A stretch of DNA of 64,000 nucleotides from Pseudomonas phage BRkr. The notes under the pieces were generated by a model, which saw only the letters and a program-made list of their open reading frames with translations, made no database searches and was not told the DNA's origin. The translations under genes were made by a program, and so were the position numbers. Shown piece after piece: positions 1 through 64,000 of this stretch; position 1 is the first letter of the stretch, and the number at the start of each line of letters is the position of its first letter. The stretch lies in the sequence record LC765218.1; one strand, given 5' to 3'.

Positions 1-73
1 GTCAGTTTCATAAACTCAGGACTAACAAATGTGAAATATACAGCGTTCTGTGTTGGGGTTAGATGATTCATAT

Positions 74-361
74 TTACTCCGTATGTTTGAGATAGGTTTC
101 AACTGCTTTAAGACCTTTATTAAAGAACATGGTTTCAACATAAGTAATATTACTTATACTCTCCTCGATAAGTTCCCATTTGATACAACGTGTAATAGCG
201 TTGATTGTAATATCTAATCCGTTTGGGAATAGGGTTACTTCATCAGTAAGGCGAATCCAATCGGGAGCTTTCGCTCCATTACGTAAGCGGGGACTAAACG
301 TAAGATTGTAGAGTTTCTGCAATGGTTCTTTTAGTAGCGCTTTTTGTTCTTGGTGTTCCAT
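74..361 (-). CDS. hypothetical protein (95 aa)
   Basis: Complete ORF in the six-frame track. GAGAG Shine-Dalgarno 6 nt upstream of the ATG at 359-361. No recognisable motifs. Confidence 0.4.
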   Translation of the reverse strand: MEHQEQKALLKEPLQKLYNLTFSPRLRNGAKAPDWIRLTDEVTLFPNGLDITINAITRCIKWELIEESISNITYVETMFFNKGLKAVETYLKHTE

Positions 362-370
362 GCGTTTCTC

Positions 371-592
371 TCAAAGACATTTGAATATAAAAATAGAATA
401 CTCGTTATGATCAGTAACTTTCAAAACGTTATCCGTTCGTAGTATCTCGTGTCTACGGTATTTGTTTTCCAAAATGTCTAAGTGTGATATGCATTGTTCT
501 TTATTTTCAAAATGAATGGTCGATTCTTTTGTAGATGTAATTCCAAACCAGCCAACATGTATTGCCAGAACAAACATTGTCGCGATGTTCAT
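371..592 (-). CDS. hypothetical small protein (74 aa, hydrophobic N-terminus)
   Basis: Internal ATG of the 371..691 ORF, whose longer version would overlap the tRNA. No Shine-Dalgarno. The ORF may be spurious. Confidence 0.2.
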   Translation of the reverse strand: MNIATMFVLAIHVGWFGITSTKESTIHFENKEQCISHLDILENKYRRHEILRTDNVLKVTDHNEYSIFIFKCL

Positions 593-647
593 GTTTATTA
601 TCCCGATGCAATATAATACCCTCCATAACGGAGGGCTTATATTTAAA

Positions 648-723
648 TGGTCGGAGTGGAGAGACTCGAACTCCCGACATCCTGCTCCCAAAGCAGGCGC
701 GCTACCAACTGCGCTACACTCCG
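648..723 (-). tRNA. tRNA-Pro (anticodon UGG), CCA encoded
   Basis: Hand-folded reverse complement: acceptor CGGAGTG/CACTCCG, D-stem GCGC/GCGC, anticodon stem CCTGC/GCAGG with loop TTTGGGA (anticodon TGG), T-arm GGGAG-TTCGAGT-CTCCC, 3' ACCA. Confidence 0.8.
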
Positions 724-729
724 TAAATT

Positions 730-815
730 TGGTACCCGGTGTCGGACTCGAACCGACACGGCTTTCGCCGAGAGATTTTAAGTCTCTTGTGTACTACCAA
801 TTTCACCAACCGGGC
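730..815 (-). tRNA. tRNA-Leu (anticodon UAA), type II with long variable arm, CCA encoded
   Basis: Reverse complement folds with acceptor GCCCGGT/ACCGGGT (G1-U72 wobble), anticodon stem AGAGA/TCTCT with loop CTTAAAA (anticodon TAA), variable arm GGCGAAAGCCGT, T-arm GTCGG-TTCGAGT-CCGAC, 3' ACCA. Confidence 0.75.
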
Positions 816-855
816 ATTTCTTCTCTATAAATAGAGGCTCCTCAGTATTATTCAA

Positions 856-884
856 CATAAAGCCTCCCAGTGGGAGGCGATATG
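856..884 (-). terminator. intrinsic terminator hairpin (GCCTCCC/GGGAGGC) followed by a U-tract on the minus-strand RNA
   Basis: Inverted repeat gcctcccagtgggaggc flanked by cataaag, whose reverse complement is cuuuaug, downstream of the minus-strand gene 1055..1807. Confidence 0.5.
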
Positions 885-1054
885 CTCATCAACACAACAA
901 GGAGAAAGATACAACTTACCAACTGAAAGGAGGGGATCACAACAGGGAGTCTTACTTCCTAGAAGCCAGCTGGAAGGGTTGCTGGCTCCGGCGCGCTGTG
1001 ATCCTAGTAAAGATGAGGAGTGACATCTCTACATATCATTACATAGCTGGTAAG

Positions 1055-1807
1055 TTATTCTTCTTCGCTAACGAAAGCAATACGCTCTTCGATATTTTCC
1101 AGAGTTATTACTTCATCGAAGTTCTCAGTAGAAACACTTGTGAAATTATGTTCTTTATCAATTTGCGCTAGTCCAATCTGCATCACTTTGCGAGCGTCTG
1201 GGCTAAGTCCATCAATACCTGCTGCTTCAATAGCAGCTTTATATCCAGTGAGGGTAGTAAGAGAAGACATGTTCTTTTCCTCTTTTTTGTTTCTTACATG
1301 AATGAAGATTATAGGTCCTTCAGATTTATACATTTCAAAACCTGGAGTTAGGATAATCTCATTATTAATATTTTTAGCTACATAACCACCACGGATAACC
1401 TTGCTGATATAACTGTTCAAACCAGCACCGCCATCAGCGAAGTATTTCATGTCCTGTAGTTGTATTTCAGTGATACTTTTTAGTGTATAAAGATAAAACA
1501 CCTCTCCACCGAATTCTACAAGCATCCAATCAGGACCATATTTGTAACTCTTTACATTAGATCTTCCGGAGCGATTGTAGTAAGTCCACATATCGTCCGT
1601 ATTATTAATAAGCTCAGTTATGGTTGGTGGTTGGATAACGTTATCTGTATCTGGTTCTACCCATACATCGTAAGGACGATCCGCGCGTGGATTGTTAACT
1701 TCATCAAACAACTGATTGATGAGGTCATCCATTTCCGCTTCGAGTGATATCGCGTATCGCAGCAAAAGGTTAATGTTAGGCATGATTGTTACCTTTAGAA
1801 TTGACAT
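1055..1807 (-). CDS. hypothetical protein (250 aa)
   Basis: Complete ORF. Its ATG sits directly after the terminator hairpin and the CTTTATGTT motif on the minus strand. Acidic C-terminus. Confidence 0.55.
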   Translation of the reverse strand: MSILKVTIMPNINLLLRYAISLEAEMDDLINQLFDEVNNPRADRPYDVWVEPDTDNVIQPPTITELINNTDDMWTYYNRSGRSNVKSYKYGPDWMLVEFGGEVFYLYTLKSITEIQLQDMKYFADGGAGLNSYISKVIRGGYVAKNINNEIILTPGFEMYKSEGPIIFIHVRNKKEEKNMSSLTTLTGYKAAIEAAGIDGLSPDARKVMQIGLAQIDKEHNFTSVSTENFDEVITLENIEERIAFVSEEE

Positions 1808-1813
1808 AACATA

Positions 1814-1836
1814 AAGCCCTCCCGAAGGAGAGCTAT
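1814..1836 (-). terminator. intrinsic terminator hairpin
   Basis: On the minus-strand RNA, GCUCUCC-UUCG-GGAGGGC including one U-G wobble, then CUUUAUGUU. Sits after gene 1841..2254. Confidence 0.5.
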
Positions 1837-1840
1837 ATGT

Positions 1841-2254
1841 TTACATTACTTCTCGGGTACCATCTACCATTTCAAGAACTGTAATCGTTTTACCGACCTC
1901 TGGTTTCTTGTTAGCAACAGTTTGCACCAGATGTTGCTTTCCATCAGCTTCGATAATCATTTTACACTGGAATGTTTCAGTAGCCCCTATCTCGTTTCCG
2001 ACAGCACCGCCAGCGGCGCCTCCAACGAGACCACCAATCCAGCCGCCTGATTTACCGAAGATAGCTCTACCCAACATTGCACCGCCAACTGCACCTGCTG
2101 TACCGCCAACAGTTGCACCAACGATACTGTTATCTTTAGTAACCAGTTGACACTCAGACTGCTTTACGATACCAGTGGTAGAAGATTTGATCTCCCCTGC
2201 TGCAAATGCAATTAGAGGGAACATTAGAGTTACAGCAAGAGTGATCTTTTTCAT
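1841..2254 (-). CDS. secreted glycine-zipper protein (signal peptide, GxxxG-rich, 17-kDa-antigen/Slp-like)
   Basis: N-terminal MKKITLAVTLMFPLIAFAAG looks like a signal peptide. A long GxxxG glycine-zipper run follows (GATVGGTAGAVGGAMLGRAIFGKSGGWIGGLVGGAAGGAVG). Its ATG overlaps the nrdB stop as TAATG. Confidence 0.6.
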   Translation of the reverse strand: MKKITLAVTLMFPLIAFAAGEIKSSTTGIVKQSECQLVTKDNSIVGATVGGTAGAVGGAMLGRAIFGKSGGWIGGLVGGAAGGAVGNEIGATETFQCKMIIEADGKQHLVQTVANKKPEVGKTITVLEMVDGTREVM

Positions 2255-3411
2255 TACAGGAAATCCACATCAAATTCGTCTTTCTCACCACGGGTGTCAA
2301 GAAGGTTAACCATGTAGTCACCTTTCTCTGCTTCTTGTGGAGAGGCTTGAGTTGCCGAAATGTCGAGATATTCTACCATGAACGGCAGTGGGTTATCTTC
2401 AGGGAATTCCAGAGGAACACCAGTAAGTTCCAGGTATTCTGCCGAATGCTTTTCCAGAGTCTCCGGAATAATATTCAGGAAAGTACCAGCAGCGTTACCA
2501 TTAAACAGAACCCATTGGAACAGTTTTTGTGCGTTAACGCCAGCCAAGCTACGACCTTCGGAGAACAGGTATTTAACCCAAGTAACTTCAGTCCGAATGA
2601 TTTCCCAGAACAGTTCAACGATTTGTGGTTTACATTGCTCATAAGCAGTCATACCACGTTCAGTTTTCAGAAGAGCCTTGATGACTTCTTGTCCGTATTG
2701 GGCATGGATCTCGAATTCATCTTGAGCGATCTTCTTAACCGCTTCACCGATTTGTTGGAACAGGCCAGTTTTACAAATAGCAAAAGTCACTGCAAACGAT
2801 GCCATGAACTGAATACGTTCCAACATATAAAGTGCAATGAAGAACATGAAGATCTTATTGTAAGTTTCCTGGTTGTTGGGTACTTGCTTCAATGCATAGG
2901 CGTGAGATGTATCGTGTGCTTCACCCATTACACGTGCAACAGCAACCATGCGTTCCTGTGCTTCTTCAACGCGCAGGATTTCATCGAGAATAACACGCGG
3001 ATTCTTAAACGAACCCCGGACAATCTCGGAATAAGTAAGGGCGTGAACATCTTCGTTATCATTGATTCGAACATAACCAGTCCAAATCCTAGAGTCAGTC
3101 ATTACAGGACCAAGAATATTCACAATTGCTCGACTAGCTACAGAGTCAGCTTCCCATTGCCATGCAAGGGTTTTGATCATCATGTCGTAAGTCGATTTAT
3201 TGCATGTTTCAAATTCGATAAGACATTGTTGGAAGTCGAATTCCAATTCGTCCCAGTCAAGCTTACGTAGACGTTTGTAGAGAGACCATGGTACAGGGAA
3301 GTGAGTATGAATAGAATCTAGGAGTCCAGGTTCTTGACCAAGGATAATTTCAGGTACGTCATAGTCGGTCTTTTCTACGTTAAAGATTTTCTTGGGGAGC
3401 TTGTCAGTCAT
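2254..3411 (-). CDS. nrdB: ribonucleotide reductase class Ia small subunit
   Basis: Ferritin-like diiron/tyrosyl-radical segments are visible: EAHDTSHAYAL, FFIALYMLERIQFMASFAVTFAI, EFEIHAQYG. ATG at 3411 is preceded by AAGGAAA. The track ORF extends to a TTG at 3462. Confidence 0.85.
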   Translation of the reverse strand: MTDKLPKKIFNVEKTDYDVPEIILGQEPGLLDSIHTHFPVPWSLYKRLRKLDWDELEFDFQQCLIEFETCNKSTYDMMIKTLAWQWEADSVASRAIVNILGPVMTDSRIWTGYVRINDNEDVHALTYSEIVRGSFKNPRVILDEILRVEEAQERMVAVARVMGEAHDTSHAYALKQVPNNQETYNKIFMFFIALYMLERIQFMASFAVTFAICKTGLFQQIGEAVKKIAQDEFEIHAQYGQEVIKALLKTERGMTAYEQCKPQIVELFWEIIRTEVTWVKYLFSEGRSLAGVNAQKLFQWVLFNGNAAGTFLNIIPETLEKHSAEYLELTGVPLEFPEDNPLPFMVEYLDISATQASPQEAEKGDYMVNLLDTRGEKDEFDVDFL

Positions 3412-3517
3412 TTCAGTTTCCTTGTTGATGTCAAAATTGCTTACAATTGATATGGTTATCAAGTAAAATTATAATAACATCTTGTTAGAATATTAAAGGG
3501 CAGCTAAGAGCACGATC

Positions 3518-4465
3518 ATGTTTGAATTATTGTTATCATTACCGAAGAGAGCACCGAAGCTGACATACACCTACGATTTAGTGACATTAACACCAAGACC
3601 AACAATAGCTAATCATGCCACGGCCTGTGAACATGCTGGAAAATATATGTTGGTGGTGGACTTAACGCATCTACTCGTTCTATAAACAACTTCGATATTT
3701 ACGATATTGAAAATGATGCATGGACAGTTGGTGCAGTACTACCTGGTCAAAGACGATCGGGTGTAATGGCAGCTGACGGTAATCGCGTTATTTACGTCGG
3801 TGGGTATAACCAAGGTGGTAACCCAGTAGGACCGTTCTCTACAATCTACACTTACAATACAGCTAATAATACTTGGGGAACTTCAAACACGAGCGACGTA
3901 GCGCGATTTGAAGCTACAGGTATCCCGTTAGCAGGTGGACAGGTTATTGACTACTCTGGTTGGTCTGGTACGACAATGTTACCCAACGCTAGTCGTATTG
4001 ATGTTAATCCAACTGGTGGTGTTAGTACAACCCCATTACCAAATATACCGGCAGCTTATAGAACCCGTTATGCTGGTTCGTGCCGTAATGGAAATGACAT
4101 TTATATTGGTGGTGGATTAGACTCTGCTGGTTCTCCAGTAGATACATTCTTTTTACTATAGCCCCGTCACGAATACATTTAGGGCACTTGCACCGTTGCC
4201 AGTAAAACTAAATGCGGTTCAGTTGATGTGGCATAACAATGAAGTTATTGCTTATCTAGTAAATAGTGGTATATGGGCATATAACCCTGGTTCAAATGAA
4301 TGGAGACCTGTAAATGAAACTCCATCTGGAAATGTACATGGTTTATCGACCGGTGTACAAGTTAATAACGAACTATATCTAATCGGTGGTTTTGATACAG
4401 CTCGTCATGGATACCTTTCTAAGATTGTACCAACCTTGGTAGCAATAGATGACGTTCCAGTGTGA
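3518..4465 (+). pseudogene. frameshift-disrupted Kelch/beta-propeller-repeat gene (paralogue of 34085..35002)
   Basis: Three consecutive reading frames together encode a Kelch-like repeat protein: 3518-3685 frame 2, about 3631-4161 frame 1, 4196-4465 frame 2. N-terminus MFELLLSL... parallels MFESLLATL... of the intact minus-strand paralogue. Motifs YDIENDAWT, IYVGGYNQGG and LYLIGGFD are typical. Confidence 0.4.
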
Positions 4466-4469
4466 CATC

Positions 4470-4500
4470 ATAAAGCCCTCCCCTAAAGGGAGGGCGATAT
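4470..4500. terminator. bidirectional intrinsic terminator hairpin
   Basis: GCCCTCCC-ctaaa-GGGAGGGC 8-bp stem, flanked by cataaa and gatatat, between convergent 3' ends at 4465 and 4505. Confidence 0.5.
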
Positions 4501-4504
4501 ATCG

Positions 4505-6790
4505 TTACAGAGTACAGGCACCGCCAGCACATCCTTTCGAACCATCGTTATTTTCAAACGCAGATTCAAGAGCAGCCAGGGACAGGTTAGCAGAAGTCTC
4601 GGTATTCATGTAGTATCGAGTCTTCATACCAAGCTTAACTTGCAGGAAGTAGTCGCGAAGCATTTCGTTGGAGCTAATCTTCTCATCGCCGATAATCCGA
4701 CGATACAGGTCAGCAGAAATACCTTGGTCGGTCCATTTCTGGAAGATAGCGTAAGCTTCGATCATGTCCTTAGTTGGAATATCATAAGCCAGTTCGTACT
4801 TATACGCTTTGTCGTCTCCAAACGGGGCAGCCCAGTTAATCAGGTTATTGTTGTCCGACTTATTGATAACCAGACGACGAACCGGGTAAATAGAGTTAGC
4901 ACCACCTACCGCTTTCGAGGAGGCTTCACCTGGCATGTATGCAACAAGTACCGAGTGGCCGATACCACCGTTAGCAATGATTTCCTTACGAAGTTTCTCC
5001 CAGTTGTAAATGTTCTCAAACCCACCTGGTACGATTTCATCTACATTTCGTTTGTAGGTATCAAGAGGCAGCCAACCTTCAGGCCACAGAGTCTTATGTA
5101 TCCACGGTGCAAGACCACGTTCTTTAGAGATCCGCAGTGATGCCTCGATCAGGTGATACATGTGGCGTTCTGCAACAAAGTGCATCTCGCGCTTACCGGC
5201 CTCAGAAGAATACGCCAGACCGGCGCGGGCCATGTGTGTAGCAAGACCCATGATACCAACCCCAGCACTCATACGCTGTTTGGCAGTGAAACCGAGATGA
5301 GGGAAAGCATATTCTGCATTGAGGATACAATAATCAATCATCTTCAGTGCATAGTAAGCCGCTTTACGATAAGTTGCTGCATCAGGGATATTGTCAACAA
5401 CGATTGCTGCGAGAGAACAGGTAGCAATCTCACCTCGACCATGGTCTTCCTCAGAATAGAGGTCACGCATGTCGTAGTAAGGTTTGGTTGGTTCAGCAAT
5501 TTCCATGCAGAGGTTCGAACTATGAATCGGCTCTTTAAACGGAGTATGGCGATTCATTTCATCGATTTGAGCAGTATATGCAACACCAGTTTCATAGGCT
5601 TCGTTAAGAACCGTTTTTAGAAGATCCCGTGCATCGATGTATGTCTTAGTGAAATTCGGATCTGCTTCATACTTCTCGTAGAGTTCTTTGAACTTAGCTT
5701 GATCTTTACCGTAGAATGCTTCGAACAGGTCAGGTGCAGTATACGGGTTAAATACGAAGACCTTTTCATTCTTAGCTGCTTTAGCTGCGAACAGAACGTT
5801 ACCCATTGCTGCATAGTGAAGATCACGATTCTTACGGTCTTCAGTAGAGCGAGGGTTACGGAGTTGAGAGATCATATCCGCTTCTGGGTCAAAGAGACTA
5901 TAGAAGCTAGTTACAGCACCGCCGCGACCATTTTGCAGGTTAGCTCGAACAGCCTTACCCATTACATCGATGTAAGGTTTCTTACCTTGGTGAACGATGA
6001 GACCGTTACGTACAGGATCCCCAACAGAACGGGACATGATGTTTACACCAATACCAGCCGAAGACTGGGTCATGATGTTCGCGATGTAGTCTCCGATAGC
6101 CAACGAAGTACCGTTGTCGCCAGAAGCGAAGAGGCAGCAAGAAGCAAAGCCCCGCAGTACAGTACCAAGATTAACGTAGTTAGGAGTCGGCGCCGACAAT
6201 TGTTTTTGAGAGAACAATTCATAATAGTTCTTCACATGTTCCAGCCGCTCAGCTTTAGGTTCTTTCTCAGAAAGAGCCATTGCCATCCGCATGTATGTAA
6301 ACTGCTGAGTTTCATACTCTTTTCCAGACACGCGATTACGAAGGGAATACTTACCACGGATATGATGGAGAGCGAAATGGGGGGAATTGAAATCAAGATC
6401 ATGATTAATCATCTCCTGGATAGCCTGATATTCATCATCGCTATAATCCAGTTTGATCATTACTCCATCTTCATGCATTTTGGCATGAAGTTGTTTTACT
6501 GTCGGAATACCGTCCAGTCCATAGATTTTCTTACGCAGAAATACTGCGTACAGACGACCAGCCATTAGGTAATACGACCAGGTCTTACGATTAAGACATT
6601 CTTCGATCAGCCAACCCTGGAACTCCTGAGATGTAACCTTTTTGGGCTTACCGCTTACAGCACCTAGTACGATACTACCCCAGTCAACTTTGTTGCCCAG
6701 ACGTGCCGCTGCCCACTCACCCCAGCCATTTGCTTTCTCGTTATCGAAGGGTTGTTCAGTGCCATCCAGTTTGATAATAGTTTCAATCAT
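4505..6790 (-). CDS. nrdA: ribonucleotide reductase class Ia large subunit
   Basis: 761 aa. An N-terminal ATP-cone-like region is followed by a catalytic core with the NLCMEI active-site region, and the C-terminal tail carries a radical-transfer cysteine pair (...GCAGGACTL). Adjacent to nrdB. Confidence 0.9.
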   Translation of the reverse strand: MIETIIKLDGTEQPFDNEKANGWGEWAAARLGNKVDWGSIVLGAVSGKPKKVTSQEFQGWLIEECLNRKTWSYYLMAGRLYAVFLRKKIYGLDGIPTVKQLHAKMHEDGVMIKLDYSDDEYQAIQEMINHDLDFNSPHFALHHIRGKYSLRNRVSGKEYETQQFTYMRMAMALSEKEPKAERLEHVKNYYELFSQKQLSAPTPNYVNLGTVLRGFASCCLFASGDNGTSLAIGDYIANIMTQSSAGIGVNIMSRSVGDPVRNGLIVHQGKKPYIDVMGKAVRANLQNGRGGAVTSFYSLFDPEADMISQLRNPRSTEDRKNRDLHYAAMGNVLFAAKAAKNEKVFVFNPYTAPDLFEAFYGKDQAKFKELYEKYEADPNFTKTYIDARDLLKTVLNEAYETGVAYTAQIDEMNRHTPFKEPIHSSNLCMEIAEPTKPYYDMRDLYSEEDHGRGEIATCSLAAIVVDNIPDAATYRKAAYYALKMIDYCILNAEYAFPHLGFTAKQRMSAGVGIMGLATHMARAGLAYSSEAGKREMHFVAERHMYHLIEASLRISKERGLAPWIHKTLWPEGWLPLDTYKRNVDEIVPGGFENIYNWEKLRKEIIANGGIGHSVLVAYMPGEASSKAVGGANSIYPVRRLVINKSDNNNLINWAAPFGDDKAYKYELAYDIPTKDMIEAYAIFQKWTDQGISADLYRRIIGDEKISSNEMLRDYFLQVKLGMKTRYYMNTETSANLSLAALESAFENNDGSKGCAGGACTL

Positions 6791-6986
6791 CTCTATTTTT
6801 CCAGTTGTTTATTGCGTAAAACGTAAATTGATGAATTCTAACATAACTAAAACCACGCAAGTATTTTTACGATCATTTAGTTTTAAATAAGTTAAAATCT
6901 TCTAACAGCATACCATACAACACCTAAAAAGAAGAACTACTCAGATGGAAAAGGATATGCTATTTATTTCAATCTGGAGAATACAA

Positions 6987-7340
6987 ATGCCTTATTATCA
7001 AGCTATTCTACCACTCGTAGAAGCTCACCAATGGTTTAAAAATGGCGACCATCCCATGGACCGCACCGTTAATGGAATTAACGAAGGGGCTATCGTTGGA
7101 CGGCATATTAGCCATGGTAGTGTACAAGGTGGAATGATCTGTCCTGACTGTAACTGTAAGATGGCCCTTCATGGGATCCTTAAAGTTCGAACTGACGATA
7201 GTCCCGCTGTTGTTTGTCCAGGTGACTATATTGAGTTTATTCGGGATGACAAGAAACGTATTCTGAGTTACAGGCTTCATCATAAAAAAGAATTTGAAGC
7301 GATCTTTGAAAAAGTTGTTACCAATGGAGTTAAGAAATGA
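6987..7340 (+). CDS. hypothetical Cys-rich protein (117 aa)
   Basis: ATG at 6987 is preceded by GGAGA. CPDCNC...CPGD could bind zinc. The track ORF starts 14 codons upstream. Confidence 0.5.
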   Translation: MPYYQAILPLVEAHQWFKNGDHPMDRTVNGINEGAIVGRHISHGSVQGGMICPDCNCKMALHGILKVRTDDSPAVVCPGDYIEFIRDDKKRILSYRLHHKKEFEAIFEKVVTNGVKK

Positions 7341-7918
7341 CCGCTGTTAATTACCCGTTTGTAGATACCATGGATAAATTTGATAAGATCACAAAAGGTC
7401 TTATTTTTGAACATCAAGCCGAGGGTGAGAGCGAAACGATGATTTCGCATGAACTCTCTATTCTTGATAATGACGGTGTTGTTCATTCACTTCATTTCAG
7501 TCAAATCACTAGCCTCATTGATACCATCACTGGTAAGCACCCTTCACTCGAACTCCCGCCACAACTATTCCTTATCACGCAATATCTGCTAGAGGATCTT
7601 AAGGAAGTTGGAGAGAAAGGATTTGTAATTACCGAATATTTTATCGATGTCCTTCCCACTGGTAATAAAGCTATTTTCCGTGGTACGCTGGCACATAAAT
7701 CGACAGTTGATGGACATCCTGACTTTGATCCGTCTTCCACGATTAGTAAAAAAGAGTTTGAGTTCTCTCTTAATCAATTCAGTATTCTACAGCAGATTGC
7801 TTTGAGTCATTGCATCGCTAATCTACACGAGGAGTGTGCTGGGTTCCGTGGCACTTTCGATGTGGAATATACTTTCCATTGGACGCCCTTTGCCTTTAAC
7901 GTTAAATTCTCCGAGTAA
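7337..7918 (+). CDS. hypothetical protein (193 aa)
   Basis: ATGA overlap with the upstream stop. GGAG Shine-Dalgarno. Confidence 0.55.
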   Translation: MTAVNYPFVDTMDKFDKITKGLIFEHQAEGESETMISHELSILDNDGVVHSLHFSQITSLIDTITGKHPSLELPPQLFLITQYLLEDLKEVGEKGFVITEYFIDVLPTGNKAIFRGTLAHKSTVDGHPDFDPSSTISKKEFEFSLNQFSILQQIALSHCIANLHEECAGFRGTFDVEYTFHWTPFAFNVKFSE

Positions 7919-7929
7919 GTGAGTTAATC

Positions 7930-8454
7930 ATGCCCACCCTAGCAATGATCTTTGCTGTATCCACGAATGGCATTATTGGAATCAATGGGAGTATTCCATG
8001 GCATATTCCTGAAGACTTTAAATGGTTTAAAGAAAAGACTTTAGGGCATGCTGTTGTAATGGGGCGGAAGACTTGGGAATCGTTAGGAAATAAACCTCTT
8101 CCAGGTCGGACTAACTATGTCCTTTCTTCAGATAGTGATAACTTGAAGGGAGATGGATATATCCATGTTAAGTCTTTAGACGAAGTACTAGAATTATCCC
8201 AAAATGAAAAGAAGGTTTTTATCATTGGTGGTGAAAGACTATTTAAAGATGGTATCACTCGTTGTAGTGAGTTCTATCGCACGATTGTTGATATGGACAT
8301 TGATTGTTCTTCCGATGACGTAACTGACGTTGCTAAGTTCGAGGAATATATTGATCCAATTAAATGGCGATTCATTTCCTGTCAGAAAGGTGTAACTAAC
8401 GCTCCCCGTAATCCAGGTCTTGGATATAGTTTGCAATACTGGGCAAGACGTTAA
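7930..8454 (+). CDS. folA: dihydrofolate reductase
   Basis: Classic DHFR N-terminus IGINGSIPWHIPEDFKWFKEKTLGHAVVMGRKTWESLG...PLPGRTNYVLS. Size matches at 174 aa. Confidence 0.85.
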   Translation: MPTLAMIFAVSTNGIIGINGSIPWHIPEDFKWFKEKTLGHAVVMGRKTWESLGNKPLPGRTNYVLSSDSDNLKGDGYIHVKSLDEVLELSQNEKKVFIIGGERLFKDGITRCSEFYRTIVDMDIDCSSDDVTDVAKFEEYIDPIKWRFISCQKGVTNAPRNPGLGYSLQYWARR

Positions 8455-8485
8455 CCCAATCCTTTGTGGTTAACGGAGATTGTAA

Positions 8486-8980
8486 ATGAGTAGCTATACT
8501 AAGTTTAATGCCAAGATGTCTATCCAGTATGACGATGATGCATCTGTTATTCTGGGTGATGACTACTGGCGGATTATGGAGACCTTTCAATACGACATTG
8601 GAAGTGAAGGCTCTGGTAAATACGCAGTTGTTAATAAATGTTTCCTAACAGATGGTGCATCTATTCCACGGCCAGTACGTTGGTTGATCCCTCGATTAGG
8701 TAAGCATGGTCAGGCAGCAGCGTTGCATGATAAGCTTTGTGAGACATACACTATCTTCCAGATGGTAGATGGGAAAGAGACAGAAGTTAAGGTAACTCGA
8801 AAAGAGATAGACCATATCTTCTATGAGGCGCTAAAAGTATCTAAGGTTAATCCAATTATCCGTGGTTTGATTCGTGCAGGTGTGGATAGCTACCGAATTG
8901 TTACACGTCCCTCTAAACCGAATGTTAAGAAAGAGAAACGTCGACTTGAACAACAATGTTCTTTAGGTCAAAGAGCTTAA
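8486..8980 (+). CDS. DUF1353-like protein
   Basis: TDGASIPR motif, characteristic of DUF1353 as recalled from memory. Basic C-terminus. Confidence 0.5.
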   Translation: MSSYTKFNAKMSIQYDDDASVILGDDYWRIMETFQYDIGSEGSGKYAVVNKCFLTDGASIPRPVRWLIPRLGKHGQAAALHDKLCETYTIFQMVDGKETEVKVTRKEIDHIFYEALKVSKVNPIIRGLIRAGVDSYRIVTRPSKPNVKKEKRRLEQQCSLGQRA

Positions 8981-8983
8981 CGG

Positions 8984-9016
8984 CATAAAGCCTTCCCCAA
9001 CGGGAAGGCTTTTATG
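8984..9016. terminator. bidirectional intrinsic terminator hairpin
   Basis: AGCCTTCCC-caac-GGGAAGGCT then TTTATG, with CATAAAG on the left, between convergent genes ending at 8980 and 9024. Confidence 0.55.
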
Positions 9017-9023
9017 TTGTCAC

Positions 9024-11210
9024 TTACCGTCCATAGAATCCAAGTGAATTGAAACTACGTTCTTGTTGGAAACGAGAAGTACGGACACGTCTAACACGAT
9101 CATCACGTACTTGTTTCAACATGGCGTCGATACCAACACCGGTTGTTTCTTCCATGTTAATACTCTTCGAAAGATTACGAAGACGCATCTCAAGCTTGGT
9201 AATTACGAATGGATTTGTCTCACCTTTTAGCTGAGCAATCAAGTCCTCGAACTCACCTTTGTTTTGCTTCTCTTTATCTTCACGATATTTTTCCAGAGCA
9301 GTTAACTCTACGTCACGAGTAACAGCACGGGAGAAAATTGTTGCTGGATTAATACCGTAATAAGAAAGGTTCTGTCCACGAATACATACCCAGTGCGCCA
9401 ACAGCATGGAAATTACCATGTCGTCGTGATTATCACGAGTGTGGTCAATTCGCCCATTCTTAATTGTCAAAGCAAGTAGTTCTGTAATCAGCGTCTTATC
9501 CGCCATTCTCCGGCTACCGTAATCCATTGAACTCGGTAATGCTTCAAGGAACAGGCTGTTACGAGAATACCGACCGGAACCTGAGGTGTTGAAACCAAAG
9601 TAACGTTTGAATCGATCATAGAACGAAGCAGGTCGTTGAGACAACGGAGTCTGAATATCACGGAACTCAGATTCTAGTACCGTGTGTTCATCTACGATTC
9701 TATTAAAGATTCGGCGGAACGGATCTATCCCAGCTTTATGCAGTTGCATTACAACGAAGTCAATGAGAGCAGTGCCCATCGATTTACGTTCAGGTACCCA
9801 TGTAATCGTCGGATAACGAATTAATAGATTACCGACGAATGCAGCAATAACAGGAACAGAGGTTTCATTATAACAACCAGCTGCTACTACTTCGTGTGTC
9901 TCCACATCGAATATAACCATACCAGTGGCGTCATTACCCGATCCTAAAAGTTCACTTGGGTCCATGCCCATCATAAAGCGACCTTCAGCCATTCTCTGGT
10001 CAACTTCATGTTTAGGGATATACCAGCGAATGGTGTAACCGTCTGGCGTGATCTCGGTCCAAATTGGTTCACGTTCAGATGATTTTAGCTGCTTCTTATG
10101 TTCGGGTGATAATGGAGAACCTTCACCACCAACAGTCCAGATATTGAAGAAGTCTCGGTCAGCGATCTCGCCAAAAGAACTAGACTCTTTAAGTTCCTGG
10201 AACAACCATTCATCTGTACGACCTAACTGCCTATGGTTAAAAGCTCCGTAGATGATAGGTTTCTGATCAGCCTTGGATCCTTTCTCCATTACCAACACTG
10301 CCATACGTTGGTTCACTAGATCGAACATTGTTTCAGACCAGGTATGTCCACCTGTCATGAACTTGTAAGCAAATGCTCCATCGCGAGTGGTAATGTTGCC
10401 AGCAGTTGTTGTAAAGATGTTTCCGTATGGTTGACCTTGACGCTTGGCTTCGGCACGGGCGGCTGAACCAGAGGCCAGGGCTACAGGAAGAGAGATCTCA
10501 ATCAAGTTAATATACGCAAATTCGTCGAACTGCATGATAGGTACTGTAAGACCACGACCAAGTTTGTCGGCAGCAATCTTATCGTTACGACCAACTGCGG
10601 TCTTATAACGGTTACCTAAACGAATACACGTCATCAGCTCGTTATTGTCCACGTCATTTGGATTAGCCCAGTGAATGTAATCAGGTAATAGATCTCGCAT
10701 TACCTTTAGACGTTCAATGTTCGCTGTTCGAAGTTTATTATCTTTAGTGATCAGGTTGATCGTGGTGTTCTCACCCCAGATATACATCATACCCGTCATC
10801 AAGATGTCAGTTGAAACCGATTTACCAGTCTGTCGTGGTTGTAACAGACCAAAGTCTAAGTGGTTAAAGAAGCACCAGAAAAGTGCAATGTTACCACGGT
10901 TAGCGCGGAAAGGGTTTGGGACGTTACCAGATGTCGCTGGGACACGGGCAACTTCACGGAAGTAATACCAAGGATTGTATTTACACTCCAAGGCAATCTT
11001 CATTTTTGTAGCATCGTCTAGATCTGGATCATAGGGATCTACTCCCTGAAGATCAGGCTGGAGTAATGCTAAAATGAATTTCCAGTTTGCTATTTTAAGC
11101 TCATCTCTATAAAGAGCTGCTAATTTTAAGAATGTTTTATTTGACGTTTTTGTATCCGCTATTGCTGTTGGGAACTTCTCCCAATCATCGCGGAATAAAA
11201 TAAGTTCCAT
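9024..11210 (-). CDS. terL: terminase large subunit
   Basis: 728 aa. Walker-A-like LLQPRQTGKSVS, ATPase coupling motif, and an RNase-H-like nuclease region (DHTRDNHDDMVISMLLAHW). Position relative to sheath and tube matches phiKZ-like layout. AAGGAAACGGTC Shine-Dalgarno before the ATG. Confidence 0.8.
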   Translation of the reverse strand: MELILFRDDWEKFPTAIADTKTSNKTFLKLAALYRDELKIANWKFILALLQPDLQGVDPYDPDLDDATKMKIALECKYNPWYYFREVARVPATSGNVPNPFRANRGNIALFWCFFNHLDFGLLQPRQTGKSVSTDILMTGMMYIWGENTTINLITKDNKLRTANIERLKVMRDLLPDYIHWANPNDVDNNELMTCIRLGNRYKTAVGRNDKIAADKLGRGLTVPIMQFDEFAYINLIEISLPVALASGSAARAEAKRQGQPYGNIFTTTAGNITTRDGAFAYKFMTGGHTWSETMFDLVNQRMAVLVMEKGSKADQKPIIYGAFNHRQLGRTDEWLFQELKESSSFGEIADRDFFNIWTVGGEGSPLSPEHKKQLKSSEREPIWTEITPDGYTIRWYIPKHEVDQRMAEGRFMMGMDPSELLGSGNDATGMVIFDVETHEVVAAGCYNETSVPVIAAFVGNLLIRYPTITWVPERKSMGTALIDFVVMQLHKAGIDPFRRIFNRIVDEHTVLESEFRDIQTPLSQRPASFYDRFKRYFGFNTSGSGRYSRNSLFLEALPSSMDYGSRRMADKTLITELLALTIKNGRIDHTRDNHDDMVISMLLAHWVCIRGQNLSYYGINPATIFSRAVTRDVELTALEKYREDKEKQNKGEFEDLIAQLKGETNPFVITKLEMRLRNLSKSINMEETTGVGIDAMLKQVRDDRVRRVRTSRFQQERSFNSLGFYGR

Positions 11211-11264
11211 GACCGTTTCCTTAAAGAAACAAAAGGTTCATACCTTTAGGGTTAATTTACGACA

Positions 11265-11292
11265 TAAAGCTTCCCCCGAAGGGAAAGCTTCT
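11265..11292 (-). terminator. intrinsic terminator hairpin (minus strand)
   Basis: Reverse complement gives AGCTTTCCC-TTCG-GGGGAAGCT then TTATGTC. Confidence 0.45.
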
Positions 11293-11296
11293 GTAT

Positions 11297-11947
11297 CTAG
11301 ATTAACTCTAGTACTGGGCGCCAACCATAACCTACGTTAGGTTGAGATGGTGCGTTCTGCCCCCACCCTGTTACGCCATTAGGTCCACCACGTAAGACTT
11401 TGAACCTAGGAGACCCAGTGTTACCATTAGTGGGTGTCCATGTCCAAATACCGAGGTTACTTGGATGTACAAATCCAAGATCCTCATTACTTAAATTTTC
11501 CCAGAATGTTCCAGTTGGATCATTCGCGGATACACGGTACATCAGCTGACCCCACTCCGAGTTGGCTGGGGAACCACTTGCACCGCCTGACAGATAAGAT
11601 ATCTTACAATCAATATCTTTTACTTTAGATGAATTAGTATTGAAGTTATTAATGGCCAAAACTAATTGATCAAAGGACATTGAATGACGGATAGTCTTTG
11701 TAGAGACTAAGAGTCGTCTGTCATTTAAAGAGAACATTAACCAATCTACATCTGTTTGATCTGGCATTCGCGTTCCATACGGATTACCAGAAAAACCGTG
11801 TACATCGTTCATTTGTTCAGCGCCAATGAAATCGGCAGCTGTAACTGTACCAAAATAACCTAGTGTCGAATCACCGGCTATCAGTTCAGTAGGTAAAACA
11901 CTTGGTTTAGCTCTTTTAGAGTTGACCGATAGTAAAATTTCAATCAT
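11297..11947 (-). CDS. hypothetical protein, Gly-rich C-terminus (possible virion protein)
   Basis: Complete ORF of 216 aa in the terminase/structural minus-strand block. Confidence 0.5.
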   Translation of the reverse strand: MIEILLSVNSKRAKPSVLPTELIAGDSTLGYFGTVTAADFIGAEQMNDVHGFSGNPYGTRMPDQTDVDWLMFSLNDRRLLVSTKTIRHSMSFDQLVLAINNFNTNSSKVKDIDCKISYLSGGASGSPANSEWGQLMYRVSANDPTGTFWENLSNEDLGFVHPSNLGIWTWTPTNGNTGSPRFKVLRGGPNGVTGWGQNAPSQPNVGYGWRPVLELI

Positions 11948-11980
11948 GGTCCAGCTCCTATTTGTTACATACTAAAACGA

Positions 11981-12013
11981 CATAAAGCCGTCTCTAATGA
12001 GACGGCACTATGC
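11981..12013 (-). terminator. intrinsic terminator hairpin (minus strand)
   Basis: GCCGTCTC-taat-GAGACGGC 8-bp stem. Reverse complement is followed by CTTTATGTC. Confidence 0.5.
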
Positions 12014-12014
12014 C

Positions 12015-13679
12015 TTAAGCGCGTTTCAGTACTGGAATACCGGTCATCGCCAATTGAAGATCAGTGTCGTATTCACGACGAATCCATTGGATGTAGAGAA
12101 GCTCTCCATCGGCAAGATCGTTATTAACACGCAACTTATCTTTCCATTGTTCAACACTGAACTCGTATTTGTTATGCAAGAAATGCAATACAAAGTGAGT
12201 TGGTGTAGGTGCCACAATTTCAGAGTCCGGATTTACAAGAGGCTCGGCTGCTTCATACATCTTCCGCAACCATGTTTCTTTGGTATTAGCTCCGTTCTGG
12301 AGACGTAGATCCCAAGCGTTGGTTTGGATGTATTCCAGATCGGCTTTCAGACCACGTCCATAAGCTGCGTCTACATCAGGACGAGTGTAGATTTCCCAGT
12401 TAGCATCACGGTTTTCACCAGATGTCAGGAGTGCAACTTGGAATGTAGTAACGAATCGATGTGGTGCGAAACGACCATCGACCTTGTTCAGGTTAACAGC
12501 GTAGGTAAGCGTTTGTAGATTACCATAACCCTTCGGATTGAATGGTGCTGAGTTAACACCAAGTTCAACCAAAGAAGTAACGTTGTAGAAACGTTGGCGA
12601 TCCAAGTTGTAAAGCCAGAATTCCAGACGGTAACCAGCAGTAACGTTTTGCCATACTGGATAAACGAATAGACGACATTCGTAAGCTCCATCGGCAGCAG
12701 TTGTACGGGCAATGTAGTTTTCTGTAATCCGACGATTTGCTGTTGGTGTCAACGCATAGGAAATTTCATCTTCTGCTAACTGGTAAGCAAGAGTAAGCGG
12801 GAACTCCTGTCCAATCTCAGTAGCGATATAGTTTTCCATGCCAAACAAGAACATTGTCGAGTTATCGATACCGCGACGTACTTTAGAACCACCACGATAG
12901 TTAATCATACCAACCATCGGAAGAGATTCAACGTTTACGTTCAGCGGGAATTCAATAACCTTAGGATCGGCAGCAGACAGGAACGGACTCTCGATCTCGA
13001 TACCGGCAATGTACTTCTTCGAATTATCAGACTGTCGAATTGCTTTCGTGTTTTGTACGAGCAACTGTGCTATCGACACAACCCCGCCAAGGTCATCGTA
13101 GGCCACCAAGGTGCAACGCTCACCGTCATCCATCTCCTCGGCTGTAAAACCAACCATAGGGGCCTTAATGACGTTCTGAGAGCCATTACCGACGGTTACT
13201 GTCTCAACTGGAATAAGTGGACCCGTGTAATCACCAGAGGGGGTGAAGAAAGCAGAGATGATCTTACCAAATTCTTCAGAGATATCACTACCCTTAAAGA
13301 CTTTGTAACTAGCAACCATCGAGCCATAAAAATGCAGACGTTTATCGGGTGCGAGAGTATGTGGAATAACGCTGGTATCAAGGAACAGACGGTAGCTTTC
13401 GGAGCTATAGCCTGGACCTACGCCCACCAGTACGTTTTCTTCGCCGTCGGGGTCAACTTTGGTTGGAGGATACCATTCTTTAAGAGTAGCTACGTGAGTA
13501 CCCTCTTCGACATCCTCAACTGTGAACCAGCCATTCTCGCGGTCCCAAACGAGGTCCCCAATATTGGGGACCCACTTATTTACTTGTCCAGCTTGCTGGA
13601 CGATATCTTTGCGGTTCCAAACCCACCAACCCCTATTAGGGTCCATGTAGTCGGAATTCCCGTATGGTACAGGAAGCAT
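12015..13679 (-). CDS. hypothetical protein (554 aa), probable virion/morphogenesis protein
   Basis: Complete ORF. Its start abuts the stop of the 898-aa upstream gene, so they form an operon. No diagnostic motif. Confidence 0.55.
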
Positions 13680-13680
13680 G

Positions 13681-16377
13681 TTAAGTCCTCGTTAGGTATA
13701 CGAATGGCGCGATGTCCATAGGGCGCTGTAAATACAACTTCAGTACACGAATGTAGAAGTCATACTGATCAGTATCTAACCCAATAGGATCACTATGCCA
13801 ATGTGGATAAACTACCACATGGTTGGTGTTGTAGTCTGTGTTTAGGATATCAAATGGAACCAACCACTCGTAGGATGCCATAACCCGAGCAATATCCATC
13901 TCGTTGTAACGACCATTAACAAGCGGTGGCTTCAGCGTACCCTTAACAATGTCATGGAGAACTTTGTTAGAGAATGCCGAATATACCACATAACGACGTG
14001 TAACCGAGTCAACTTGATCGCGTGTTCTCTTAGGGAAATACGCTGTCATGTAATCGGAAACTTGTTTATCACGTTCGTCATCTGCGATACGTGCTTGCTG
14101 ATCAGTATCGTAAACATCACGGAAAGTGGATTGCGGTGTTTGGATTTGGAAGGGTGCTCCATTTCGTTCATCGGTAATCAGAAGAGAATTATTATCCTCC
14201 TCAAACACCAAATCTTCACGGGCGCGGTAATGTCCATCTACAATGATCCTTTGCATTTTGTGCGTATGGATATCGTAAATACCATTATTGGAAAGAACAT
14301 TATACTCTACCCAACCAACTTCACCAGGTTTATAACGCTGAAGATCAGGAGTACAGTAACCGGTACCTCGTACAAGAACGGTATTAATACCATCGACCAA
14401 ATACTCATGGTTATTCAGTACAGTCATAATACCTTTATCAAAGTAATCGAGACCATTTATGATCGGTCGATTATTTAAGAAGATATCTAGTTGTCCGAAT
14501 GGGATCTCCATGAGCTTGTTGATTAGTTCACCGTTATGCTCTTCCCAGTTATCGATTCCAAATCGAATAATACCCTGGTCTTTAGTAAACCGCATTTCCT
14601 TCAGGTAGAAGTAGTTATCCATACGGACATAACCGTACCATTCATTTGGTAAAGCAGTCCATGTCCATTTAGGATGTTCAATATCAGTTGTATCATGGAA
14701 ACCCCAATCATTTCGATTAGGTAGGTCAGTGATATCAATCCATTCGTTGGTTGGTACACCAGCCCAGACTTTACAGACGTAAAGACGGAAGTTATAACCT
14801 TCCGAAAGATCGACTGTTCCATTACCAAATACACCATGAAGATTGGTATCACCTTTACCAGTAATACATTCTACCATCTTACATTCGGTTTGATTTACCA
14901 CGCGGTATCGGCGCCCTGCGACATGATGGTAATAACCCAACAAAATCCCTTTCGAATCATATTCGAAAACAGTAGCATTTTCCCAATAGTTGTATGGAAG
15001 ACTTGCATATACTGTACCTTGGTCAACATGGACCTTGGTTGGATTATGTGCCTGAATATCTGCGGCTTTATGGTAACCGAATACATCGCCGGCAAAATTC
15101 TGGGCATCGATCTTACCCTGAGATATCTCATCAGGATCTTGGAAAGCGATAGGGTAGATTACATCTGGATCAGCGGACATGAATTGAACGTAAGCCGATT
15201 GTTCAAGATTCTCTGCTCTCCATAATGGGCAAGTAGCGTCTGCTCCAGTCATGGCCCTAAGGATATTATCCGAGGATAAACGATAGAGTTCTTGAATGCG
15301 GCCAACATCGGCTACCAGAGGTCGTTCGTATCCAGAATGACGAATGTAAAGGCGAAGGAACTTATCTTCAATACCTGTCCATTTGTCAGAAGGCCAACGC
15401 GATGGATCATTTGCATGGCGTGGGTCTTCAGGGTGACTTGTGATGAAAGACTGAATTCGATCAACAGGAGCCGAATAGTCTTTATGCGTCAACATTCGAA
15501 GCCAATTACCTTCATTGTGGTGATACATCACACCACTGAACCGACCAGGCAATGAACCCCTTTTGCAAAGATAAACATCTAGATCGTCGAAGTACTCAAT
15601 CGTGTTGACATTCTTATCGTCGTAGTGAAGGATATATTTCCTTTCTTTATCGAGCGTAGAATTGAATGTTTTAAGATCACGTAGATCTAAATCGACTACA
15701 CGTTTAATACTTGGATCAAGGATGAATTCACAGTAATCACCCGGACCAGCTGTTACTAACGATATCTCTTGTACGAACCTACCGTTAACGAAGTACTGGG
15801 GGTAACCGCCTTTAGTTTCAATCAAGTCCATAATTTGAATTTGGAATTGACGAAGCTCTTCGTTAGAGTTAGGTGTCAAAGTCATCACATCGATATAACG
15901 GGCTGCTGCTATATCGCTACGATCAGAGTTGAAATACGCGTTGTGATAAACATGGAGATATGGATTATTCTCGGCTTCGTCCAAATCAGGGAAGCGATCA
16001 TTTCGTCGAATAGCTACAAGCAAGTTTTGCGTTTGGGTTACCAGGATATATGTTTCAGAACGTGGGAACTGAATTCCATTACTGACATAAACTTCCGCGA
16101 GAGTATGTACCTCTTTACCCAGTTGCTCAAGGCTGATCCAGTTATTCAACAGCTTTGGAATACCAAGATGGCGAGGAATAACCTGACCGATTTGGTAGAT
16201 ATGCCAGAAGTCACGAGTAGAGATTTGTGGAAGTTTATAACGTTCGTGCTCCACCACGTAACTACCCCGTACACCGTAGCGGGGAGTTAATTGACGGAGC
16301 TTATATACGAACTGTCGATCCTGAGTAGGGTTACACCAAACGTTCTCAATTGCGTAGCGCAATAGATAGTCGTTCAT
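13681..16377 (-). CDS. hypothetical large protein (898 aa), candidate portal/virion protein
   Basis: Longest ORF of the minus-strand operon between terminase and sheath. Portal assignment is inferred from size and position only. Confidence 0.5.
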
Positions 16378-16387
16378 TAATCACCCA

Positions 16388-17323
16388 TTACTGATGCAGA
16401 CGTGTGAATTGCTCGGAAACCGCTTTGAAAACGAGGTCAGTAAAGACTTTAAGCTCGTTTCCACGAGCTAACGATTCTACTCGTTGAGTAATTACTGTTT
16501 TACGGTATGAGCGTTCTGCAATTGCCATGTAAAGCAATGCAATGAAAGTCGGTAAATGTTCGAGGGCTACACCCACGTTTTCACGGGAGTTTACACCGAA
16601 CCAAGAAGTCGAGATCAATGCAAAAAGATCCCCAAACTTCAATTCACCGGTACGCTGTTGACGGGAGTTAACTGACATCTCATGAATGAGGTCAGAGGCA
16701 TTCTCCAGCTTACCCATCGTTGCGGCAACATCGAGTACAAATTCTGGCGGCACCGAAGTGCAGCGAGAAATAATCGGTGCAAATTTCTCACGCTCTTCAC
16801 CCGGTTGACGAAGTTCAGGGGTGGACATGGCGTAATAGTAATAAGCCGTAATGACAAAGAGTGCCATCTGCGATTCGATCGGTAGATTGTAGCGTGTAAT
16901 CAATACACCGCTAACCCAACGATGGAATACTTTTGCAGGTAGGTCCGATAAGCGATTAAAGAAAGCTTCGTCGCCAGAAAGCAGGCGATTGTTCAAAGCT
17001 AGACGAACGCATTGGAACTGCCAGTCGTTTTGAGCGATCAAAGAATACTTCTGAGATCGAGCGTCAAACTTCATGTATTGGCGGCTATCAATAAGAAGCC
17101 GTGGTTTATTGGGTTCGCCCACATTGATAATCTGAGTGAAGTTCGGAATTGCTTCGTGTTCTTCACGAGGTGTTACGAACGCAGAGTTCATTAACTGATT
17201 TCCACCGGGTGTTTCTACCAGGGGGAATGGCAAATCAATTTCTGCCCGACGGGCTGCTGCGATCACCTGTTGATATTTAGGATAGATCCCACAGACTGTT
17301 GTTTGATACGGTAGCGAAAACAT
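16388..17323 (-). CDS. hypothetical protein (311 aa)
   Basis: Complete ORF with AAGGAG Shine-Dalgarno. First gene of the minus-strand operon 17323 to 9024. Confidence 0.55.
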   Translation of the reverse strand: MFSLPYQTTVCGIYPKYQQVIAAARRAEIDLPFPLVETPGGNQLMNSAFVTPREEHEAIPNFTQIINVGEPNKPRLLIDSRQYMKFDARSQKYSLIAQNDWQFQCVRLALNNRLLSGDEAFFNRLSDLPAKVFHRWVSGVLITRYNLPIESQMALFVITAYYYYAMSTPELRQPGEEREKFAPIISRCTSVPPEFVLDVAATMGKLENASDLIHEMSVNSRQQRTGELKFGDLFALISTSWFGVNSRENVGVALEHLPTFIALLYMAIAERSYRKTVITQRVESLARGNELKVFTDLVFKAVSEQFTRLHQ

Positions 17324-17454
17324 TACCGTTTTACTCCTTTCATGGGTAGGGAAAAATAACTATCACAGCCAACTATGAACAATATTTATGATTGACTGTT
17401 AGTTAACACTCATAACATCGAGTTTAAAGCTCCACATCTGGGAGAAACATAAAG

Positions 17455-19548
17455 ATGTCCACGTACTACAACGCTGTTCCTAAGGTTGTGTTTAACGGGA
17501 TTCGAGATCGTAGCCGTCGGGCGTTCATTCGTCCCGAGATTACTTTCGCCCAACACACTCCTCTGCTTCGTCTCTTCACTGAGACTGGCCCAACTGAAAC
17601 CACTTATGTAGGTGATTCCGAAGATGGCTTCGCGTCTATCTTTGGTCAAAGCTCTCTTGATCCACGCAGCAAGTATTTTAACCAGCAATCGCTGCTGGCG
17701 CTGAACCTGCTTGGTCAAGGTAACGGTTTCTATGTTAAACGCCTGAAACCCGAAGACGCTGGTAACCCTGCTCGAATCACTGTGGCCCTGGAAATGGTCC
17801 AAGACATGATTCCTGCTTCTGTGACCCGTCTCAGTGGCTTTAACTATCCTGATGCTGTAACTGACACTGGTAACGGTCCGATTGCTTCTGGTACCGATAC
17901 TGTTGAAGGTTATCGTGCACGCATCGTTCTGATTGCTGATAACCAATCCGAAGTGGGTACTCAACGGCGCCTGCCGGGTACCATGGTCTCCGGTATGGAC
18001 GGTAGTCAGTCCACTGTATATCCGCTGTTCGAACTACCCGCTTCGTTCTTCGGTCAGCCCGGTAATAACCTGGGCATGCGTATCTGGGCACCGACTCAGC
18101 TCGATCCGGATGGCTACGATGAATTCACCGGCCAGCGCTTCAAGACTCGTCTGTATCGTGTTCAATTCGTTGAACTCATGGACGGGACAAGCACTCCGAT
18201 CATCATCAAGACCAAGACCGATGAAGACTACGTCAACGTATCGTTCGACGAAGGTGTTTGGTCGGAACAGTATGATCGTGATCTAACCATCGATGAAGTT
18301 CTTATCGATCAGTATAACGACGACGGTATTGAGTCGGGTATGTCCCCGCTTTATAGCCCGTTCTCGCAGTGCTATGTATATCGTGACAACGTAGAACTCG
18401 TTCGCGAGATTATCTACGATGCAGAGACCCGTGTAAACCCGGCAATCAATGCACATATCGATGCACCTGGTCAGATTGACTTCCTCACTATGCTTGGTGA
18501 AGATGGTGACCCGTATCAATCCATCAAACTGGAAGGTCCGATTGAAGGTGGTGTGCTTCTAGGTAAGAACGCTACTGTCTACGCCCAAGGCGGTAAAGAC
18601 GGTACCACTACCCTGGATGAATACGTCAAGCTTGTTGACATCGAGAATACCAACTTTGGTAAGCTTGGTGATCAGTACGAAAACGTTGCGCTCTATCAAT
18701 TCGGTATCCTGTACGACACCGGTCTGCCGATGGCCTCGAAATATAAGGCAATGCAAGTATTGTCTGCTCGTCGTGACGTACAGTACTTCTTCACTACCTT
18801 TGTTGAAGGTGAGACCCGTCTTCCGACGGCATCTGAAGAAGTATCCCGTGTACAGGCTCTGATGACTCGTCTGAAGGCTTTCCCGGAAGCTACCCTGTAT
18901 GGTACCCCTGTGTGCCGTGCGATGATTGTAATGCAATCTGGTAAGCTTGTTGGCGGCGGTTACAATAAGTTTGTTCCGCAGTTGCTCGACGTTGCCATGA
19001 TGTGGTCGCGTTATGCTGGTGCTGGCACCGGTATCCTACGTGCAGGCGCTGAAATGGACGTTGATCCGAATAACCGTGTAACCATGGTTAAGAAGCTTAA
19101 CGTACCGTTCTTCAATGCTCGTACATCGGCTAACCTCTGGGCCAATGGTGCAACTTACTCTACTTCGTACGACCATCGTTCGAATTACTACCCGTGTCTG
19201 CGTTCGGTATATCTGGACGACACATCGGTACTGCTTAGCCCGATCACTGTGAATATCTGCTGCGTAATCATGCGGTTGATCCACAAGATCCATGCTAAGT
19301 TCTCGGGTAACGCTTTCCTGACTAAAGAACAGCTTGTTGAACGTTGCGACCAAGAGATCCTTGATCGTACTCGTGATCTGTTTGGTGGTCGTGTAGACGT
19401 GATCCCGCGTACCGAGATCACCGGTATTGATGAGAACAATGGCACCAGCTGGACTTGCACTGTGACTGTTGCGGCTAATAACCCGCGCACCACTCTGAAC
19501 TTCCAACTGGAAACCGTTCGCCGCGAGAACGTTACCGAGCAGCAATAA
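17455..19548 (+). CDS. tail sheath protein (phiKZ gp29-like)
   Basis: 697 aa, close to the 695 aa I recall for the phiKZ sheath (from memory), and followed directly by a tube-sized gene. Strongly host-like G/C-ending codon usage implies very high expression. Assignment rests on size, order and expression, so it is moderate. Confidence 0.55.
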
Positions 19549-19580
19549 GCTCGGTAACTACTCATTTTTGAGGAATCGAA

Positions 19581-20456
19581 ATGAAACGTTATAATGACCC
19601 GATGGCTCCTCAGTCCGGCTACGGTGCAGGTGGTTCCAAGAACACCATCAACCTGGCTCAGGCTGGTACGGATGTCTTTCGTCCTGATCTGGCTAACCTT
19701 GCGAGTAACACTCCTTACGTTAGCCGGAACCTCGTCCCGTTCCTTCTGGAAGCTCCACGCTTCTTCCAATACGCTAGCAATAGCCGGCAACTAGTTCGTT
19801 CGCTTAAAGCCCTGGTAGAGAACCATGTTCGTACTATCGATGGTCTACAGCAGACTGTAACTGTTGATACCGCAGAAGCTCCTTGGGGTGGTTCTGGTGA
19901 AGCCATCCAGGCTGCCACCAACGTTACCCGTGCTCGTTCGACTCCGTCGTTGGGTTGCTGGGAACTGCAAGGTCGTGCTATCCAGCGTTACCTGAAATGG
20001 TGGATCACCTACGGTATCGGTGACGAGAATACCAAGATCCCGCGTATCGTTGCAGAAGGTAACGTTCCGCCGGAGAAATACGATGCTACCTTCTACGGTG
20101 CCACGATTCTATTCGTTGAACCAGACCCGACTTTCCAAGACGTTGTTAGCGCATATCTCTGCACCAACATGTTCCCGCTGTCGACTGGTCAATGGGAGAG
20201 CCGTAAAGACGCCGCACAGATCGGCCAGAACCTTGACCTCAGTATTGAGTTCTCGGCGATGACTGACGTATCTGAAGGTGTTACCATGTATGCTCGTCAA
20301 CTGTTCCGTACACTGAACATTAAAGGGATGAACCCGAACGAACAACGTGGTTGGATTGAATCCATCTCTGCTGACGTACGTGCCGCCAACATTGGTCTGC
20401 GTGATCAGCTGGAGAAATCCGCTACTAACCGTGTAACCTACGATGGTGCTGACTAA
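19581..20456 (+). CDS. tail tube protein (phiKZ gp30-like)
   Basis: 291 aa, immediately downstream of the sheath gene, same optimised codon usage. Confidence 0.45.
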
Positions 20457-20668
20457 TGGCTAATCCCCTTAAGCTAGATGATGCTTCGACGCAAACTCCC
20501 GCTCAAGGGGGTTCCGTTGAAAGGTACAACGATTTGATCTCTGCTGATGTCGCTGCTGAAGATAATGGTCTTTGGCACCGTATTAATCGAGTAGCTGCTT
20601 CTGTAGCTACCGATGCAGATAACATCGCTCGTGGTTTACCCGTAGAAGCAAACGCACAGTACGCTTGA
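20456..20668 (+). CDS. hypothetical protein (70 aa)
   Basis: TAATG overlap with the tube gene stop, so it is translationally coupled. Confidence 0.4.
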   Translation: MANPLKLDDASTQTPAQGGSVERYNDLISADVAAEDNGLWHRINRVAASVATDADNIARGLPVEANAQYA

Positions 20669-20672
20669 TATA

Positions 20673-20700
20673 TGGCCCAGCTTCGGCTGGGCTTTATGTC
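20673..20700 (+). terminator. intrinsic terminator
   Basis: GCCCAGC-TTCG-GCTGGGC then TTTATGTCG. Confidence 0.55.
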
Positions 20701-20710
20701 GGCTTGTATT

Positions 20711-20735
20711 TAAATATATTAAAAACCTATATTAC
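20711..20735 (+). promoter_or_regulatory. early-promoter-like element (AT-rich, then CCTATATTAC)
   Basis: One of ten or more copies of the ATCTATAT(T/A)AC family. Matches the TATATTAC early-promoter consensus I recall for phiKZ (from memory). Lies 36 nt upstream of the ATG at 20771. Confidence 0.5.
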
Positions 20736-20770
20736 AAATGTGAATTCAATACCACAATAGGGATCTACAA

Positions 20771-21130
20771 ATGCACCTCAATAAAGAACTTCTCAAAGAA
20801 CTGTTCACTGTTATCGAAGACAATATGCGCACCAAAGGTGAGTACTTCGATAAACAAGTCCGTATCAGTACCTTCGGTGAACTGGAGATTCGTACCTTCG
20901 CCGGATCGTTCATCTTCTACAAAGCTGGTACCTCTGAACAGTATGCCATGTTCAGCGTGGAGTTCGATGCTACTGGCAAGATCATTCGTTTCATTGCACC
21001 AGCGCTGCTGCGTGCCACTATCTACTGGGATATGGTAGAAGACGAGAACTCAGAACCAGAATACCGTAAGGTCGATATCGAAGAGATGTTGATCAACGCT
21101 GTAACCAACCATTTCAAAACCGCTAAGTAA
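20771..21130 (+). CDS. hypothetical protein (119 aa)
   Basis: First ORF after the promoter-like element. Confidence 0.5.
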   Translation: MHLNKELLKELFTVIEDNMRTKGEYFDKQVRISTFGELEIRTFAGSFIFYKAGTSEQYAMFSVEFDATGKIIRFIAPALLRATIYWDMVEDENSEPEYRKVDIEEMLINAVTNHFKTAK

Positions 21131-21141
21131 GGAACATCGAA

Positions 21142-21507
21142 ATGCGTAAACTGTTCATCGCTGTGGTATCCACTATTGCATTACAAGTCGCTGTCGCTGA
21201 TCCGTTCAATCCGGTGGAATACGATGCCCAACTCTACGCTGAAATGGTAGATAGTTCTGATCTGATCTACTGTAACAAAGGTATCTGTAATTATGTCGAT
21301 AATGGTGACTTGTTCACCGAATTTGACATGCCGCCACCTGATGGTTACACAATCGCTTTTCCTAAAGGCAAATACAGTGAACATGAAATCAACAAATATC
21401 GACCACTGTTAACTGAGTTTTATCAAACCCTGGTAGCACTGAAGACTGGTGACTGCACTGGTCCTCTGAGTGAACAGACTAAACGTACCCTTAAATGCAT
21501 ACGGTGA
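21142..21507 (+). CDS. hypothetical secreted protein (signal peptide MRKLFIAVVSTIALQVAVA)
   Basis: N-terminal hydrophobic signal-like segment. 121 aa. Confidence 0.5.
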   Translation: MRKLFIAVVSTIALQVAVADPFNPVEYDAQLYAEMVDSSDLIYCNKGICNYVDNGDLFTEFDMPPPDGYTIAFPKGKYSEHEINKYRPLLTEFYQTLVALKTGDCTGPLSEQTKRTLKCIR

Positions 21508-21510
21508 GTT

Positions 21511-21714
21511 ATGGCCATAACAATTCCCTACACCCGACTGGCTTCCTTTAAGAACCTCGACAAGAATCTACGTTGGGGTCAAGCTTTCCATAGTCACATG
21601 GAACTTCACAAAATCACCAATCCGGAAGATAAGGAGTGGTGTGATAAACTATGGAATGCTGATGATCGGACTGCCGCTGATCTTCTCGCATCTGTAGTTG
21701 ATTACAATAACTAA
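21511..21714 (+). CDS. hypothetical protein (67 aa)
   Basis: Small ORF tightly packed in the operon. Confidence 0.4.
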   Translation: MAITIPYTRLASFKNLDKNLRWGQAFHSHMELHKITNPEDKEWCDKLWNADDRTAADLLASVVDYNN

Positions 21715-21929
21715 TGATCGCTTTCGGTTTAGCTAGTCTGTTCTTTATTGCAATGATTTTAAATATCGGATATCTCTATTCGACAAAGCAATATGAACAT
21801 GAAAAGCTAGCTAGGTGTGACTCAGTTACATTGAAACGATCTAAGTGGTGGATACGCGTATTCAAAGGCGGGAGAAATACATTACTCGCTTTGTTCGTTG
21901 TAATCCTGGCAGACCACTTATTCAAGTAA
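21714..21929 (+). CDS. hypothetical membrane protein (71 aa, two hydrophobic segments)
   Basis: TAATG overlap. Hydrophobic helices FGLASLFFIAMILNIGYL and LLALFVVILA. Confidence 0.4.
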   Translation: MIAFGLASLFFIAMILNIGYLYSTKQYEHEKLARCDSVTLKRSKWWIRVFKGGRNTLLALFVVILADHLFK

Positions 21930-21933
21930 CACG

Positions 21934-21968
21934 ACATAAGCCCTCTCCTTCGGGAGAGGGCATTTATG
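21934..21968. terminator. bidirectional intrinsic terminator
   Basis: GCCCTCTCC-TTCG-GGAGAGGGC flanked by CATAAG and TTTATG, between convergent genes ending at 21929 and 21980. Confidence 0.6.
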
Positions 21969-21979
21969 TTTTTTTTTCT

Positions 21980-23224
21980 TTACCTGGAATAATAATTCCT
22001 GGTCATAGCTCGAAGAATAATGTAAAGCATGATCCCAGTACGGGTAGCTGCAATAACAGCTGGGTTCTTAATCTTCGTTGCTTCTTTCACCATTGCTTCA
22101 CCGGTGTCCCGCATAAAGAGTACACGTGGATCTTCTGAACGCGAAGCCATCAGCTTAGCACGGATCTTCACGATAATACCGTTTAGGTCGGTATTACGCT
22201 GTACAGAGGTTTTAATCGACTGCATGTAGTCAAACGCGTAGAGCAGACATTCATCAACTAGTTTCTCTAGATGACCCATTCTCGGTTGACCATAATTTCG
22301 CGACATGTACTGTAGCGATTCCACTAGAAGCTTTGGAGGCATAGCTGCCATTGAGTTCTCAATCACACCCAACAGCTCAGGTCTAATAAAGTTCTGTTCG
22401 TTGTTAACAACACCATGCATGTAGCGAAGATAACCCGAATAACCGTTAACTTTATCTCTTAGTATTTGATCTCCATCAGTATTGACACCAATGTCAGAGG
22501 TCATAACCAATCTAGAACCAGATTGTAAAGTACGGATATAAACTTCGTAGTATTTATTGATCAATTCACGAATACGTGACTGCGTGTCAGTTACAACGCG
22601 TTTCGACATATAACCGTCTTTATCCTCGATCTTATCATGAAGATACGAGTAATAAATATTCGAAGTGTCGTTCGAAGAAATCCCCTCGGAACGTTCACGA
22701 ATTAATTTTCCCCAGCTACCAATAGCTTTAATATCAAACTTGTAGTTAAGAGCAGCAAATGTCGCTTCGGCCACTTCACGCCTAGCCGGATATTTAAATC
22801 GTCTAACCAATAGAGATGTTAGATATTTAAAATGTAGCACCATGAAAGCGCATGTAATTGCTTCTTGTTTGATATTCAACGGAATGTCATTACGTTTATT
22901 CAGTTGGATCGTAAGATAACCTGGAATATGGTTGAATGGATCAGATGCCACAATGTGTGTAGGATCGATACCTTCAGCTTTAACGAAATCGTGACGGAGT
23001 AGATCGTCATCTACACGTAGCACGTCATCAAACCAAATCTCACGGTCAGTATCATAGAAGCGAACTTCTTGAACACCTAGAAGAACTCCACCAAAAAATG
23101 CAGAGTGATCTTCATTACGGTTCATGTAACGGACGGTGTAGTCGATGATTCGTTTGCAAAGGTCTCGGTCAAACTTGACATCTTCGAAATGCTTGTCAAG
23201 AACTTGACGAATAGTGAGAGCCAT
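21980..23224 (-). CDS. hypothetical protein (414 aa)
   Basis: Complete ORF with AAAGAGG Shine-Dalgarno. A lone minus-strand gene in a plus-strand region. Confidence 0.55.
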   Translation of the reverse strand: MALTIRQVLDKHFEDVKFDRDLCKRIIDYTVRYMNRNEDHSAFFGGVLLGVQEVRFYDTDREIWFDDVLRVDDDLLRHDFVKAEGIDPTHIVASDPFNHIPGYLTIQLNKRNDIPLNIKQEAITCAFMVLHFKYLTSLLVRRFKYPARREVAEATFAALNYKFDIKAIGSWGKLIRERSEGISSNDTSNIYYSYLHDKIEDKDGYMSKRVVTDTQSRIRELINKYYEVYIRTLQSGSRLVMTSDIGVNTDGDQILRDKVNGYSGYLRYMHGVVNNEQNFIRPELLGVIENSMAAMPPKLLVESLQYMSRNYGQPRMGHLEKLVDECLLYAFDYMQSIKTSVQRNTDLNGIIVKIRAKLMASRSEDPRVLFMRDTGEAMVKEATKIKNPAVIAATRTGIMLYIILRAMTRNYYSR

Positions 23225-23260
23225 GGTTATACCTCTTTGATTAATCAGATCATTGCGCTA

Positions 23261-23284
23261 AAAAATATCTTAGATCTATATTAC
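23261..23284 (+). promoter_or_regulatory. early-promoter-like element AAAAATATCTTAGATCTATATTAC
   Basis: AGATCT-containing subclass, shared with the elements at 47836 and 57294. Confidence 0.55.
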
Positions 23285-23323
23285 ATGCAAGCTAAACATT
23301 CCGTTAAAAAGAGGTTTTGCAAT

Positions 23324-24328
23324 ATGTCCAATGTTGTTGTAAAAGAAGAAGCTGTAAAACATGAAGAACCCAAATTCACCTGGGAAAACTGGTCAGCTAA
23401 ATATGTTGGTCTTGATCTGATCGAACCTGGTGTTCATGGCAACCTACTGGTAAGTGATTGGTATAATACCGGCTATGAAAATACCCAGGTTTCTGTAAAT
23501 CAATGTCCAAGACTAAATCAGTATATCTTCGATCTTAATACCCGAAAGATGATTGGTGCTATTGGCATCATTCGTAAATACGGGGGTGGTTATAATGGAT
23601 TCGGTGAAGAGGATGGTTATTACGAACCTTACCGTAATTCCAGTAATTCTATTGTTCTACGGAGCACCGATTTCACCAAGGTGTCGGTAAGTAAAGAACT
23701 AGCCACGCTTTATGGCGAGTATGCTGAGAAGAGTCCGGCTGGTAGTGAGCTATTGAAGCTCCTTGCTAAGGTATCAGACGAATTGGCCGGTAAAGGTTAT
23801 GCATTGAATTACCTTCACTCTGAACAGCAAGCAAACCGGACTATTGACGCAAAGCCTTACGCAAACGTCCGGATCGATTACGCTGGTAGTGATGTAATGG
23901 TGCAGCTCGATTCCACCATTGGTGAAGCTTCAAATGGCATCGTTGATAAACTGGCTCCCCTGTACCCTGACAATCTGTATGTTCTTGAAAACTACAGTTA
24001 TTCGCATCGGCGTGTGGATGTCGTTAGTCAGGTTGGTGGCATTCTTAAACGTAAGTACACAATTTGTCATTTTGAACATTACTCTGTAATCGACCAGCAA
24101 ACGGCATTCGTTGAACCTCTTACTCAAGAGCGCATTGAACAACTGCTAGTTAGTTACGCAAATCAACCTTCTAGTATTGATGCAAAAGAAATCATGGATA
24201 CTCTCCATGTCCTCGGTGCCACTAAACTGGTATCTGTTTCTAAGTCCATTCGTCATTACGAGACTATCATTAGTCTCCGTGCCATTGACGATAACAAAGA
24301 CGAAGTAACCATCACCATTGATTTCTAA
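23324..24328 (+). CDS. hypothetical protein (334 aa)
   Basis: ATG at 23324 preceded by AAAAAGAGG. The track ORF extends upstream across the promoter, which is unlikely. Confidence 0.55.
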   Translation: MSNVVVKEEAVKHEEPKFTWENWSAKYVGLDLIEPGVHGNLLVSDWYNTGYENTQVSVNQCPRLNQYIFDLNTRKMIGAIGIIRKYGGGYNGFGEEDGYYEPYRNSSNSIVLRSTDFTKVSVSKELATLYGEYAEKSPAGSELLKLLAKVSDELAGKGYALNYLHSEQQANRTIDAKPYANVRIDYAGSDVMVQLDSTIGEASNGIVDKLAPLYPDNLYVLENYSYSHRRVDVVSQVGGILKRKYTICHFEHYSVIDQQTAFVEPLTQERIEQLLVSYANQPSSIDAKEIMDTLHVLGATKLVSVSKSIRHYETIISLRAIDDNKDEVTITIDF

Positions 24329-24337
24329 GGAGTTATC

Positions 24338-24964
24338 ATGTCTCAACCAACCCTGCGTAATGAAGAAGTAACTTTCAAATCCCCAAGTAAGTCTGACGTT
24401 GTCGCACTGTATCTGGATGGAATGATGCGCAATGTTGGTTCCCGCTGGAAGTATGAGCAAGATGGGAATGTATTCCGTTTCTTGATTAATGGTGAGTATG
24501 CCAGTGACTGCATTGAAGTTTACGATAGTTCGACTATCGAAATTCCCATGTCCGCTGTTGATCTAACTCCCACGGAAATTCATCGCCTTTGGTTAGGCTC
24601 TGGTAGCATGTCTACCTTTGCATTGTCTAAAGCGATGGCTGTTATCACGGATATCGAGATCACCGCAAATAGTCTTCACCAGAAGACTGCTGTTCGAGCT
24701 CGATTCAGTTATGATGAACTCTCTGAAACTCATTACATCCAATGCCAGAACGTTCTGTTCGTTGTAAAGGCATATGTGGATGAGACATACATGATTCCGA
24801 ACGAGGCTGTGTTTGCTTACATGTCAAATGTAGCTGAACGTGAGATGGACGAGACTGATATCATCCGTCTGAAGCTGGATAAAGGTCTTCTTGTCATTGA
24901 ACTTAATGGGGTTGATTTCAAAACCATGCTCTGGCCAGAAGCATTCGTTAAAGTGTTTGGATAG
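24338..24964 (+). CDS. hypothetical protein (208 aa)
   Basis: Complete ORF. Confidence 0.5.
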   Translation: MSQPTLRNEEVTFKSPSKSDVVALYLDGMMRNVGSRWKYEQDGNVFRFLINGEYASDCIEVYDSSTIEIPMSAVDLTPTEIHRLWLGSGSMSTFALSKAMAVITDIEITANSLHQKTAVRARFSYDELSETHYIQCQNVLFVVKAYVDETYMIPNEAVFAYMSNVAEREMDETDIIRLKLDKGLLVIELNGVDFKTMLWPEAFVKVFG

Positions 24965-24967
24965 TTC

Positions 24968-25354
24968 ATGTTAGAGATTGGTGAAATTCGACATGAAGTA
25001 ATTGGTGAGTTCATAAAGGTCGAGAGGACACATGTTGTCCTCCCTGACTATCTTGAATCTCTTCTCGATTACGAGGGTAATATACGAACGTTGTTAACCA
25101 GTAAAGCTTTCGCTTGCACTAGGAAAGCCTATGGTATTTGGTTTGATGGTGATTTGCGTGGTTATGCTATTCTCTATACACCGGAGATGCATTTGGACTG
25201 TCTGTATATAGCAGAGTCAGCCCAAGGTATGGGGTATGGTGAACAGCTAGTACGATACATTCAAGCCAAGAAAGTTTTTGTACACAAAAAGAATGAAGCA
25301 GCTATAGCGCTTTATAAGAAAATTGGTTTAGTCATTGAGTTTGATGACGAATAA
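24968..25354 (+). CDS. GNAT-family N-acetyltransferase
   Basis: Acetyl-CoA motif A, LYIAESAQGMGYGEQLVRYI, then HKKNEAAIALYKKIGL. 128 aa. Confidence 0.7.
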   Translation: MLEIGEIRHEVIGEFIKVERTHVVLPDYLESLLDYEGNIRTLLTSKAFACTRKAYGIWFDGDLRGYAILYTPEMHLDCLYIAESAQGMGYGEQLVRYIQAKKVFVHKKNEAAIALYKKIGLVIEFDDE

Positions 25355-25462
25355 ATACTGAGATCCAGTATTTAATACAGGTTAGATTTCCCTGTTGTCT
25401 ATTTTGCATGAACGTTGCAAACGTTTTTTTGCATTCCGCAAAGACAACATAAAGGTGAAATC

Positions 25463-25810
25463 ATGTACTTCGGTATTTTTGAAAATGAGCAAGATGTAAT
25501 TTCTGAGTTCGGTCTGACTAATGGTGAACTTGATAATGCTACCATTCTTTTTGCGTGGTATGAATACGAGGATTACTCGGGTAGTGCTTTCGTGCTCTTT
25601 GAGCGCGATGGTAAATACTACGAGGTCCACGGTTCACATTGCAGCTGCTATGGGCTCAGTCCGGGCAGTGGTGGTGATAATCAATGGGATCCCGAAGAAT
25701 GTTCCGTAGAGTCCCTGAAAAAGACTACTCAGAATAGCTACTACCTCCATGGGGTTCGCCCCGCTTGGGAGAAGTTTCTTGCTTCCCTGGATGAACAGGT
25801 GAAATCTTAA
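25463..25810 (+). CDS. hypothetical protein (115 aa; HGSHCSCYGL Cys/His cluster)
   Basis: ATG at 25463 with AAAGGTGAAA Shine-Dalgarno. The track ORF begins at an upstream TTG. Confidence 0.5.
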   Translation: MYFGIFENEQDVISEFGLTNGELDNATILFAWYEYEDYSGSAFVLFERDGKYYEVHGSHCSCYGLSPGSGGDNQWDPEECSVESLKKTTQNSYYLHGVRPAWEKFLASLDEQVKS

Positions 25811-25817
25811 CCTGGCA

Positions 25818-25848
25818 TTGGCCTCTCCTTCGGGAGAGGCTATATGTC
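25818..25848 (+). terminator. intrinsic terminator
   Basis: GCCTCTCC-TTCG-GGAGAGGC then TATATGTCG. Confidence 0.55.
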
Positions 25849-25897
25849 GCCTTTTTCTTTTATCATGTGAACGCCAAATATAATTGAAGAGGTGCGT

Positions 25898-26659
25898 ATG
25901 AGTTGTTGTGCTCAGAGAGAAATCCCGGATACATCGATTGACCTGGATGGACTAGGTAGCGATTGTGATGTTTGGGCCCATCTCAAAGACATGTTTGATT
26001 ATCTCAAAGAAGAACGAGCTGGTGCCATTCCATGTGATATGACCCGGTATAGCGTTCAACATTCTTTGGTTGATGCCATGACGTACTTATTCGTTATCAC
26101 CGATCATCTGACTGGTGAAACGATTGAATACACCGTTGTAAAAGAATTTACAAAAGAAGGCCCGCAGGAAGCGTTTGAACGTGATTATCGTGAAAGAGAG
26201 CTACGGTATAACCGTGGTATCGTTCGCGCACTAGAGGATCATTTAGAGGCCCTACAAGAAGCACATCCAGATGATGGATATAAGCTTCGGAGGACCAAAG
26301 ATGGTTATCGTATTTTCCGACCAATCCAAAAAGATTTGGGTGTTGTTGTATTCAAGGTAGATTATGAAGTTGAAGATGGTCCTGTGATCATGCCTAGAAT
26401 TGCATCAGCAACAGAATTTCCGGATGTCCCCGGTGAGCTTGGTAGATCTATTGAACTACTGATTAAACGTTTTAGTAAACTCGGGGTCGTGTTCGAGGAA
26501 GAAGTGAAAGACGAACACGTAAATGATTACCGTGAAGTATCGTTAACTGGACGCGCATTCCGATCTCCATGGAACCATATGAAGATTACGATCAGTTATC
26601 AAGAGATCGCGTTGGATGATGACAAACTTCGCCGTTATCACGAATATTACACAATCTAA
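25898..26659 (+). CDS. hypothetical protein (253 aa)
   Basis: ATG with GAAGAGG Shine-Dalgarno. Confidence 0.5.
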   Translation: MSCCAQREIPDTSIDLDGLGSDCDVWAHLKDMFDYLKEERAGAIPCDMTRYSVQHSLVDAMTYLFVITDHLTGETIEYTVVKEFTKEGPQEAFERDYRERELRYNRGIVRALEDHLEALQEAHPDDGYKLRRTKDGYRIFRPIQKDLGVVVFKVDYEVEDGPVIMPRIASATEFPDVPGELGRSIELLIKRFSKLGVVFEEEVKDEHVNDYREVSLTGRAFRSPWNHMKITISYQEIALDDDKLRRYHEYYTI

Positions 26660-26668
26660 GGATTTAAC

Positions 26669-26974
26669 ATGGCAACACAATTTGAAGTTACCTTGGAAGA
26701 AATAAAAGCCGAACTAGGTACCCCTCTAGAAATCGTTCCAATGGTCCTACATAAGCTTTTTCAACTTCCCTATGACTTACCCTATCCAAGTAAGATTCTC
26801 TTCGAAGAACAACGTCTGGAGAGCAATAAACCACGTCTACTGATCCGTAATAAAGATAGTATCGTAATCGGTATCGCTTTAGAACCTACAGTTGACAAAG
26901 CCTCTATCTTAACTTACATTAAGAAGGCTGCTCCCACAATAATGGATCTTCGTCCATGGGTTGAACGCGAGTAA
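26669..26974 (+). CDS. hypothetical protein (101 aa)
   Basis: Complete ORF. Confidence 0.45.
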   Translation: MATQFEVTLEEIKAELGTPLEIVPMVLHKLFQLPYDLPYPSKILFEEQRLESNKPRLLIRNKDSIVIGIALEPTVDKASILTYIKKAAPTIMDLRPWVERE

Positions 26975-26979
26975 TATAA

Positions 26980-27008
26980 ACGCCTCCCTTCGGGGAGGCT
27001 TTATGTTG
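26980..27008 (+). terminator. intrinsic terminator
   Basis: GCCTCCC-TTCG-GGGAGGC then TTTATGTTG. Confidence 0.55.
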
Positions 27009-27014
27009 TATTTG

Positions 27015-27032
27015 TTTTTAAATCTATATTAC
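27015..27032 (+). promoter_or_regulatory. early-promoter-like element TTTTTAAATCTATATTAC
   Basis: Member of the ATCTATATTAC family, 35 nt upstream of the ATG at 27067. Confidence 0.5.
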
Positions 27033-27066
27033 TAAAATGATATTCAATCACTAAATAGGAGTTACG

Positions 27067-27852
27067 ATGAGCAATATTGATTTTAGTTTTAACGCAAAAG
27101 AATTAGGGCTCACCAAAAACCATCTAGACACCATCTGGTTCGATATTACAGGTAATGGCGCCTTGGATGCGTACAACATCCGTGTACAGGTGGAAAGCCA
27201 CAGTGGTTGGAGTAAACCAACTGTCACGTTCGAAGGACGAGATCGTTCTTACTTGAACGTACGTGGATTGAATTCTTCTTTCAATGAGGAATCGTACGTT
27301 GCCCATGTTAAGTCTTTGTTGCGTGACGTTTACATTGAAAAATGTGGGTGGATCGAACAACGTATTCAACGTGCGTATCGTGATGTAGTAGATGAGTTCT
27401 CTGACCGTGGCTTCTTGTCTAATACTACTGGTGTGTACCAGGTGATTACAGACGCCTCTGATAAACCGGTTAATTTCCAGATCATGGGTTTGGTATCGTC
27501 CTATGTATTTGGTGATCTCGATGAAGAGACTGATTCTATTCGTAAACTGGAAAACAATAATGTCTTACATTATCCGCAATGGGTTCGTCCAGAGGTTCTG
27601 CGTTTTGCGGAGGTAGCTAAACGACGGCTTGAATGGTTGACTGGTAGCAAGGGTGTCAAATCGTTCGTACACGTAATGAAAAACGATGCGAATGAATACA
27701 CCCGTTCTGTTGTTATCGCAGTTGATGATGTCGAAAGTATCTATCATGGAGTTGCAGTTGGATTCATGATGCATCCTATCCGTTACTTTGATATGGATAG
27801 GCTGGCTTGGGATCCTAAGTTTGTCTCCATGATCAAGCTTAGTAATCGTTAA
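27067..27852 (+). CDS. hypothetical protein (261 aa)
   Basis: Complete ORF. Confidence 0.5.
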   Translation: MSNIDFSFNAKELGLTKNHLDTIWFDITGNGALDAYNIRVQVESHSGWSKPTVTFEGRDRSYLNVRGLNSSFNEESYVAHVKSLLRDVYIEKCGWIEQRIQRAYRDVVDEFSDRGFLSNTTGVYQVITDASDKPVNFQIMGLVSSYVFGDLDEETDSIRKLENNNVLHYPQWVRPEVLRFAEVAKRRLEWLTGSKGVKSFVHVMKNDANEYTRSVVIAVDDVESIYHGVAVGFMMHPIRYFDMDRLAWDPKFVSMIKLSNR

Positions 27853-27854
27853 GG

Positions 27855-27900
27855 CATAAAGCCCTCTCCTTCGGGAGAGGGTTATTCCACTTTATTTTTT
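27855..27900 (+). terminator. intrinsic terminator with T8 run
   Basis: GCCCTCTCC-TTCG-GGAGAGGG then ttattccactttatttttttt. Confidence 0.55.
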
Positions 27901-28160
27901 TCGCGGGGCCGGCCGCGCATAAGTAACTTGTTGTTAAAGAATAGATATCTTTAATAAAGAGTATTTTCCTTATTAAATGCTTTTTCTTTAAAAGAAATTT
28001 TATATAAATAGTAATTATATGTGGGGGGGACCCTTTGGGGGGGTCCCATATATAATTTCCTTATTCTTTAGTACGGGGTAGGGAAACAAAAACGACTATG
28101 TCGCAAAACTTGGAAGAGGGTGTCGTGGGGCTACAAAGCCCCATCCACCCAGTAGTAAAA

Positions 28161-28181
28161 ATTATTTCAAATCTATATTAC
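28161..28181 (+). promoter_or_regulatory. early-promoter-like element ATTATTTCAAATCTATATTAC
   Basis: TTTCAAATCTATAT subclass, shared with the elements at 35931 and 45951. Confidence 0.5.
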
Positions 28182-28220
28182 TTAGTTGAATATTAACTCG
28201 TAAAACTGGAAAAACCGAAA

Positions 28221-28442
28221 ATGAAAACATTGCTCCCTGATTCTTTGTTCTTGGTTAACAACGACGAAGACGTCCATGAGTTGATCAAACAGATGTACAT
28301 TAAGTTCAAAGTCGACATGGTCTCCCCTAAGACGATTCTCTGTTCTTATCCGTCAGTGATAATGGCAACGGTTAGTAAAGAGTATCAATCTCCAACGACC
28401 CTGATTATTCGTGTGGTACCCATTTCTGAAATTCTAACCTGA
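28221..28442 (+). CDS. hypothetical protein (73 aa)
   Basis: First ORF after the promoter element. Confidence 0.4.
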   Translation: MKTLLPDSLFLVNNDEDVHELIKQMYIKFKVDMVSPKTILCSYPSVIMATVSKEYQSPTTLIIRVVPISEILT

Positions 28443-28452
28443 GGAAGTACAA

Positions 28453-28581
28453 ATGAGCGCTATCAATTACAACCGCCTGATGCAACATGCTATCGACAAC
28501 GGTGGCAAATTGGAACTGGTTATCCATGCAAGTGGTAACGGGTTTACTTTCTTGGTCCTTCCTAAAGAGGAATCGAAATGA
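28453..28581 (+). CDS. hypothetical small protein (42 aa)
   Basis: Not in the track because it is under 60 aa. GAGGAAG Shine-Dalgarno. Its stop overlaps the next start as ATGA, so it is translationally coupled. Confidence 0.35.
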   Translation: MSAINYNRLMQHAIDNGGKLELVIHASGNGFTFLVLPKEESK

Positions 28582-29342
28582 AATCTATTGGCGAAGCACT
28601 TCCAGCCATCAAAGATATCTTCAAGAACTTCCTGGTTATTGAAAACGTAGATGAAATCACCTTTGGTGCAGTTAACCCAGTTACCAACGATATCTTTCTG
28701 AAAGTATCGGAATGGAACGTAACACAGGAAGACTTCGAACTGACTTACAAACCTAGTGAGACAAATATTGAAATCACTAAACAGAATCTAGGTTCGTTCT
28801 TCAGTGTAATTGGTCAACGTAATACAGTTCATCAATTGGGAGAACATTATCAGAAGCTTATTGAACTGATGATTGCTGAAGGATATAAATTCTTCGATGT
28901 CCAAAGTTCTTGGAGCTTCGATACCGGTGTTCATTCGGTTAGTTATTATAAACCCAGTGAGTGGATCAAACAGGAAATCGGTCGTATTACTTTCTACAGT
29001 AATGATCGAGTATATCAGCTTCTAGTTCCTGAGAATACGTCATCTGCGATTAAACATGTCGAAGTTGATGAATACTGTCGTCCAAAGACAATCACGTTCT
29101 TGGATCTGAATACACTGAAGGTTAGTGAACGACACGAGTTTGACTTCGAGTCAATTCCGAAGATTTATCGGATAACGCCGACAATCAGGAATTTTGCTAA
29201 TCTGGATAGTGTATCCATTGTTAACACCATGGTTCACGATAACTGTACGGTAACCTTGATGGTAGGTTACTATCTTGGAGTCGATGTTCAGGTTAAAGTC
29301 TATCTCAATTCGTTCAAAGACCAAGAGCTAGTTCTTAGCTAA
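28578..29342 (+). CDS. hypothetical protein (254 aa)
   Basis: Complete ORF upstream of PhuZ. Confidence 0.5.
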   Translation: MKSIGEALPAIKDIFKNFLVIENVDEITFGAVNPVTNDIFLKVSEWNVTQEDFELTYKPSETNIEITKQNLGSFFSVIGQRNTVHQLGEHYQKLIELMIAEGYKFFDVQSSWSFDTGVHSVSYYKPSEWIKQEIGRITFYSNDRVYQLLVPENTSSAIKHVEVDEYCRPKTITFLDLNTLKVSERHEFDFESIPKIYRITPTIRNFANLDSVSIVNTMVHDNCTVTLMVGYYLGVDVQVKVYLNSFKDQELVLS

Positions 29343-29488
29343 CAAATACCGGAGTTACGGTTAATATGTGTGACAATGGAGCGTTTGATAGTATTCATTT
29401 TGGGATGAACAGCAAGACTGTGCTCAATGAACAAGAACGCGACACGCTAGTTACAATTCAAGAAGGTTAATCAAGAGGAAACGTGGAA

Positions 29489-30436
29489 ATGACTAAAGTA
29501 AAAACTCGTGTATACTGCTGTGGTGGTGCTGGTCTGAATATTGGTGTAAACCTTCAATGGCATCCGGATCTGGTATACATTGACACCTGCGATAAGAACG
29601 TAAGTTCTAGTCATGATATCGATCGTGTCTTTTTGACCGAGGGTACTCGTGGGGCAGGTAAGAACCGTGCATTCATCATGCCTAAGGTTCGCCATCAGAT
29701 TGCACCTTTCCTTGAACGATATCCAGCTGGCGATTTCAATATCGTCCTGTTTTCTATGGGCGGTGGTTCTGGTTCTGTTCTTGGTCCGCTGATTGTATCG
29801 GCTCTGGCTAAAGCTGGTGAAACTGTAATTCCGGTCGTTGTCAGTGGTATTGAATCTACTGAGGTTCTGCAAAACGATATCGATACCATGAAGACTCTGG
29901 AAGGTATCGCTGCTGCAACCAACACCCCGATCAACATCTGTCCGATCGAAAACGTGAACGGCGTTCCGTATTCCGAAATCGACAAAGATGCGGTATTTGC
30001 TGTCCATGCTCTGATTTACCTGTCTAATCAGAAACATGAACGTCTCGATGTACTTGATCTGGATCACTGGGCACGCTTCACTAGTAAGCATAGTTACATC
30101 CAACCGCAACTGTGTGAACTGCATATCCATACTTCTCGTCAAGAAGCAGCTTCTGTCCCTGAGATGATTTCTGTCGCATCCCTGTACACAGATGCTTCCA
30201 AAGAAGTAGCTTATGGTAATCCGTTTGTTCGGACTGTGGGTATCGCATCCCCTGACGACGAAGACGCTCTGTCTGAGCAACTGCACTTCGTTATCAACTC
30301 GGTTGGTATCCAAGAGCGGATTAAGTCTCTCCTGGATCAAAAACAGGAACATCATCGTCAGCAAGTTCGTTACACCCAACGTGCTGCGATCGTTGATATC
30401 GATGACAACCGTTCTGATGATGGTTTCGTCCTCTAA
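29489..30436 (+). CDS. phuZ: phage tubulin PhuZ (FtsZ/tubulin-like GTPase)
   Basis: N-terminal nucleotide-binding VYCCGGAGLNIG and the tubulin signature loop SMGGGSGSVLGPL (GGGTGSG-like). About 315 aa, as I recall for the 201phi2-1 PhuZ (from memory). Acidic C-terminal tail DIDDNRSDDGFVL, resembling the acidic tail used for filament contacts. Alternative GTG start at 29483. Confidence 0.8.
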   Translation: MTKVKTRVYCCGGAGLNIGVNLQWHPDLVYIDTCDKNVSSSHDIDRVFLTEGTRGAGKNRAFIMPKVRHQIAPFLERYPAGDFNIVLFSMGGGSGSVLGPLIVSALAKAGETVIPVVVSGIESTEVLQNDIDTMKTLEGIAAATNTPINICPIENVNGVPYSEIDKDAVFAVHALIYLSNQKHERLDVLDLDHWARFTSKHSYIQPQLCELHIHTSRQEAASVPEMISVASLYTDASKEVAYGNPFVRTVGIASPDDEDALSEQLHFVINSVGIQERIKSLLDQKQEHHRQQVRYTQRAAIVDIDDNRSDDGFVL

Positions 30437-30441
30437 ATAAC

Positions 30442-30467
30442 TGGGGAGCTTCGGCTCCCCTTTTATT
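30442..30467 (+). terminator. intrinsic terminator
   Basis: GGGGAGC-TTCG-GCTCCCC then TTTTATT, directly after phuZ. Confidence 0.55.
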
Positions 30468-30482
30468 CCGTCTGGAGGTTTC

Positions 30483-30725
30483 ATGAGTTGGATCTTAGCT
30501 ACCATTGTCTCTACAGGAGCTATTGGCGAATTACCTGTAGTTAAAGAAGAAGAAGTTTCTGTGTCTTCCATTGAGGTGTGTAGAGCCATCATCGACCAAC
30601 ACAGTTCTTTGTATACCCGGAATAATTGGAATATCAGTTACCACCGTGGCGATAACAGTGAACTCCACGTTATAAACATGAATCGAACGACAAAGATTAT
30701 ATTTGTTTGTAAGGAGAAGAAATGA
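30483..30725 (+). CDS. hypothetical protein (80 aa)
   Basis: Small ORF. Confidence 0.35.
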   Translation: MSWILATIVSTGAIGELPVVKEEEVSVSSIEVCRAIIDQHSSLYTRNNWNISYHRGDNSELHVINMNRTTKIIFVCKEKK

Positions 30726-31144
30726 TAAAGCTTACACCGGAACGTCTTATCAAACTGGCCGTTGATTGCACTGAAGTATTGATGCGAACTGTGGCACAGA
30801 ATGACCGTATTACCATTGGTGAACTCGCTATTAACTGCGACGTCTGTAATAACACAATGCGCAGTGCATTGAAAGCTTTGCTCTCTGACTCCGAGACAAG
30901 GGCTGCACTCCAAGTACTGTTTTATTATATCCAAGCAGAGGATACTTTCTACAAACAGGAAGATCTACCGGACGATGAGTTTATTCAAGCTCTGAGTGGA
31001 ACTGACCTTTATCAAAGGGATATAATGGACAGTGCCCGCATTTGGGCTACGTATGCCAGGCGCGATGCTATTGAAATGCATGAACATCGTAAAGCCGTAG
31101 GTGAACGAGCTATAGAACGTTATCAAGGTTATATGAAGCCTTAA
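30722..31144 (+). CDS. hypothetical protein (140 aa)
   Basis: ATGA overlap with the upstream stop. Confidence 0.45.
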   Translation: MIKLTPERLIKLAVDCTEVLMRTVAQNDRITIGELAINCDVCNNTMRSALKALLSDSETRAALQVLFYYIQAEDTFYKQEDLPDDEFIQALSGTDLYQRDIMDSARIWATYARRDAIEMHEHRKAVGERAIERYQGYMKP

Positions 31145-31220
31145 TAACCGTCCAATCTTTTGTATCAATTAACAACAGTAAGGAATCAATAATGAAACCT
31201 GATTAAACCTCTAAGGAGGA

Positions 31221-31718
31221 ATGATGGCTAAGACAGCAGCGAAAAAGCTCGATGAGCTAATGGCAGCTGAGCTTAACCTCGAACTCTCCAATTACACAGC
31301 GATGTTACACCATGCCGTCACCTTAGTCGGCGTTCTTGAAGGCTTTGTGTTTGTATATGACAAGAATGGAGTCACATGTTACGACAAAGTTGATGCGTGG
31401 TCTGAAGTCAATGGAATGCGTTTGAGGATAGCTCGGTTCCAGTCTAATCCAATGGTCGAGGATAGGCTTGCTAAAAGGATTTACAAACGTTGGTATGTTC
31501 ATGGGGGTGGAATGTTAATTCCATTGAACATTACTAAAGTAGATGACCTAAAAGAAAATTTCTATTTCAAGATTGATGACAACCCCGGTCATTGTACATT
31601 CACCATTTTTACAGAGGATGCTCCGTTTATACGTAGTAAGCCATTGTTATTTAACAGAAAGAGTCATCCCGGATGGGGTGTAACATTAACCGAAACATGT
31701 AAAGAAAAAGTGGCATAA
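31221..31718 (+). CDS. hypothetical protein (165 aa)
   Basis: Strong AAGGAGG Shine-Dalgarno. Tandem ATG at 31221 and 31224. Confidence 0.5.
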   Translation: MMAKTAAKKLDELMAAELNLELSNYTAMLHHAVTLVGVLEGFVFVYDKNGVTCYDKVDAWSEVNGMRLRIARFQSNPMVEDRLAKRIYKRWYVHGGGMLIPLNITKVDDLKENFYFKIDDNPGHCTFTIFTEDAPFIRSKPLLFNRKSHPGWGVTLTETCKEKVA

Positions 31719-31748
31719 ATGCTCTCCCTTAGATGGGAGAGCTTATGT
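31718..31748 (+). terminator. intrinsic terminator
   Basis: GCTCTCCC-ttagat-GGGAGAGC then TTATGTCC. Confidence 0.5.
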
Positions 31749-31763
31749 CCATGGGAGATAGAA

Positions 31764-32330
31764 ATGTTTAACGATATAGCTACCCTGATCCAGATCTGGA
31801 GACTTCTCGGCCGTCAGCGTTCTGCATGTATCGACCCTAATACCAAACGGCATGTTCAATTGTGGTATGCGCCAAATAAAAATTCTATCCTGATGCAAGG
31901 GACGGATCCAAATAAGCGGTTGTGTCCCGATGTTATATTTGAACTTGATCCTCTCTCGAAACGGCTTGATCGTATCAACTGTCTTTGGGCTGAAGATCAG
32001 GATAGTGCCCATGAGTTAATTTATAACACTCTCCAATTTATCGTTCATCGATCGTTTGAAAAGACAGTCGTAGATCGGGTGTCTAAACTTCCACGTCAAG
32101 CGTGGAATGATAGCGTGCATAATAACCTAGAGTTCTACAGTTCTCCTATCGACAAAGATATACTGTGGATCCGTCACACTGCCGCCAGATGGCGTCAATG
32201 GCCCGTAGAGGTCAATCTTTCAGAAAAGACCGTGACGTTTGATTACTCTACTGAAGAACCTATCCCTACCCGTGCTGGTATCATGCTAGCAATTGAAGCG
32301 ATGGAGAAAGTTAATGCAAAGTCCAAATGA
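31764..32330 (+). CDS. hypothetical protein (188 aa)
   Basis: ATG after GGGAGATAGAA. The track ORF would begin inside the terminator hairpin. Confidence 0.5.
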   Translation: MFNDIATLIQIWRLLGRQRSACIDPNTKRHVQLWYAPNKNSILMQGTDPNKRLCPDVIFELDPLSKRLDRINCLWAEDQDSAHELIYNTLQFIVHRSFEKTVVDRVSKLPRQAWNDSVHNNLEFYSSPIDKDILWIRHTAARWRQWPVEVNLSEKTVTFDYSTEEPIPTRAGIMLAIEAMEKVNAKSK

Positions 32331-32592
32331 GCAACTCAAAGAAATGATCCGAGAATGGATCGAACTTGAACTCGATGAAACCTGCGTAGCTGGTGATAGC
32401 TATACTCGTCTTGCTGTCAAAAAGAAGGGTAATGTAATTACCTTTTCTAGTCGTAGTCGCGGACATACAAAGGAATATCTCACCGCCACTTTGACGGGCG
32501 ATGAAATTGAACTCTCGTCTACGCAAGGTGAAGTCCGCCAGTGGATCAGTACGGCACAGTTTTGTATTGGAAAGACACTCCAAAACTACTGA
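32314..32592 (+). CDS. hypothetical protein (92 aa)
   Basis: ATG preceded by GGAGAAAG. Overlaps the upstream stop. Confidence 0.4.
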   Translation: MQSPNEQLKEMIREWIELELDETCVAGDSYTRLAVKKKGNVITFSSRSRGHTKEYLTATLTGDEIELSSTQGEVRQWISTAQFCIGKTLQNY

Positions 32593-33047
32593 TATGTAAT
32601 CACTATAGAGTACTTAGCATGTCGCAACGTGAACACATCATCGAGATCATGAAAACTTGGGCTACTACCAATAAGTGCCCACCTGAAGAAATGGCCCTAG
32701 GTCATCTCAGTGCAATGGTTATTTACAATCTGCGTAAAGAAGTGAATACCATTGATATCTTTCTGACACCTGCTCAATACAATCGCTGGATTGAAGCTGG
32801 TAACGAAGAGACAGAAGACGATCAAGGTAAGTTCATTGTCTTCTATGATTTCACCCGTTTGCGCAAAATGACAAAGGAGCAACAAGGACAACTTGTTAAT
32901 AGTTACGAGGTCCAAGTTCTCCATCCCCTTCACCTGAAAGAAACGTTTGAAGCCCTTGAGAAGATAGAATCGAGAGACCCTAAAGTACGAGCTAAGGATC
33001 ATCGTGCTGTACAAGATCTCGATGTATTCCTTAGACGTTATTGGTGA
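32541..33047 (+). CDS. hypothetical protein (168 aa; alternative start at 32616 gives 143 aa)
   Basis: The ORF overlaps the upstream gene by 52 nt, so the start is uncertain. Confidence 0.4.
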   Translation: MDQYGTVLYWKDTPKLLICNHYRVLSMSQREHIIEIMKTWATTNKCPPEEMALGHLSAMVIYNLRKEVNTIDIFLTPAQYNRWIEAGNEETEDDQGKFIVFYDFTRLRKMTKEQQGQLVNSYEVQVLHPLHLKETFEALEKIESRDPKVRAKDHRAVQDLDVFLRRYW

Positions 33048-33053
33048 GATAAA

Positions 33054-33461
33054 ATGATAAGTTTGTTTGCGATATTTTTGTCTTTCTTCATCGGTCTTGG
33101 TATTTCCTTTACTATCATTGCGATAGATAAAAAGAAATATAGAGACGATAACAATAACCGTCATCCTGAACTGGAGCTACGTGTTAATCAGTTAGCTAAT
33201 TGGTTGATAACCACGGTTGTTGTATTCATAGCAAGCGTGACGGTTGGCTTCCTTAATAAGAATGTTGATAGCATGTGGATTGGTGCAGGTATTGTTACGC
33301 TTGTAGCGATAATTGCTATTATAGGTAAACTATATTCGATACATGTATTCAACTTAATGGAAGATGTAAAACAGAAATATAAGCCTGCTGCTGTTGAAGC
33401 ATACTTATTTTCTTTCTGGGTTATCTTGTTGTTGGATAAAGCTCTTTTAGTAAACATTTAG
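33054..33461 (+). CDS. hypothetical integral membrane protein (3-4 TM helices)
   Basis: Hydrophobic segments LFAIFLSFFIGLGISFTIIAI, LITTVVVFIASVTVGFL, IGAGIVTLVAIIAIIG and LFSFWVILLL. Confidence 0.5.
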   Translation: MISLFAIFLSFFIGLGISFTIIAIDKKKYRDDNNNRHPELELRVNQLANWLITTVVVFIASVTVGFLNKNVDSMWIGAGIVTLVAIIAIIGKLYSIHVFNLMEDVKQKYKPAAVEAYLFSFWVILLLDKALLVNI

Positions 33462-33467
33462 ATACAG

Positions 33468-33500
33468 GCCCACCCTTCGGGGTGGGTTTATTTTGTTTTT
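33468..33500 (+). terminator. intrinsic terminator
   Basis: CCCACCC-TTCG-GGGTGGG then TTTATTTTGTTTTTCTTTTTT. Confidence 0.55.
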
Positions 33501-33510
33501 CTTTTTTACA

Positions 33511-33537
33511 TTCAAACCAATTTAAAGGCTATATTAC
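33511..33537 (+). promoter_or_regulatory. early-promoter-like element ...AAAGGCTATATTAC
   Basis: TATATTAC core 34 nt upstream of the ATG at 33571. Confidence 0.45.
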
Positions 33538-33570
33538 AAACGTGATAATAAACCTTAGAGGTATCACGAC

Positions 33571-33795
33571 ATGAATAGCCATGCGTACAAAACCGTAAAG
33601 GTTCTCGGTCGTGATTACCGAGTAACCAGCAATAGTAAATTTGTAACCATTCTTGATGCACGTGGTAACATGTGCTTTAACTTGAATGTAGTTGAACGTA
33701 AAGCTACACAGCCATGCGAATCTTTCCGTCGTTATTGTGCCGGTGTTGGCGTTACTCCGAAAGCAATGATCCTGTCTATTCTTAATAACGTGTAA
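33571..33795 (+). CDS. hypothetical protein (74 aa)
   Basis: Complete ORF. Confidence 0.45.
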   Translation: MNSHAYKTVKVLGRDYRVTSNSKFVTILDARGNMCFNLNVVERKATQPCESFRRYCAGVGVTPKAMILSILNNV

Positions 33796-33806
33796 GGAGA
33801 TTGATT

Positions 33807-34037
33807 ATGCAAGCTTTCTTTGATAAGGTCCAAGCTGAAGCCAAACGTGTTGTCGAAACTAATCCTCAGGGCCGTTGGACTTATGGGGATTGGGATGTCT
33901 TCGTTCAGGAAGATAAAGTCATCATTAATGATAGTAATCTAGAGCTTGTTGCTGAAGCATCGGCATCGAAACCTGATTTGGTTTGCATGAAATGTGATCC
34001 TGATGACGTTCTGGAATGCTTGGAGCGTTTGTCATAA
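33807..34037 (+). CDS. hypothetical protein (76 aa)
   Basis: ATG 8 nt after AAGGAG. Confidence 0.45.
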   Translation: MQAFFDKVQAEAKRVVETNPQGRWTYGDWDVFVQEDKVIINDSNLELVAEASASKPDLVCMKCDPDDVLECLERLS

Positions 34038-34040
34038 TGG

Positions 34041-34092
34041 CATAAAGCCCCTACCTTCGGGTAGGGGCTATGCTTATTTTTTTTTTATTTTA
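34041..34092. terminator. bidirectional intrinsic terminator
   Basis: GCCCCTACC-TTCG-GGTAGGGGC, flanked by CATAAAG and TATGCTTATTTTTTTTTTTATTTT. The same 22-nt stem-loop recurs at 44821. Confidence 0.6.
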
Positions 34093-35002
34093 GATAATAC
34101 ATGGCATTACTAGCAGCGTTGACTGAACTGTTACCAGAACCACCGAAACAATACAACCGTTTTCCATCGGATACAATACTCGAATTGAATACGATATTAG
34201 CTATATTCTTGAACAATACCCATTTATTTTCATCGGGTAAATATTCGTAGATATTTTTATTCGCGTTGTTATTGATTAAGGGTGCACCAGGCATCAGGAA
34301 TATCCGACCATCCATGGTGAAGCCACTACCAACCCAAGTAGTAATTGGGAAATTACTTAGCTGTACCCACGTATTTGTGGATAAAGTATATTCCCAGAAA
34401 TCATTACGATTGCTAACGCCACCGATTAAATAGAATTTACCATTTAGATAAACACTAGCAGACGATGTTCTAGCTGGCGGACGAAGTGTTGGTTGGGTTA
34501 CAGTTTCCCAAGTGTCGGTAGCGATATTATATTTCATTAACACGTCGTTTGACGGCGTGCCACCGTAAGTATAAATAAAGCCCGACTCATAGAACATATG
34601 GAAATCGTAACGAGCCACAGGTGGGGATTTCAAAACCAGTTTTTCTTTTGTTAATGGATCAATCCTAACAAAAGTGCTATTAACAGCATTACCTGGAAAT
34701 GTAGCGCCGCCGAGGTGGTACAGATATGTTCCATCGTTAACGATACCAGAGAAATATACAGACGACGGAACAGTACTGAAGTTTTGATCATACACACCAG
34801 TGGCAAGATCATACGTCATTAACGTCGAAGTGGATACACCATTTGTTCCACCTTGCGTGCCGCCACCAGCAATATATACTTTACCATTGAGTAGGGTTGC
34901 AGATGCACCTACCCTAGTAACAGGCATGTTAGGACCCTGTACAGGGATTCCTTGCCATCCAAGATTAGTTCTGACTAATGTAGCGAGTAAAGACTCGAAC
35001 AT
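34085..35002 (-). CDS. Kelch-repeat / beta-propeller protein
   Basis: Repeated blades carrying Y-x-x-GG motifs, for example VYIAGGGTQGG, LYHLGGATFPG, IYTYGGTPS, FYLIGGVSN and LYCFGGSGN. Start is taken at the ATG that corresponds to the paralogue at 3518. The track ORF extends to 35071 and would overlap the upstream gene. Confidence 0.55.
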   Translation of the reverse strand: MFESLLATLVRTNLGWQGIPVQGPNMPVTRVGASATLLNGKVYIAGGGTQGGTNGVSTSTLMTYDLATGVYDQNFSTVPSSVYFSGIVNDGTYLYHLGGATFPGNAVNSTFVRIDPLTKEKLVLKSPPVARYDFHMFYESGFIYTYGGTPSNDVLMKYNIATDTWETVTQPTLRPPARTSSASVYLNGKFYLIGGVSNRNDFWEYTLSTNTWVQLSNFPITTWVGSGFTMDGRIFLMPGAPLINNNANKNIYEYLPDENKWVLFKNIANIVFNSSIVSDGKRLYCFGGSGNSSVNAASNAMYYLK

Positions 35003-35018
35003 ATAAACACCTACGCCC

Positions 35019-35831
35019 TTACGGCGCCGCCATGATAGTACGAATATGGTGTCGGTTACCTTCAGGGTCATTGAAGTTCCGGGATACCTTCCGCCACTTC
35101 TTCAGTTGCTCATCATAGAGATCGTTCGCTTCAGACCATTCGTAAACTTTGTCACGGAATACACCAAGCTCTTGACCGCCAGATAACTGAGCTTCACCCA
35201 TATTGATGTAAAGTTCATTATAACAGTAGGCTTTAACAGCATATTCAACTAGTTTAGAGAATACAGGGATAGCCTGAGGACGAATATTAAGTAACTCGTC
35301 ATCATTACCCAAGCGACACGATAAATACGCGGCATGTGAAGGCAAGTAAATAAATCTAACCATTACAGTGTTATGGTTAATCAAGTTAATGTATGCAGTC
35401 TGTGCAACAGGTAGTCTTCGCGCAGAGTCTAATACTTTACGTGATTCAGCACCAATAGTCGATTCATTATAGTGCATTGCATATCCAGAGTTCTGATAAC
35501 CTAGGATACCGAAGTGAATACTAAATACCTGGACGATGGGACGCTGTTGGGTGTATTCATCCGGGATATAGTAAATAACAGTGTACGGATCGACATATTC
35601 AGACTTAACAGGAAAGTCCAGTGGAATATAAGTTTTAGTTCCACCGATCAAGTTCATGTCTGCAAAGACACGTGGTTCTAATACCGCCTCTCGAATTCTA
35701 GTTTCAAGAGAAATGACTTCACCGCAAATAGCTGCATTAGATGCAGCTTCTTGTCCAATGAAAACAGACTCTAGAATCTGACGGGGAATTCGGAAAGGTA
35801 AATCTCGAAGTGCATATTGAATAGCATTCAT
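35019..35831 (-). CDS. hypothetical protein (270 aa)
   Basis: Complete ORF co-oriented with the Kelch-like gene. Confidence 0.5.
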
Positions 35832-35930
35832 GTTTAAACGCCCCTAGGAAGCTCACCAGCGAACGAACACCCATGGAGATAATACCCAGGTGGGGTATCA
35901 TATACAACGGGGGTTCTGTGACGATTTTAA

Positions 35931-35951
35931 AAGATTTCAAATCTATATCAT
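35931..35951 (+). promoter_or_regulatory. early-promoter-like element AAGATTTCAAATCTATATCAT
   Basis: TTTCAAATCTATAT subclass. Confidence 0.45.
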
Positions 35952-35980
35952 AGCTCTGAGTGATTTCCGGAATACTAACT

Positions 35981-36373
35981 ATGATTCCTCAAAGACAAGT
36001 TCAACTTCATGCCTTCGAGTTGGCTGGAGTCATAAAGGCCATTACTCAACCACCCTTCATGGCTTTAGTTAAATCTAAAGCAATTGAATCGGTTGACATG
36101 GATACTACTGACTTCTCAGGACTCCTGGTAAAAGCTAAGGAACAGTTAATAGATGATTTCATCCAGAACGCAATAAATTCGTTTCAATGTTGTTTTGTAA
36201 TGGGTTACGCACCATATCGTAACACACAGGCCGAACTGGAATGGATGGCATTTCATAATGAGGCGCGTTCATTACTTTACGACACTCTCAATCTTCCAGT
36301 GGAAGCTTCCGGGATGCATGTTGGTTACAGACGTATTGGTTCTGTTATCTACTTAGCAATACCTATCAATTAA
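35981..36373 (+). CDS. hypothetical protein (130 aa)
   Basis: First ATG after the promoter element. The track start is a GTG at 35960. Confidence 0.45.
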   Translation: MIPQRQVQLHAFELAGVIKAITQPPFMALVKSKAIESVDMDTTDFSGLLVKAKEQLIDDFIQNAINSFQCCFVMGYAPYRNTQAELEWMAFHNEARSLLYDTLNLPVEASGMHVGYRRIGSVIYLAIPIN

Positions 36374-36389
36374 TAAATGGAGCAATGCA

Positions 36390-37409
36390 ATGTCGTCCAA
36401 ACGGTTTGTAGTGCTTGAGATTAACCCACAGGTAGATGTCCTGTATACATATCTCGAACACTTTACCAAAAGCAATCCGCATTTGGGTCTACCGCGCCCG
36501 ACTCGTAACACCGCGATTCAACTGGTGTTCCTTACAGTCAAAGAAATCTTGACTAGTCGAAGTGCATTCGAAACAGAGATTGACTATGAGGTACATAAAG
36601 CAGGTGCCCTATTTAATTCTCCTCCAGGCAAATTAGATGAAAAACAACTGGAGGTTTATAAGATCTTTGCTAGTGATGTTATCTGGGAAGGCGTTACGAT
36701 TGAAATCGATAATCAATTGGAACACCACATTGATCGACGCACCTATACCGAATGGAAACCAGTCTGCATTGGTAACCTTATTGGGCTTGCTGAAGGTGAA
36801 GATCATAGAATCCAAGAATACTATCGCCTGACCGATCAGCATAATGATGACAGCCATGCCGAGATTGCATTGAACTGCACTTCTCTAGTGTCGTATCTGC
36901 ATGGTGAATTCATGCGTACATTTGGAGCCGTAATGCGAGATCCAAATACGTTGACCCGTGCAATTGCAATGATGGGTAAACATCGTACACCTGAACGAGT
37001 TCAGAAAGTAATTGATTTCCTGAATAATCCCAACAGGGCCATGGCAGCAGTGTTCTTGGATACACTGACAACTATGTATCCAATGATAACCCTTGATCCC
37101 ATTTGTCCTCAAGTGAACGATGATTTGTTCGCACTTGTTGGTATTGCTAACATGGAGGAATTCAAACAAAATTACGTGCGTAAAGTTATCACGGCTTTCG
37201 GCCTGAGTTACTTCTCGTCGTATGTTAAACGGGATAAGAAATACACGCTTGAATACAGTTCTAGCCACATTCTCGCCATATACGAAATGAAAGGGATCAG
37301 TCGTACGGAGAAAGAAATGATGGAGCTTGTTGCATCGTTCCTTCGTAACGATTATCTTCCCCCAGAACAACGGGCTATTGCAGAACGTTGGTATTTGGAA
37401 AATAACTAA
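36390..37409 (+). CDS. hypothetical protein (339 aa)
   Basis: Complete ORF. Confidence 0.55.
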   Translation: MSSKRFVVLEINPQVDVLYTYLEHFTKSNPHLGLPRPTRNTAIQLVFLTVKEILTSRSAFETEIDYEVHKAGALFNSPPGKLDEKQLEVYKIFASDVIWEGVTIEIDNQLEHHIDRRTYTEWKPVCIGNLIGLAEGEDHRIQEYYRLTDQHNDDSHAEIALNCTSLVSYLHGEFMRTFGAVMRDPNTLTRAIAMMGKHRTPERVQKVIDFLNNPNRAMAAVFLDTLTTMYPMITLDPICPQVNDDLFALVGIANMEEFKQNYVRKVITAFGLSYFSSYVKRDKKYTLEYSSSHILAIYEMKGISRTEKEMMELVASFLRNDYLPPEQRAIAERWYLENN

Positions 37410-37413
37410 CATA

Positions 37414-37437
37414 GGGCCTCCGAAAGGAGGCTTTATG
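37414..37437 (+). terminator. intrinsic terminator
   Basis: GCCTCC-GAAA-GGAGGC then TTTATGCCG. Confidence 0.5.
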
Positions 37438-37451
37438 CCGGAGAGATAAAT

Positions 37452-37844
37452 GTGAAAGAACAATTATTGATAACATTCAAGGCGTCGGATTTCATCGGTA
37501 TGGTCGATGATAAATATTACGATGTAATGCGTAATATCGGACGAGAAGGTCTTGTCGATCTAATTGCCACATCTATTTGCTGGCAGCTTGACTTTGATAA
37601 TGAAGAACATATTGAGCTCTTTGAGAAATCAGTTCTTTTAATCTGCGGATACAAGAAAGAGTCAAATAAATCTAAACCCAAAGACACTCATGACAAGATA
37701 CTCATTGAGTTCGTCATGAATAGGGTTAAGGCACTGGGATATCTTATCCCAGATTGTATCCATCTTGACTACGTAAATAGAAAAGTTTACTTAGACGAGA
37801 AATCAGATACAGTCTACTTAATCGTGGGGTATTACGTTGCGTGA
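37452..37844 (+). CDS. hypothetical protein (130 aa)
   Basis: Complete ORF. First of four overlapping ORFs in successive +1 frames. Confidence 0.45.
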   Translation: MKEQLLITFKASDFIGMVDDKYYDVMRNIGREGLVDLIATSICWQLDFDNEEHIELFEKSVLLICGYKKESNKSKPKDTHDKILIEFVMNRVKALGYLIPDCIHLDYVNRKVYLDEKSDTVYLIVGYYVA

Positions 37845-38211
37845 GACGATATTCGTGAGGCTATCCATGGATGTTCTTTATGGACCTCGTAGTTGGCAAA
37901 TAGAAGCATGGGCAGATTTGGTTGGCTTCACGGTATCCGATATCAACTCATTAGCTATATTGATGGCTGAGGCTGATATAGGTCACGGAACTGATCTCGA
38001 TGACGATGCAATTATCACTGAAGTTTTTATGGATTCAGATATTGGTAAATGTATCGTTAGGACAATCCGACGACAAATAAAAGAGATAATATCATACCTT
38101 CCAACCGACACCATTGAACTTCGTTACTTAAGAACTTATGGAGATGCAGTGTATGTTATCGCCACCCGCGTCCCTAGTCTTCTCAATGGACCTGGGAATA
38201 TTCTTCCCTAA
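37837..38211 (+). CDS. hypothetical protein (124 aa)
   Basis: ATG overlaps the upstream stop by 8 nt. Confidence 0.4.
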   Translation: MRETIFVRLSMDVLYGPRSWQIEAWADLVGFTVSDINSLAILMAEADIGHGTDLDDDAIITEVFMDSDIGKCIVRTIRRQIKEIISYLPTDTIELRYLRTYGDAVYVIATRVPSLLNGPGNILP

Positions 38212-38623
38212 TTACAACGAGCTTGAAAGATTACATCGAGTGATCTACAAGAAGAAAGAGTTCAAGGGCTACGGTCCAGGAGGAGTATGGGATGACGTTA
38301 TAACTTGGGTACTTAGTGTATCTAAGGCGTTAAATGAAAATCCAGAGGTAATACCAAAGGATGTTACCATACCAAATTTTAGTTATAATGGTAAACTAGC
38401 GGAACGATATCAGGAGTTGTTTCTAGAGCACGCGATCATATTTCTGAAAGCATTACCACGAGGAATTGTTAGTATATTCCCGATAATGTTTAAAGGAACA
38501 GCTGCTAGATTTCTGCTAGAGTACTATGGGAGTAAGTGGCAACAGCATGCGATCGTTACTGGTTTTCGAATCGAAGACTTTAACCGACCAGTTGGTAAAG
38601 GAAGAAAACGCGCTTCTAGTTAA
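38138..38623 (+). CDS. hypothetical protein (161 aa; an alternative in-frame GTG at 38240 gives 127 aa)
   Basis: Overlaps the upstream ORF by 74 nt in the +1 frame, so the start is uncertain. Confidence 0.35.
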   Translation: MEMQCMLSPPASLVFSMDLGIFFPNYNELERLHRVIYKKKEFKGYGPGGVWDDVITWVLSVSKALNENPEVIPKDVTIPNFSYNGKLAERYQELFLEHAIIFLKALPRGIVSIFPIMFKGTAARFLLEYYGSKWQQHAIVTGFRIEDFNRPVGKGRKRASS

Positions 38624-38978
38624 GCGTGTGCTGGCTTACTTTGCCGACTGTGTTCGGCAGTACATCGGGCACTTAAACCTACCGAGCTGGGATGGCTATT
38701 ATGAGCTCTATCTGGAGGATTCTTATTTATCTCTTATTAGTGAAGATTTTGATGGTCAGGACATCATAAAGACAATTAGCGACGATGGTGAAGCTGTCGA
38801 TTGGCGCCTCCGTTTTCGAGAATTGATGGATGTCTGTGTAAATGCCTATAAGGACGATATGGTATCTACCCTACGTTCGTTCCAGTCAAAATCAGAGATA
38901 ATTTCTACTGTGAACATAGTAGGTTATGACAAATACAAACTCTCAATAATGGTGATCTCCATGGAGGCCCCTAAATGA
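38526..38978 (+). CDS. hypothetical protein (150 aa; an alternative in-frame GTG at 38628 gives 116 aa)
   Basis: Overlaps the upstream ORF by 98 nt in the +1 frame. A GTG sits 5 nt after the upstream stop. Confidence 0.35.
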   Translation: MGVSGNSMRSLLVFESKTLTDQLVKEENALLVKRVLAYFADCVRQYIGHLNLPSWDGYYELYLEDSYLSLISEDFDGQDIIKTISDDGEAVDWRLRFRELMDVCVNAYKDDMVSTLRSFQSKSEIISTVNIVGYDKYKLSIMVISMEAPK

Positions 38979-39769
38979 ATGTCCAAGAAATGCAACATGT
39001 GATACACGGTGTCTTCAATTCGGATGGCACCGTTGATCTAATTGGTGTTGCTAATAGAACCCATTACATCGCCCCAACCCAGATTCAAGAATCTGCTGGT
39101 CCCCGTACTTGCGGGATCATGATCAACTCTAAAGTGATTGATCGTCAGATTGTTCAGATGACAGATGTTGTCCGGAACAAGATGTTACAGACACATGTAC
39201 CAAAAAACGAAGACGATCATGTAGCAGAAGAAGATTCTGTTATTGCACTCATGCAAGACTGTGTTAACAAACACGTCGAATATATCCTAACTGCCCCAGC
39301 TAAGGAAAACGTAGGTTTTGTACACTACGTAGAAGAATATTTCCCGAGCATTAAGAATGATCTTATTAATGACTCTACAACTATGCTTTATCTTGAAGCT
39401 AAGTTTGCAGAGACAACGGGAATGCTCGGAGAATGTCTTCAACCAGCGATCGCTGATTTGGAAAATAATGGTTGTTTAATCGATAAGATAGAGAACTTTG
39501 CTGTTGGTCAGTACGACAGCTATTATGTTCTGGTCGGTGACAATCCTGACGCTCCATACACAGATGATCCGGCCGATGGTCCACATGTACGTGAACCTTA
39601 CAATCCTAATGACAATCCGTATCGCGAACAAGCTCGTCTTGAACGTGAACAGGAGCTACAGCTTGCAATGCTGCCGCCAGAGGATCGTGAGTCATATTTG
39701 CGTACAATTAATTCACCCCTTAGCGTAACTAAAGAACAAATCGGGTTGGGATTGAACGATGATACATGA
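38975..39769 (+). CDS. hypothetical protein (264 aa)
   Basis: ATGA overlap with the upstream stop. Confidence 0.5.
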   Translation: MNVQEMQHVIHGVFNSDGTVDLIGVANRTHYIAPTQIQESAGPRTCGIMINSKVIDRQIVQMTDVVRNKMLQTHVPKNEDDHVAEEDSVIALMQDCVNKHVEYILTAPAKENVGFVHYVEEYFPSIKNDLINDSTTMLYLEAKFAETTGMLGECLQPAIADLENNGCLIDKIENFAVGQYDSYYVLVGDNPDAPYTDDPADGPHVREPYNPNDNPYREQARLEREQELQLAMLPPEDRESYLRTINSPLSVTKEQIGLGLNDDT

Positions 39770-40184
39770 TCTTGTCATAGCTGGTACAATTGCAGGAGCT
39801 CAGTATGCAGAGAGATTCGGATTGCGGTTCTATCAGGATCGTTGGATGGACGAGCGGGATAAAAAGGAAGTAGATGATTCCCTGGAAGACGAATTAGCTG
39901 CAACTGTAGGTAAAGATATTAAGTTGCCGGTTGATCAAATCCGTAAGCGCGTTCTGTTCTATTTTCAACGAGAAGTAATGAACAATTTCGGGATACATAT
40001 TCTCGAATCAGCCGGCGCTACGGACGATCTGTTAGACGACGATGATATCAACGTGGTTGAGATGTATAAAGTCTTTAAAGAGTTTACACTGAATAACCCG
40101 TTATTAGACGTTCTGTCAATGTGGCCGATTGATATGAATGGATCGTTTGCATTCGTGGTTTCACGCAAACCTATGAGTGCTTAA
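39759..40184 (+). CDS. hypothetical protein (141 aa)
   Basis: Complete ORF. Confidence 0.45.
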   Translation: MIHDLVIAGTIAGAQYAERFGLRFYQDRWMDERDKKEVDDSLEDELAATVGKDIKLPVDQIRKRVLFYFQREVMNNFGIHILESAGATDDLLDDDDINVVEMYKVFKEFTLNNPLLDVLSMWPIDMNGSFAFVVSRKPMSA

Positions 40185-40207
40185 CAATCAGTTCAACGGA
40201 GTCAATC

Positions 40208-40615
40208 ATGCCATCCATTCGTGACGTAGCAATTGGCCAGAAAATCAGTTTTGAAGTTTATCCGTCTGCACAATACGGAAACAACTTTAAGAATGTAACA
40301 CTGGCCGCATTCCTAGACGCAAATCTTGTACGTATCCTGGGTTTCGATTTAATCGCCGCTCACCAAAACGTGTATCCGACTCTCCCAGCGGGTACACCAA
40401 ACGATCCATCGCAGTACAGTTATGTACGCGTTGAATTTGAAGGTGGGCAGCACCAGTATATTGGTATTCCATGGATTCGTGAAGGAAGCGTGGTCGTCAA
40501 CAACGGTCAGAAAGCTACCTTAGTATTCCAGAATATCGATCAACGACGTTTGGAACGAATCATCGAAGCTTGCAAGATGAATAACGAAGTTCCAGATTCA
40601 GTTGTCTTGGAATAA
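40208..40615 (+). CDS. hypothetical protein (135 aa)
   Basis: Complete ORF. Confidence 0.5.
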   Translation: MPSIRDVAIGQKISFEVYPSAQYGNNFKNVTLAAFLDANLVRILGFDLIAAHQNVYPTLPAGTPNDPSQYSYVRVEFEGGQHQYIGIPWIREGSVVVNNGQKATLVFQNIDQRRLERIIEACKMNNEVPDSVVLE

Positions 40616-40620
40616 ACATA

Positions 40621-40650
40621 GTGCCCTCCACTCGGAGGGCATATATGTCG
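40621..40650 (+). terminator. intrinsic terminator
   Basis: GCCCTCC-actc-GGAGGGC then ATATATGTCG. Confidence 0.5.
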
Positions 40651-40796
40651 TCGCGAACTTTTACCTTGTGGCACATCAATATGTGAAAGTAATTTGATGT
40701 GCTACCGCTCAATCTTTGGACATCCATTGGGTGTCCTAATTTTTTTCCGTTTTAGCGTAGCCATCTCTTGAAAGATCAAATTTTAAGAGAGGAAAT

Positions 40797-42947
40797 ATGA
40801 ACCAGTGCAGTATGCCTAACCCGTTCATTCTCCCGGTCGATGAATATGCCCGTGACTTGAACATCATTGAAGGATACCTCAATGATCAGGCTCTTTATAT
40901 CTCGGCAATGACGGGAGATGATTTTGAAACCTGTCTGGAGTTTGTAAAAGAACAATCTCGTCCTCAAGGTCAATTTGCCTTGAATAATCCAAAAACCCTG
41001 GTGGTTGATAAAAACCCCCATGGTGACCGTAGTCTTAAAGAAACCACTTTTATGGGTTTTCTTGGACGCGTAAAAAAACAGAATCTTTTGCTGTCGCCGA
41101 GTATGACTGTGTATCTCCCAGAATCACAGCGACAGTCTACACACTCGCAGTATATTGCTGAAGGTGTTGCTAACCGTAAACGTGTAAAGAAAGAACAAAT
41201 GCGGCTGGAAGGTGAAGGTACTCCTGAAGCAGCAGAACTTGCCCAGGTTCGTAAAGGCGAACAAGAGAACTTCAAAATTAACAATAACTCCTATAGTGGA
41301 GCAACCGTATCAGCTGCAACAATTCTGTATTACAAGTCGACTCACTCCAGTTTGACATCGACCTGCCGTACAGCAACCTCGTATGCTAACGCTAACAACG
41401 AGAAGTTCATCACCGGTAACCGTCACTATTATAGTCCGGAAATCACCAAGGCTAATCTTCTGTCGATTGCTAACAACACCGACATGAAGAAGCTGAAAGA
41501 TTGCATCGAACATTTCAACATGCACTATCCGACTCCGGAAGAAGTGGTTGAGATGGTTCTGTATTCGACTGCGCACTATTGGCAGAACCGTGACTACACC
41601 GAACAGATTCGGATGTTGGTTACTGGCTTCACACCACTACAACGTGCTGCTGTTATGTACGTAGGTGATCTGTATCATACTTACAAACATAACAAAACTT
41701 TGATTCGCGGTTTCCTGACTGAGCTTGCTAAAGTAGGTACCGATGAACAAAAGGTTACCAAAGAAGTTTACAACACTTACGATGGTGACCTCCAACTGTT
41801 GGCTAACTTCATCTGCTTTGACTTGGTTAAAGGTCGTAACTACGACAAGCTGAGTAAAGAGTCTCCTGAAGTATTCGACAAGATCTATGCAACAGGTAAG
41901 AACATCTCTGATACGCTGTGGAAATACAAGCGTCTTATTGATGCACTATTGCTGACCAAGAACGTTCCTTCCAGCATTCATGCTTTCCCAACTGCTTATC
42001 GTCGTGCAGCTGTTATTTCCGATACAGACTCGACCATGTTCACGATGCAGTATTGGGTAGAAGAGTTCTTTGGTAAGATCACTTTCACTGACGAAGCCAA
42101 GCGTCTAGTGTTTGCGTTGGTATTCTTGGTGTCGTGTGTTGTAGCACACATTCTAGCGATTCAATCGGCTAACATGGGCGTATCGAAAGAGAAGCTCCGC
42201 CTGCTCGCTATGAAGAACGAATATTACTTCGCGGTACTTTCCCTGACCACACGTTCAAAACACTATTACGCGTCTCAAGATGCACAAGAGGGTGTTATGT
42301 TTGCTAAAGCACGTATGGAAGTTAAAGGTGTCGGCCTTCGAGATTCTAAAGTTCCACCGAAGATTAACAAGACCGCTAAGCGAATGATGGATGATATTAT
42401 TAAATCCATTAAAGCTGAAACACCTTTAGATCTACCAGCAATGTTGAAAGAAGTAGCAGATCTGGAAAGAGACATTATCGCATCTGTACGTTCTGGTAAA
42501 GCTGAATATCTTACCACTGGTAAGTGTAAGAAAATAGATGCATACAAATCTGAAGATAATGCCACTTATGCCAAACATACTTTCTGGAAAGAAGTATGCA
42601 GTCCATCCTTTGGTGAGATTGAAGAACCACCTTATAGTTTCGTAAAGATTTCTGTAACGGTGGACAACAGAACCCGTTTTAACGAATGGGTTGAATCCAT
42701 CGAAGATAAAGGCTTGGCCATGCGTCTAAAACGCTGGGCTATGGAAAATAAGAAGACTGGTATTACCAACTTCCATGTTCCAATGTCTGTTGTAGAAAAC
42801 CGTGGTATCCCAGATGAGATCACACGTGTAGCGGATGTTCGTACGATCATCTCCAACACGATGGGTGTCTTCTATCTGATCTTTGAATCTTTGGGTATCT
42901 TCCTGATCGATAAAGGTAACACTCGTTTGATTTCCGATTTCTATTAA
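40797..42947 (+). CDS. large hypothetical protein (716 aa) with polymerase-like motifs (NSYSG and VISDTDS)
   Basis: KINNNSYSGA resembles family-B motif B (K-x3-NS-x-YG). AAVISDTDSTMF resembles motif C (YGDTDS). The order is consistent with a divergent or split DNA-polymerase palm. This is tentative, and no motif A was seen. Confidence 0.55.
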   Translation: MNQCSMPNPFILPVDEYARDLNIIEGYLNDQALYISAMTGDDFETCLEFVKEQSRPQGQFALNNPKTLVVDKNPHGDRSLKETTFMGFLGRVKKQNLLLSPSMTVYLPESQRQSTHSQYIAEGVANRKRVKKEQMRLEGEGTPEAAELAQVRKGEQENFKINNNSYSGATVSAATILYYKSTHSSLTSTCRTATSYANANNEKFITGNRHYYSPEITKANLLSIANNTDMKKLKDCIEHFNMHYPTPEEVVEMVLYSTAHYWQNRDYTEQIRMLVTGFTPLQRAAVMYVGDLYHTYKHNKTLIRGFLTELAKVGTDEQKVTKEVYNTYDGDLQLLANFICFDLVKGRNYDKLSKESPEVFDKIYATGKNISDTLWKYKRLIDALLLTKNVPSSIHAFPTAYRRAAVISDTDSTMFTMQYWVEEFFGKITFTDEAKRLVFALVFLVSCVVAHILAIQSANMGVSKEKLRLLAMKNEYYFAVLSLTTRSKHYYASQDAQEGVMFAKARMEVKGVGLRDSKVPPKINKTAKRMMDDIIKSIKAETPLDLPAMLKEVADLERDIIASVRSGKAEYLTTGKCKKIDAYKSEDNATYAKHTFWKEVCSPSFGEIEEPPYSFVKISVTVDNRTRFNEWVESIEDKGLAMRLKRWAMENKKTGITNFHVPMSVVENRGIPDEITRVADVRTIISNTMGVFYLIFESLGIFLIDKGNTRLISDFY

Positions 42948-42957
42948 GAGGTGAATA

Positions 42958-43122
42958 ATGAGCGATCCTGAATTGAAAATGATCTATGAACGTATGCGTA
43001 AATTCACGTTTAATAAAGATGTGGTTATCGTTACAGCCAAGCAACCATGTAACGACCGCATAGTCCGTAGTGGTATTGAGTTCAAGGGACCGATCATTAT
43101 TGATTACATCGGAAAACTTTAA
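42958..43122 (+). CDS. hypothetical small protein (54 aa)
   Basis: GAGGTG Shine-Dalgarno 7 nt upstream. Ends just before a terminator hairpin. Under 60 aa, so it is absent from the track. Confidence 0.35.
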   Translation: MSDPELKMIYERMRKFTFNKDVVIVTAKQPCNDRIVRSGIEFKGPIIIDYIGKL

Positions 43123-43125
43123 ACC

Positions 43126-43155
43126 AGAGGAGTCCTTCGGGACTCCTTTATGTCG
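43126..43155 (+). terminator. intrinsic terminator
   Basis: GGAGTCC-TTCG-GGACTCC then TTTATGTCG. Confidence 0.55.
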
Positions 43156-43176
43156 TAAATCCACAGATGAGAAAAT

Positions 43177-44346
43177 ATGATGTATAATTCCAATCCAACG
43201 CAAAATAAAGAAGTTGTATCTTTTCCTTTCGGTACTTACAATGTACTGGATGGTAATCTATGTGGTGAGATTGCTCAACCTGGAGCTAGCCGTTTCGCAA
43301 AGATCTGTACACTTGGCTTAGACTACCCCTATATGGAACAAGCATTACTGTTGGATTACAACATGTACTGCCATTTTGATGTTGCTCTACGTCAGGCATT
43401 CGCTCCGGAAGGCAAACTGATTACAGATTCTTACTCGGGTTATACACTTGCAGGATATCTACCGGATGAACTCCAAGAATTAGATGATCTTATCGCTAAC
43501 TTCATGAAAGAACATGAAGAACTCTCTAAGGATCAACTAGAAACTCTTTGGGCTGGTATGACCCTGGTTCGTCGTAGCTGGGTATTGCATGGTACAAGAT
43601 CGACAACTTCGCAAAGCCAAAGACTATGGACCCAGTACAATAACCTGATCAGCAAAAACGGTGAACTACCTGGTACACGACATGAGGTACTTATGAAAAA
43701 GATACCCACCTACGATACCGAATGTAATGAAATGCCAAAGTTCGATGGTATCGTTACTCCTCCTGAATGGTTGAGTATAAACGACGTTTTCACCAAGGGT
43801 TTCAAACCGGGCGAACTCCAAATCATTTCCTCTCCTGTATTGGACGACATTCCCAAAACGAATAGCCGTCTCTACATGTACAATAAACTTCGTGAACTAG
43901 GACATAACAACATCATGTTGGAATCTACTGATACTGAATCTGAAATGTCTACTGACCTTCTGGAACAACACCTGAGCAAAATGGAAACTGTTGAAGCTGA
44001 GCCGACCGAAATCGATTCGATCGAATCCCGCATGCGCACCCGCCGTAAGAAAAAGAAAGGTGCCAAGCGTTCCAAGCATATCACCAACTGTAAGTCCGGT
44101 ATGGTGAAAGCTTTGATGGGTGGATCTATTTTGGCTAAGCTGAGTCAGATTCAAACTCAGACCCAAGATGGTATTAAACGTGAGATCCTCAAGAACCATA
44201 CCTTGAGTTCTTTCGTTGAAACTGTTTCCGGCGAGGCTATCCCTGAGTATCAGAAACGTCTCCTGGATAAGTTCCAAGAGCGTGCTGATAGTAAACCCCT
44301 GAAACCTGTTGAGGAAGTCTCTGTACAGGACGGTGAACAGGTTTAA
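43177..44346 (+). CDS. hypothetical protein (389 aa) with basic patch RTRRKKKKGAKRSKH
   Basis: Complete ORF with a lysine/arginine cluster that looks nucleic-acid-binding or like a targeting signal. Confidence 0.5.
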   Translation: MMYNSNPTQNKEVVSFPFGTYNVLDGNLCGEIAQPGASRFAKICTLGLDYPYMEQALLLDYNMYCHFDVALRQAFAPEGKLITDSYSGYTLAGYLPDELQELDDLIANFMKEHEELSKDQLETLWAGMTLVRRSWVLHGTRSTTSQSQRLWTQYNNLISKNGELPGTRHEVLMKKIPTYDTECNEMPKFDGIVTPPEWLSINDVFTKGFKPGELQIISSPVLDDIPKTNSRLYMYNKLRELGHNNIMLESTDTESEMSTDLLEQHLSKMETVEAEPTEIDSIESRMRTRRKKKKGAKRSKHITNCKSGMVKALMGGSILAKLSQIQTQTQDGIKREILKNHTLSSFVETVSGEAIPEYQKRLLDKFQERADSKPLKPVEEVSVQDGEQV

Positions 44347-44352
44347 CTTAAA

Positions 44353-44378
44353 CGCCCAGCTTAAGCTGGGCTTTATGT
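44353..44378 (+). terminator. intrinsic terminator
   Basis: CCCAGC-TTAA-GCTGGG then CTTTATGTCG. Confidence 0.5.
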
Positions 44379-44388
44379 CGAGGTTAAT

Positions 44389-44811
44389 ATGATCCATAAC
44401 CCAAAAGTTCATGGTCCACTACTCAGGGTTAAGAGTCATTACAATTTATCTTCTAATGACTTCGTTGTGACTGGTATGGCTGCACTAGCTGTATCAGTTA
44501 GACGGCAGATCGACCCACAACACATCTCTATTTCGATAAAGAAAGATGTATGGGATAAGCTGATCGCTAAGTACCCTAACCTAAAAGCCGAAACTGTAAA
44601 GAACAGTATTCGTAATCAGCGTTACATTCGTTTGTTGTCGGATGTATATGCTGAGTGTGAAGACGTTCCATCTAAAGATATCAATTGGTATTCTGGTTAT
44701 CAGTTCCTCAAGGCTAATGTACTGAAGAAAGAACTGATCGGTCTTCGCGCTGAGGCAACTAAGAAGAAGAATCAAGAGTTCTACGATAAACTCTTGGAAC
44801 AATTCAAATAA
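44389..44811 (+). CDS. hypothetical protein (140 aa)
   Basis: Complete ORF. Confidence 0.5.
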   Translation: MIHNPKVHGPLLRVKSHYNLSSNDFVVTGMAALAVSVRRQIDPQHISISIKKDVWDKLIAKYPNLKAETVKNSIRNQRYIRLLSDVYAECEDVPSKDINWYSGYQFLKANVLKKELIGLRAEATKKKNQEFYDKLLEQFK

Positions 44812-44812
44812 C

Positions 44813-44860
44813 GACATAAAGCCCCTACCTTCGGGTAGGGGCTGTTTATTATGTTTTTTT
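44813..44860. terminator. bidirectional intrinsic terminator (same stem as at 34047)
   Basis: GCCCCTACC-TTCG-GGTAGGGGC flanked by CATAAAG and TGTTTATTATGTTTTTTT, between convergent ends at 44811 and 44849. Confidence 0.6.
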
Positions 44861-45934
44861 CATTTCTTCAATTAGGATAGCTACATCACGACGTAGCGCT
44901 TTAACCATTTCGGTATTACCAGCGGTTTTGAAGACTTGGTCGTTGGTAGCGTCAATCAGATCGATTAATACTTCGTTCATCTGGGAACGGTCGTAACCTG
45001 GGTTCTTCTTAAGCATGGTTACTAGATACTTAATGTACGGTAGACGTGCTAAAGTGTAAGCCCATTCGTTTTGATACGTGATAGGTTCCCGAGGAATCTC
45101 CATAACTTCGAAAAGATTAGTCTTAACAATAGCAGGAGTAATCCAAGCTAGACCTTCCAGCTCTATGCCTTTAATAGAGTTCTCAAAGTTTACATTCTCT
45201 ACGAGCTTATCAACCCGTGGAGTCATATCGGTTAGATAGAAAGGATGAGATACAGGGAAATTCAAACATTTGATACCCTGTGCTTGTCGAGATAACCTAT
45301 TGAAGTAAGCAACATCTAAATAGCTCTCTACCATGTTGGGGAGGACGATACTCCCAACGAAGCGATAGGCATTCTCTAGTTGTTCTACACCACGTTGTTG
45401 TTGCCAACGTAACCAATAGCGATATTGAACTAACAGCATTGGAATGTTAACTGTGATAACACCGTAACCTTTACCAGCTGTAGTATTATTCATCATTGGA
45501 AGATTCACGTCTGTCCGGGTATGATAAAGATATTTAACTGGAGTCAGATCTCTCCAGCGCTTTCCGAGACCCTCCTTCTCGAACTTCTCATAACTGGCTA
45601 TAGCGACTTCTTCACAGTTGGGACCTAGTGTAATCCCCTTCTCATGAATCTTCCCTCTATTAATAGCTGAGGTAAGACCAAATACGCGTGATAAACCTTT
45701 AGCCTGATCTTCAACCTTCTTTGCCCAAGCGGCATCATCAATCTTCCAGTCGATGATAAAATGTTGAATCATGTTGGCGAAAATATTAGCCGAGCCAACC
45801 GCTTTGGGGGCTCGACGGTAATACGTTTTTACATCATTGATCAGTTCCCGATACGTCCTACGGAGATAGACGATCTTTGGGTCAACTGCTTGCCCTAAGC
45901 GCCGCGCTGGGGCGTCCCGGAATAGCATGTACAT
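44849..45934 (-). CDS. hypothetical protein (361 aa)
   Basis: Complete ORF. A lone minus-strand gene. Confidence 0.55.
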   Translation of the reverse strand: MYMLFRDAPARRLGQAVDPKIVYLRRTYRELINDVKTYYRRAPKAVGSANIFANMIQHFIIDWKIDDAAWAKKVEDQAKGLSRVFGLTSAINRGKIHEKGITLGPNCEEVAIASYEKFEKEGLGKRWRDLTPVKYLYHTRTDVNLPMMNNTTAGKGYGVITVNIPMLLVQYRYWLRWQQQRGVEQLENAYRFVGSIVLPNMVESYLDVAYFNRLSRQAQGIKCLNFPVSHPFYLTDMTPRVDKLVENVNFENSIKGIELEGLAWITPAIVKTNLFEVMEIPREPITYQNEWAYTLARLPYIKYLVTMLKKNPGYDRSQMNEVLIDLIDATNDQVFKTAGNTEMVKALRRDVAILIEEMKKT

Positions 45935-45950
45935 GGTTTTCGTCCATTAG

Positions 45951-45973
45951 AAATTATTTCAAATCTATATCAT
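45951..45973 (+). promoter_or_regulatory. early-promoter-like element AAATTATTTCAAATCTATATCAT
   Basis: TTTCAAATCTATAT subclass, 43 nt upstream of the ATG at 46016. Confidence 0.45.
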
Positions 45974-46015
45974 AGTTTTGATATATTCACCCTAATCAAA
46001 GAAAAGGAAATTGTA

Positions 46016-47641
46016 ATGATAAATAAAGCATTGAACAGCACGTCTTCTTATAAACTTGCTGTTGTCAATAATTCGCTCAGACGTTTCTTCGAGGAAACGA
46101 TGGGTCGAATTAACACGGATCTTTTCGTGATACATAACCCGAAATTTGTTAAAGCCATGTTCGATGAGATTTTGAAAACCCTTCCGGATTTTCATGCACC
46201 CACGGACGTTATTAATAATCACATCCGTATTCAGTTCCTTAATACTGTTTCTGATCGCGTTAAAGCGATGTCTGAAAATTTCAGTATATTTAAAGAAACA
46301 TATCAGAAAAGTAATACTGGTATTCTTTTTGAAGACTGGTATTACGAGAGACAACGCGAAGGTATCATGTTGGCTCAGTCCGGTAAATACGACGAACTTA
46401 TTGACAAAGTGGAGAATAGTGAGATGCAATCCAAAGACAAGAATATTGACATTAATCTTGCCGAAGCCATTACTGACTTCATCGCCAGCGTTATACCTAC
46501 AGAACATCGCATGGATTTCATTGGGTACAACGGCAAGTTCGTTAAAGAACTGGCAGTTAAAGTAGCTATTGATCTGGATATTCGAAACCTGCCTTCGGAC
46601 AAGATCCCAACTGTTGGGGAAGTACTGAACTTCCTTAATTCCAATTATAGCAAAGCTCTCGATGAACGAGCTATCGTTTATGGGAAATATATTAACTTCT
46701 ATAAACGTTGCTGTGAAGCCGGCCAGATGAATGGGATGCTGTTTGAAGATTGGTTGATCTCTACTGGTCGAATGGAGAAAAAGGAAATCAAACACGATAA
46801 CCCGTACATCGTTGGTCAGTATACTTCGAAAGGTCCGATTAGTTACGCGCCCTCCCAGAAAACGAACCAACTCGGTGATGATTTCATTGCTGAAACTCGC
46901 CTTCGTTCCGTGCCTTCTATTTTCCGTGGTGGTAATCGGATCAATACTGGGTTCGAACATGAAACAGTGAAAAGTTCGTCATACCTGCAAAACCCAGGTC
47001 TCACTGATCTCTACTATGCAGAGAGTGATAATAACGATAATGACAAACATGTAGAAGAGAATACGCATACACTTGATCGGATCTCTACTGCTTTCACGAG
47101 TGGTAAACTTTCCCCAGAGGAAGAAGCGCGTGCTGCTATCCATCGTGAATTTTCTGGTCCTTCTATTGCACAACTTCTTGTTGAAGAGGCTCAGCGTATT
47201 AGTGAAACCGCAAATAAAATTAATAAGGAAGGAGGCAATGTAAAATCGATGAAGATTGCGGCACTTTCGGCAGATAGTATTCGCCGGGGTGAGTATTTCC
47301 GTTCTCCGCTGACTATTGTTTTCTCTTCTATCAAAGATAAGAAGGAACGAGACTGGGTATTCTCTATCGTCAAGGCGCATGTTCGGGATTGTGTTAAAAA
47401 CAACACCATCGATCCAGTGACGGCCATTCAAGGTCTTCGCAATTTGCATTCTTCCTTTATTGAAGATGACAATCGTTTTGATGACACGATGCTCACTCAC
47501 ATGAAAGAGTATTCTTCGGCGATTGCGCAATACGCTGATCAACTCAGTAAAGTTGTGAACATTAAGAGTGCGAAGGAAATCTACAGTAAGTTGAAAGACC
47601 ACTTGGATGATCTTGAAGACCTCTTGTCTGACGAGAAATAA
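46016..47641 (+). CDS. hypothetical protein (541 aa)
   Basis: Complete ORF upstream of chimallin. Confidence 0.55.
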   Translation: MINKALNSTSSYKLAVVNNSLRRFFEETMGRINTDLFVIHNPKFVKAMFDEILKTLPDFHAPTDVINNHIRIQFLNTVSDRVKAMSENFSIFKETYQKSNTGILFEDWYYERQREGIMLAQSGKYDELIDKVENSEMQSKDKNIDINLAEAITDFIASVIPTEHRMDFIGYNGKFVKELAVKVAIDLDIRNLPSDKIPTVGEVLNFLNSNYSKALDERAIVYGKYINFYKRCCEAGQMNGMLFEDWLISTGRMEKKEIKHDNPYIVGQYTSKGPISYAPSQKTNQLGDDFIAETRLRSVPSIFRGGNRINTGFEHETVKSSSYLQNPGLTDLYYAESDNNDNDKHVEENTHTLDRISTAFTSGKLSPEEEARAAIHREFSGPSIAQLLVEEAQRISETANKINKEGGNVKSMKIAALSADSIRRGEYFRSPLTIVFSSIKDKKERDWVFSIVKAHVRDCVKNNTIDPVTAIQGLRNLHSSFIEDDNRFDDTMLTHMKEYSSAIAQYADQLSKVVNIKSAKEIYSKLKDHLDDLEDLLSDEK

Positions 47642-47835
47642 GAAAAGAAATACTGGGGCTAGTTATTTAATACAGGAAATGACCGTGAGGTCCTGACCTG
47701 CTATTTGAGCTATGCCCCAGATCACTGCATACTGAAGTTTGAATCTTAAGGAAACAAATATGTAATACAGTATGTGAAGACTGAATGTCCTCAAATGACC
47801 TTGCTTTTATAGCGGGTCCTCCGGTCTATATTGTA

Positions 47836-47862
47836 TTAAAAAAAATCTGAGATCTATATAAC
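47836..47862 (+). promoter_or_regulatory. early-promoter-like element AAAAAAAATCTGAGATCTATATAAC upstream of chimallin
   Basis: AGATCT subclass. The shell gene is expected to be expressed immediately on infection. Confidence 0.55.
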
Positions 47863-47931
47863 AGTTTTGAATCCAATACACTGTTGGATCTCATTCTTGA
47901 TCAAGAAACGTTACAAACATAGGAACAAATC

Positions 47932-49797
47932 ATGATTCGTGATACCGAAACTCAAAACACTCAAGCTCAAGCCAACAACGCTCCGGCTCAAGCTGCTCCG
48001 CGCGCACAACAGGAAGCTCCTCGTATGCAACAAGCTGCACCTCAAGCTCTGCAAGGCGGTATTTCCGGCCTGCCGAACATGTTTAAACGTTCCGGTCGTA
48101 CTGATGGCGGCGACGCCCGTGCGAGCGAAGCGCTGCAAGTAATGACCCGCGTTGGCAAAGATGCCATCGACCATCAAGACCTGGAAAACGATTTCCAGAT
48201 TCTGCGTTTCGACCGTGATGCCAACCGTGTTGGCTACTCCGCGCTGCTGATCGTCAAGCACGCTGCTGGTGGTAACGGTATCATCGTAGTTCGTCCGCTG
48301 ATCATGCCGAACCCGGCAATCACCCTGCCTCCGCGTCAGGTTACCATTCAGAACGGCATGAGCCACGATCGCTTCGATGTAGACGTCGAAGTACAAGACG
48401 TATTCACCGTTCAGTACTGGAACCGCATCTGCGAATTCGTTCGTCAGACCACCGGTCGTCCGAAGGCTGAAGTACACCCGGCTGGACCGCTGCCGATCCC
48501 GGCTGAATTCGATCTGAAAGACGAAGTCCTGCTGAAAGACATTCTGATCCGTTCCGTCAACCTGTGTGACGACGTTCTGGCTAAGAAAGCTGGCGAGACT
48601 CCGTTCCAGATCGCAATGCTGCGCGGCCAAGATGAAACCCTGGCTGCCAAGATGGACTTCTCCGGTCGTCCGGTAATGGACAGCGTCGGTAACCCGATCA
48701 AGTCCGACATCGTGATCAGCCTGAACCGTACCAAGAAACAAGGTCAACAAGAGAACGAGTTCTACGAAGCAGACACCATGCTTAACCAGGTGTCGGTACA
48801 AGTAACCCTGGAGTACACCCCCACTCCGCAAGCCCAGATGTTCGGTCAACAGACCCAACCGCTGCCGCCGTTCTCCCCGGCGATCCTGGTAACCGACATT
48901 CGTCAGGCCAACTGGATCAAGGCAAACACTCTGGAACTGTACCTCTTCGCTCTGTCGAACGCCTTCCGCGTAACCGCTGGCCAGGCTTGGGCTCGTAAGT
49001 TCCTGCCTCAAGTTGGTAAAGTTAAAGACCTGGGTGACATCGGTGCTCTGGGTTGGCTGTCCAACCTGGGTAAGAAGATCGATACCAAGTCCGATACCTT
49101 CACCGATCAGAACTTCGCTGATCTGATGCTGAGCATGGTTCGTCCGAACCCGTCCTTCCTGATCGATCTGGATCGCATGGGCGACAACGCAGCACTGGAC
49201 GTAATCTTCCTGGATGCCATGGGTGGCCCGAACCAACAGAAAGCTACTGCCGCGATCATTCGCGCTGTACAGAACCTGGTTGGTGGTGGCTTCGAGCGCT
49301 TCTTCGACTTCAACACTCAGCCGATCATTGCATCGACTGGCACTGAAGTGAACAAGGGCTACTACTGGGATGGCGACGAGAAACGTGACCGTCGTGACCT
49401 GGATGCACTGGGTGCACTGAACGCTGCTGAGGGCAACCAACAAGAGTGGATGTCCTGGTACGGTACTCAATGCAACCCGAACATCCATCCGGAACTGCGT
49501 AACAAGCAATCCAAGAACTACGACCGTGCGTTCCTGGGTGCTGTAACCTACACCACTCGTGCACATCGTGGTATCTTCAACCCGAAGTTCATCGAGGGTC
49601 TGGATAAGGCGATTGCTGCTGCTGGTCTGACTGTAGCAATGGACAACGTTGCACAGGTCTTCGGTGCTCAGCGCTTCGTTGGCAACACCATGATCCAAGA
49701 CTTCGCTGTCGGTTCTACCGCACAGGTTGTCAACGGCATGGGCGTTGGTGGCGGCTACCAGATGAACATGGTAGGTTCGGTTGGTACTCTGTACTAA
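47932..49797 (+). CDS. chmA: chimallin, phage-nucleus shell protein (phiKZ gp54-like)
   Basis: 621 aa. N-terminal Q/A/P-rich low-complexity region, about 45 aa, as in chimallin N-terminal segments, and a Gly-rich C-terminal tail. Immediately upstream of the beta-prime N-terminal fragment, matching phiKZ gp54/gp55 synteny. Extreme host-like codon optimisation and an early-type promoter. No direct sequence comparison was possible. Confidence 0.7.
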   Translation: MIRDTETQNTQAQANNAPAQAAPRAQQEAPRMQQAAPQALQGGISGLPNMFKRSGRTDGGDARASEALQVMTRVGKDAIDHQDLENDFQILRFDRDANRVGYSALLIVKHAAGGNGIIVVRPLIMPNPAITLPPRQVTIQNGMSHDRFDVDVEVQDVFTVQYWNRICEFVRQTTGRPKAEVHPAGPLPIPAEFDLKDEVLLKDILIRSVNLCDDVLAKKAGETPFQIAMLRGQDETLAAKMDFSGRPVMDSVGNPIKSDIVISLNRTKKQGQQENEFYEADTMLNQVSVQVTLEYTPTPQAQMFGQQTQPLPPFSPAILVTDIRQANWIKANTLELYLFALSNAFRVTAGQAWARKFLPQVGKVKDLGDIGALGWLSNLGKKIDTKSDTFTDQNFADLMLSMVRPNPSFLIDLDRMGDNAALDVIFLDAMGGPNQQKATAAIIRAVQNLVGGGFERFFDFNTQPIIASTGTEVNKGYYWDGDEKRDRRDLDALGALNAAEGNQQEWMSWYGTQCNPNIHPELRNKQSKNYDRAFLGAVTYTTRAHRGIFNPKFIEGLDKAIAAAGLTVAMDNVAQVFGAQRFVGNTMIQDFAVGSTAQVVNGMGVGGGYQMNMVGSVGTLY

Positions 49798-50128
49798 GAA
49801 ACAACTCCCCCGGTTGATAGGGGTGTCAGAAGGCTGGCATCCCGATTCAAATACTGCGACCCTGGTTCACTTCGGTGATAACGGTTAGGAGTAGGTTCCG
49901 CGAAGTAATCGACTAGTGGGCGTAAAGTCTAGGTCGACCTCTCGCTACACGGGCCGTGAGTGATCACTTAACCGAAAGGAGTTACTCTTGGGTAACGTGT
50001 GATCAAACAACGATGGATGGTAAAAGGTCCTAGTGCCAGAGTGCTACAGAGAAGAGCGGAGGTTAAGCTTTGTAGACGACGCTAGGATCGTGCCAGGCTC
50101 CGTTGGTGGTCCATCGATAGTAGATAAG

Positions 50129-50168
50129 GCGGCTCCTTCGGGAGCCGCTTCTATCTCCTTTTTTTGTC
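50129..50168 (+). terminator. intrinsic terminator
   Basis: GGCGGCTCC-TTCG-GGAGCCGC then ttctatctccTTTTTTTgtcg. It ends a roughly 370-nt untranslated tail after chimallin. Confidence 0.55.
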
Positions 50169-50189
50169 GAGACATAATAGGAAGTAGGT

Positions 50190-51656
50190 ATGGGTCTATA
50201 TGCTCAGGTTGTCAATCATGACGAGATGCTCGCTAACCAAAGAGGTAAAGTAGTATTCGCTAATGACTTTAATACCAGCAATGCTGAACAAAAGGAGGAA
50301 TTCCAACGTTATCTGTTCTCCCATTATCAGGATGCAGATGCGATCGAGAACTCAGCTTCGTGTGACTGTGAGCATATCACAGAAGCATACAAGCTTGGGG
50401 TAATCTGCGATAACTGCGGTACACCAGTAGTAAGCACGAGCAACCGACCCATCGTTCCATCGATGTGGATTCGGGCACCGGAAGGGGTGGATCGTCTGGT
50501 GAGTCCCGAGTTGTGGATTATGCTTTCAGGTTATATGTCGATGAAAGAATTCGACTTCCTGGAGTATCTGACCAACACCCAGTATCAGTACGATTACGAT
50601 ACGATCAGTTCGAAGGAAACAAAACGGAAACTTGACAAGTTGCTGGCTCGCCAGTTCCCGCGTGGACTGAACAACTTCGTTCAGAACTTCGATACGATCT
50701 TCCAGTTCTTGCTCGATAGCAGTATCATCAATACCAACAAAGGTGAGATGGCTGCATTCGTTAACCAGAATAAAGAACATCTGTTCCCGAAGAACATTCC
50801 GATCCCAACTAAACTCTGCTTCGTTGTAGAGTCTACGACCTCGGGTGTTTACATCGATAAGCCGATCGGCGCAGCAATCGATGCGGTACTGACTATTAGT
50901 AGTATCGGTAGTTCGGCAATTCCGCTGAAACCAATCACTGTACAAAACCGTGTAGCTCGTGCATTGAAGCTTCTAGCTATCTTCCACGAGAACTACGACA
51001 AACAACGAATTGCACAGAAACCCGGTTTGGTTCGTCGACATGTACTAGGTGGTCGTCTTAACCTGACTGCACGTGCAGTAATTACTTCTATCAGTGATCC
51101 GCATGATTACGATGAACTTCACATTCCGTGGGGTGTTGGTTGTCAGCTGTTGAAGTATCATCTGATCAACAAGCTCAAACGCAAATTCCGTATGACGACT
51201 CGCCAAGCGAACTCGTTCATTTACGAGAACGTTCTGAAGTACAACGAAGTCATCGATCAACTGTTCAAAGAGATCATCGCGGAATCGAAGTATAAGGGTC
51301 TTCCTTGTGTATTCCACCGCAACCCGACTCTGCAACGTGGTTCGACTCAACAGTTCTTCATCACCGTTATCAAGAATGACATTCGCGATAACTCAATCAG
51401 CATGTCGGTCCTCTGTCTTAAAGCTCCTAATGCTGATTTCGACGGCGATCAGTTGAATTTGACGTTGATGCCCGATAACTATCTGGCTGATGCAACTGAG
51501 CGAATCGCTCCGCATACTTGGGTACTAAGTCCTGATGATCCGCACGAGATCTCGGGTAACTTGGAACTACAAGGTCCGGTAGTAGAGACCATCATCAACT
51601 ATGCTCACGAGGACTATCTTCCGTCCTTGGAAGAATGGTTGGCGAAAGCAGCTTAA
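50190..51656 (+). CDS. multisubunit RNA polymerase beta-prime subunit, N-terminal fragment (phiKZ gp55-like, non-virion RNAP)
   Basis: N-terminal zinc finger CDCEHITEAYKLGVICDNCG and the absolutely conserved catalytic Mg-binding loop NADFDGDQ near residue 415. The protein ends about 70 aa later, as in split phiKZ-type beta-prime. Confidence 0.8.
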   Translation: MGLYAQVVNHDEMLANQRGKVVFANDFNTSNAEQKEEFQRYLFSHYQDADAIENSASCDCEHITEAYKLGVICDNCGTPVVSTSNRPIVPSMWIRAPEGVDRLVSPELWIMLSGYMSMKEFDFLEYLTNTQYQYDYDTISSKETKRKLDKLLARQFPRGLNNFVQNFDTIFQFLLDSSIINTNKGEMAAFVNQNKEHLFPKNIPIPTKLCFVVESTTSGVYIDKPIGAAIDAVLTISSIGSSAIPLKPITVQNRVARALKLLAIFHENYDKQRIAQKPGLVRRHVLGGRLNLTARAVITSISDPHDYDELHIPWGVGCQLLKYHLINKLKRKFRMTTRQANSFIYENVLKYNEVIDQLFKEIIAESKYKGLPCVFHRNPTLQRGSTQQFFITVIKNDIRDNSISMSVLCLKAPNADFDGDQLNLTLMPDNYLADATERIAPHTWVLSPDDPHEISGNLELQGPVVETIINYAHEDYLPSLEEWLAKAA

Positions 51657-51676
51657 CGATCCAAGAGGAGTAATCC

Positions 51677-52291
51677 ATGTTACAACAGGCATACGGCGTC
51701 GATCTGATGGACATCGTCGCTGGTGGCCATCTGGATCAAAATACCACGAACTGGTTGGGTGAACGTTCTCAGACACTTCGTAGTAACCTGAGTTCGATGG
51801 CAACTTCGTTCTTCGATCAAGCACAAAATCTTTACCAGATGATCAGTACCAGCACAGCGGTACAGGCGATGCGGAACATTGTTGCTAAAACGGATAACAG
51901 TTGGATGTCTAACAACATTCATGGACTGTATACGTTAGAGCAATTGCAAACCGCAAATCCGATCATGCAACGATACATCATGGCACAAGAACGCCTGCGT
52001 GGTATGTATCTGAACAACATGGTTGAAGGTTATGCTGATTCGTATGTAAACCATCATGGTGATCGTGTTGGCGAACGCCATTACGATTATCGTCGTGTGA
52101 TGGACGAAGTACTGGTTGTCAATGATGACCACACCGTAGTCAAGCAGTTCTACGAAGAAATCCCAGAAGGTGATAAAGAGCTTTCTCTCTACGAGAAGGT
52201 TGATATTCTCCGTTCATGGAATCTTGTGAATGTTGCTCTAGATGAAAACGAAATGGATCCAACCAGTCCTGTAGGGAACTTGTTGGGTTAA
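51677..52291 (+). CDS. hypothetical protein (204 aa)
   Basis: Complete ORF. Confidence 0.5.
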   Translation: MLQQAYGVDLMDIVAGGHLDQNTTNWLGERSQTLRSNLSSMATSFFDQAQNLYQMISTSTAVQAMRNIVAKTDNSWMSNNIHGLYTLEQLQTANPIMQRYIMAQERLRGMYLNNMVEGYADSYVNHHGDRVGERHYDYRRVMDEVLVVNDDHTVVKQFYEEIPEGDKELSLYEKVDILRSWNLVNVALDENEMDPTSPVGNLLG

Positions 52292-52299
52292 CAACATAA

Positions 52300-52328
52300 A
52301 CGGAGTCCCTTAGGGGACTCCTTTATAA
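52300..52328 (+). terminator. intrinsic terminator
   Basis: GGAGTCCC-TTAG-GGGACTCC then TTTATAACG. Confidence 0.5.
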
Positions 52329-52349
52329 CGAGGATATAAGGAATTTAGT

Positions 52350-52772
52350 ATGATCGAACCGGTGTCGTTTAAGGCCGATCCTAATAAAGCACGTCGCCCT
52401 ATTCTCGATAGTTACGCTCAAAAAATACAAGCTCAAAAAGGGCGTATGAATGTAGTAACTTACTGTGCCAATAACCCCGATAAGATGGTTAAGATACATC
52501 GCGACGGTAATAAATGGTATTGTTGTATTGAACGTGATGGCGTCGAAGTAATTGACAAAAATGAAATAATTGTCATGGGTCCCCCTGGATTCCCAGATAC
52601 GATTCAATTACAGATTTCCAATGACCCTAATGATAAAGTACATTTCGTGGAAATTCATGATGGTCGTATTTGGGAAGCAATCAACGCTATCGGTGGCGGC
52701 TATACCCGAAAAAGGATTGAGTTGCCATTCGGACATCCTTTCTTAGACTTCCTTTTCGTGGAGTCCGATTGA
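52350..52772 (+). CDS. hypothetical protein (140 aa)
   Basis: Complete ORF. Confidence 0.5.
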   Translation: MIEPVSFKADPNKARRPILDSYAQKIQAQKGRMNVVTYCANNPDKMVKIHRDGNKWYCCIERDGVEVIDKNEIIVMGPPGFPDTIQLQISNDPNDKVHFVEIHDGRIWEAINAIGGGYTRKRIELPFGHPFLDFLFVESD

Positions 52773-52787
52773 GTCCAATGATGTAGT

Positions 52788-52812
52788 TAGCGGAGTCTTA
52801 GGACTCCGCATA
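52788..52812 (+). terminator. intrinsic terminator-like hairpin
   Basis: GCGGAGTC-TTAG-GACTCCGC. The GGAGTCC stem motif is shared with the hairpins at 43128 and 52302. Confidence 0.4.
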
Positions 52813-52841
52813 CTTTCCTATTATTTTTTTTTGGAGTTGCC

Positions 52842-53246
52842 ATGACAGTCTCTCTCCCAACACTAGGTACTGATGGTTGGATTACCTCAATGGAATCCAA
52901 AGCAGACTACATCATCTCTACTTTCCTTACAACAAATAGGTCCATGTCAACGTTACATAGGACACAAAATACTTCGCTTCAATATCTACTGAAGGAATAT
53001 GCTAACGATATCCTTAATCTGGAAATTCAGCTTCGTGATGTACTAACAAATAAACTACGAACCGTGTTTGGTGAATCAGCTCAGGCTTTGGTTAGTATTG
53101 TTCCAGCGAGTCCAGATAATCCGGATGCATTCTCCATTCAGTTTACAGGTATAGTCACTGATGGTACTAAAGAGTATACAGTGGGTAAACTGGTTCAATT
53201 CCAAAATTCACACATTGTGAATATTGCTAATATCAACAACGGGTAA
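52842..53246 (+). CDS. hypothetical protein (134 aa)
   Basis: Complete ORF. Confidence 0.45.
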   Translation: MTVSLPTLGTDGWITSMESKADYIISTFLTTNRSMSTLHRTQNTSLQYLLKEYANDILNLEIQLRDVLTNKLRTVFGESAQALVSIVPASPDNPDAFSIQFTGIVTDGTKEYTVGKLVQFQNSHIVNIANINNG

Positions 53247-53250
53247 ATAT

Positions 53251-53841
53251 ATGTCGAATCTTGATTCTCAAATGGAAGAAGCACAGGTACTGGTCGATGG
53301 GGAATCAGATGTTAAATCTGCTCCTGACCTTAATGAAACAGATGCACTCATTCAACGAGTGGAACATCTTAATCGCACGGTAGAACGGCTGAGCGAAAGG
53401 CTTCATGTTTCTGAAAAGGCTATTAAACAAATTTTGGAAGCACTGACCCAATCGGAAGATCTACATGAACTCCGTGTCATTAAGATTCTCTCTAGTTTCT
53501 TTGGTGGGTTGAATAATAGCCTTCGTGAAAGTCTTGAGCATATGACTCAAGAAGTATCCACACGTCGTTATGGTTTTACTATTGAAGTTGTTGATGGTGT
53601 TAACGTAACGGCACACGAGAATAGTGTAATTGCAACCAAACGAGAAGATGGTGGTATTGATTTCGCATCTATTAATACCCCCGATCAAATCCAAAACCAT
53701 GGAACCGAACCATTCGTTCAATACCTGAAGCAACATGATGAACTGTTTGAAGGTCAGAATGCAATCGTCATTAATATCCTTGCTTCTAAAGATGCACTTG
53801 AAAAAGTACAAGGAGAATTGAATGAGCCAGTATCAAACTGA
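53251..53841 (+). CDS. hypothetical protein (196 aa)
   Basis: ATG 5 nt after the upstream stop. The track ORF starts 9 codons earlier and would overlap. Confidence 0.45.
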   Translation: MSNLDSQMEEAQVLVDGESDVKSAPDLNETDALIQRVEHLNRTVERLSERLHVSEKAIKQILEALTQSEDLHELRVIKILSSFFGGLNNSLRESLEHMTQEVSTRRYGFTIEVVDGVNVTAHENSVIATKREDGGIDFASINTPDQIQNHGTEPFVQYLKQHDELFEGQNAIVINILASKDALEKVQGELNEPVSN

Positions 53842-54433
53842 TACAGCTGAAGAAATCCGCGCACGTCATGTAACGCGTGGAATCGATGATTGTCTGAATA
53901 CAATCATCGCAAACGACGAGATGCAGTTGCCCATTATCCTGGAAGACAGGTTTGTGAAAGAGGTCTTACCCCTACTAGTAAGACCATGGGATACTGATAA
54001 CTTAACCCGTTATCGGAAATACGTACTAGAATTGACAAATCCTCTGCGTGTAGCTTCTAATGAAGCAGAGCCGAAGATTCTTTTTACGGTACCAGCTTTG
54101 TATCCCAGGCCAGCTACCTCATGGGCAGCCGATGCTACAACTGCATCTATTTCACATGTAGTAGATTACATTGCTATTGAACGTGAACGGTCTCTGCAAG
54201 ATCTTGAACCGTATATCACGGAATTCTTAAGTAGTGTATCTATTACTACAACCGTGGACAAAAGTGTTCTCATTCCTTTAGCTAACATCCTGGCGATGTA
54301 CAACCGCACTTTCGAAGATGAAAGTGGGAATCCATTGTACACCCTCGCCGGGGGTGTTCCCGTTAAAGGGTCTAATGGTAGTGTACGTCAACAGGCTGAT
54401 ACAAGCTCATTTGACGACGATTATGAAGACTGA
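53822..54433 (+). CDS. hypothetical protein (203 aa)
   Basis: Complete ORF. Confidence 0.5.
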   Translation: MSQYQTDTAEEIRARHVTRGIDDCLNTIIANDEMQLPIILEDRFVKEVLPLLVRPWDTDNLTRYRKYVLELTNPLRVASNEAEPKILFTVPALYPRPATSWAADATTASISHVVDYIAIERERSLQDLEPYITEFLSSVSITTTVDKSVLIPLANILAMYNRTFEDESGNPLYTLAGGVPVKGSNGSVRQQADTSSFDDDYED

Positions 54434-55568
54434 TAAAACAAAGTTCCCCGGTACATTTCGATATATAAGCCTAGGTGATATTCACCTAGGTCATCGGACA
54501 ACTCCTACCTCTCATATTCTGTTAAACTTAGATAAAGTTATTACAGATAAGATGTTAAAGGAACTCGATATGGTCATTATTACTGGTGACCTATTCGACC
54601 GACAGCTTAACTACGGTGATGAATCTGTACATCAGATAAACCGTTGGGCAACAACGTTCATGATGCGCTGCGCTGCAAATAACGTGATGCTCAGAATAGT
54701 TGAAGGTACACCTAGCCATGATAGGGAACAAACCCAGTTCTTTGTAGAGCAAAAAGTAAACGTAAATATTCCAGTCGATCTCCATTACTCTAAGACACTG
54801 TCAATTGAGTATATTGAGAAGCTCGATGCACATTTTCTTTATGTCCCAGATAAATGGCATCCATCAACAGCTGTTACTTTATCGCAGGTAAAAGAACAGA
54901 TGGCTTCACTGGGCATAGAGAAGGTTGACTTTGCTATTATGCATGGTGCATTTAGTTATCAGCTACCTTCCATTGTAGAAGAACCAACTCACGATGAAGA
55001 AGAATACTTAGCTTTAGTAAAACATCAGATCTTAATTGGTCATGTCCACAACATGACTATTAATGATAGAATTTACGCAGCTGGTTCTTTCGATCGAATC
55101 TGTCATGGCGATGAGATCGATAAAGGGTTGTTTCATTTTATCGTTCGTGAGGATGGTAATTTCACGGCGACATTTATAAAGAACAAGAATGCTAAGAAGT
55201 ATGTTACTTTAGAAGTTCACGGTTATGATACTAAACAACTTCTTAATAAAGTAAAAGAAACCTTAGCAGAACTACCCAAGTATTCTGCTATACGACTGCG
55301 TTGTGACCCAATGGACGTAGCTAACGGCGATATCGAAACATTTCGAGTTGAGTATCCTAACTACGAATGGTCTGTCTTGGTGGAAAAAGCTACTAAGAAA
55401 AAGAATAGTGTAGCGACAAGTCTAAAAGAATTTGACATGTCTAAGTTTATCGCTATTACACCAGAGACAATTAGTGATCTTCTTAAAGAAGAGATTTCAA
55501 AAGTCACTGATGATCAGACCATACAAGTCCGTTGTCTTGAAAGGTTGGCACAGTTCGTTAGGAATTAA
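54423..55568 (+). CDS. SbcD/Mre11-like calcineurin-type phosphoesterase (DNA repair or recombination nuclease)
   Basis: Metallophosphatase motifs appear in the canonical order: GDIHLG (I), ITGDLFD (II), EGTPSHD (III, GNHD-like), MHGAF (IV) and IGHVH (V). ATG at 54423 overlaps the upstream stop. 381 aa. Confidence 0.75.
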   Translation: MKTDKTKFPGTFRYISLGDIHLGHRTTPTSHILLNLDKVITDKMLKELDMVIITGDLFDRQLNYGDESVHQINRWATTFMMRCAANNVMLRIVEGTPSHDREQTQFFVEQKVNVNIPVDLHYSKTLSIEYIEKLDAHFLYVPDKWHPSTAVTLSQVKEQMASLGIEKVDFAIMHGAFSYQLPSIVEEPTHDEEEYLALVKHQILIGHVHNMTINDRIYAAGSFDRICHGDEIDKGLFHFIVREDGNFTATFIKNKNAKKYVTLEVHGYDTKQLLNKVKETLAELPKYSAIRLRCDPMDVANGDIETFRVEYPNYEWSVLVEKATKKKNSVATSLKEFDMSKFIAITPETISDLLKEEISKVTDDQTIQVRCLERLAQFVRN

Positions 55569-55570
55569 AT

Positions 55571-56398
55571 ATGGAACTCATTGAAAGAGATGTCGGACAG
55601 CTTCCAGTTAGTATCGGTACTTCTCTTGCCTTTGAGGGATTCTTAGGAATTCACCCGAATCAACCTAAGCATCCGATTGACGTTAAATCGGTAAAAGAGA
55701 TATGGGTCAATCTTCGAACATTGGCCCGTAATCTTAATTCAGCTGTAGCTACGGATAAAGTCCATGGCATTAATCCAGCTGATGCTGTTACAATCCTAAT
55801 GCAGGAAATACAGACAATTCCGGTTGCACTGGGGCAACATGGATCGAAAGTCAAGGTGCGTTGGTATATCGCATCTAAAGACGCGGTCAAGTGGGAATAC
55901 CCCAAGGCTATTTATAAAGAAGCCAAAACGCCAAAACAAATGGCATATGAAGTATACGAACGTTACGCGGCAATTGAACTTCTGCATCAAATGAAAGATG
56001 CAGGAATAGAAGTGATGGAGATCGATAAAGCTCCAGTAAGGACCCAAGGTACGATCGCTTTGGTTACCCATTTTCCACATGAGCTATTGTGGAAACAATA
56101 TTTCGATCGTCTTCTTTTGTTGGAATCCCACACTGGGAAAATAAAACCGTACAACTTGTGGTACACCAAGCTTAACGGCATAAAAGAGGATACGCCCATC
56201 CCATTCACTAAATTCACTCTACAAGTGTTTGGCGATAGCGTTGTTTTCGATGCACAACCAAAAGCTATTAAGGCCCAACTGAAACAGTTAGCTGCTTCGA
56301 GACGTTGGTCGCCTGTAACTACACAAGACAAAATCTATCATGACATTACAACTCATGGCAGTAAAGAACTTAAAGAATGTTACGCGCTATTACGCTGA
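55571..56398 (+). CDS. hypothetical protein (275 aa)
   Basis: Complete ORF directly after the nuclease gene. No Walker motifs, so it is not an SbcC/Rad50. Confidence 0.5.
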   Translation: MELIERDVGQLPVSIGTSLAFEGFLGIHPNQPKHPIDVKSVKEIWVNLRTLARNLNSAVATDKVHGINPADAVTILMQEIQTIPVALGQHGSKVKVRWYIASKDAVKWEYPKAIYKEAKTPKQMAYEVYERYAAIELLHQMKDAGIEVMEIDKAPVRTQGTIALVTHFPHELLWKQYFDRLLLLESHTGKIKPYNLWYTKLNGIKEDTPIPFTKFTLQVFGDSVVFDAQPKAIKAQLKQLAASRRWSPVTTQDKIYHDITTHGSKELKECYALLR

Positions 56399-56483
56399 TT
56401 AGAAAGAATACTCTTCATCGATATAGTACGTAGAAACACTTTCGCGAAGTGTAAAAAATTAATCCAATTGGAGCTAACACATC

Positions 56484-57230
56484 ATGTCTCAACAATCCCA
56501 AGGCCCTGCCCTCTCTCCGTTCTCTGTAATGTCCACTTGGCTACATGCTGATCCGGTAGAAGGTTCTCAGAAACGTCCTAACCTGCGTTTCGGTGTCTTT
56601 GGTAACGTACCTCGCCTGACCGTACGTACTAACGTTCAAGGTGATCTGAATAACGGTAAGATTGAATTCAAAACTGACCTGGCTACTTTTGCAGCTGCAA
56701 TGAAGTATGCACGGGATCTTGTCGATGGTAAAGATGTTCCTCAAGAACGTAAGTTTGTTCACCAAGATGACTTTGTTGGCGGTAAAAAGATCGATAAGAT
56801 CATTCCGATCACCACACTGGTAATCGGCCGCGAACAGAACTCTGGTCGTATTTACATTGCTCTTATCTCTTCTCAGCAACAGCGCCCGCGTATTCGGTTC
56901 TTCTTCGGTCCGTCGAAATATCACACCATCCTGAATGGTGATGGTTCCCCCATCTCTCCGAAAGAGATGTCCGAAGCTTACGCTACCGGTTTCCTGGAAC
57001 CGGCCACTGCAATCATTTACCAGATGATGGTAAGCAGTTTTGACCAGAACGCTAAGAACGTAGCCAACCCAGCTAACTTTGGTAACGGTGGCGGCGGTGG
57101 TCAACGTCAAGGTGGCTATAATGGCGGCAACCGTGGTGGTAATAGCGGTGGTGCTCCTCAAGGTTACAATCGTCCGTCCTCCGGTGGTTTCCAGGACAAT
57201 GGCTTTGACGATTCCATTCCTGACTTCTAA
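56484..57230 (+). CDS. putative single-stranded-DNA-binding protein (SSB-like Gly-rich linker and acidic C-terminal tip)
   Basis: C-terminus NFGNGGGGGQRQGGYNGGNRGGNSGGAPQGYNRPSSGGFQDNGFDDSIPDF mirrors the bacterial SSB disordered linker plus DDDIPF tip. The N-terminal domain is not a canonical OB fold by eye. Strongly optimised codons. Confidence 0.45.
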   Translation: MSQQSQGPALSPFSVMSTWLHADPVEGSQKRPNLRFGVFGNVPRLTVRTNVQGDLNNGKIEFKTDLATFAAAMKYARDLVDGKDVPQERKFVHQDDFVGGKKIDKIIPITTLVIGREQNSGRIYIALISSQQQRPRIRFFFGPSKYHTILNGDGSPISPKEMSEAYATGFLEPATAIIYQMMVSSFDQNAKNVANPANFGNGGGGGQRQGGYNGGNRGGNSGGAPQGYNRPSSGGFQDNGFDDSIPDF

Positions 57231-57240
57231 ATAAATCTAC

Positions 57241-57276
57241 AGCATCTCTTTGGTAAACACCGAGAGATGCTGTATG
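57241..57276 (+). terminator. terminator-like hairpin
   Basis: AGCATCTCT, a 13-nt loop, then AGAGATGCT, followed by GTATG. Confidence 0.4.
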
Positions 57277-57293
57277 CCCTCTATTTCCTGACA

Positions 57294-57320
57294 TTAAAAA
57301 ATATCTCAGATCTATATTAC
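57294..57320 (+). promoter_or_regulatory. early-promoter-like element AAAAAATATCTCAGATCTATATTAC
   Basis: AGATCT subclass, 33 nt upstream of the ATG at 57353. Confidence 0.55.
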
Positions 57321-57352
57321 AACTGTGCATCACCAGAACTAAAGAGGTATAA

Positions 57353-58930
57353 ATGCGCATCGACGTTACTGGGGTACAAGGCAACGGCTTTGTGGAAGTA
57401 ACCACTAGCCATAAAGGAAACGAAATCAAGTGGAGTACAAGGGCTTATAGCAAAGTAAAACTCAATGATCCAACTCGTGTTTTCAAGGAATTTAATGATT
57501 ACCTAGAAAGCTGCGATGAGGCTGATCAAGATCGTATCTGGAACAGCTATGTCAAAATCAACGATCTGTTCAAGATGGACTTCGAACCGGCGCACATCTC
57601 CAGTACGCTGATCCATTACATCCATGAACTGTACTCAGCTCTGCCAATGAACAAACTCCGTCGTTGGCTGTTGACTATTGGTAATCTGCATATTCCACCA
57701 GAGATCCAGAAAACGATCACTGATGAATCGCGCTACACCAAGCGTGAGCAGACTTATCTTCAACATGACTACATCAACCTCGCTACTGTGGCACTTGGTC
57801 TTCGACCGATGGTTCCGATTTGGGGAGAATACATTGATTCGGGTACGGATCAAGAACTCCACAAAGAAAACGAAGTTGTTGGTTTGATTAGCCGTTGTGA
57901 AATTGCTAACTGGCCGCTACTTGAAAAAGATGAAGTGGGTGAAGATGTAGATACTGCATTTGACAAACTGGAAGGGTACGTCAAATTCTGCGTTGAAGAT
58001 GAACCGACTACTTTGGGTAGCCTTTGGCGTGGTATGAGTTCAGTTGAAATTCCAGTACATCTTCGTTCGAAGGTTCTGGTTCGCCGACTGACAATCGTTC
58101 CTCTGAACGATCCAATGTCCCACTCTATCGTAGCTAACACGTTCCGTTACGTACGTAGCAATCTCAATCCTGCCGAGCGTAGTCCAACTGATCGCGTTAA
58201 TGAAAAGCGTCCAGAAGGCGGCGGTGGTGACGACGAAGATAAAACTTCGTTTATTGAGGCACACAAGACGAAAGGTCGAGTTAGCCCAGGTGACATTGAG
58301 GCATACAACATCGATGCGATGGATTATGAGCTACTGGCACAAACGGTAGATCCTACTATCGACATGGAGAAACTGAGAAAATGTATTAGTTGCGTGAGTC
58401 AGGTCGCGAACTTTGAGATCCGTCCTCACCAAGTACTACTGGCACAATGGGTAATGGCAAAAGCTTTCCCGGCGCGTGCTTTCTATCATATCTCCAAACT
58501 GCCAGTCAATACACTGTTGGCAACTACCCAGGCTCTACTGTGGCATTGGGGTTACCTTGATGTAGCTGTGTTCCTACAAGTCGAACCTGTTTATCACGGT
58601 GAACATGGATCGACTAATCAGCTTAGTAATACCCGAAGTGGTTCGAGAATTGCTCAGAAGTATAAGGCACAGCTCGATGAACTCTATCCGCATATGAAAC
58701 TCGCTAAGGTCCCCCAATCGGGAGAGATTCCTAAGCCAGATAACATGGCGGGTATTGCAGTGAATAACTGTAACCAGTCCATCCGCTCCTCTACTTGGAT
58801 CTATCATGGTCCACCTGAGCTGTTCAAGCTTTCTGGACAGATTGCTCAGAACAACATTCTGATTCCACCTCCAAATATCAAGCACACGATCACCGAAGTG
58901 GTTCTACACCTCGCTCAGATCAACCAGTAA
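57353..58930 (+). CDS. hypothetical protein (525 aa)
   Basis: Complete ORF with optimised codons. By position it could correspond to the accessory non-virion RNAP subunit gene of phiKZ. That is only a guess from synteny. Confidence 0.55.
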   Translation: MRIDVTGVQGNGFVEVTTSHKGNEIKWSTRAYSKVKLNDPTRVFKEFNDYLESCDEADQDRIWNSYVKINDLFKMDFEPAHISSTLIHYIHELYSALPMNKLRRWLLTIGNLHIPPEIQKTITDESRYTKREQTYLQHDYINLATVALGLRPMVPIWGEYIDSGTDQELHKENEVVGLISRCEIANWPLLEKDEVGEDVDTAFDKLEGYVKFCVEDEPTTLGSLWRGMSSVEIPVHLRSKVLVRRLTIVPLNDPMSHSIVANTFRYVRSNLNPAERSPTDRVNEKRPEGGGGDDEDKTSFIEAHKTKGRVSPGDIEAYNIDAMDYELLAQTVDPTIDMEKLRKCISCVSQVANFEIRPHQVLLAQWVMAKAFPARAFYHISKLPVNTLLATTQALLWHWGYLDVAVFLQVEPVYHGEHGSTNQLSNTRSGSRIAQKYKAQLDELYPHMKLAKVPQSGEIPKPDNMAGIAVNNCNQSIRSSTWIYHGPPELFKLSGQIAQNNILIPPPNIKHTITEVVLHLAQINQ

Positions 58931-58949
58931 AATTCAAGAGGTAAATTAC

Positions 58950-60584
58950 ATGCACGGAATCAACATGGGCATTTCCGCTGGTGCAGCTGTCAACTCGAAG
59001 TTGTCCGTACAGAACTTTGTTCTGGTGGAAACCGGCACCTATCAAGAACAGCACATTCGACCTTTCTCGATTAATGCTAACCAAGAAGTAGCTCGTCAAC
59101 TGGAACAAGCTACAAATGGTGGCATGAACCTTCGGGTAAGTGCTGTACAAGAAGTAGCTTCTTCGGTTATCACTCCCCAAGCATCGGTAGAAGGTAGTGT
59201 CGGTATTGCACATGGCTGGCGTTCTCGCCGGTTCCGCTTCTTGATGAAAGTGAATGAGCAACATCCATTCATTGCGGGAACGCTGACTCAACGTATCTTC
59301 TTTGGCTATAGTGACCACGCTGATGCATCTCAGAATTATCTGCCGGATGACATGCGTATCTACTTCAACTCCGAAACTATCATTGCTCAAGCTATTCAAC
59401 AAACCATTCATGGTCCCCAACACGTTGCATCGATCGTAGGTTCCAACCAGATCGTTTCTCCTGTTGACATGATGGGTGGAATGAATGGAATGTTCTCTCG
59501 TGCAACTGCTCACCTGATCCGTCCTGAAGATATCTTTAGTATTGGTCAAACAGCGCATGTGGCACAGAAACTGCAAAGCTCTGGTTTGTTTGACGGAATG
59601 ATCAATCGGTCCATCGACCATCGCACGATGGTTGGTGAAGGAGGAGCATACAAGTATAGCCAACGTCGAGATACCTCTCCAACTCGTTATCTGTCGAATA
59701 CTCTTGGCGCATACCAACATGCTGTCAAAGAGAATGCAATGGAGAACCAAGGGGATGATCTGTTCGGGGCTCCTGATAAAGATGTAATGTTTGGTGAAGC
59801 TGCTGCCCAGTGCAGGAATCAGCAGATCCATACTAACACCTTCTTGGCTGTTCTTAAAGATCATGCCGGGTATATGGAGAATGGCTATATCACTTTCCGT
59901 GATCTCAAGCGGCTCTTCCCTGAATGCGGCACCCAACAGGTTACTCAGTTCTCCATGAACGATGGCCGTTCAATCCGTCGTATTTCTCAGGCAGAAGACT
60001 CCGAAGTTTGGAGCGGTGCAGACTATACCTCCATTGGTGCAAGTCTGTTGGCACAGACCATTCCGTCGATCATGATGGATACCTTCCTCCGCACTTGCTC
60101 GTTTGCTGTAACTAATGGTACTGGTCCGAATAACTATTCGTTCGAGTTCCATCCGCAGAACTCTAAGGCTATCATTGATAACCTGGACATGCGTCAATAC
60201 ATTCTGGAATTCGAACGCCGCCTGGCTATCGATATCCTGAACAACATCACCCGTGGTAACCAGCTGCCGTTCCGTATCTCGATGCATTCGGACTTGGCTG
60301 GTGACTCGATCATCGATATTGCCATCGGTGGTCAGTCGCTGACTCGTTTCATTGCACCGACCTTTACGGATAGTCTGTTCTCCCCGATGATTACCCGTAA
60401 CGAGCAACACCCGACTAACCTGTCTGGTGATATGCTGTGGCTGGTACAAGAAGTAATTCCCAATCCGACTCAACATCAGGCTCTTCAGTCTGTCGGTTAC
60501 CAACATCCGGTAGCTGCACCCATCATGATGCCTAACGCTATTAACCAAGGAGCAAGCAATGTCGTTGATCTTGGACTCGTATAA
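58950..60584 (+). CDS. hypothetical protein (544 aa)
   Basis: Complete ORF with optimised codons. Confidence 0.55.
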   Translation: MHGINMGISAGAAVNSKLSVQNFVLVETGTYQEQHIRPFSINANQEVARQLEQATNGGMNLRVSAVQEVASSVITPQASVEGSVGIAHGWRSRRFRFLMKVNEQHPFIAGTLTQRIFFGYSDHADASQNYLPDDMRIYFNSETIIAQAIQQTIHGPQHVASIVGSNQIVSPVDMMGGMNGMFSRATAHLIRPEDIFSIGQTAHVAQKLQSSGLFDGMINRSIDHRTMVGEGGAYKYSQRRDTSPTRYLSNTLGAYQHAVKENAMENQGDDLFGAPDKDVMFGEAAAQCRNQQIHTNTFLAVLKDHAGYMENGYITFRDLKRLFPECGTQQVTQFSMNDGRSIRRISQAEDSEVWSGADYTSIGASLLAQTIPSIMMDTFLRTCSFAVTNGTGPNNYSFEFHPQNSKAIIDNLDMRQYILEFERRLAIDILNNITRGNQLPFRISMHSDLAGDSIIDIAIGGQSLTRFIAPTFTDSLFSPMITRNEQHPTNLSGDMLWLVQEVIPNPTQHQALQSVGYQHPVAAPIMMPNAINQGASNVVDLGLV

Positions 60585-61878
60585 GTCTGTACTCCCCTCG
60601 TTCGCCTGCGAGTTCGATGAAGAAGGTTATATCAGCCTCCGCAATCCGGTAGGTACTGCTTCTCCTTCGACCGTAGACGGTAAACGTCTTGTAATCCCAA
60701 CCGATAAGTTCCTTCGCAAGGGATTCGGTGAAGACTTCCAGCCGTTCCACCCGCTGAGTGAAGCATTGAGTCGCCGGGGTACTTCCCCGGTGATTCAGTA
60801 TCTGCAACGCGCAGCAAAAGCACACATTAGTTTCGTCGTCCACAAAATGGCCGAACAACTTCTGACCATCGCAGCGGACAAGTCGTCCCACAAGGACCTG
60901 CCACCGGATGCAACTGACTTCCTGAAGAAACTGGCAGATGCGGATAAAGCAACTGTCGGTCTGTTCGAGAAACTGATGCCTGCTGCTACTAAGAAGAACC
61001 GACTGGTTGCAGTTTACTTGAAGAATGGCGGTACTTTCGATGGTAAGAAAGTAAACCGTATGGCGATCATTCGCTTCCCGATCCTGGAAGATCTTCAGGC
61101 TGAAACTGATGATGTTCTTGGTATCAAGATGGCGAAGAAACAACGTAAGGTTCTCACTGCGCTGTTCAAACTGATCGTTCCGTTTGGTGACAATCCGGAA
61201 GAGTATGCCTTTGGTACTACCAGCCGTGTTGCACCTTATTACACCAGTCTTCTGACAGCGTATCACAAAGTAATCGTGATGCTCAATCAGCTGATTAACC
61301 GGTACGCGATCCCACTGCAAATCCCCGTCAATCTTATTCCTGTGTTTGATCTGGATCTGATCGACGAGTTCCCGAAGATCTATAACCTTATCCCTCCGCT
61401 GAATGGCAACCTCGGTGGTCGTGATGAGGATACTCCGGAAACTGCCGAAGCTGTACAAACCCAGCAACAAGCACCGAGCGTTACTGCTCCACAAGCCAGT
61501 ACTCCTCAGCTGACTCGTCCCGCCGCAGTTGTTAGCAAACCTGTAGAAAAAGATACTGTCTCCATGAGCGAATTCATGGCCGCACAGAATCCCCAACCGC
61601 AGATGATGCAGCAGCAAATGGGAATGATGATGCCGATGAATAACGGCATGATGATGCCAGGCAATGGCATGATGCAGATGAATGGCATGGGTGGGATGAT
61701 GCAACCTATGCAAATGGGTAACATGCAGCCCCAGGGTATCCAAGCGAACGCACCCATTCCCGCGTGGATGGGTGGCCAACAACAGGGCACGATGATGATG
61801 GGTAACGGTCAACCGGCTAACCCGTACATGCAGGCTGTGGCTGGCATGCGTCAAACCAATGGTCTTGGATTGGTGTAA
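60559..61878 (+). CDS. hypothetical protein (439 aa) with Met/Gln/Gly/Asn-rich low-complexity C-terminal tail
   Basis: AAGGAG Shine-Dalgarno. The C-terminal roughly 110 aa are almost purely M, Q, G, N and P, for example MMQQQMGMMMPMNNGMMMPGNGMMQMNGMGGMMQPMQMGNMQPQG. Confidence 0.55.
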   Translation: MSLILDSYKSVLPSFACEFDEEGYISLRNPVGTASPSTVDGKRLVIPTDKFLRKGFGEDFQPFHPLSEALSRRGTSPVIQYLQRAAKAHISFVVHKMAEQLLTIAADKSSHKDLPPDATDFLKKLADADKATVGLFEKLMPAATKKNRLVAVYLKNGGTFDGKKVNRMAIIRFPILEDLQAETDDVLGIKMAKKQRKVLTALFKLIVPFGDNPEEYAFGTTSRVAPYYTSLLTAYHKVIVMLNQLINRYAIPLQIPVNLIPVFDLDLIDEFPKIYNLIPPLNGNLGGRDEDTPETAEAVQTQQQAPSVTAPQASTPQLTRPAAVVSKPVEKDTVSMSEFMAAQNPQPQMMQQQMGMMMPMNNGMMMPGNGMMQMNGMGGMMQPMQMGNMQPQGIQANAPIPAWMGGQQQGTMMMGNGQPANPYMQAVAGMRQTNGLGLV

Positions 61879-61887
61879 GACGGCATA

Positions 61888-61911
61888 AAGCAGGGGGCCT
61901 TAGGGTCCCCT
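61888..61911. terminator. bidirectional intrinsic terminator
   Basis: GCAGGGGGCC-TTAG-GGTCCCCTGC with one G-U pair, flanked by CATAAAG, between convergent ends at 61878 and 61921. Confidence 0.5.
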
Positions 61912-61920
61912 GCTGTTGCT

Positions 61921-62283
61921 TTAAAATTTTCGACTAGTGTAGAACTGTTGTAATGCACCGATCTCGTTGTTAGATGGCTTGATCAAGATATTGTTGTACA
62001 CTTTGTCTAAAGGGTTACGGACATCTGCTGCAAACTGGTTTGGATTTTCCATGCCATTAACACGCAAATAAATCCAATGGAGTTCAGGCTCAATACCGAT
62101 CTCTGTTAAATACCCATAAAAGTTTCCTTCGTATTGCCAGTACAACTCATTCGGAATCTCTACTCTAACCGAGTTGATATTACGGAGAATGTTGATATGT
62201 GTTTCGACAATTAAACGGAAAGCTGGATCATAAAACATTGATGCTCCACCGTCACCGGTTTGTTCCATAATTGTAAATGCCAT
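61921..62283 (-). CDS. hypothetical protein (120 aa)
   Basis: Complete ORF. A lone minus-strand gene. Confidence 0.5.
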   Translation of the reverse strand: MAFTIMEQTGDGGASMFYDPAFRLIVETHINILRNINSVRVEIPNELYWQYEGNFYGYLTEIGIEPELHWIYLRVNGMENPNQFAADVRNPLDKVYNNILIKPSNNEIGALQQFYTSRKF

Positions 62284-62300
62284 AGAGGAATCCTACAAAA

Positions 62301-62324
62301 AAATAATTTTCACATCTATATAAT
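62301..62324 (+). promoter_or_regulatory. early-promoter-like element ...TTTTCACATCTATATAAT
   Basis: ATCTATAT core 33 nt upstream of the ATG at 62357. Confidence 0.45.
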
Positions 62325-62356
62325 CATTCTGCACCAACGATCAACAGGAGTTATAG

Positions 62357-64000
62357 ATGCAAAGTCTACCAAATGCCATCCGTGAAATTAACCTGCGTTT
62401 GCTCGGTCACGCGGCAATTGATCCATATTACGGAACAACCTCCGCGGCACGCGGTGCCATGTTGCTGTCACATATTGGACAATCGCCAGTAGTGGAAGGG
62501 AACGAGCCACGTCGGGTAATGGCGGGTATCGAAATGCGTTATGCTGAACATACCTTCGATATTCGTTTCCCAACGGATTGCGTTGTTCTGAATATTATCC
62601 GTAAGTATCCCACTGGTGTGGGTCGTGGATCTATTCGACATAACCCCGTAACTACGATCGTGTATGAGGAGTATTACGACGAGTTTAAACGAATCGGTGT
62701 TATCCATGTACCAGAGTACCTAAGCTTTCACCAGGACTTTGGATTCAAACTTGAGAAGCAGAAAGATGTATGGAATAACCTTGCCGTTGGTGAGATGTTT
62801 GCCAAAGATACGGTTATTGCACAATCCACAACTGTAAAAGAAAATGGTCTTCTGGGCATGGGCGTTAACGCCACCGTGATGTTCGGTTCTATGCCTGGTA
62901 CTATTGAGGATGGTTTCGTATTCTGCGATGAGTTCCTTCGGGAGAAGATGGCTCCTCGTACTTATACAACCGCTACTGGCGGAGCTGGTAAGAAAGCATT
63001 CTTCCTCAATATGTACGGTGACGATAAAAACATCAAGCTCTTCCCTGATATCGGTGAACGTATTCGTGATGATGGTGTTATCTTCGCTGTTCGAGACCTT
63101 GATGACGATCTCTCGCCAGCTGAAATGACTCCACGTGCATTGCGCACCCTCGATCGTACGTTTGACCGTGCCGTAATTGGTGATCCGGGCGCAATCATTA
63201 AAGACATCAAAGTGTATTGGGATGATCGTCAAAATCCATCTTATACTCCGAGTGGTATGGATGGACAACTGCGGAAGTACTATGACGCACTGGCGTCGTA
63301 TTACCGTGAGATCATCAAGGTATATAAAGGTCTGTCTGCCCGCCGTAAAGATCGCCTCCATATGACCGAGGAATTTCGTCAACTTGTAGTAGAAGCGATG
63401 ATCTATCTGCCTCAAGCCGAAGGTCAACGTAAGCTGACCCGTATGTATCGACTGGATCAACTTGATGAATGGCGTGTTGAAATCACCTATGAATCGATTA
63501 AAGAACCGGGCGGTGCATATAAAGCCACTGATTTCCATGGCGGCAAAGGTGTCGTTTGTAAGATCATGAAGCGAGCAGATATGCCTCGTGACGTGAATGG
63601 TAACGTTGCAGATGTTGTTATCTTTGGCGGCTCGACTATGCGTCGTTCTAACTATGGTCGTATCTATGAACATGGTTTCGGTGCAGCATCTCGCGATCTG
63701 GCTCAACGTCTCCGAGTTGAATGTGGGCTAGAGCGTCATGGTTCCTATGAACTTGACGACGTTGTAAACCATATCAGAAACAATCCTGACTTTATCAAGT
63801 ATGCCTTTAATGAGCTGCTTGATTTCTATGCAATCGTTACTCCGACAATGCATGGAATGGTTAAGGATCACCCGAATCCGATTCAACATGTATCGCATGT
63901 ATTGAGAGATGGTTTTGCGTACTTGTATTCCCCGGTTGATGACCCCGTACATTTGCCGACAGCAAGTAACCAAATCCTTAATTCTCGCTTCTGTCCAACA
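62357..64000 (+). CDS. multisubunit RNA polymerase beta subunit, C-terminal fragment (partial, runs off window end)
   Basis: CAGGAG Shine-Dalgarno then ATG. The frame is open to the end of the window. FHGGKGVVCKIMKRADMPRDVNGNVADVVIFGGSTMRRSNYGRIYEHGFG aligns by eye with E. coli beta [50 protein letters not shown], the catalytic region near the active site. Confidence 0.85.
   Translation, partial: MQSLPNAIREINLRLLGHAAIDPYYGTTSAARGAMLLSHIGQSPVVEGNEPRRVMAGIEMRYAEHTFDIRFPTDCVVLNIIRKYPTGVGRGSIRHNPVTTIVYEEYYDEFKRIGVIHVPEYLSFHQDFGFKLEKQKDVWNNLAVGEMFAKDTVIAQSTTVKENGLLGMGVNATVMFGSMPGTIEDGFVFCDEFLREKMAPRTYTTATGGAGKKAFFLNMYGDDKNIKLFPDIGERIRDDGVIFAVRDLDDDLSPAEMTPRALRTLDRTFDRAVIGDPGAIIKDIKVYWDDRQNPSYTPSGMDGQLRKYYDALASYYREIIKVYKGLSARRKDRLHMTEEFRQLVVEAMIYLPQAEGQRKLTRMYRLDQLDEWRVEITYESIKEPGGAYKATDFHGGKGVVCKIMKRADMPRDVNGNVADVVIFGGSTMRRSNYGRIYEHGFGAASRDLAQRLRVECGLERHGSYELDDVVNHIRNNPDFIKYAFNELLDFYAIVTPTMHGMVKDHPNPIQHVSHVLRDGFAYLYSPVDDPVHLPTASNQILNSRFCPT

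Follow-up and report, generated by a model that had tools for sequence, protein, structure and literature searches.

Early promoters of phage phiKZ have been mapped (Ceyssens et al. 2014; Wicke et al. 2021, PMC8244752; Putzeys et al. 2024, PMC10914365), and their published number is 32 (PMC8244752). The motif TATATTAC, given as the phiKZ early motif in a first-pass annotation of the DNA analyzed here, is the one reported in the literature (PMC7058600, Table 2), and early motifs are described as about 10 nt long, AT-rich, and centered near -10 (PMC7598289). The middle promoters of phiKZ contain an A-rich run and TACT centered near -22, and the late promoters have only a TATG at the start, the sequence upstream of it not being conserved (PMC7598289, PMC8244752). 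An early primary start has been identified for phiKZ chimallin (PMC8244752). Early promoters have also been predicted or mapped in 201phi2-1, OBP, EL, and N1M2. The early consensus of 201phi2-1, TTAWTAVAA-HYWTTTRARR-BTATATTACDWHDGTG, is conserved at -10, -20, and -30 and shares with the elements described below the core, a TTTNAAA-like -20 box, and a GTG located 5 nt past the core, whereas the cores of OBP, EL, and N1M2 are different (ATATTAT, CTACATTAT); these published strings pool all sites (PMC11512511; PMC7058600, Table 2). The virion polymerase is taken to be the reader of the phiKZ early promoters from timing, rifampicin resistance, and virion content rather than from in vitro transcription.

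The window is a stretch of 64,000 nucleotides from Pseudomonas phage BRkr (LC765218.1), a Pseudomonas aeruginosa jumbo phage of the genus Pawinskivirus with 99.5% identity to PA1C, phiLBG22, and PS119XW. No literature on promoters in this genus was found. Ten elements in the window are, with high probability, early promoters of the phiKZ type, as judged by sequence comparison. This promoter type was already mapped in phiKZ, and it is the occurrence in the window phage that is new. A weight matrix of 40 nt (-24 to +15) was built from the ten sites and used to scan both strands. The sites score 32-46 bits with this matrix and 19-41 bits when each is left out in turn. These values are far above the next-best match in the window on either strand (9.8 bits) and the top score across 50 Markov-1 random windows (17.5 bits), and the window thus contains exactly ten sites. 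They coincide with the ten 8-mers listed in the first-pass annotation, all of which are present at the coordinates given there, and no further site had been overlooked.

Within the ten-site alignment, information content is highest in the core TATATTAC. It is exact at six sites (20728, 23277, 27025, 28174, 33530, and 57313), and the other four differ by one or two changes within the last three positions, with TATATCAT at 35944 and 45966, TATATAAC at 47855, and TATATAAT at 62317. The consensus upstream of the core is aAAaa.ATtT.AaATC, which is A/T-rich at both -20 and -30. The 11-mer ATCTATATWAC, after which the family had been named, occurs five times in the window, on the plus strand only, for an expected count of 0.07; it is exact at five of the ten sites, and the others have CC or GC before TATAT or end in CAT or AAT. 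On the minus strand TATATTAC is found twice, at 25077-25084 and 26971-26978, not once as had been claimed, and both matches lack the extended motif.

All ten sites are intergenic, on the plus strand, and each faces a plus-strand gene. The distance from the first T of the 8-mer to the ATG is 37-50 nt, and 77 nt for chimallin. A spacing of 30-45 nt between core and ATG had been proposed earlier; measured from the core end, it is 29-42 nt at nine sites but 69 nt for chimallin. Each of the four minus-to-plus strand switches between 20 and 64 kb has a site. The remaining six sites are preceded by plus-strand genes, with a terminator or hairpin just upstream in five of them (not 47855). In the whole genome of phiLBG22, scanned with the same matrix, 34 sites exceed 18 bits, on the plus strand only, and the next score is 13.8. 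The training window does not include 24 of the 34 sites; essentially all are intergenic, and one overlaps the final 33 nt of the upstream ORF. The coordinates of the candidate promoters and of the terminators are collected in Table 1.

Table 1. Candidate early promoters, named by the first T of the 8-mer, and intrinsic terminators in the window; predicted starts lie 14-15 nt past that T, a spacing measured in phiKZ only
Feature	Coordinates	Strand	Sequence or structure	Bits (leave-one-out)	Predicted start	ATG	Context	phiKZ counterpart
Promoter 20728, cluster 2	20698..20743	+	TTGTATTTAAATATATTAAAAACC-TATATTAC-AAATGTGA	41-44 (34.5)	20742/20743	20771 (first)	25 nt past terminator 20673-20704	P012 (gp31, mapped start 23599)
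Terminator	21940..21961	+	GC stem, TTCG loop, tail ATTTATGTTT; 9 pairs, 7 G-C				Ends 20742 unit	
Promoter 23277, cluster 1	23247..23292	+	AAAAAATATCTTAGATC-TATATTAC	37-38 (25.2)	23291/23292	23324	Divergent gap behind minus-strand gene 21980-23224	
Terminator	26982..26999	+	Tail TTTATGTTGT				Ends 23291 unit; promoter 27025 next	
Promoter 27025	26995..27040	+	TTTTTAAATC-TATATTAC-TAAAATGA	32-34 (19.5)	27039/27040	27067	Directly behind terminator 26982-26999	P017 (gp36, start 29413)
Promoter 28174, cluster 1	28144..28189	+	AAAAATTATTTCAAATC-TATATTAC	40-42 (31.2)	28188/28189	28221	First in operon with PhuZ tubulin	
Terminator	33466..33489	+	10 pairs, 6 G-C				Ends PhuZ-containing unit; promoter 33530 next	
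Promoter 33530, cluster 2	33500..33545	+	TTACATTCAAACCAATTTAAAGGC-TATATTAC-AAACGTGA	37-39 (22.8)	33544/33545	33571	Behind terminator 33466-33489	Site 34584 before gp41.3, nearly identical
Promoter 35944, cluster 1	35914..35959	+	AAAAGATTTCAAATC-TATATCAT	38-40 (28.7)	35958/35959	35981	Divergent gap behind minus-strand genes 34085-35831; heads ~8.8-kb operon with DNA polymerase (40797-42947)	Site 35876, after gp42
Terminator	44820..44843	+					Ends DNA-polymerase unit from 35958; another terminator at 44354-44371	
Promoter 45966, cluster 1	45936..45981	+	GAAATTATTTCAAATC-TATATCAT-AGTTTTGA	42-45 (36.5)	45980/45981	46016		P025 (gp53, start 44937); core TATATCATAGTTT common to both
Chimallin promoter 47855, cluster 1	47825..47870	+	AAAAAAAATCTGAGATC-TATATAAC-AGTTTTGA	44-46 (38.8)	47869/47870	47932	Leader 62-63 nt	P028 (gp54, start 45583, 65-nt leader)
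Promoter 57313, cluster 1	57283..57328	+	AAAAAATATCTCAGATC-TATATTAC-AACTGTGC	46-48 (41.2)	57327/57328	57353		P034 (gp68, start 57998)
Terminator	61889..61914	+	11 pairs, 8 G-C				Ends gp68-like unit from 57327	
Promoter 62317, cluster 1	62287..62332	+	AAAAAAATAATTTTCACATC-TATATAAT-CATTCTGC	33-34 (19.1)	62331/62332	62357		Site 63063, before gp70.1/gp71

The matrix built from the window phage was used to scan positions 1-100 kb of phiKZ, where 14 sites were matched. All eight of the early starts identified there by ONT-cappable/dRNA-seq (2176, 4180, 23599, 29413, 44937, 45583, 51729, and 57998) are among them, each 14 or 15 nt past the first T of the 8-mer, and none of the middle or late rows is matched. 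The same matrix gives 32 matches in a complete Phikzvirus genome, on one strand only, equal to the published count of early promoters. The 16 validated early promoters were all located in the Phikzvirus genome; for 13 the 22-mer is exact, and the other 3 are present in nearly identical form. Positional counterparts in phiKZ were obtained for eight of the ten window sites, at gp31, gp36, gp41.3, after gp42, gp53, chimallin gp54, gp68, and gp70.1/71, and an early start has been mapped at five of them. An early counterpart in phiKZ was sought for all ten sites, and none was found for 23277 and 28174. The mapped phiKZ starts and the counterpart positions support the earlier proposal that the elements would be phiKZ-type early promoters read by a virion-packaged RNA polymerase. 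The phage encodes a virion-polymerase subunit that is 70% identical to phiKZ gp80.

The two phages share the core, the A/T-rich -20 and -30 elements, the TG at the start, the distribution on a single strand, a similar number of sites per genome (34 in phiLBG22 versus 32 in phiKZ), and the genes served, namely chimallin, gp68, gp70.1/71, gp36, gp31, and gp41.3, together with the gp53 position. The gene downstream of promoter 45966 is not homologous to phiKZ gp53. The two phages belong to separate genera, and their intergenic DNA cannot be aligned except for the motif. They also differ in that the predicted leaders of the window phage are a little shorter (about 28 nt in the median versus 31-40 nt) and in that the gp33-like gene behind promoter 23277 has an early-type promoter, whereas phiKZ gp33 is under middle promoter P014; the promoter class of a given gene is thus not fixed between genera.

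In a second species, HPP-Temi, nine of the ten sites are kept in orthologous position. Around the tenth, 20728, the sequence has diverged, and HPP-Temi carries two cluster 2 promoters in that stretch. Identity in the core (-3 to +7) extends to 98 of 99 positions, compared with 80% identity in the spacer and 88% in the leaders. Site 23277 is kept, site 27025 is kept with two changes, and site 33530 is identical over the 40-nt motif. The entire intergenic region of 62317 is 100% identical. The ortholog of 28174 is ATAATCTTAGATC-TATATTAC, and an equivalent promoter is found at the equivalent place in PhiPA3. The early promoter code of phiKZ is nearly unchanged across genera with otherwise unalignable intergenic DNA. 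The result leaves the understanding of these phages as it was; it yields a transcription map, ready for use, of a previously unstudied genus of P. aeruginosa jumbo phages that are candidates for therapy, with ten predicted start sites in the window and 34 in the genome, and the elements would be compact, host-independent promoter parts.

Dependence between alignment columns was determined for the 34 genome-wide sites. The total pairwise mutual information is 150.4 versus 127.1 ± 1.8 in shuffles, 13 SD above them. Two architectures are distinguished. Cluster 1 is AAAAAA..T(C/T)TNA(G/A)ATC-TATAT, and cluster 2 is ATTYAAA-N5-TTTAAA-NNC-TATATTAC-AAATGTGA. Site 27025 was grouped with cluster 2 and has the ATC-TATAT junction of cluster 1. 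Both architectures are represented among the mapped phiKZ early starts and both are kept in each genus, with cluster 1 to cluster 2 ratios of 16:18 in Pawinskivirus and about 19:13 in Phikzvirus. The genera differ in detail: cluster 1 is often AT(C/T)TNA(G/A)ATC here and TTTNAGAT(C/T/A) in phiKZ, and TATAT in cluster 2 is preceded by NNC here and by CAG in phiKZ. In the regions compared, cluster 1 precedes conserved core early genes (chimallin, subunits of the non-virion polymerase, and the operons containing PhuZ and DNA polymerase), and cluster 2 is mostly ahead of small accessory genes.

Two subclasses had been proposed in the first-pass annotation. The column dependence confirms that subclasses exist, with a different main split: both forms described earlier belong to a single cluster, and the second major architecture, which includes 20728 and 33530, had been overlooked. 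Of the starts given for the palindromic extended form, 23261 is correct, and those at 47836 and 57294 are actually at 47840 and 57297. For the other extended form, 28161 is correct, 45951 should read 45953, and the copy at 35944 has AAGATTTC rather than ATTATTTC. It is doubtful that the two architectures are functionally distinct early subclasses that differ in strength, in timing (immediate versus delayed early), or in whether they depend on a factor injected along with the polymerase. Whether two conserved architectures differ in function is a testable question raised by these data.

The upstream half of the elements (ATCTNAGAT, ATTTNAAAT, or phased TTYAAA boxes) could alternatively be an operator for a phage regulator or an N4-like hairpin signal, with a minimal core promoter beneath it and the two architectures regulated differently. 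The column dependence and the recurrence of both architectures in phiKZ are compatible with this proposal, as are the pairs at -9/-5 (C..G 6, T..A 18, T..G 4, C..A 0) and the HPP-Temi ortholog of 28174, in which a T-to-C and an A-to-G change occurred together. However, duplication, and perhaps exchange between promoters, links the promoter copies, and this can by itself produce column dependence and apparent double changes; no candidate regulator was identified. In N4 the early promoters are few and phage-specific and are read by an injected virion polymerase; that polymerase has a single subunit, and the promoters are DNA hairpins with a stem of 5-7 bp. The window phage would resemble N4 in the use of a virion-carried polymerase that is co-injected with the DNA and reads phage-specific early promoters, and differs in that its polymerase is multisubunit and its promoters lack such a hairpin. 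An N4-type inverted repeat (5-7 bp stem, 3-nt loop) was sought at the ten sites and not found. The sole symmetry, present in a subset of the sites, consists of 4+4 nt around a 1-nt spacer, which is too short for a hairpin. It is not kept across genera, since the cluster 1 sites of phiKZ have TTTNAGATC (T..G) in place of ATCTNAGAT, which makes a structural requirement for the palindrome unlikely. An operator or hairpin overlay is considered improbable.

The similarity of the core to TATAAT would also fit host sigma-70 promoters, with TATAT(T)A as the -10 box and early transcription carried out by the host polymerase, and a consensus scan finds 9-of-12 sigma-70 matches that overlap two of the sites (33521-33549 and 45958-45987). 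These matches are weak and account for only two of the ten sites, and sigma-70-like sites are rarer across the region than in shuffles (27 versus 49 and 18 versus 35). Apart from these two weak matches, a TTGACA-like -35 box placed 16-18 nt before a TATAAT-like -10 box was not found at the ten sites. The ten-site alignment has no conserved TTGACA-like element; what it conserves upstream is AAAAA..TTTNAAA. A C is conserved at core position 8, and a TG follows 6-7 nt later, both of them foreign to sigma-70 promoters. Infection by phiKZ moreover resists rifampicin and does not depend on the host polymerase (PMC4666361, PMC13282480), and the probability of host promoters is close to negligible. 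Promoters for the non-virion polymerase, middle or late instead of early, are very improbable. The middle promoter at the orthologous gp33 position and the middle promoters that also lie upstream of the early one at phiKZ chimallin (PMC8244752) point in that direction, but the ten sites resemble neither the middle nor the late promoters of phiKZ, and matrix matches in the phiKZ table fall only on rows annotated as early promoter. No structural gene is preceded by a site. Within positions 1-20000, which contain the RNR, tRNA, terminase/structural, and sheath/tube genes, the matrix maximum is 7.3 bits, in agreement with the earlier observation that structural, sheath/tube, and RNR genes lack a copy.

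As phiKZ-type early promoters, the elements would consist of an extended -10-like sequence, TATAT(T/C/A)A(C/T), that spans roughly -15 to -8, with A/T-rich elements near -20 and -30 and with (T)G(A) conserved where transcription starts. A multisubunit, sigma-less virion RNA polymerase would enter together with the phage DNA, recognize the elements unaided by the host polymerase, and begin early transcription 14-15 nt past the first T of the 8-mer, giving mRNA leaders of 23-36 nt, and of about 63 nt for chimallin. Promoter 23277 has AG, not TG, at the predicted start. Together with the strong hairpin terminators, the promoters would split the region from 20.7 to 64 kb into about ten rightward early units. 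The predicted products of these units include chimallin, which is 47% identical to phiKZ gp54, the PhuZ operon, the DNA polymerase operon, and many small genes of unknown function. Three non-virion polymerase subunits (gp55-, gp68-, and gp71/73-like) would also be made from early units. The first gene after promoter 57313 is homologous, with 57% identity, to gp68, which is the fifth subunit of that polymerase. The gene after promoter 62317 is homologous to gp71/73, a subunit of beta type in the non-virion polymerase; it is 65% identical to gp71 and extends beyond the end of the window.

The ten octamers proposed in the first-pass annotation as cores of phiKZ-type early promoters are all located where it had placed them. 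The 11-mer used to describe the family, ATCTATATWAC, is exact in five of the ten sites (all on the plus strand, with 0.07 copies expected) and inexact in the other five. When the ten sites are aligned, the consensus reads aAAaa.ATtT.AaATC-TATATtAC-a..t.TGa, which is far longer than the 11-mer and has a previously unmentioned conserved TG 6-7 nt 3' of the core. A weight matrix spanning -24..+15 and trained on the phage's own sites assigns the ten sites 32-46 bits (19-41 bits in leave-one-out scoring). The best second-tier position on either strand of the window scores 9.8 bits, and the top score in 50 random Markov-1 windows is 17.5 bits. Given this gap, the window contains exactly ten family members, each on the plus strand. 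No weaker or minus-strand member above 9.8 bits was detected in the window by the matrix, and the original list is complete. The 9.8-bit match, at 28007, falls outside this promoter family and is part of a separate conserved element. Several details required correction: the single minus-strand match to TATATTAC is in fact two (25077 and 26971), the extended forms are present at slightly different coordinates, and the 35944 copy differs from ATTATTTC.

All ten sites lie between annotated genes and are directed at a plus-strand gene. The distance from the first T of the octamer to the ATG is 37-50 nt, or 77 nt for chimallin (80 nt in phiKZ), and a recognizable Shine-Dalgarno sequence is found in most of the downstream genes. 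Between 20 and 64 kb, gene orientation changes from minus to plus four times, with one site at every switch. The remaining six sites follow plus-strand genes, and five of these (all except 47855) are positioned just 3' of a terminator or GC-rich hairpin. In 1-20 kb, where the tRNA, RNR, terminase/structural, and sheath/tube genes are located, the matrix scan returned no site, in agreement with the earlier statement that no copy precedes the structural, sheath/tube, or RNR genes.

Coordinates of the promoters and other features (window positions; promoters are named by the first T of the octamer; counterparts are marked as ONT-mapped early starts or as matrix matches only)
Feature	Window position	Predicted start	Cluster	phiKZ counterpart	Context
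Promoter	20728 (+)	20742/3	2	23585, ONT	gp31
Promoter	23277 (+)	23291/2	1		
Promoter	27025 (+)	27039/40	2, marginal (cluster 1 ATC-TATAT junction)	29398, ONT	gp36
Promoter	28174 (+)	28188/9	1		
Promoter	33530 (+)	33544/5	2	34584, matrix	gp41.3; sequence nearly identical
Promoter	35944 (+)	35958/9	1	35876, matrix	after gp42
Promoter	45966 (+)	45980/1	1	44922, ONT	gp53 position; TATATCATAGTTT common to both
Promoter	47855 (+)	47869/70	1	45568, ONT	chimallin
Promoter	57313 (+)	57327/8	1	57984, ONT	gp68
Promoter	62317 (+)	62331/2	1	63063, matrix	gp70.1/71
Strong intrinsic terminator	20673-20704				
Strong intrinsic terminator	21940-21961				
Strong intrinsic terminator	26982-26999				
Strong intrinsic terminator	30443-30460				
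Strong intrinsic terminator	33466-33489				
Strong intrinsic terminator	34046-34069				
Strong intrinsic terminator	44354-44371				
Strong intrinsic terminator	44820-44843				
Strong intrinsic terminator	52302-52321 (-)				
Strong intrinsic terminator	61889-61914				
tRNA-Pro(TGG) and tRNA-Leu(TAA) genes	648-815 (-)				adjoin RNR region
Conserved non-coding element	~27985-28075 (+)				320-nt gap upstream of 28174
Element core GGGGGGGACCCTTTGGGGGGGTCCC	28023-28047				
Gene after 45966	46016-47641				541 aa
Chimallin leader	47863-47931				
Inverted repeat ATCCAA...TTGGAT	47871-47889				chimallin leader
Palindrome TTCTTGATCAAGAA	47894-47907				chimallin leader
gp55-like gene	50190-51656				
gp71 homolog	62357-64000 (+)				

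The source of the window is a jumbo phage of Pseudomonas aeruginosa, genus Pawinskivirus, and the sequence is 99.5-99.6% identical to PA1C, phiLBG22, PS119XW, and HHBS36_1. Identity to HPP-Temi, a second species, is 83-93%. The arbitrary record start of the PA1C-type relatives falls within the window, where positions 1 and 10001 correspond to 296727 and 3211 of phiLBG22, respectively. In the complete genome of phiLBG22 (302,555 bp), the matrix returns 34 sites above 18 bits, followed by 13.8 bits. All 34 are on the plus strand, although the other strand holds 31% of the coding sequence. With real start codons, essentially all of them are intergenic; the site at 100904 extends into an upstream ORF, sharing its final 33 nt. 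Of these sites, 24 lie outside of the window and thus did not enter the training. The bare octamer TATATTAC has 23 plus-strand copies, of which 21 are within matrix sites, and two minus-strand copies; 5-7 would be expected per strand. Outside of the promoters it is mildly under-represented (2+2 copies vs about 12 expected). A tandem promoter pair, 50 nt apart, is found at 260266 and 260316.

The early promoter motif published for phiKZ is TATATTAC, and that of 201phi2-1 is TTTRARR-BTATATTACDWHDGTG (PMC7058600, Table 2). In polymerase-encoding jumbo phages the early motifs are AT-rich blocks of ~10 nt centred near -10 and have been assigned to the virion polymerase (PMC7598289). For phiKZ, 32 early promoters were identified by differential RNA-seq (PMC8244752); they are characterized by an extended -10 box and, upstream of -19, by a stretch rich in T. 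When the Pawinskivirus-trained matrix was applied to phiKZ 1-100 kb, 14 matches of 22-35 bits were obtained, all on the plus strand, followed by 12.5 bits. The phiKZ start sites were taken from Table S3 of an ONT-cappable-seq preprint, which places early starts in this region at 2176, 4180, 23599, 29413, 44937, 45583, 51729, and 57998 (10.1101/2023.10.13.562163). All eight coincide with matrix matches. Counted from the first T of the octamer, the start is always 14 or 15 nt downstream, on either the G of the conserved TG or the base that follows it. The middle and late rows of the table for 1-100 kb are all unmatched. In the complete, unannotated Phikzvirus genome PaSz-1_45_270k, the matrix returns 32 matches above 15 bits, all on one strand and followed by 12.6 bits, which equals the published number of phiKZ early promoters. 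These include all 16 validated early promoters of the phiKZ table (13 as exact 22-mers and three as near-identical variants); the unvalidated "early" rows lacking the core (P121 and P129) are unmatched.

The phiKZ reading put forward in the first-pass annotation is supported by the mapped starts and by the published motif. The ten elements are members of the phiKZ early promoter class in another genus, Pawinskivirus. Assignment to sigma-70 promoters was rejected because there is no -35 element, and sigma-70-like sites are even depleted in the region. Tests of membership in the N4-type hairpin promoters and in the phiKZ middle or late promoters also failed for the ten sites. The best-supported interpretation from these sequence comparisons is that the ten elements are early promoters, which the injected multisubunit virion polymerase would read; we infer the timing, start sites, and polymerase identity in this phage by homology. 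A homolog of the virion-polymerase subunit gp80 (70% identity) is encoded just outside of the window, and the non-virion subunits (gp55-, gp68-, gp71/73-, and gp74-like) are encoded within or adjoining it. The promoter class itself is already known and would not surprise a specialist. No promoter or transcriptome work was found in the literature on Pawinskivirus, and the value of the analysis lies in a ready map of predicted starts and in a motif that can be carried over between genera.

For eight of the ten sites, phiKZ has a counterpart with the same genes around it; an early start has been mapped by ONT at five of these, and the other three are matrix matches only. The downstream orthologs are 47% (chimallin), 57% (gp68), and 65% (gp71) identical. 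The promoter at the gp53 position is retained, but the gene that follows it in the window is unrelated to phiKZ gp53. No early counterpart of 23277 or 28174 is found in phiKZ. The gp33-like gene has an early-type promoter in the window (23247-23292) and the middle promoter P014 in phiKZ, whereas a 28174-type promoter is carried by PhiPA3. HPP-Temi retains nine of the ten sites at the orthologous place. The exception, 20728 (20698-20743), is in sequence that has diverged; HPP-Temi carries two cluster 2 promoters there (547 and 1322, in the sequences L017, reverse complement, and L012) versus one in the window. Promoter number varies with small-gene cassettes. Across nine intergenic regions aligned between the window and HPP-Temi, identity is 98/99 in the core (-3..+7), 94% in the upstream element (-24..-4), 80% in the spacer (+8..+12), and 88% in the leaders.

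The total pairwise mutual information of the 34 phiLBG22 sites is 150.4, far above the 127.1 +/- 1.8 of column shuffles, so that one matrix oversimplifies the family. Two architectures emerge from clustering: cluster 1 (16 sites), of the form TAAAAAaTAT(C/T)TNA(G/A)ATC-TATAT, and cluster 2 (18 sites), of the form TTacATTyAAA-N5-TTtAAA-NNC-TATATTAC-AAatGTGAtA. Subclasses had been correctly anticipated, but the two forms named, ATCTNAGATC and ATTTCAAATC, both fall within cluster 1, and the main division was missed. Both architectures are found at mapped phiKZ early starts with equal start spacing (cluster 1: P012, P017, P025, P028, P030, P034, P089, P091, and P099; cluster 2: P001, P002, P056, P109, P122, P125, and P135). 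Cluster identity agrees at seven of eight orthologous phiKZ sites, which is close to chance (about 5/8 expected) because cluster 1 dominates the compared region, and no claim is drawn from it. The median first-gene lengths of the two clusters are 171 and 118 aa, a marginal difference (P = 0.056) that is unconvincing, and no functional correlate of the clusters emerged.

A required hairpin or palindrome in ATCTNAGAT was rejected; the symmetry is lost in phiKZ, which has TTTNAGATC, and this argues against a hairpin or dimer-binding requirement. A pairing-like pattern is seen at -9/-5 of the 34 sites (C..G 6, T..A 18, T..G 4, and C..A 0). In the 28174 promoter (28164-28173), ATTTCAAATC is replaced by ATCTTAGATC in HPP-Temi (L012 3337-3346), a joint T-to-C and A-to-G change. 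The pattern and the joint change could reflect coupling of the two positions, and could equally have come from duplication or exchange between promoters.

Together, the promoters and hairpin terminators would delimit about ten early units that run rightward. No separate promoter precedes the gene of the gp55-like polymerase subunit; as in phiKZ, transcripts that start at the chimallin promoter presumably read through into it. The intrinsic terminators form a family with a GC-rich stem, usually a TTCG or TTAG tetraloop, and very often the tail (T)TTTATGT, within which lies TATG, the tetranucleotide of late promoters. Terminator-like sites exceed their number in shuffles 2- to 3-fold (38 vs 12.8; 30 vs 15.6), and several are located 25-40 nt upstream of an early promoter as terminator-promoter modules. 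Sigma-70-like matches in 20000-64000 occur at only about half the frequency seen in dinucleotide-preserving shuffles (27 vs 49.4; 18 vs 34.9), which fits avoidance of host-polymerase signals.

Over the segment that begins at the chimallin promoter and ends at the ATG, including the leader of 62-63 nt, the window and HPP-Temi are 100% identical; the three mismatches in the 199-nt alignment are all farther upstream, and neighbouring intergenic DNA is about 90% identical. The leader contains an inverted repeat and a palindrome and may be regulatory. The gp71 homolog runs on unbroken into gp73-like sequence (matches in phiLBG22 at 55961-57124 and 57161-58039). In phiKZ, gp71 is separated from gp73 by the insertion of gp72 (unnamed in the phiKZ annotation), which seems to be absent from this phage.

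The Rfam scan identified only the two tRNAs, and no family matches the conserved non-coding element upstream of 28174. This ultra-conserved element is single copy, and 57 phage records match it at one place each. Its core, together with ~35 flanking bases, shows complete or near-complete identity across Pawinskivirus, phiKZ, PhiPA3, Psa21, D6, and RVTF4, with the first G-run varying by ±1-2 G in PhiPA3, RVTF4, and Psa21. The phiKZ copy is at 31204 in the gp37/gp38 gap, where the phiKZ tables list no mapped start or end, and no match to the sequence was found in the literature searched. The flanks can be paired into a long hairpin, in which two pairs are compensatory and one G.U is invariant. 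TATG, the phiKZ late-promoter consensus, is directly 5', and a U-rich tail is 3'. The G-runs also fit the quadruplex motif G3N1G3N7G3N1G3. The element may represent a small RNA or a DNA-level signal.

Follow-up and report, generated by a model that had tools for sequence, protein, structure and literature searches.

The longest ORF-free stretch in the 64,000 nt of Pseudomonas phage BRkr DNA analysed here (hereafter the window; record LC765218.1, from a PA1C/PS119XW-like Pseudomonas jumbo phage) contains a single-copy, non-coding module of roughly 190 bases, centred on a bulged G-rich hairpin, that is conserved across genera of phiKZ-related phages to a degree exceeding that of the neighbouring genes. 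The conserved part, approximately positions 27902-28085 with a core at 27999-28073, is interpreted as a cis-encoded structured RNA module of the + strand, lying in mRNA that leads toward PhuZ and acting as a putative platform for processing, stability or protein binding; this is the preferred explanation, and its chances of being correct are put at about even. We infer RNA rather than DNA to be the active form, and likewise the existence of a partner and an outcome at the level of processing, stability or translation.

The ORF-free stretch spans 27853-28220 and is the longest in the window whatever ORF-length threshold is tried, measuring 368 bp when ORFs of at least 60 aa are considered and 340 bp when the limit is lowered to 40 aa. 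A preliminary description of this DNA had already singled it out as the longest such gap, which holds with the extent corrected, and all the sequence features listed there were found, with small corrections. It had also treated the region as a single 330 bp element; the non-coding gap is real, but it is a composite of a terminator tail (27861-27901), the conserved module (approximately 27902-28085) and a clade-specific right third with a hairpin and an early promoter (28118-28181). The component features are as follows:

27861-27901, + strand: T1, intrinsic terminator of the upstream early-gene cassette, assigned from its sequence; outside the conserved module
27902-27927, + strand: GC-rich box at the left edge of the module, consisting of the hairpin CGCGG-GGCCGG-CCGCG (27902-27917) followed by CATAAGTAAC
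27948-27960, + strand: H1, small hairpin TCTTT-AAT-AAAGA, with a stem that covaries between clades
27965-27974, + strand: first copy of TTTCCTTATT, the second copy being inside the 3' box
27983-27997, + strand: H2, AT-rich hairpin TTTCTT-TAA-AAGAAA, from a consensus fold
28004-28015, + strand: 5' box ATAAATAGTAAT, near-invariant in 13 of 15 homologues
28013-28057, + strand: main bulged hairpin, with an AU-rich outer stem (AATTATATGT/ATATATAATT), a conserved G.U, an unpaired G bulge and a GC-rich top
28018-28021, + strand: TATG, matching the late-promoter consensus of phiKZ, within the 5' arm of the main hairpin, its G being the wobble or mismatched position
28023-28047, + strand: G7 pair GGGGGGGACCC-TTT-GGGGGGGTCCC, inside the main hairpin
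28058-28073, + strand: 3' box TCCTTATTCTTTAGTA, the most invariant primary sequence in all clades, including Noxifer
28057-28085, + strand: P2, a G.U-rich pairing of TTCCTTATTCT with GGGGTAGGGAA predicted by RNAfold; right edge of the module in this phage
28118-28150, + strand: P3 hairpin, GGGTG..GTGGGGCT-ACAA-AGCCCCAT..CACCC, clade-specific and outside the conserved module
28174-28181, + strand: predicted core of an early (virion RNA polymerase) promoter, TATATTAC, which would serve the 73-aa ORF at 28221-28442

The two ends of the gap are separable from the module. T1, in which the stem-loop GCCCTCTCC-TTCG-GGAGAGGGT (27861-27882) precedes a U-tail at 27895-27901 that is seven residues long rather than the eight first described, is a member of a multi-copy CATAAAGCC...GGCTTTATG terminator family found throughout the window; a query with the full gap returns 8-11 matches per related genome, and a query with the core only one. 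At the opposite end, the G-tract clusters GGGGTAGGG at 28075 and GGGTGTCGTGGGG at 28118 and the GGGGCT-ACAA-AGCCCC hairpin at 28127-28142 were all located, and, judging from comparison of the sequences, they belong together with the early promoter to an inserted early-gene cassette. This right third is confined to the window, HPP-Temi and phiPA3, and covariation in P3 is found in these alone (phiPA3 having GGGACT-CCA-AGTCCC). The early-promoter element that had been noted 3' of the G-rich features is borne out as a prediction: the combination of TATATTAC, an AT-rich AAATC/AGATC upstream and a position approximately 25-40 nt before a ribosome-binding site is seen at 28174-28181, the ..AAATC/AGATC-TATATTAC context is common to + strand copies at 20728, 23277, 27025, 33530 and 57313, and eight copies of TATATTAC are observed against 2.35 expected. 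The same motif, with an identical core, constitutes the experimentally supported phiKZ early promoter P017 (Putzeys et al., bioRxiv 10.1101/2023.10.13.562163).

Base composition and predicted stability do little to distinguish the module. The two runs of at least seven G in the 64 kb both fall in the gap, the window otherwise having one G6 run and no C6 run, yet the G7 pair is only mildly unusual by composition, as 8 of 100 shuffles gave at least two matches to a loose pattern, and hairpins of similar stability are frequent across the window. It is conservation across genera that makes the feature stand above chance. The core is found once per genome, on the same strand and a few genes upstream of PhuZ, in phiKZ, phiPA3, HPP-Temi, Psa21, D6, RVTF4, 201phi2-1, Noxifer and uncultivated relatives, and is single-copy in at least 50 Pseudomonas jumbo-phage records; a covariance model gave one + strand match 1-3 kb upstream of PhuZ at 12 PhuZ-anchored loci. 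Core identity among the phages is approximately 90-100%, against 38% for PhuZ and unrelated flanking proteins. For instance, the window and phiKZ share approximately 90% nucleotide identity over 69 nt, whereas their PhuZ proteins are 38% identical and no homology is detectable between the proteins flanking the element in these two phages; similarly, identity between the window and HPP-Temi peaks at 0.98 in 28000-28099, compared with 0.60-0.78 in the flanking genes. Seven more distant loci gave no convincing match near PhuZ with a second covariance model, and a pattern scan of metagenomes, in which chance AT-rich matches were dominant, gave one confirmed copy, on a contig known from a viral collection. 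A tie to Dip was considered and rejected: Dip (gp37) is encoded upstream of the element in phiKZ, but the upstream ORF in the window is not homologous to Dip, nor is the downstream ORF homologous to gp38.

The conservation is not that of a protein. No open frame, on either strand, is conserved among the homologues: the first G run is 6, 7 or 9 residues long, and these differences disrupt every reading frame. A small peptide (MWGGPFGGVPY... on the + strand or MGPPQRVPP... on the - strand) was therefore rejected, no such ORF being common to the homologues, and the ORFs annotated across the element in PA1C, phiPA3, HPP-Temi and D6 are not conserved between these phages. These small 'hypothetical proteins' are almost certainly not genes, and their annotation should be corrected. 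Nor does the element correspond to a catalogued RNA family: a search of the whole window against Rfam 15 at the gathering threshold returned two tRNAs only, and a sensitive scan of 27800-28300 gave matches with E > 0.5 only, far below gathering scores.

Comparison of homologues instead points to a folded strand. RNAalifold, applied to a MAFFT alignment of 15 homologues and run independently of our own model, recovered 11 pairs in the main hairpin, four of them compensatory; by direct pair counts, 93% of cells are paired, as against 35-60% with slid partners, and six pairs have changed on both sides. The hairpin comprises 13 + 3 bp, or 10 + 7 bp, with a possible extra 5 bp extension, its top being formed by GGGACCC/GGGTCCC or alternatively by GGG/CCC plus CCC/GGG, and its minimum free energy is -21.3 kcal/mol. 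The ATAT symmetry described around the G-rich unit holds, as it corresponds to the outer 10 bp of this 45 nt hairpin (28013-28057). In all 15 homologues the fold of the + strand is favoured over that of the - strand by 3-7 kcal/mol, and at least 14 cells contain G.U, compared with at most four non-standard cells for which A.C is conceivable, these lying in poorly aligned rows. Among the phiKZ, phiPA3, HPP-Temi, Psa21, RVTF4 and D6 lineages the G7 pair itself varies only in its first G run, which differs in length, and it is replaced by a different G-rich/C-rich sequence in the 201phi2-1-like and Noxifer lineages.

The boxes on either side of the hairpin are conserved as primary sequence. The 5' box is altered to AAAGAG in L021 and AAAGAT in Noxifer; it has no second exact copy within the window, and the 3' box has no other copy there at up to three mismatches, so that a recurrent promoter motif was rejected. 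Pairing between AAUAG of the 5' box and UUAUU of the 3' box is possible in 96% of cells, and no covariation between the two boxes was found among the homologues.

Further upstream, pairing is maintained by differing sequences in H1 and H2, as it is in P2. H1 corresponds to CTCC-GATA-GGAG in phiPA3 and RVTF4 and to ACTTC-GATA/GACA-GAAGT in Psa21 and D6, while in L012-L014 GATAAA-loop-TTTATC changes to AGTAAA-loop-TTTACT; RNAalifold (A8) assigns it three pairs, two of which have changed on both sides. H2, to which AT-rich hairpins in other clades are equivalent, has five pairs in the consensus fold of nine relatives, one changed on both sides. Since these upstream hairpins are near-perfect palindromes in which no strand asymmetry was found, they do not discriminate between RNA and DNA. 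A covarying hairpin also occupies the position of P2, as AGUAUAGC-GUAA-GCUAUGCU in 201phi2-1, GUGUAGAC-UAU-GUCUGCAC in L014 and CUUAGC-UUUA-GCUAAG in phiPA3, and GNRA loops (GUAA, GUGA) are present in P2 of two relatives. The GC-rich box is less constant. A GC-rich stretch followed by (C)ATAAGTAAT is found in HPP-Temi and L012-L014 and is degenerate in Psa21, 201phi2-1, RVTF4 and D6; the 8 bp palindrome GGCCGGCC to which attention had been drawn is present at 27907-27914, its sole occurrence in the window, but is not conserved across relatives, which keep the GC-rich box alone. A divergent TATG on the - strand at this box was likewise rejected as not conserved among the homologues. The exact 10-mer TTTCCTTATT occurs twice in the 64 kb, both times in the module, with degenerate versions in phiKZ, phiPA3 and HPP-Temi; AGTAAT-like repeats are not consistently conserved among the homologues, and an interpretation as iterons was rejected.

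Evidence of transcription comes from phiKZ, in which the homologue of the element occupies 31131-31248, between PHIKZ037 and PHIKZ038. ONT-cappable-seq mapped transcription start sites (TSSs) near the locus at 29413 (P017), 30150 and 33472 and termination sites (TTSs) at 29374 and 32943, and full-length reads define the transcription unit TU024 (29413-32943), which comprises PHIKZ036-039 (Putzeys et al., bioRxiv 10.1101/2023.10.13.562163). Given the span of TU024, and since no start or end was mapped within the homologous element, which full-length reads cross, the phiKZ element lies within the early gp36-Dip-gp38-PhuZ mRNA. The RNA was pooled from 5 to 80 min post-infection and hence samples late transcription; RNAs shorter than approximately 80 nt can escape detection by this approach. 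In the accessible part of the published Grad-seq data, non-coding RNA candidates are at PHIKZ298 and p40, and the ncRNA entries of Table S7 through position 108843 include none at 31.1-31.3 kb, where the TTS that such a candidate would need is also absent. The preliminary description had named poor conservation and transcriptional silence as the observations that would tell against it; the evidence indicates the opposite, the element being highly conserved and its phiKZ homologue transcribed in the sense direction. Its suggestion of a candidate structured RNA is thus supported by compensatory covariation, by the G.U asymmetry of the + strand, by extreme conservation and by sense transcription in the early mRNA of phiKZ.

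In the mechanism proposed for such an RNA, H1 and H2 would precede the long irregular hairpin, in which the AU-rich lower stem with its fixed non-Watson-Crick position, the unpaired bulged G and the GC-rich top would bring the invariant boxes AUAAAUAGU and UCCUUAUUCUU(U)AGU side by side. The resulting platform might be recognised by a conserved protein or ribonuclease and so decide what becomes of the polycistronic transcript at the border between the upstream and the PhuZ-proximal cistrons, possibly by directing endonucleolytic processing, by shielding the RNA segments on either side or by controlling how the next cistron is translated. A precedent is provided by coliphage T7, in which hairpins processed by RNase III lie between early genes (R0.3, R1.1 and others) and affect mRNA stability and downstream translation, not transcription. 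Like these, the element is intercistronic in an early polycistronic phage mRNA (TU024 in phiKZ), forms an irregular hairpin of approximately two turns and 20 or more bp with an internal loop or bulge and four to six compensatory pairs, and is conserved among related phages. Unlike the several T7 sites, it occurs once per genome and is conserved in the primary sequence of its loops, bulge and flanking boxes far past what RNase III needs; moreover, RNA synthesised within the phage nucleus may be out of reach of host RNase III. That conservation extends to the loops and bulge, beyond the needs of known RNase III or stabiliser hairpins, counts against the preferred explanation. So too does the arrangement in the window, HPP-Temi and phiPA3, as regards an operon-tied role: there the module lies between the strong terminator T1 and the next early promoter, and is reached by read-through only, but it is 90-98% conserved although neither flanking gene needs it, which fits better with an autonomous role, as a separate RNA or a DNA site.

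A DNA site that would fit this insulation is a transcription-primed replication origin, in which transcription through or from the element would produce a stable RNA-DNA hybrid over the G-rich non-template tract and its C-rich template, and phage RNase H1 would trim the primer for the phage DNA polymerase, with the AT-rich palindromes H1 and H2 serving as the unwinding region and the displaced + strand folding into the hairpin; an origin of this kind is considered unlikely, if plausible. R-loop origins, primed by a transcript, are exemplified by ColE1 RNA II, T4 oriF and oriG, and the mitochondrial LSP-CSBII, and the element resembles them in being a single-copy transcribed tract with a G-rich non-template strand beside easily melted AT-rich DNA. 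It occupies a fixed position, its AT-rich palindromic region adjoins a GC clamp, the asymmetry of the G-rich strand persists in all clades even where the sequence differs, sense transcription crosses it in phiKZ with the G7...G7 on the + (non-template) strand, and single-stranded DNA tolerates G.T pairs. The setting is also appropriate, as the phiKZ group lacks both DnaG-type and archaeo-eukaryotic primases while all members have RNase H1, and their multisubunit RNA polymerases may prime replication (Iyer et al., PMC7824862); no origin is described for these phages in the reviews searched. In contrast to R-loop origins, however, no dedicated promoter was detected in phiKZ, and the compensatory changes indicate a folded single strand rather than hybrid stability alone, these changes and the GNRA-loop hairpins being more typical of RNA. 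Iterons are absent, and GC skew shows no inflection at the element; skew was rejected as an origin signal in any case, its sole inflection, a minimum at approximately 22-24 kb and some 5 kb away, coinciding with a switch between divergent genes. The specific claim that the element is the replication origin of phiKZ-like nucleus-forming phages, primed via RNase H1 from an R-loop that a phage multisubunit RNA polymerase would generate, is rated as quite improbable; if true, it would explain how phages without a recognisable primase replicate.

Proposals in which the element directs transcription fare less well. The non-virion RNA polymerase might start at the G of TATG (28021), yielding a leader whose 5' end folds through GGGACCC/GGGUCCC and leads into the PhuZ-side genes. 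TATG with +1 at G is the necessary motif of late promoters (PMC4666361); it lies at the same position in 13 of the 15 homologues, its G is the only conserved non-Watson-Crick position, and in the Psa21, D6, RVTF4, 201phi2-1, L011 and L013 lineages the next start codon follows this G at a distance of 81-88 nt even though the next genes differ. As in phiKZ late promoters such as P119L (PMC4666361, PMC12809450), the DNA upstream is AT-rich; P119L, however, has neither a hairpin nor a G run. A late promoter is nevertheless judged distinctly improbable, as no TSS lies between 30150 and 33472 in phiKZ, where 31202 would be predicted, among the 149 mapped, 66 of them late-type; TATG is low in information, with 434 occurrences in the window, and is replaced by TGTG in L021, where a compensating change keeps the pair, and by TATAG in Noxifer; and it is left unexplained why the 5' arm, on this view situated upstream of the start, should covary. 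The virion RNA polymerase promoters of coliphage N4 are short hairpins (5-7 bp stem, 3 nt loop) present in three copies; the element shares with them a strand-specific hairpin with conserved bases, but is long and single-copy, the polymerases are unrelated and no initiation is observed at the phiKZ homologue. Conversely, the hairpin and U-rich 3' box might act as a specialised intrinsic terminator or attenuator that ends or meters transcription into the PhuZ-side genes, given that the AU-rich outer stem, GC-rich top and U-rich tail parallel the phage's own terminator family, that a simple scan flags 28036-28048 as terminator-like and that phiKZ, Psa21 and 201phi2-1 have no other terminator between the upstream gene and the element. 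The tail in question, AUUUCCUUAUUCUUU, is U-rich and has no clean U run. A terminator or attenuator is regarded as very improbable: phiKZ has no mapped TTS between 29374 and 32943, the next gene begins 30-45 nt past the 3' box in two clades, leaving no space for a new promoter, and the ordinary terminators here are multi-copy with a different common motif.

Equally remote is the prospect of a site for packaging initiation (pac) or of some other DNA site bound by protein, such as one of nicking or recombination that is read as a hairpin with flanking boxes. A single copy, a palindrome flanked by conserved boxes and strand-specific mismatches compatible with recognition of a single-stranded DNA hairpin would accord with this, but the terminase genes are far away, with none among the annotated neighbours, the starts of GenBank records do not cluster convincingly at the element and the covariation pattern fits RNA better. 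The G7 unit had been described as able to form either a hairpin or a G-quadruplex. The arrangement of four G3 tracts with 1-7-1 loops (G3-G-G3-ACCCTTT-G3-G-G3) is present at 28023-28043 and invariant in six lineages, and the isolated 21-mer core is predicted to favour the quadruplex, at -12.6 versus -5.2 kcal/mol for the hairpin. When the surrounding sequence is included, however, prediction gives the hairpin a far higher stability, at -21.3 kcal/mol, and the minimum free energy fold with quadruplexes allowed contains none; in the 201phi2-1-like, L021 and Noxifer versions the hairpin is retained without four G3 tracts. A quadruplex as the functional form is scarcely credible.

A known phage RNA invites comparison with the structured RNA preferred here. 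The small RNA sRNA005 is derived from a conserved 5'UTR upstream of phiKZ gp182 and 201phi2-1 gp277 (PMC11512511; Putzeys et al. 2024), and, like the element, is a non-coding RNA sequence conserved across jumbo-phage genera, syntenic and located immediately upstream of a gene. A further resemblance is the presence in the gp182 leader of a GC hairpin followed by UUCCUUAUU. Unlike the gp182 RNA, which has its own TSS and a premature TTS, the element has neither in phiKZ. Kinship between the two was rejected, as sRNA005 sits at another locus, upstream of the gp182 homologue, with a different sequence, and a search of the gp182 region with the covariance model gave no match. A 14-mer common to the element and a phiKZ leader RNA is frequent by chance in IMG/VR and is noted as a lead only.

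Chimalliviruses serve as models in the study of the phage nucleus and are candidate therapeutic agents. To our knowledge their cis-acting sequences are barely characterised, with no origin, no packaging site and few RNA candidates. Judged by sequence divergence, purifying selection on the module is stronger than that on the adjacent tubulin gene, in at least six genera and while the module's flanking genes have been replaced, and selection of such strength implies a function that matters to the phage. The module's small size, single copy and a stem that can be broken and restored make it tractable with Cas13-based phage engineering. Should the element act as RNA, it would define a phage RNA motif of a new type and, probably, a novel interaction between RNA and protein; should it act as DNA, it might explain how replication begins in these phages, which lack a primase.

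The stretch between the 261-aa and 73-aa ORFs upstream of the PhuZ tubulin gene is the longest ORF-free gap in the window, whether the ORF threshold is set at 40, 60 or 100 aa, though it starts at 27853 rather than at 27887, as the preliminary description had it. All the sequence features listed there are present, two of them in corrected form: this start, and a T run that comprises T7 at 27895-27901 rather than T8. Apart from the paired G7 tracts (28023-28029 and 28037-28043), no G run in 64 kb reaches seven, and GGCCGGCC is likewise unique in the window. Judged by composition alone the G7 pair is only mildly unusual, and hairpins of comparable stability are common across the window, so the case for function depends on comparison with other phages. 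The features of the gap, its conserved module (~27902-28085) and the flanking genes are as follows.

27067-27852: 261-aa ORF, left neighbour of the gap
27861-27901: terminator T1, GCCCTCTCC-TTCG-GGAGAGGGT with a T7 tail, left end of the gap
27902-27927: GC-rich box, followed by CATAAGTAAC
27948-27960: hairpin H1, TCTTT-AAT-AAAGA
27965-27974: repeat copy 1, TTTCCTTATT
27983-27997: hairpin H2, AT-rich
28004-28015: 5' box, ATAAATAGTAAT
28013-28057: main hairpin
28057-28085: hairpin P2, which differs among clades
28058-28073: 3' box, TCCTTATTCTTTAGTA, containing repeat copy 2
28174-28181 (+): early-promoter core TATATTAC, right end of the gap
28221-28442: 73-aa ORF, right neighbour of the gap
29483-30436: PhuZ tubulin

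The phage and its relatives are phiKZ-like, nucleus-forming phages: the P. aeruginosa jumbo phages PA1C, PS119XW, phiLBG22, phiHQ and HHBS36_1 are ~99% identical to the window, and HPP-Temi, whose record gives Pawinskivirus, is 79% identical. Elsewhere the window contains GC-rich islands at 18001-20000 (0.505), 48001-50000 (0.549) and 60001-62000 (0.500), against a background of 0.41-0.43, and tandem tRNA-Pro(TGG) and tRNA-Leu(TAA) genes at 648-815 (-).

With the gap as BLAST query, identity to HPP-Temi is 90%, compared with 79% for the surrounding 2.4 kb; it is highest at 28000-28099 (0.98), the coding regions on either side ranging from 0.60 to 0.78. A 120-nt core is ~81% identical in phiKZ, phiPA3 and Psa21 (BLAST), and a 76-nt core has one match per genome in at least 50 records, including phiKZ and many relatives, phiPA3, Psa21, D6, RVTF4, 201phi2-1 and, weakly, Noxifer. 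In uncultivated IMG/VR relatives a covariance model detected one copy each, on the + strand and 1-3 kb ahead of PhuZ; a second such model found nothing convincing at seven more distant PhuZ loci, and the range of the element seems limited to phiKZ-like genera of Pseudomonas phages. By contrast, PhuZ of the window and of phiKZ share just 38% identity, and the proteins directly flanking the element have no detectable homology between the two phages; the module is thus autonomous and more strongly constrained than its neighbours. A second peak of conservation relative to HPP-Temi, at 29000-29399 (92-98% identity; neighbouring coding DNA 60-85%), spans the 3' end of a 254-aa ORF and the 128-bp gap preceding PhuZ.

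Run on 15 homologues in a plain MAFFT alignment, RNAalifold finds only the main hairpin, with 11 pairs, four of them compensatory. In a model-fitted alignment 93% of the cells in this hairpin are paired, as against 35-60% with slid partners, and both sides have changed at six pairs. Its outer stem is AATTATAT/ATATAATT in the window, ATATTAT/ATAATAT in phiKZ, AATAGTAT/ATACTATT in Psa21 and TTTATAGGGG/CCCCTATAAA in Noxifer; the 201phi2-1-like phages retain the stem, with a different G-rich/C-rich top and tandem G.A pairs replacing the U-A and G.U that adjoin the GC top. H1 covaries as well (CTTT/AAAG, CTCC/GGAG and CTTC/GAAG; also GATAAA/TTTATC to AGTAAA/TTTACT), as does P2 between clades. Both copies of the exact 10-mer TTTCCTTATT found in 64 kb lie within the module. 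The 5' and 3' boxes can pair, AAUAG with UUAUU, a predicted extension of the hairpin to ~70 nt; these positions are invariant in the homologues, so pair counts speak neither for nor against it. Just past the 3' box, poly-C runs of 9-10 are found in D6 (locus L009, ~3075-3083), two uncultivated relatives (L017, ~7002-7011; L018, ~7000-7008) and Noxifer (L007, ~3070-3080); pairing of these with the G tracts in the main hairpin could produce a different fold.

Many homologues have G.U pairs in the main stem, the + strand fold is the more stable by 3-7 kcal/mol in 15 of 15, and extra unpaired G residues always occur in the 5' arm, all of which points to the single-stranded + strand, as RNA or as displaced DNA, being the active form. 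The few non-standard cells in the stem that might be A.C all fall in poorly aligned rows, and the upstream hairpins, as near-perfect palindromes, carry no strand information. The element is non-coding, as the length of its first G run differs among phages (6, 7 or 9), shifting every frame, and no open frame on either strand is common to the homologues. Genes for 'hypothetical proteins' annotated over it in PA1C (L001 4952-5050, -), phiPA3 (L004 3150-3308, -), HPP-Temi (L002 4840-4974 and 5102-5389, -) and D6 (L009 2973-3095, -) are inconsistent with each other and are probably annotation artefacts. No Rfam family matches the element.

The ends of the gap are of a different character. T1 is a member of a multi-copy terminator family, (G/A)CATAAAGCC-stem-GGCTTTATG, spread throughout the window (for example at 8976-9025, 20656-20705, 21926-21975, 26966-27015, 34026-34075 and 44811-44860). 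The early-promoter core is one of six similar sites on the + strand (20728, 23277, 27025, 28174, 33530 and 57313) with the common extended context AAATC/AGATC-TATATTAC, and in phiKZ the motif has been validated as an early promoter (bioRxiv 10.1101/2023.10.13.562163). The window, HPP-Temi and phiPA3 alone carry the hairpin at 28118-28150, and the two 'further G clusters' of the preliminary description are restricted to the same three phages. In Psa21-like and 201phi2-1-like phages, the ribosome-binding site of the next gene lies 30-45 nt past the conserved core. From the multi-copy ends, the clade-limited hairpin and this short spacing it follows that the window lineage has gained early-gene cassettes, made up of promoter, gene and terminator, by insertion on either side of an older module. 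These small cassettes, framed by the promoter sites and the terminator family on both flanks, resemble the mobile promoter/stem-loop cassettes of T4-type phages. The fuller, sequence-conserved form of the multi-copy terminator, (G/A)CATAAAGCC-stem-TTCG-stem-GGCTTTATGT, has TTATG in its 3' arm, and hence the late-promoter consensus TATG, suggesting coupled terminator and late-promoter modules; in phiKZ, late promoter P016 directly follows terminator T014 (bioRxiv 10.1101/2023.10.13.562163).

The phiKZ copy of the element occupies 31131-31248. In their supplement, Putzeys et al. (bioRxiv 10.1101/2023.10.13.562163; in print as PMC10914365) place starts near the locus at 27710, 29413 (P017, early, previously validated), 30150 and 33472, and stops at 29374 and 32943, and TU024 (29413-32943) has full-length reads over PHIKZ036, 037 (Dip), 038 and 039 (PhuZ). 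As TU024 spans the element and none of the starts or stops mapped in that supplement falls inside it, the entire module lies in sense orientation within an early polycistronic mRNA in phiKZ and, on those maps, acts detectably neither as promoter nor as terminator. It is absent from the non-coding RNA candidates reported there for this genome stretch and from the Grad-seq candidates, and is distinct from the conserved gp182-leader RNA of 201phi2-1/phiKZ. The PHIKZ_p15 leader RNA (phiKZ 42692-42806; Putzeys Table S7) contains GTATTTTCCTTATT, which is window 27961-27974, a 14-mer frequent by chance in large collections; the gp182 leader (locus L155, 20049-20103) has a hairpin and then GGTTCCTTATTTTG. 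The sequences may share a leader motif, UUCCUUAUU, that resembles the 16S rRNA 3' tail.

The leading reading, with about an even chance of being correct, is that the module functions at the RNA level. It would then be a structured RNA lying between cistrons, ahead of the PhuZ-proximal ones. The long irregular hairpin would offer its pair of invariant boxes for recognition by a conserved protein or ribonuclease, and this partner would determine how the transcript is processed, how stable it is or how the downstream cistrons are translated at the PhuZ-side boundary. The data show the conservation, covariation, strand bias, non-coding character and phiKZ transcript context; we infer the active form (RNA), the partner and the outcome alike. 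RNase III hairpins sit between the early genes of T7, and these may be the nearest mechanistic analogue. What sits least easily with the RNA model is the layout found in the window lineage: with a terminator before it and a new early promoter after it, the module would be transcribed by read-through only, yet is still 90-98% conserved. Terminators leak in phiKZ, where reads from P016 continue beyond T015 in the Putzeys data (PMC10914365); such leakage notwithstanding, the insulated arrangement fits autonomous function at least as well as an mRNA role.

The most interesting rival, a transcript-primed replication origin, is unlikely. It would accord with the presence of RNase H1 and lack of a recognisable primase in phiKZ-group phages, for which priming by the phage RNA polymerases has been suggested (PMC7824862), and with transcription over a single-copy tract whose non-template strand is rich in G and which lies beside AT-rich palindromes; no consistent iterons were found, however, and GC skew is uninformative, its sole inflection coinciding with a divergent gene switch. 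Were it true, it would address how replication starts in primase-less phages. A late promoter with leader is more doubtful still. Its attraction is that the 5' arm of the main hairpin contains TATG, the required motif of phiKZ late promoters, in which G is +1 (PMC4666361), with this G (31202 in phiKZ) at a conserved wobble or mismatch position; but related locus L021 has TGTG there, with a change that compensates, and Noxifer has lost TATG too; the motif occurs 434 times in the window; and the Putzeys maps, made from RNA pooled from 5 to 80 min that yielded 66 late-type starts elsewhere, place no start at this G (PMC10914365). A terminator or attenuator, for which the same supplement maps no stop within the element, is very improbable, and a pac site or other DNA site equally so. 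The G-quadruplex of the preliminary description could form in the isolated 21-mer, but the hairpin is predicted to outcompete it in context, and clades keeping all else of the module have not kept the four-G-tract arrangement.

The literature accessible to the search holds no description of this element. It would represent a conserved cis-acting structured RNA of phage, outside any Rfam family and with unusually strong conservation, and being small and single-copy it is amenable to compensatory mutagenesis.

Follow-up and report, generated by a model that had tools for sequence, protein, structure and literature searches.

The locus described here lies in a window of 64,000 nucleotides (the whole stretch of Pseudomonas phage BRkr DNA that was analysed, sequence record LC765218.1). 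It comprises five open reading frames (ORFs) on the same strand, of which phuZ is the last, together with an AT-rich motif at one end and a hairpin at the other:

28155-28181, plus strand: AT-rich early-promoter-like motif gtaaaaattatttcaaatcTATATTAC, recognised by octamer enrichment and scoring 44.3 with a position weight matrix (PWM) built from six plus-strand intergenic copies, which therefore score high by construction.
28221-28442, plus strand: 73-aa ORF, the first cistron, homologue of PhiPA3 gp024 (BLASTP, 41% identity, E 5e-14).
28453-28581, plus strand: 42-aa ORF, homologue of PhiPA3 gp024A (BLASTP, E 1e-9).
28578-29342, plus strand: 254-aa ORF, whose start overlaps the stop of the 42-aa ORF by ATGA; present in HPP-Temi.
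29366-29470, plus strand: 34-aa ORF, a deletion remnant (DNA and protein alignment), unannotated in PS119XW.
29489-30436, plus strand: phuZ, an ATG-to-TAA ORF for a 315-aa GTPase of the tubulin/FtsZ superfamily, orthologous to PhuZ.
30443-30467, plus strand: putative intrinsic terminator, GGGGAGC-TTCG-GCTCCCC followed by TTTTATT, with a 7-bp GC-rich stem and a UUCG tetraloop.

Inspection of the sequence shows a ribosome binding site, GAGGA, 9 nt upstream of the phuZ ATG, which is also the start used in RefSeq. The program-made list of ORFs runs phuZ out to a GTG at 29483, but this codon abuts the GAGGA, is too near to it, and was rejected as the start. On the opposite strand there is a 373-aa ORF (29471-30592), which matches no family and for this reason was not taken as a gene but read as a shadow of phuZ.

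Identity of the phuZ product

Profile comparison aligned residues 1-315 of the product with PHROG 4733, 'tubulin PhuZ' (E 5.3e-105). When compared with the sequences in the PDB, residues 4-314 matched the solved structures of PhuZ201 (3R4V, 3RB8 and 3J5V) with E about 2e-90, and the phiKZ gp39 structure (3ZBP) was matched with E 7e-63. The identity to 201phi2-1 PhuZ is 49.5% globally, over the full length and with a single gap of one residue, and is 69.8% to PhiPA3 PhuZ (gp028) and about 37% to phiKZ PhuZ. The length of 315 residues is the same as that of PhuZ from 201phi2-1 and PhiPA3, and so fits PhuZ as the first-pass annotation had noted. PS119XW gp028 (YP_010660768.1, RefSeq NC_070882), which is annotated as 'tubulin PhuZ', is 100% identical to the product, as are the proteins of PA1C, phiHQ, HHBS36_1 and phiLBG22. 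At the DNA level, the 4 kb around phuZ are 98.6-98.9% identical to PA1C, PS119XW, phiHQ, HHBS36_1 and phiLBG22, and 82% identical to HPP-Temi, while the window as a whole is about 99% identical to Pawinskivirus genomes of about 300 kb.

In Pfam, the strongest signal is from TubZ_C_2 (PF22334), which was matched with 140.4 bits (cutoff 27) over profile positions 1-88 of 88. The family is described as the C-terminal domain of phage tubulin-like proteins and represents the PhuZ group. The generic Tubulin GTPase model (PF00091) gave 26.7 bits, under its gathering cutoff of 33, the FtsZ_C model found no match in the product, and FtsZ and TubZ chains in the PDB were matched only marginally (E 0.03-0.3). 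A PF00091 score below the cutoff and marginal FtsZ and TubZ matches are typical for PhuZ, and because of them the assignment to the tubulin superfamily rests on the solved PhuZ structures. A single-sequence AlphaFold2 prediction, run without an alignment, gave a mean pLDDT of 36.0 and a pTM of 0.36, values too low for the model to be usable. The full-length identity to a protein with crystal and cryo-EM structures is ample for predicting a tubulin/FtsZ fold. The alignment to 201phi2-1 PhuZ and to FtsZ and TubZ, which had been suggested beforehand as a check, falls clearly on the side of PhuZ; the gene number gp59, given there for the 201phi2-1 protein, is also right.

The nucleotide-binding elements are readily located. 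The predicted GTP-binding loop CCGGAGLNIG and the tubulin signature SMGGGSGS, both pointed out in the first-pass annotation, occupy residues 10-19 and 90-97 of the predicted protein. Within them, G12, G13 and G15 of the T1 loop and G91-G92-G93-S94-G95-S96 of T4 align with PhuZ201, and the T7-loop residues D187 and D190 are conserved at the same numbering. D190A is the published catalytic-dead mutant, unable to hydrolyse GTP, of both 201phi2-1 and PhiPA3 PhuZ (PMC4244570, PMC7804931). The C-terminus, IVDIDDNRSDDGFVL, aligns with IIDADDNVDEDGMV of PhuZ201, with D303, D305, D306 and D311 conserved and with two substitutions (E310 to Asp and D309 to Ser). It had been described as rich in DDxxD; it is indeed acidic, with 5 Asp in the last 13 residues, but the actual pattern is DxDDxxxDD. 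In the filaments of both solved phage tubulins the acidic knuckle is ordered and docked on the adjacent subunit (PMC3678025). An alignment of six PhuZ proteins from five genera has G12, G13, G15, G91, G92, S94, G95, N129, D187, D190, R217, D305, D306 and G312 among its invariant positions.

Residue 14, in the T1 loop, is Ala here and in HPP-Temi (GGAG) and Thr in 201phi2-1 and PhiPA3 (GGTG). This is the only notable departure among the functional residues.

The gene differs from its HPP-Temi counterpart by 131 synonymous and 22 nonsynonymous changes, giving a dN/dS of 0.03, and all six of the nucleotide differences from phuZ of PS119XW are synonymous. On these substitution counts the gene is under strong purifying selection. 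This bears on the idea that phuZ is a tubulin relic, in decay or without catalytic activity, which no longer forms dynamic filaments. Such an idea could draw on the survival of phiKZ after transposon insertion in its phuZ or deletion of it (PMC12676376), on the change from Thr to Ala in T1 relative to PhuZ201 and PhiPA3, and on the deletion of the adjoining upstream gene in the PA1C/PS119XW clade (see below). Set against this are the low dN/dS and the wholly synonymous changes, the conservation of all the catalytic and tail residues checked, and an intact ORF of canonical length with a good ribosome binding site, and we consider that there is next to no chance of phuZ being a relic.

Elsewhere in the window there are two genes for components of the phage nucleus:

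7337-7918, plus strand: ChmB (PA1C gp2), shell-associated (PDB 7UYX, 'Bacteriophage PA1C gp2', E 7e-130).
47932-49797, plus strand: chimallin (ChmA), the nuclear-shell protein (PHROG 4795, E 1e-198; Pfam PF25677, 1101.8 bits).

By analogy with related phages, the chimallin shell would be the structure that PhuZ positions, so that the window probably encodes its functional partner. It has been proposed that ChmB cooperates with PhuZ in capsid docking (PMC10643120, PMC12676376), and PA1C has been counted among the nucleus-forming phages (PMC10643120). This context supports a role for phuZ in positioning the nucleus. The window also encodes an RNA polymerase beta subunit, a DNA polymerase, a tail sheath, the large subunit of terminase, the large subunit of ribonucleotide reductase, a DHFR and two tRNAs; the tRNAs were the only matches in a scan with Rfam.

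The same context weighs on a second alternative, namely that the product is a DNA-partition tubulin of the TubZ type (type III), whose task would be to partition the phage's genome, or else a replicon resembling a plasmid, by means of the adaptor TubR and the centromere tubC, and not to position a nucleus. Some authors have called the phiKZ protein 'TubZ' (PMC3678025), the best Pfam match here carries the name TubZ_C_2, and there are weak PDB matches to 4XCQ and 3V3T (E 0.08-0.1). However, true TubZ proteins are matched some 90 orders of magnitude less strongly than PhuZ, and chimallin and ChmB are present. Moreover, the family behind the name TubZ_C_2 is described as a phage tubulin-like C-terminal domain, belonging to the PhuZ group as noted above, and the ORFs flanking phuZ, including the 73-aa and 254-aa ORFs, match nothing in Pfam or PHROG, whether a DNA-binding family or any other. 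A partition tubulin is thus improbable in the extreme.

Almost certainly, the gene specifies PhuZ tubulin in a jumbo phage of Pseudomonas aeruginosa that forms a nucleus and belongs to the genus Pawinskivirus (the PA1C/PS119XW group). The proposal of a PhuZ-type phage tubulin, made from the letters of the sequence, is borne out by full-length homology, the GTPase loops, the T7 Asp, the acidic tail, PF22334, and the presence of chimallin and ChmB in the window. As an identification it is correct but ordinary, in that the identical sequence is already named in RefSeq.

A proposed transcription unit with phuZ as its last gene

The five cistrons ending in phuZ are separated by 10, -4, 23 and 18 nt, and no hairpin is found between them. 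The 254-aa ORF is translationally coupled to the 42-aa ORF. From their homology to PhiPA3 genes, the 73-aa and 42-aa ORFs are real genes that have been conserved. No similarity was detected between the 254-aa ORF and the genes at the same position in PhiPA3 and Psa21 (the middle cistrons of PhiPA3 are gp025 and gp026, to which it is unrelated), and the slot of this ORF is variable between genera. phuZ had been described as preceded by two coupled small ORFs. These two small ORFs, of 73 and 42 residues, are real, but the 254-aa and 34-aa ORFs intervene before phuZ is reached.

The 34-aa ORF deserves some comment. Alignment of the DNA with that of HPP-Temi reveals one clean in-frame gap of 198 nt (66 codons), with both flanks and the frame kept, and the deletion is shared with PS119XW. 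Intact homologues lie directly upstream of phuZ in HPP-Temi (CDS0412, 100 aa), PhiPA3 (gp027, 109 aa) and 201phi2-1 (gp58, 110 aa). Judging from these alignments, the 34-aa ORF is an in-frame deletion remnant of a gene of about 100 residues, of which both termini have been retained. No Pfam family matches the remnant or its intact homologues, and no PHROG family matches the remnant. On the sole basis of its conserved adjacency to phuZ in three genera, the gene of about 100-110 residues might be supposed to encode a PhuZ accessory factor, such as the adaptor, nucleator or pole anchor postulated by the field, a suggestion that we regard as very doubtful. If it were true, the PA1C/PS119XW clade would amount to a naturally occurring mutant with an in-frame deletion, left with a mini-protein of 34 residues made of the N- and C-terminal ends, and would show whether the accessory factor is dispensable or whether its termini alone carry the function.

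Upstream of the first cistron, the AT-rich motif belongs to a recurrent class. The octamer TATATTAC, which we take to be the core of the phiKZ early promoter, is found at 8 places in the window, where 2.35 would be expected, and 0 of 100 shuffles contain as many. Six intergenic copies on the plus strand, each 35-50 nt upstream of a start codon, have in common the extended AT-rich motif aaaaAtATnTnnaaATCTATATTAC. Weaker copies are also picked up by the PWM, at 47855 in front of chimallin and at 45966. The next early-type motif downstream of the phuZ unit is at 33530, and in PhiPA3 a matching motif precedes gp024. Early promoters of jumbo phages have been described as AT-rich, highly conserved, centred near -10, findable by bioinformatics and giving 5' untranslated regions of 31-40 nt (PMC7598289, PMC8244752). 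From these descriptions, the motif would be one used by the virion RNA polymerase. Its enrichment suggests that 28155-28181 has promoter activity, and it is likely to mark the start of the unit that ends with phuZ. A scan for sigma-70 promoters returned 6 matches, fewer than in shuffled sequence (11.3), but is uninformative because the phage uses its own RNA polymerases.

At the other end of the unit, the hairpin proper spans 30443-30460 and begins 6 nt past the stop codon of phuZ. Its folding energy is -18.7 to -23.9 kcal/mol, with z scores of -3.0 to -4.5 relative to dinucleotide shuffles. Together with its T-rich tail, it agrees with the strong terminator that had been noted after phuZ. The window holds 11 intergenic hairpins with a GC stem and a UUCG loop, all on the plus strand and most of them followed by TTTAT. 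The phuZ terminator is therefore one of a generic, genome-wide UUCG family and is not specific to phuZ. Conserved terminator motifs have been reported at 61 sites in phiKZ (PMC10914365) and, as motif A, at 59 sites in 201phi2-1 (PMC11512511), and the family of 11 hairpins agrees with them.

A UUCG hairpin is also found directly 3' of phuZ in HPP-Temi, PhiPA3, 201phi2-1, the phiKZ-like phage SL2 and Psa21. In an alignment of six sequences, of which five are distinct, the position of the hairpin is kept in five genera, with 100% pairing and with compensatory double changes at 6 of the 7 stem pairs. The covariation score observed was not attained in any of 500 shuffles, and the scores of slid registers are much lower. 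The motif and its covariation would fit a functional terminator. The covariation shows a conserved boundary of the unit rather than strict orthology of the element, which is not claimed because there are only five distinct sequences and the motif is common throughout the genome.

The promoter-like motif upstream fits both the published early promoters and the early expression of PhuZ, which has been stated in the literature (PMC8314001), and for this reason phuZ is most likely transcribed as part of an early unit of five cistrons starting near 28185 rather than from a private operon. phuZ had been placed in its own small operon. It does close a unit that is ended by a terminator, but the unit is shared with four upstream ORFs. 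The separately tuned expression that had been proposed is supported only in part, since the sole early-promoter-like motif is 1.3 kb upstream and the terminator is of the generic family.

One may ask instead whether phuZ forms a monocistronic unit under separate regulation, with a promoter of its own in the gap of 146 nt at 29343-29488. These 146 nt before phuZ are without an annotated gene, and the terminator adjoins the 3' end of phuZ. The middle and late promoters of such phages have almost no recognisable consensus and are not predictable from sequence (PMC7598289), so that one could hide in the gap, and a promoter nearer to phuZ is to that extent allowed for. The gap is, however, what remains of a deleted coding region rather than a conserved spacer for regulation: the gene of 100-110 residues occupies it in HPP-Temi, PhiPA3 and 201phi2-1 and ends 2-80 nt before phuZ. 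Within the gap the early-motif PWM reaches at most -18, against 38-49 at the six sites from which it was built (and which score high for that reason), and the RNA structure is not unusual (z +0.69). A private promoter is therefore unlikely, and the five-cistron unit remains the preferred reading.

Between phuZ and the next gene the best PWM score is -25. The next ORF starts 23 nt past the hairpin, and therefore there should be some read-through or an internal promoter; the genes downstream of phuZ are presumably reached by read-through or served by middle or late promoters that have gone unrecognised.

Predicted function and comparison with related phages

The PhuZ proteins of 201phi2-1, PhiPA3 and phiKZ form GTP-dependent, three-stranded polar filaments that show dynamic instability and treadmilling and that centre the nucleus (PMC4244570, PMC7804931, PMC8314001). 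Their spindles centre and rotate the nucleus and deliver capsids to it (PMC8314001, PMC7804931). By homology to these three proteins, we infer that the product of phuZ polymerises and forms a spindle. It would bind GTP through the T1 (GGAG) and T4 (GGGSGS) loops and polymerise head to tail, with D187 and D190 in the T7 loop of one subunit completing the GTPase site of its neighbour. The acidic C-terminal knuckle (D303, D305, D306, D310 and D311) would pack along the neighbouring subunit and so stabilise the filament. The filaments would then build a bipolar spindle, which early in infection would centre and rotate the chimallin shell by dynamic instability, and later would carry procapsids to the shell by treadmilling. 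The gene itself would be transcribed as the last of five cistrons, from the early-type promoter near 28174 to the UUCG terminator at 30443-30460. In phiKZ, phuZ is dispensable for plaque formation (PMC12676376), and because of this its contribution to fitness may be modest here also.

The closest relatives, PS119XW, PA1C, phiHQ, HHBS36_1 and phiLBG22, have the same gene order, the 34-aa remnant, the terminator and an identical protein, and phuZ of PS119XW differs only by the 6 synonymous nucleotides.

Among the phages studied experimentally, PhiPA3 provides the nearest comparison. Its PhuZ (YP_009217111.1), also of 315 residues, shares the CCGG start of T1, D190 and the tail IDIDDNRxDDGFV; the gene lies at the corresponding place in the genome, some 22.3 kb into the record, and the promoter motif before gp024 and the terminator hairpin both match. 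The differences are the T1 sequence, GGTG rather than GGAG, the middle cistrons, and gp027, which is intact at 109 residues where only 34 are left here. Experiments with PhiPA3 PhuZ have shown that a treadmilling spindle centres the nucleus, and that D190A is dominant negative (PMC7804931).

The founding member of the family, 201phi2-1 PhuZ (gp59; 3R4V, 3RB8, 3J5V), has D187, D190 and the knuckle at the same numbering, and a hairpin after the gene. About half of its residues differ, the stem of its hairpin is fully swapped (CCCCTCC / GGAGGGG), and its host is P. chlororaphis or P. atacamensis.

More distant is phiKZ gp39 (PhuZ or 'TubZ'; 3ZBP, 3ZBQ), about 37% identical, whose conserved knuckle contacts the adjacent subunit (PMC3678025). 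Proteins of the phiKZ type have an insertion of 12 residues after the DxxxxN segment, and in the phiKZ-like phage SL2 phuZ is followed by a UUCG hairpin, as here.

FtsZ and TubZ, members of the same superfamily, have the GGGxGxG G-box and the acidic residue of T7 in common with PhuZ, but are matched only at E 0.03-0.3. The product of phuZ differs from them in having no match to the FtsZ C-terminal domain and no recognised TubR or tubC partners, and in scoring below the cutoff of the generic tubulin model.

PhuZ has been well studied as a cytoskeletal protein of phages, and the value of the present analysis beyond a correct annotation is small. It does offer a sequence-based sketch of the transcription unit, drawn from the promoter motif and the hairpin family, for a genus for which no transcriptome was found in the literature searched. 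It also draws attention to a third lineage of PhuZ on P. aeruginosa, 70% identical to that of PhiPA3 and 37% to that of phiKZ. The PhuZ proteins of phiKZ and PhiPA3 are so divergent that their co-assembly is non-productive (PMC7804931). The third lineage bears on a proposal in the literature that PhuZ proteins which have diverged serve as factors of incompatibility or speciation in co-infection. It is worth adding that the GenBank records of PA1C, phiHQ and MN103543 still label the gene 'hypothetical protein'.

Small genes beside phuZ

The gene adjoining phuZ (the PhuZ tubulin gene) on its upstream side is an ORF of only 34 aa (window 29366-29470). It is the remnant of a gene of 100-110 aa, left after an in-frame deletion of 198 nt. 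The intact gene is kept beside phuZ in three more distant relatives:

HPP-Temi locus L003, 2180-2482: intact counterpart
PhiPA3 locus L002, 2169-2498: intact counterpart, gp027
201phi2-1 locus L004, 2082-2414: intact counterpart, gp58

The deletion is common to the near-identical PS119XW, where the 34-aa ORF is not annotated.

An ORF of 254 aa (window 28578-29342) lies after the conserved small ORFs and before phuZ. No family was found for it, and it shows no detectable similarity to the genes that occupy this slot in PhiPA3 and Psa21. This slot is a variable cargo position within an otherwise conserved unit.

A 373-aa antisense ORF (window 29471-30592, minus strand) was rejected as a gene: it has no Pfam family and spans the whole of phuZ, and is regarded as a shadow ORF.

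Promoter-like motif and hairpins

An AT-rich motif, aaaaAtATnTnnaaATCTATATTAC, recurs in the window 35-50 nt before start codons, and is likely to be an early promoter for the virion RNA polymerase. One of its weaker copies precedes the chimallin gene. GC-rich hairpins with a UUCG tetraloop form a second recurrent element:

20728, 23277, 27025, 28174, 33530, 57313 (plus strand): AT-rich motif
45966, 47855: AT-rich motif, weaker copies
20675, 21940, 25821, 26982, 27862, 30443, 33469, 34046, 43128, 44820, 50129 (all plus strand): UUCG hairpins

A 24-nt hairpin is identical at 34046 and 44820. After several of the UUCG hairpins the sequence reads TTTATG or TATATG, a possible overlap with TATG, which has been described as a late-promoter element of phiKZ.

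Some 290 nt at window 27883-28173 carry no annotated gene, and are bounded by a terminator hairpin on one side and the promoter-like motif on the other. Two G-rich hairpins lie within this stretch, at about 28023-28049 and 28128-28151, and it has no match in Rfam. It may encode a small RNA or act as a regulatory region.

Left part of the window

The point at which the PA1C and PS119XW records were arbitrarily linearised falls inside the window, which is contiguous in HHBS36_1 and phiHQ. Positions 1-6790 are more divergent than the phuZ region, at 90-97% identity, and match in two pieces. The sole PHROGs label for the ChmB gene (7337-7918) is 'unknown function'. The large subunit of ribonucleotide reductase (4505-6790, minus strand) is a single ORF of 761 aa, whereas the PA1C record has two alpha-subunit features under this match.
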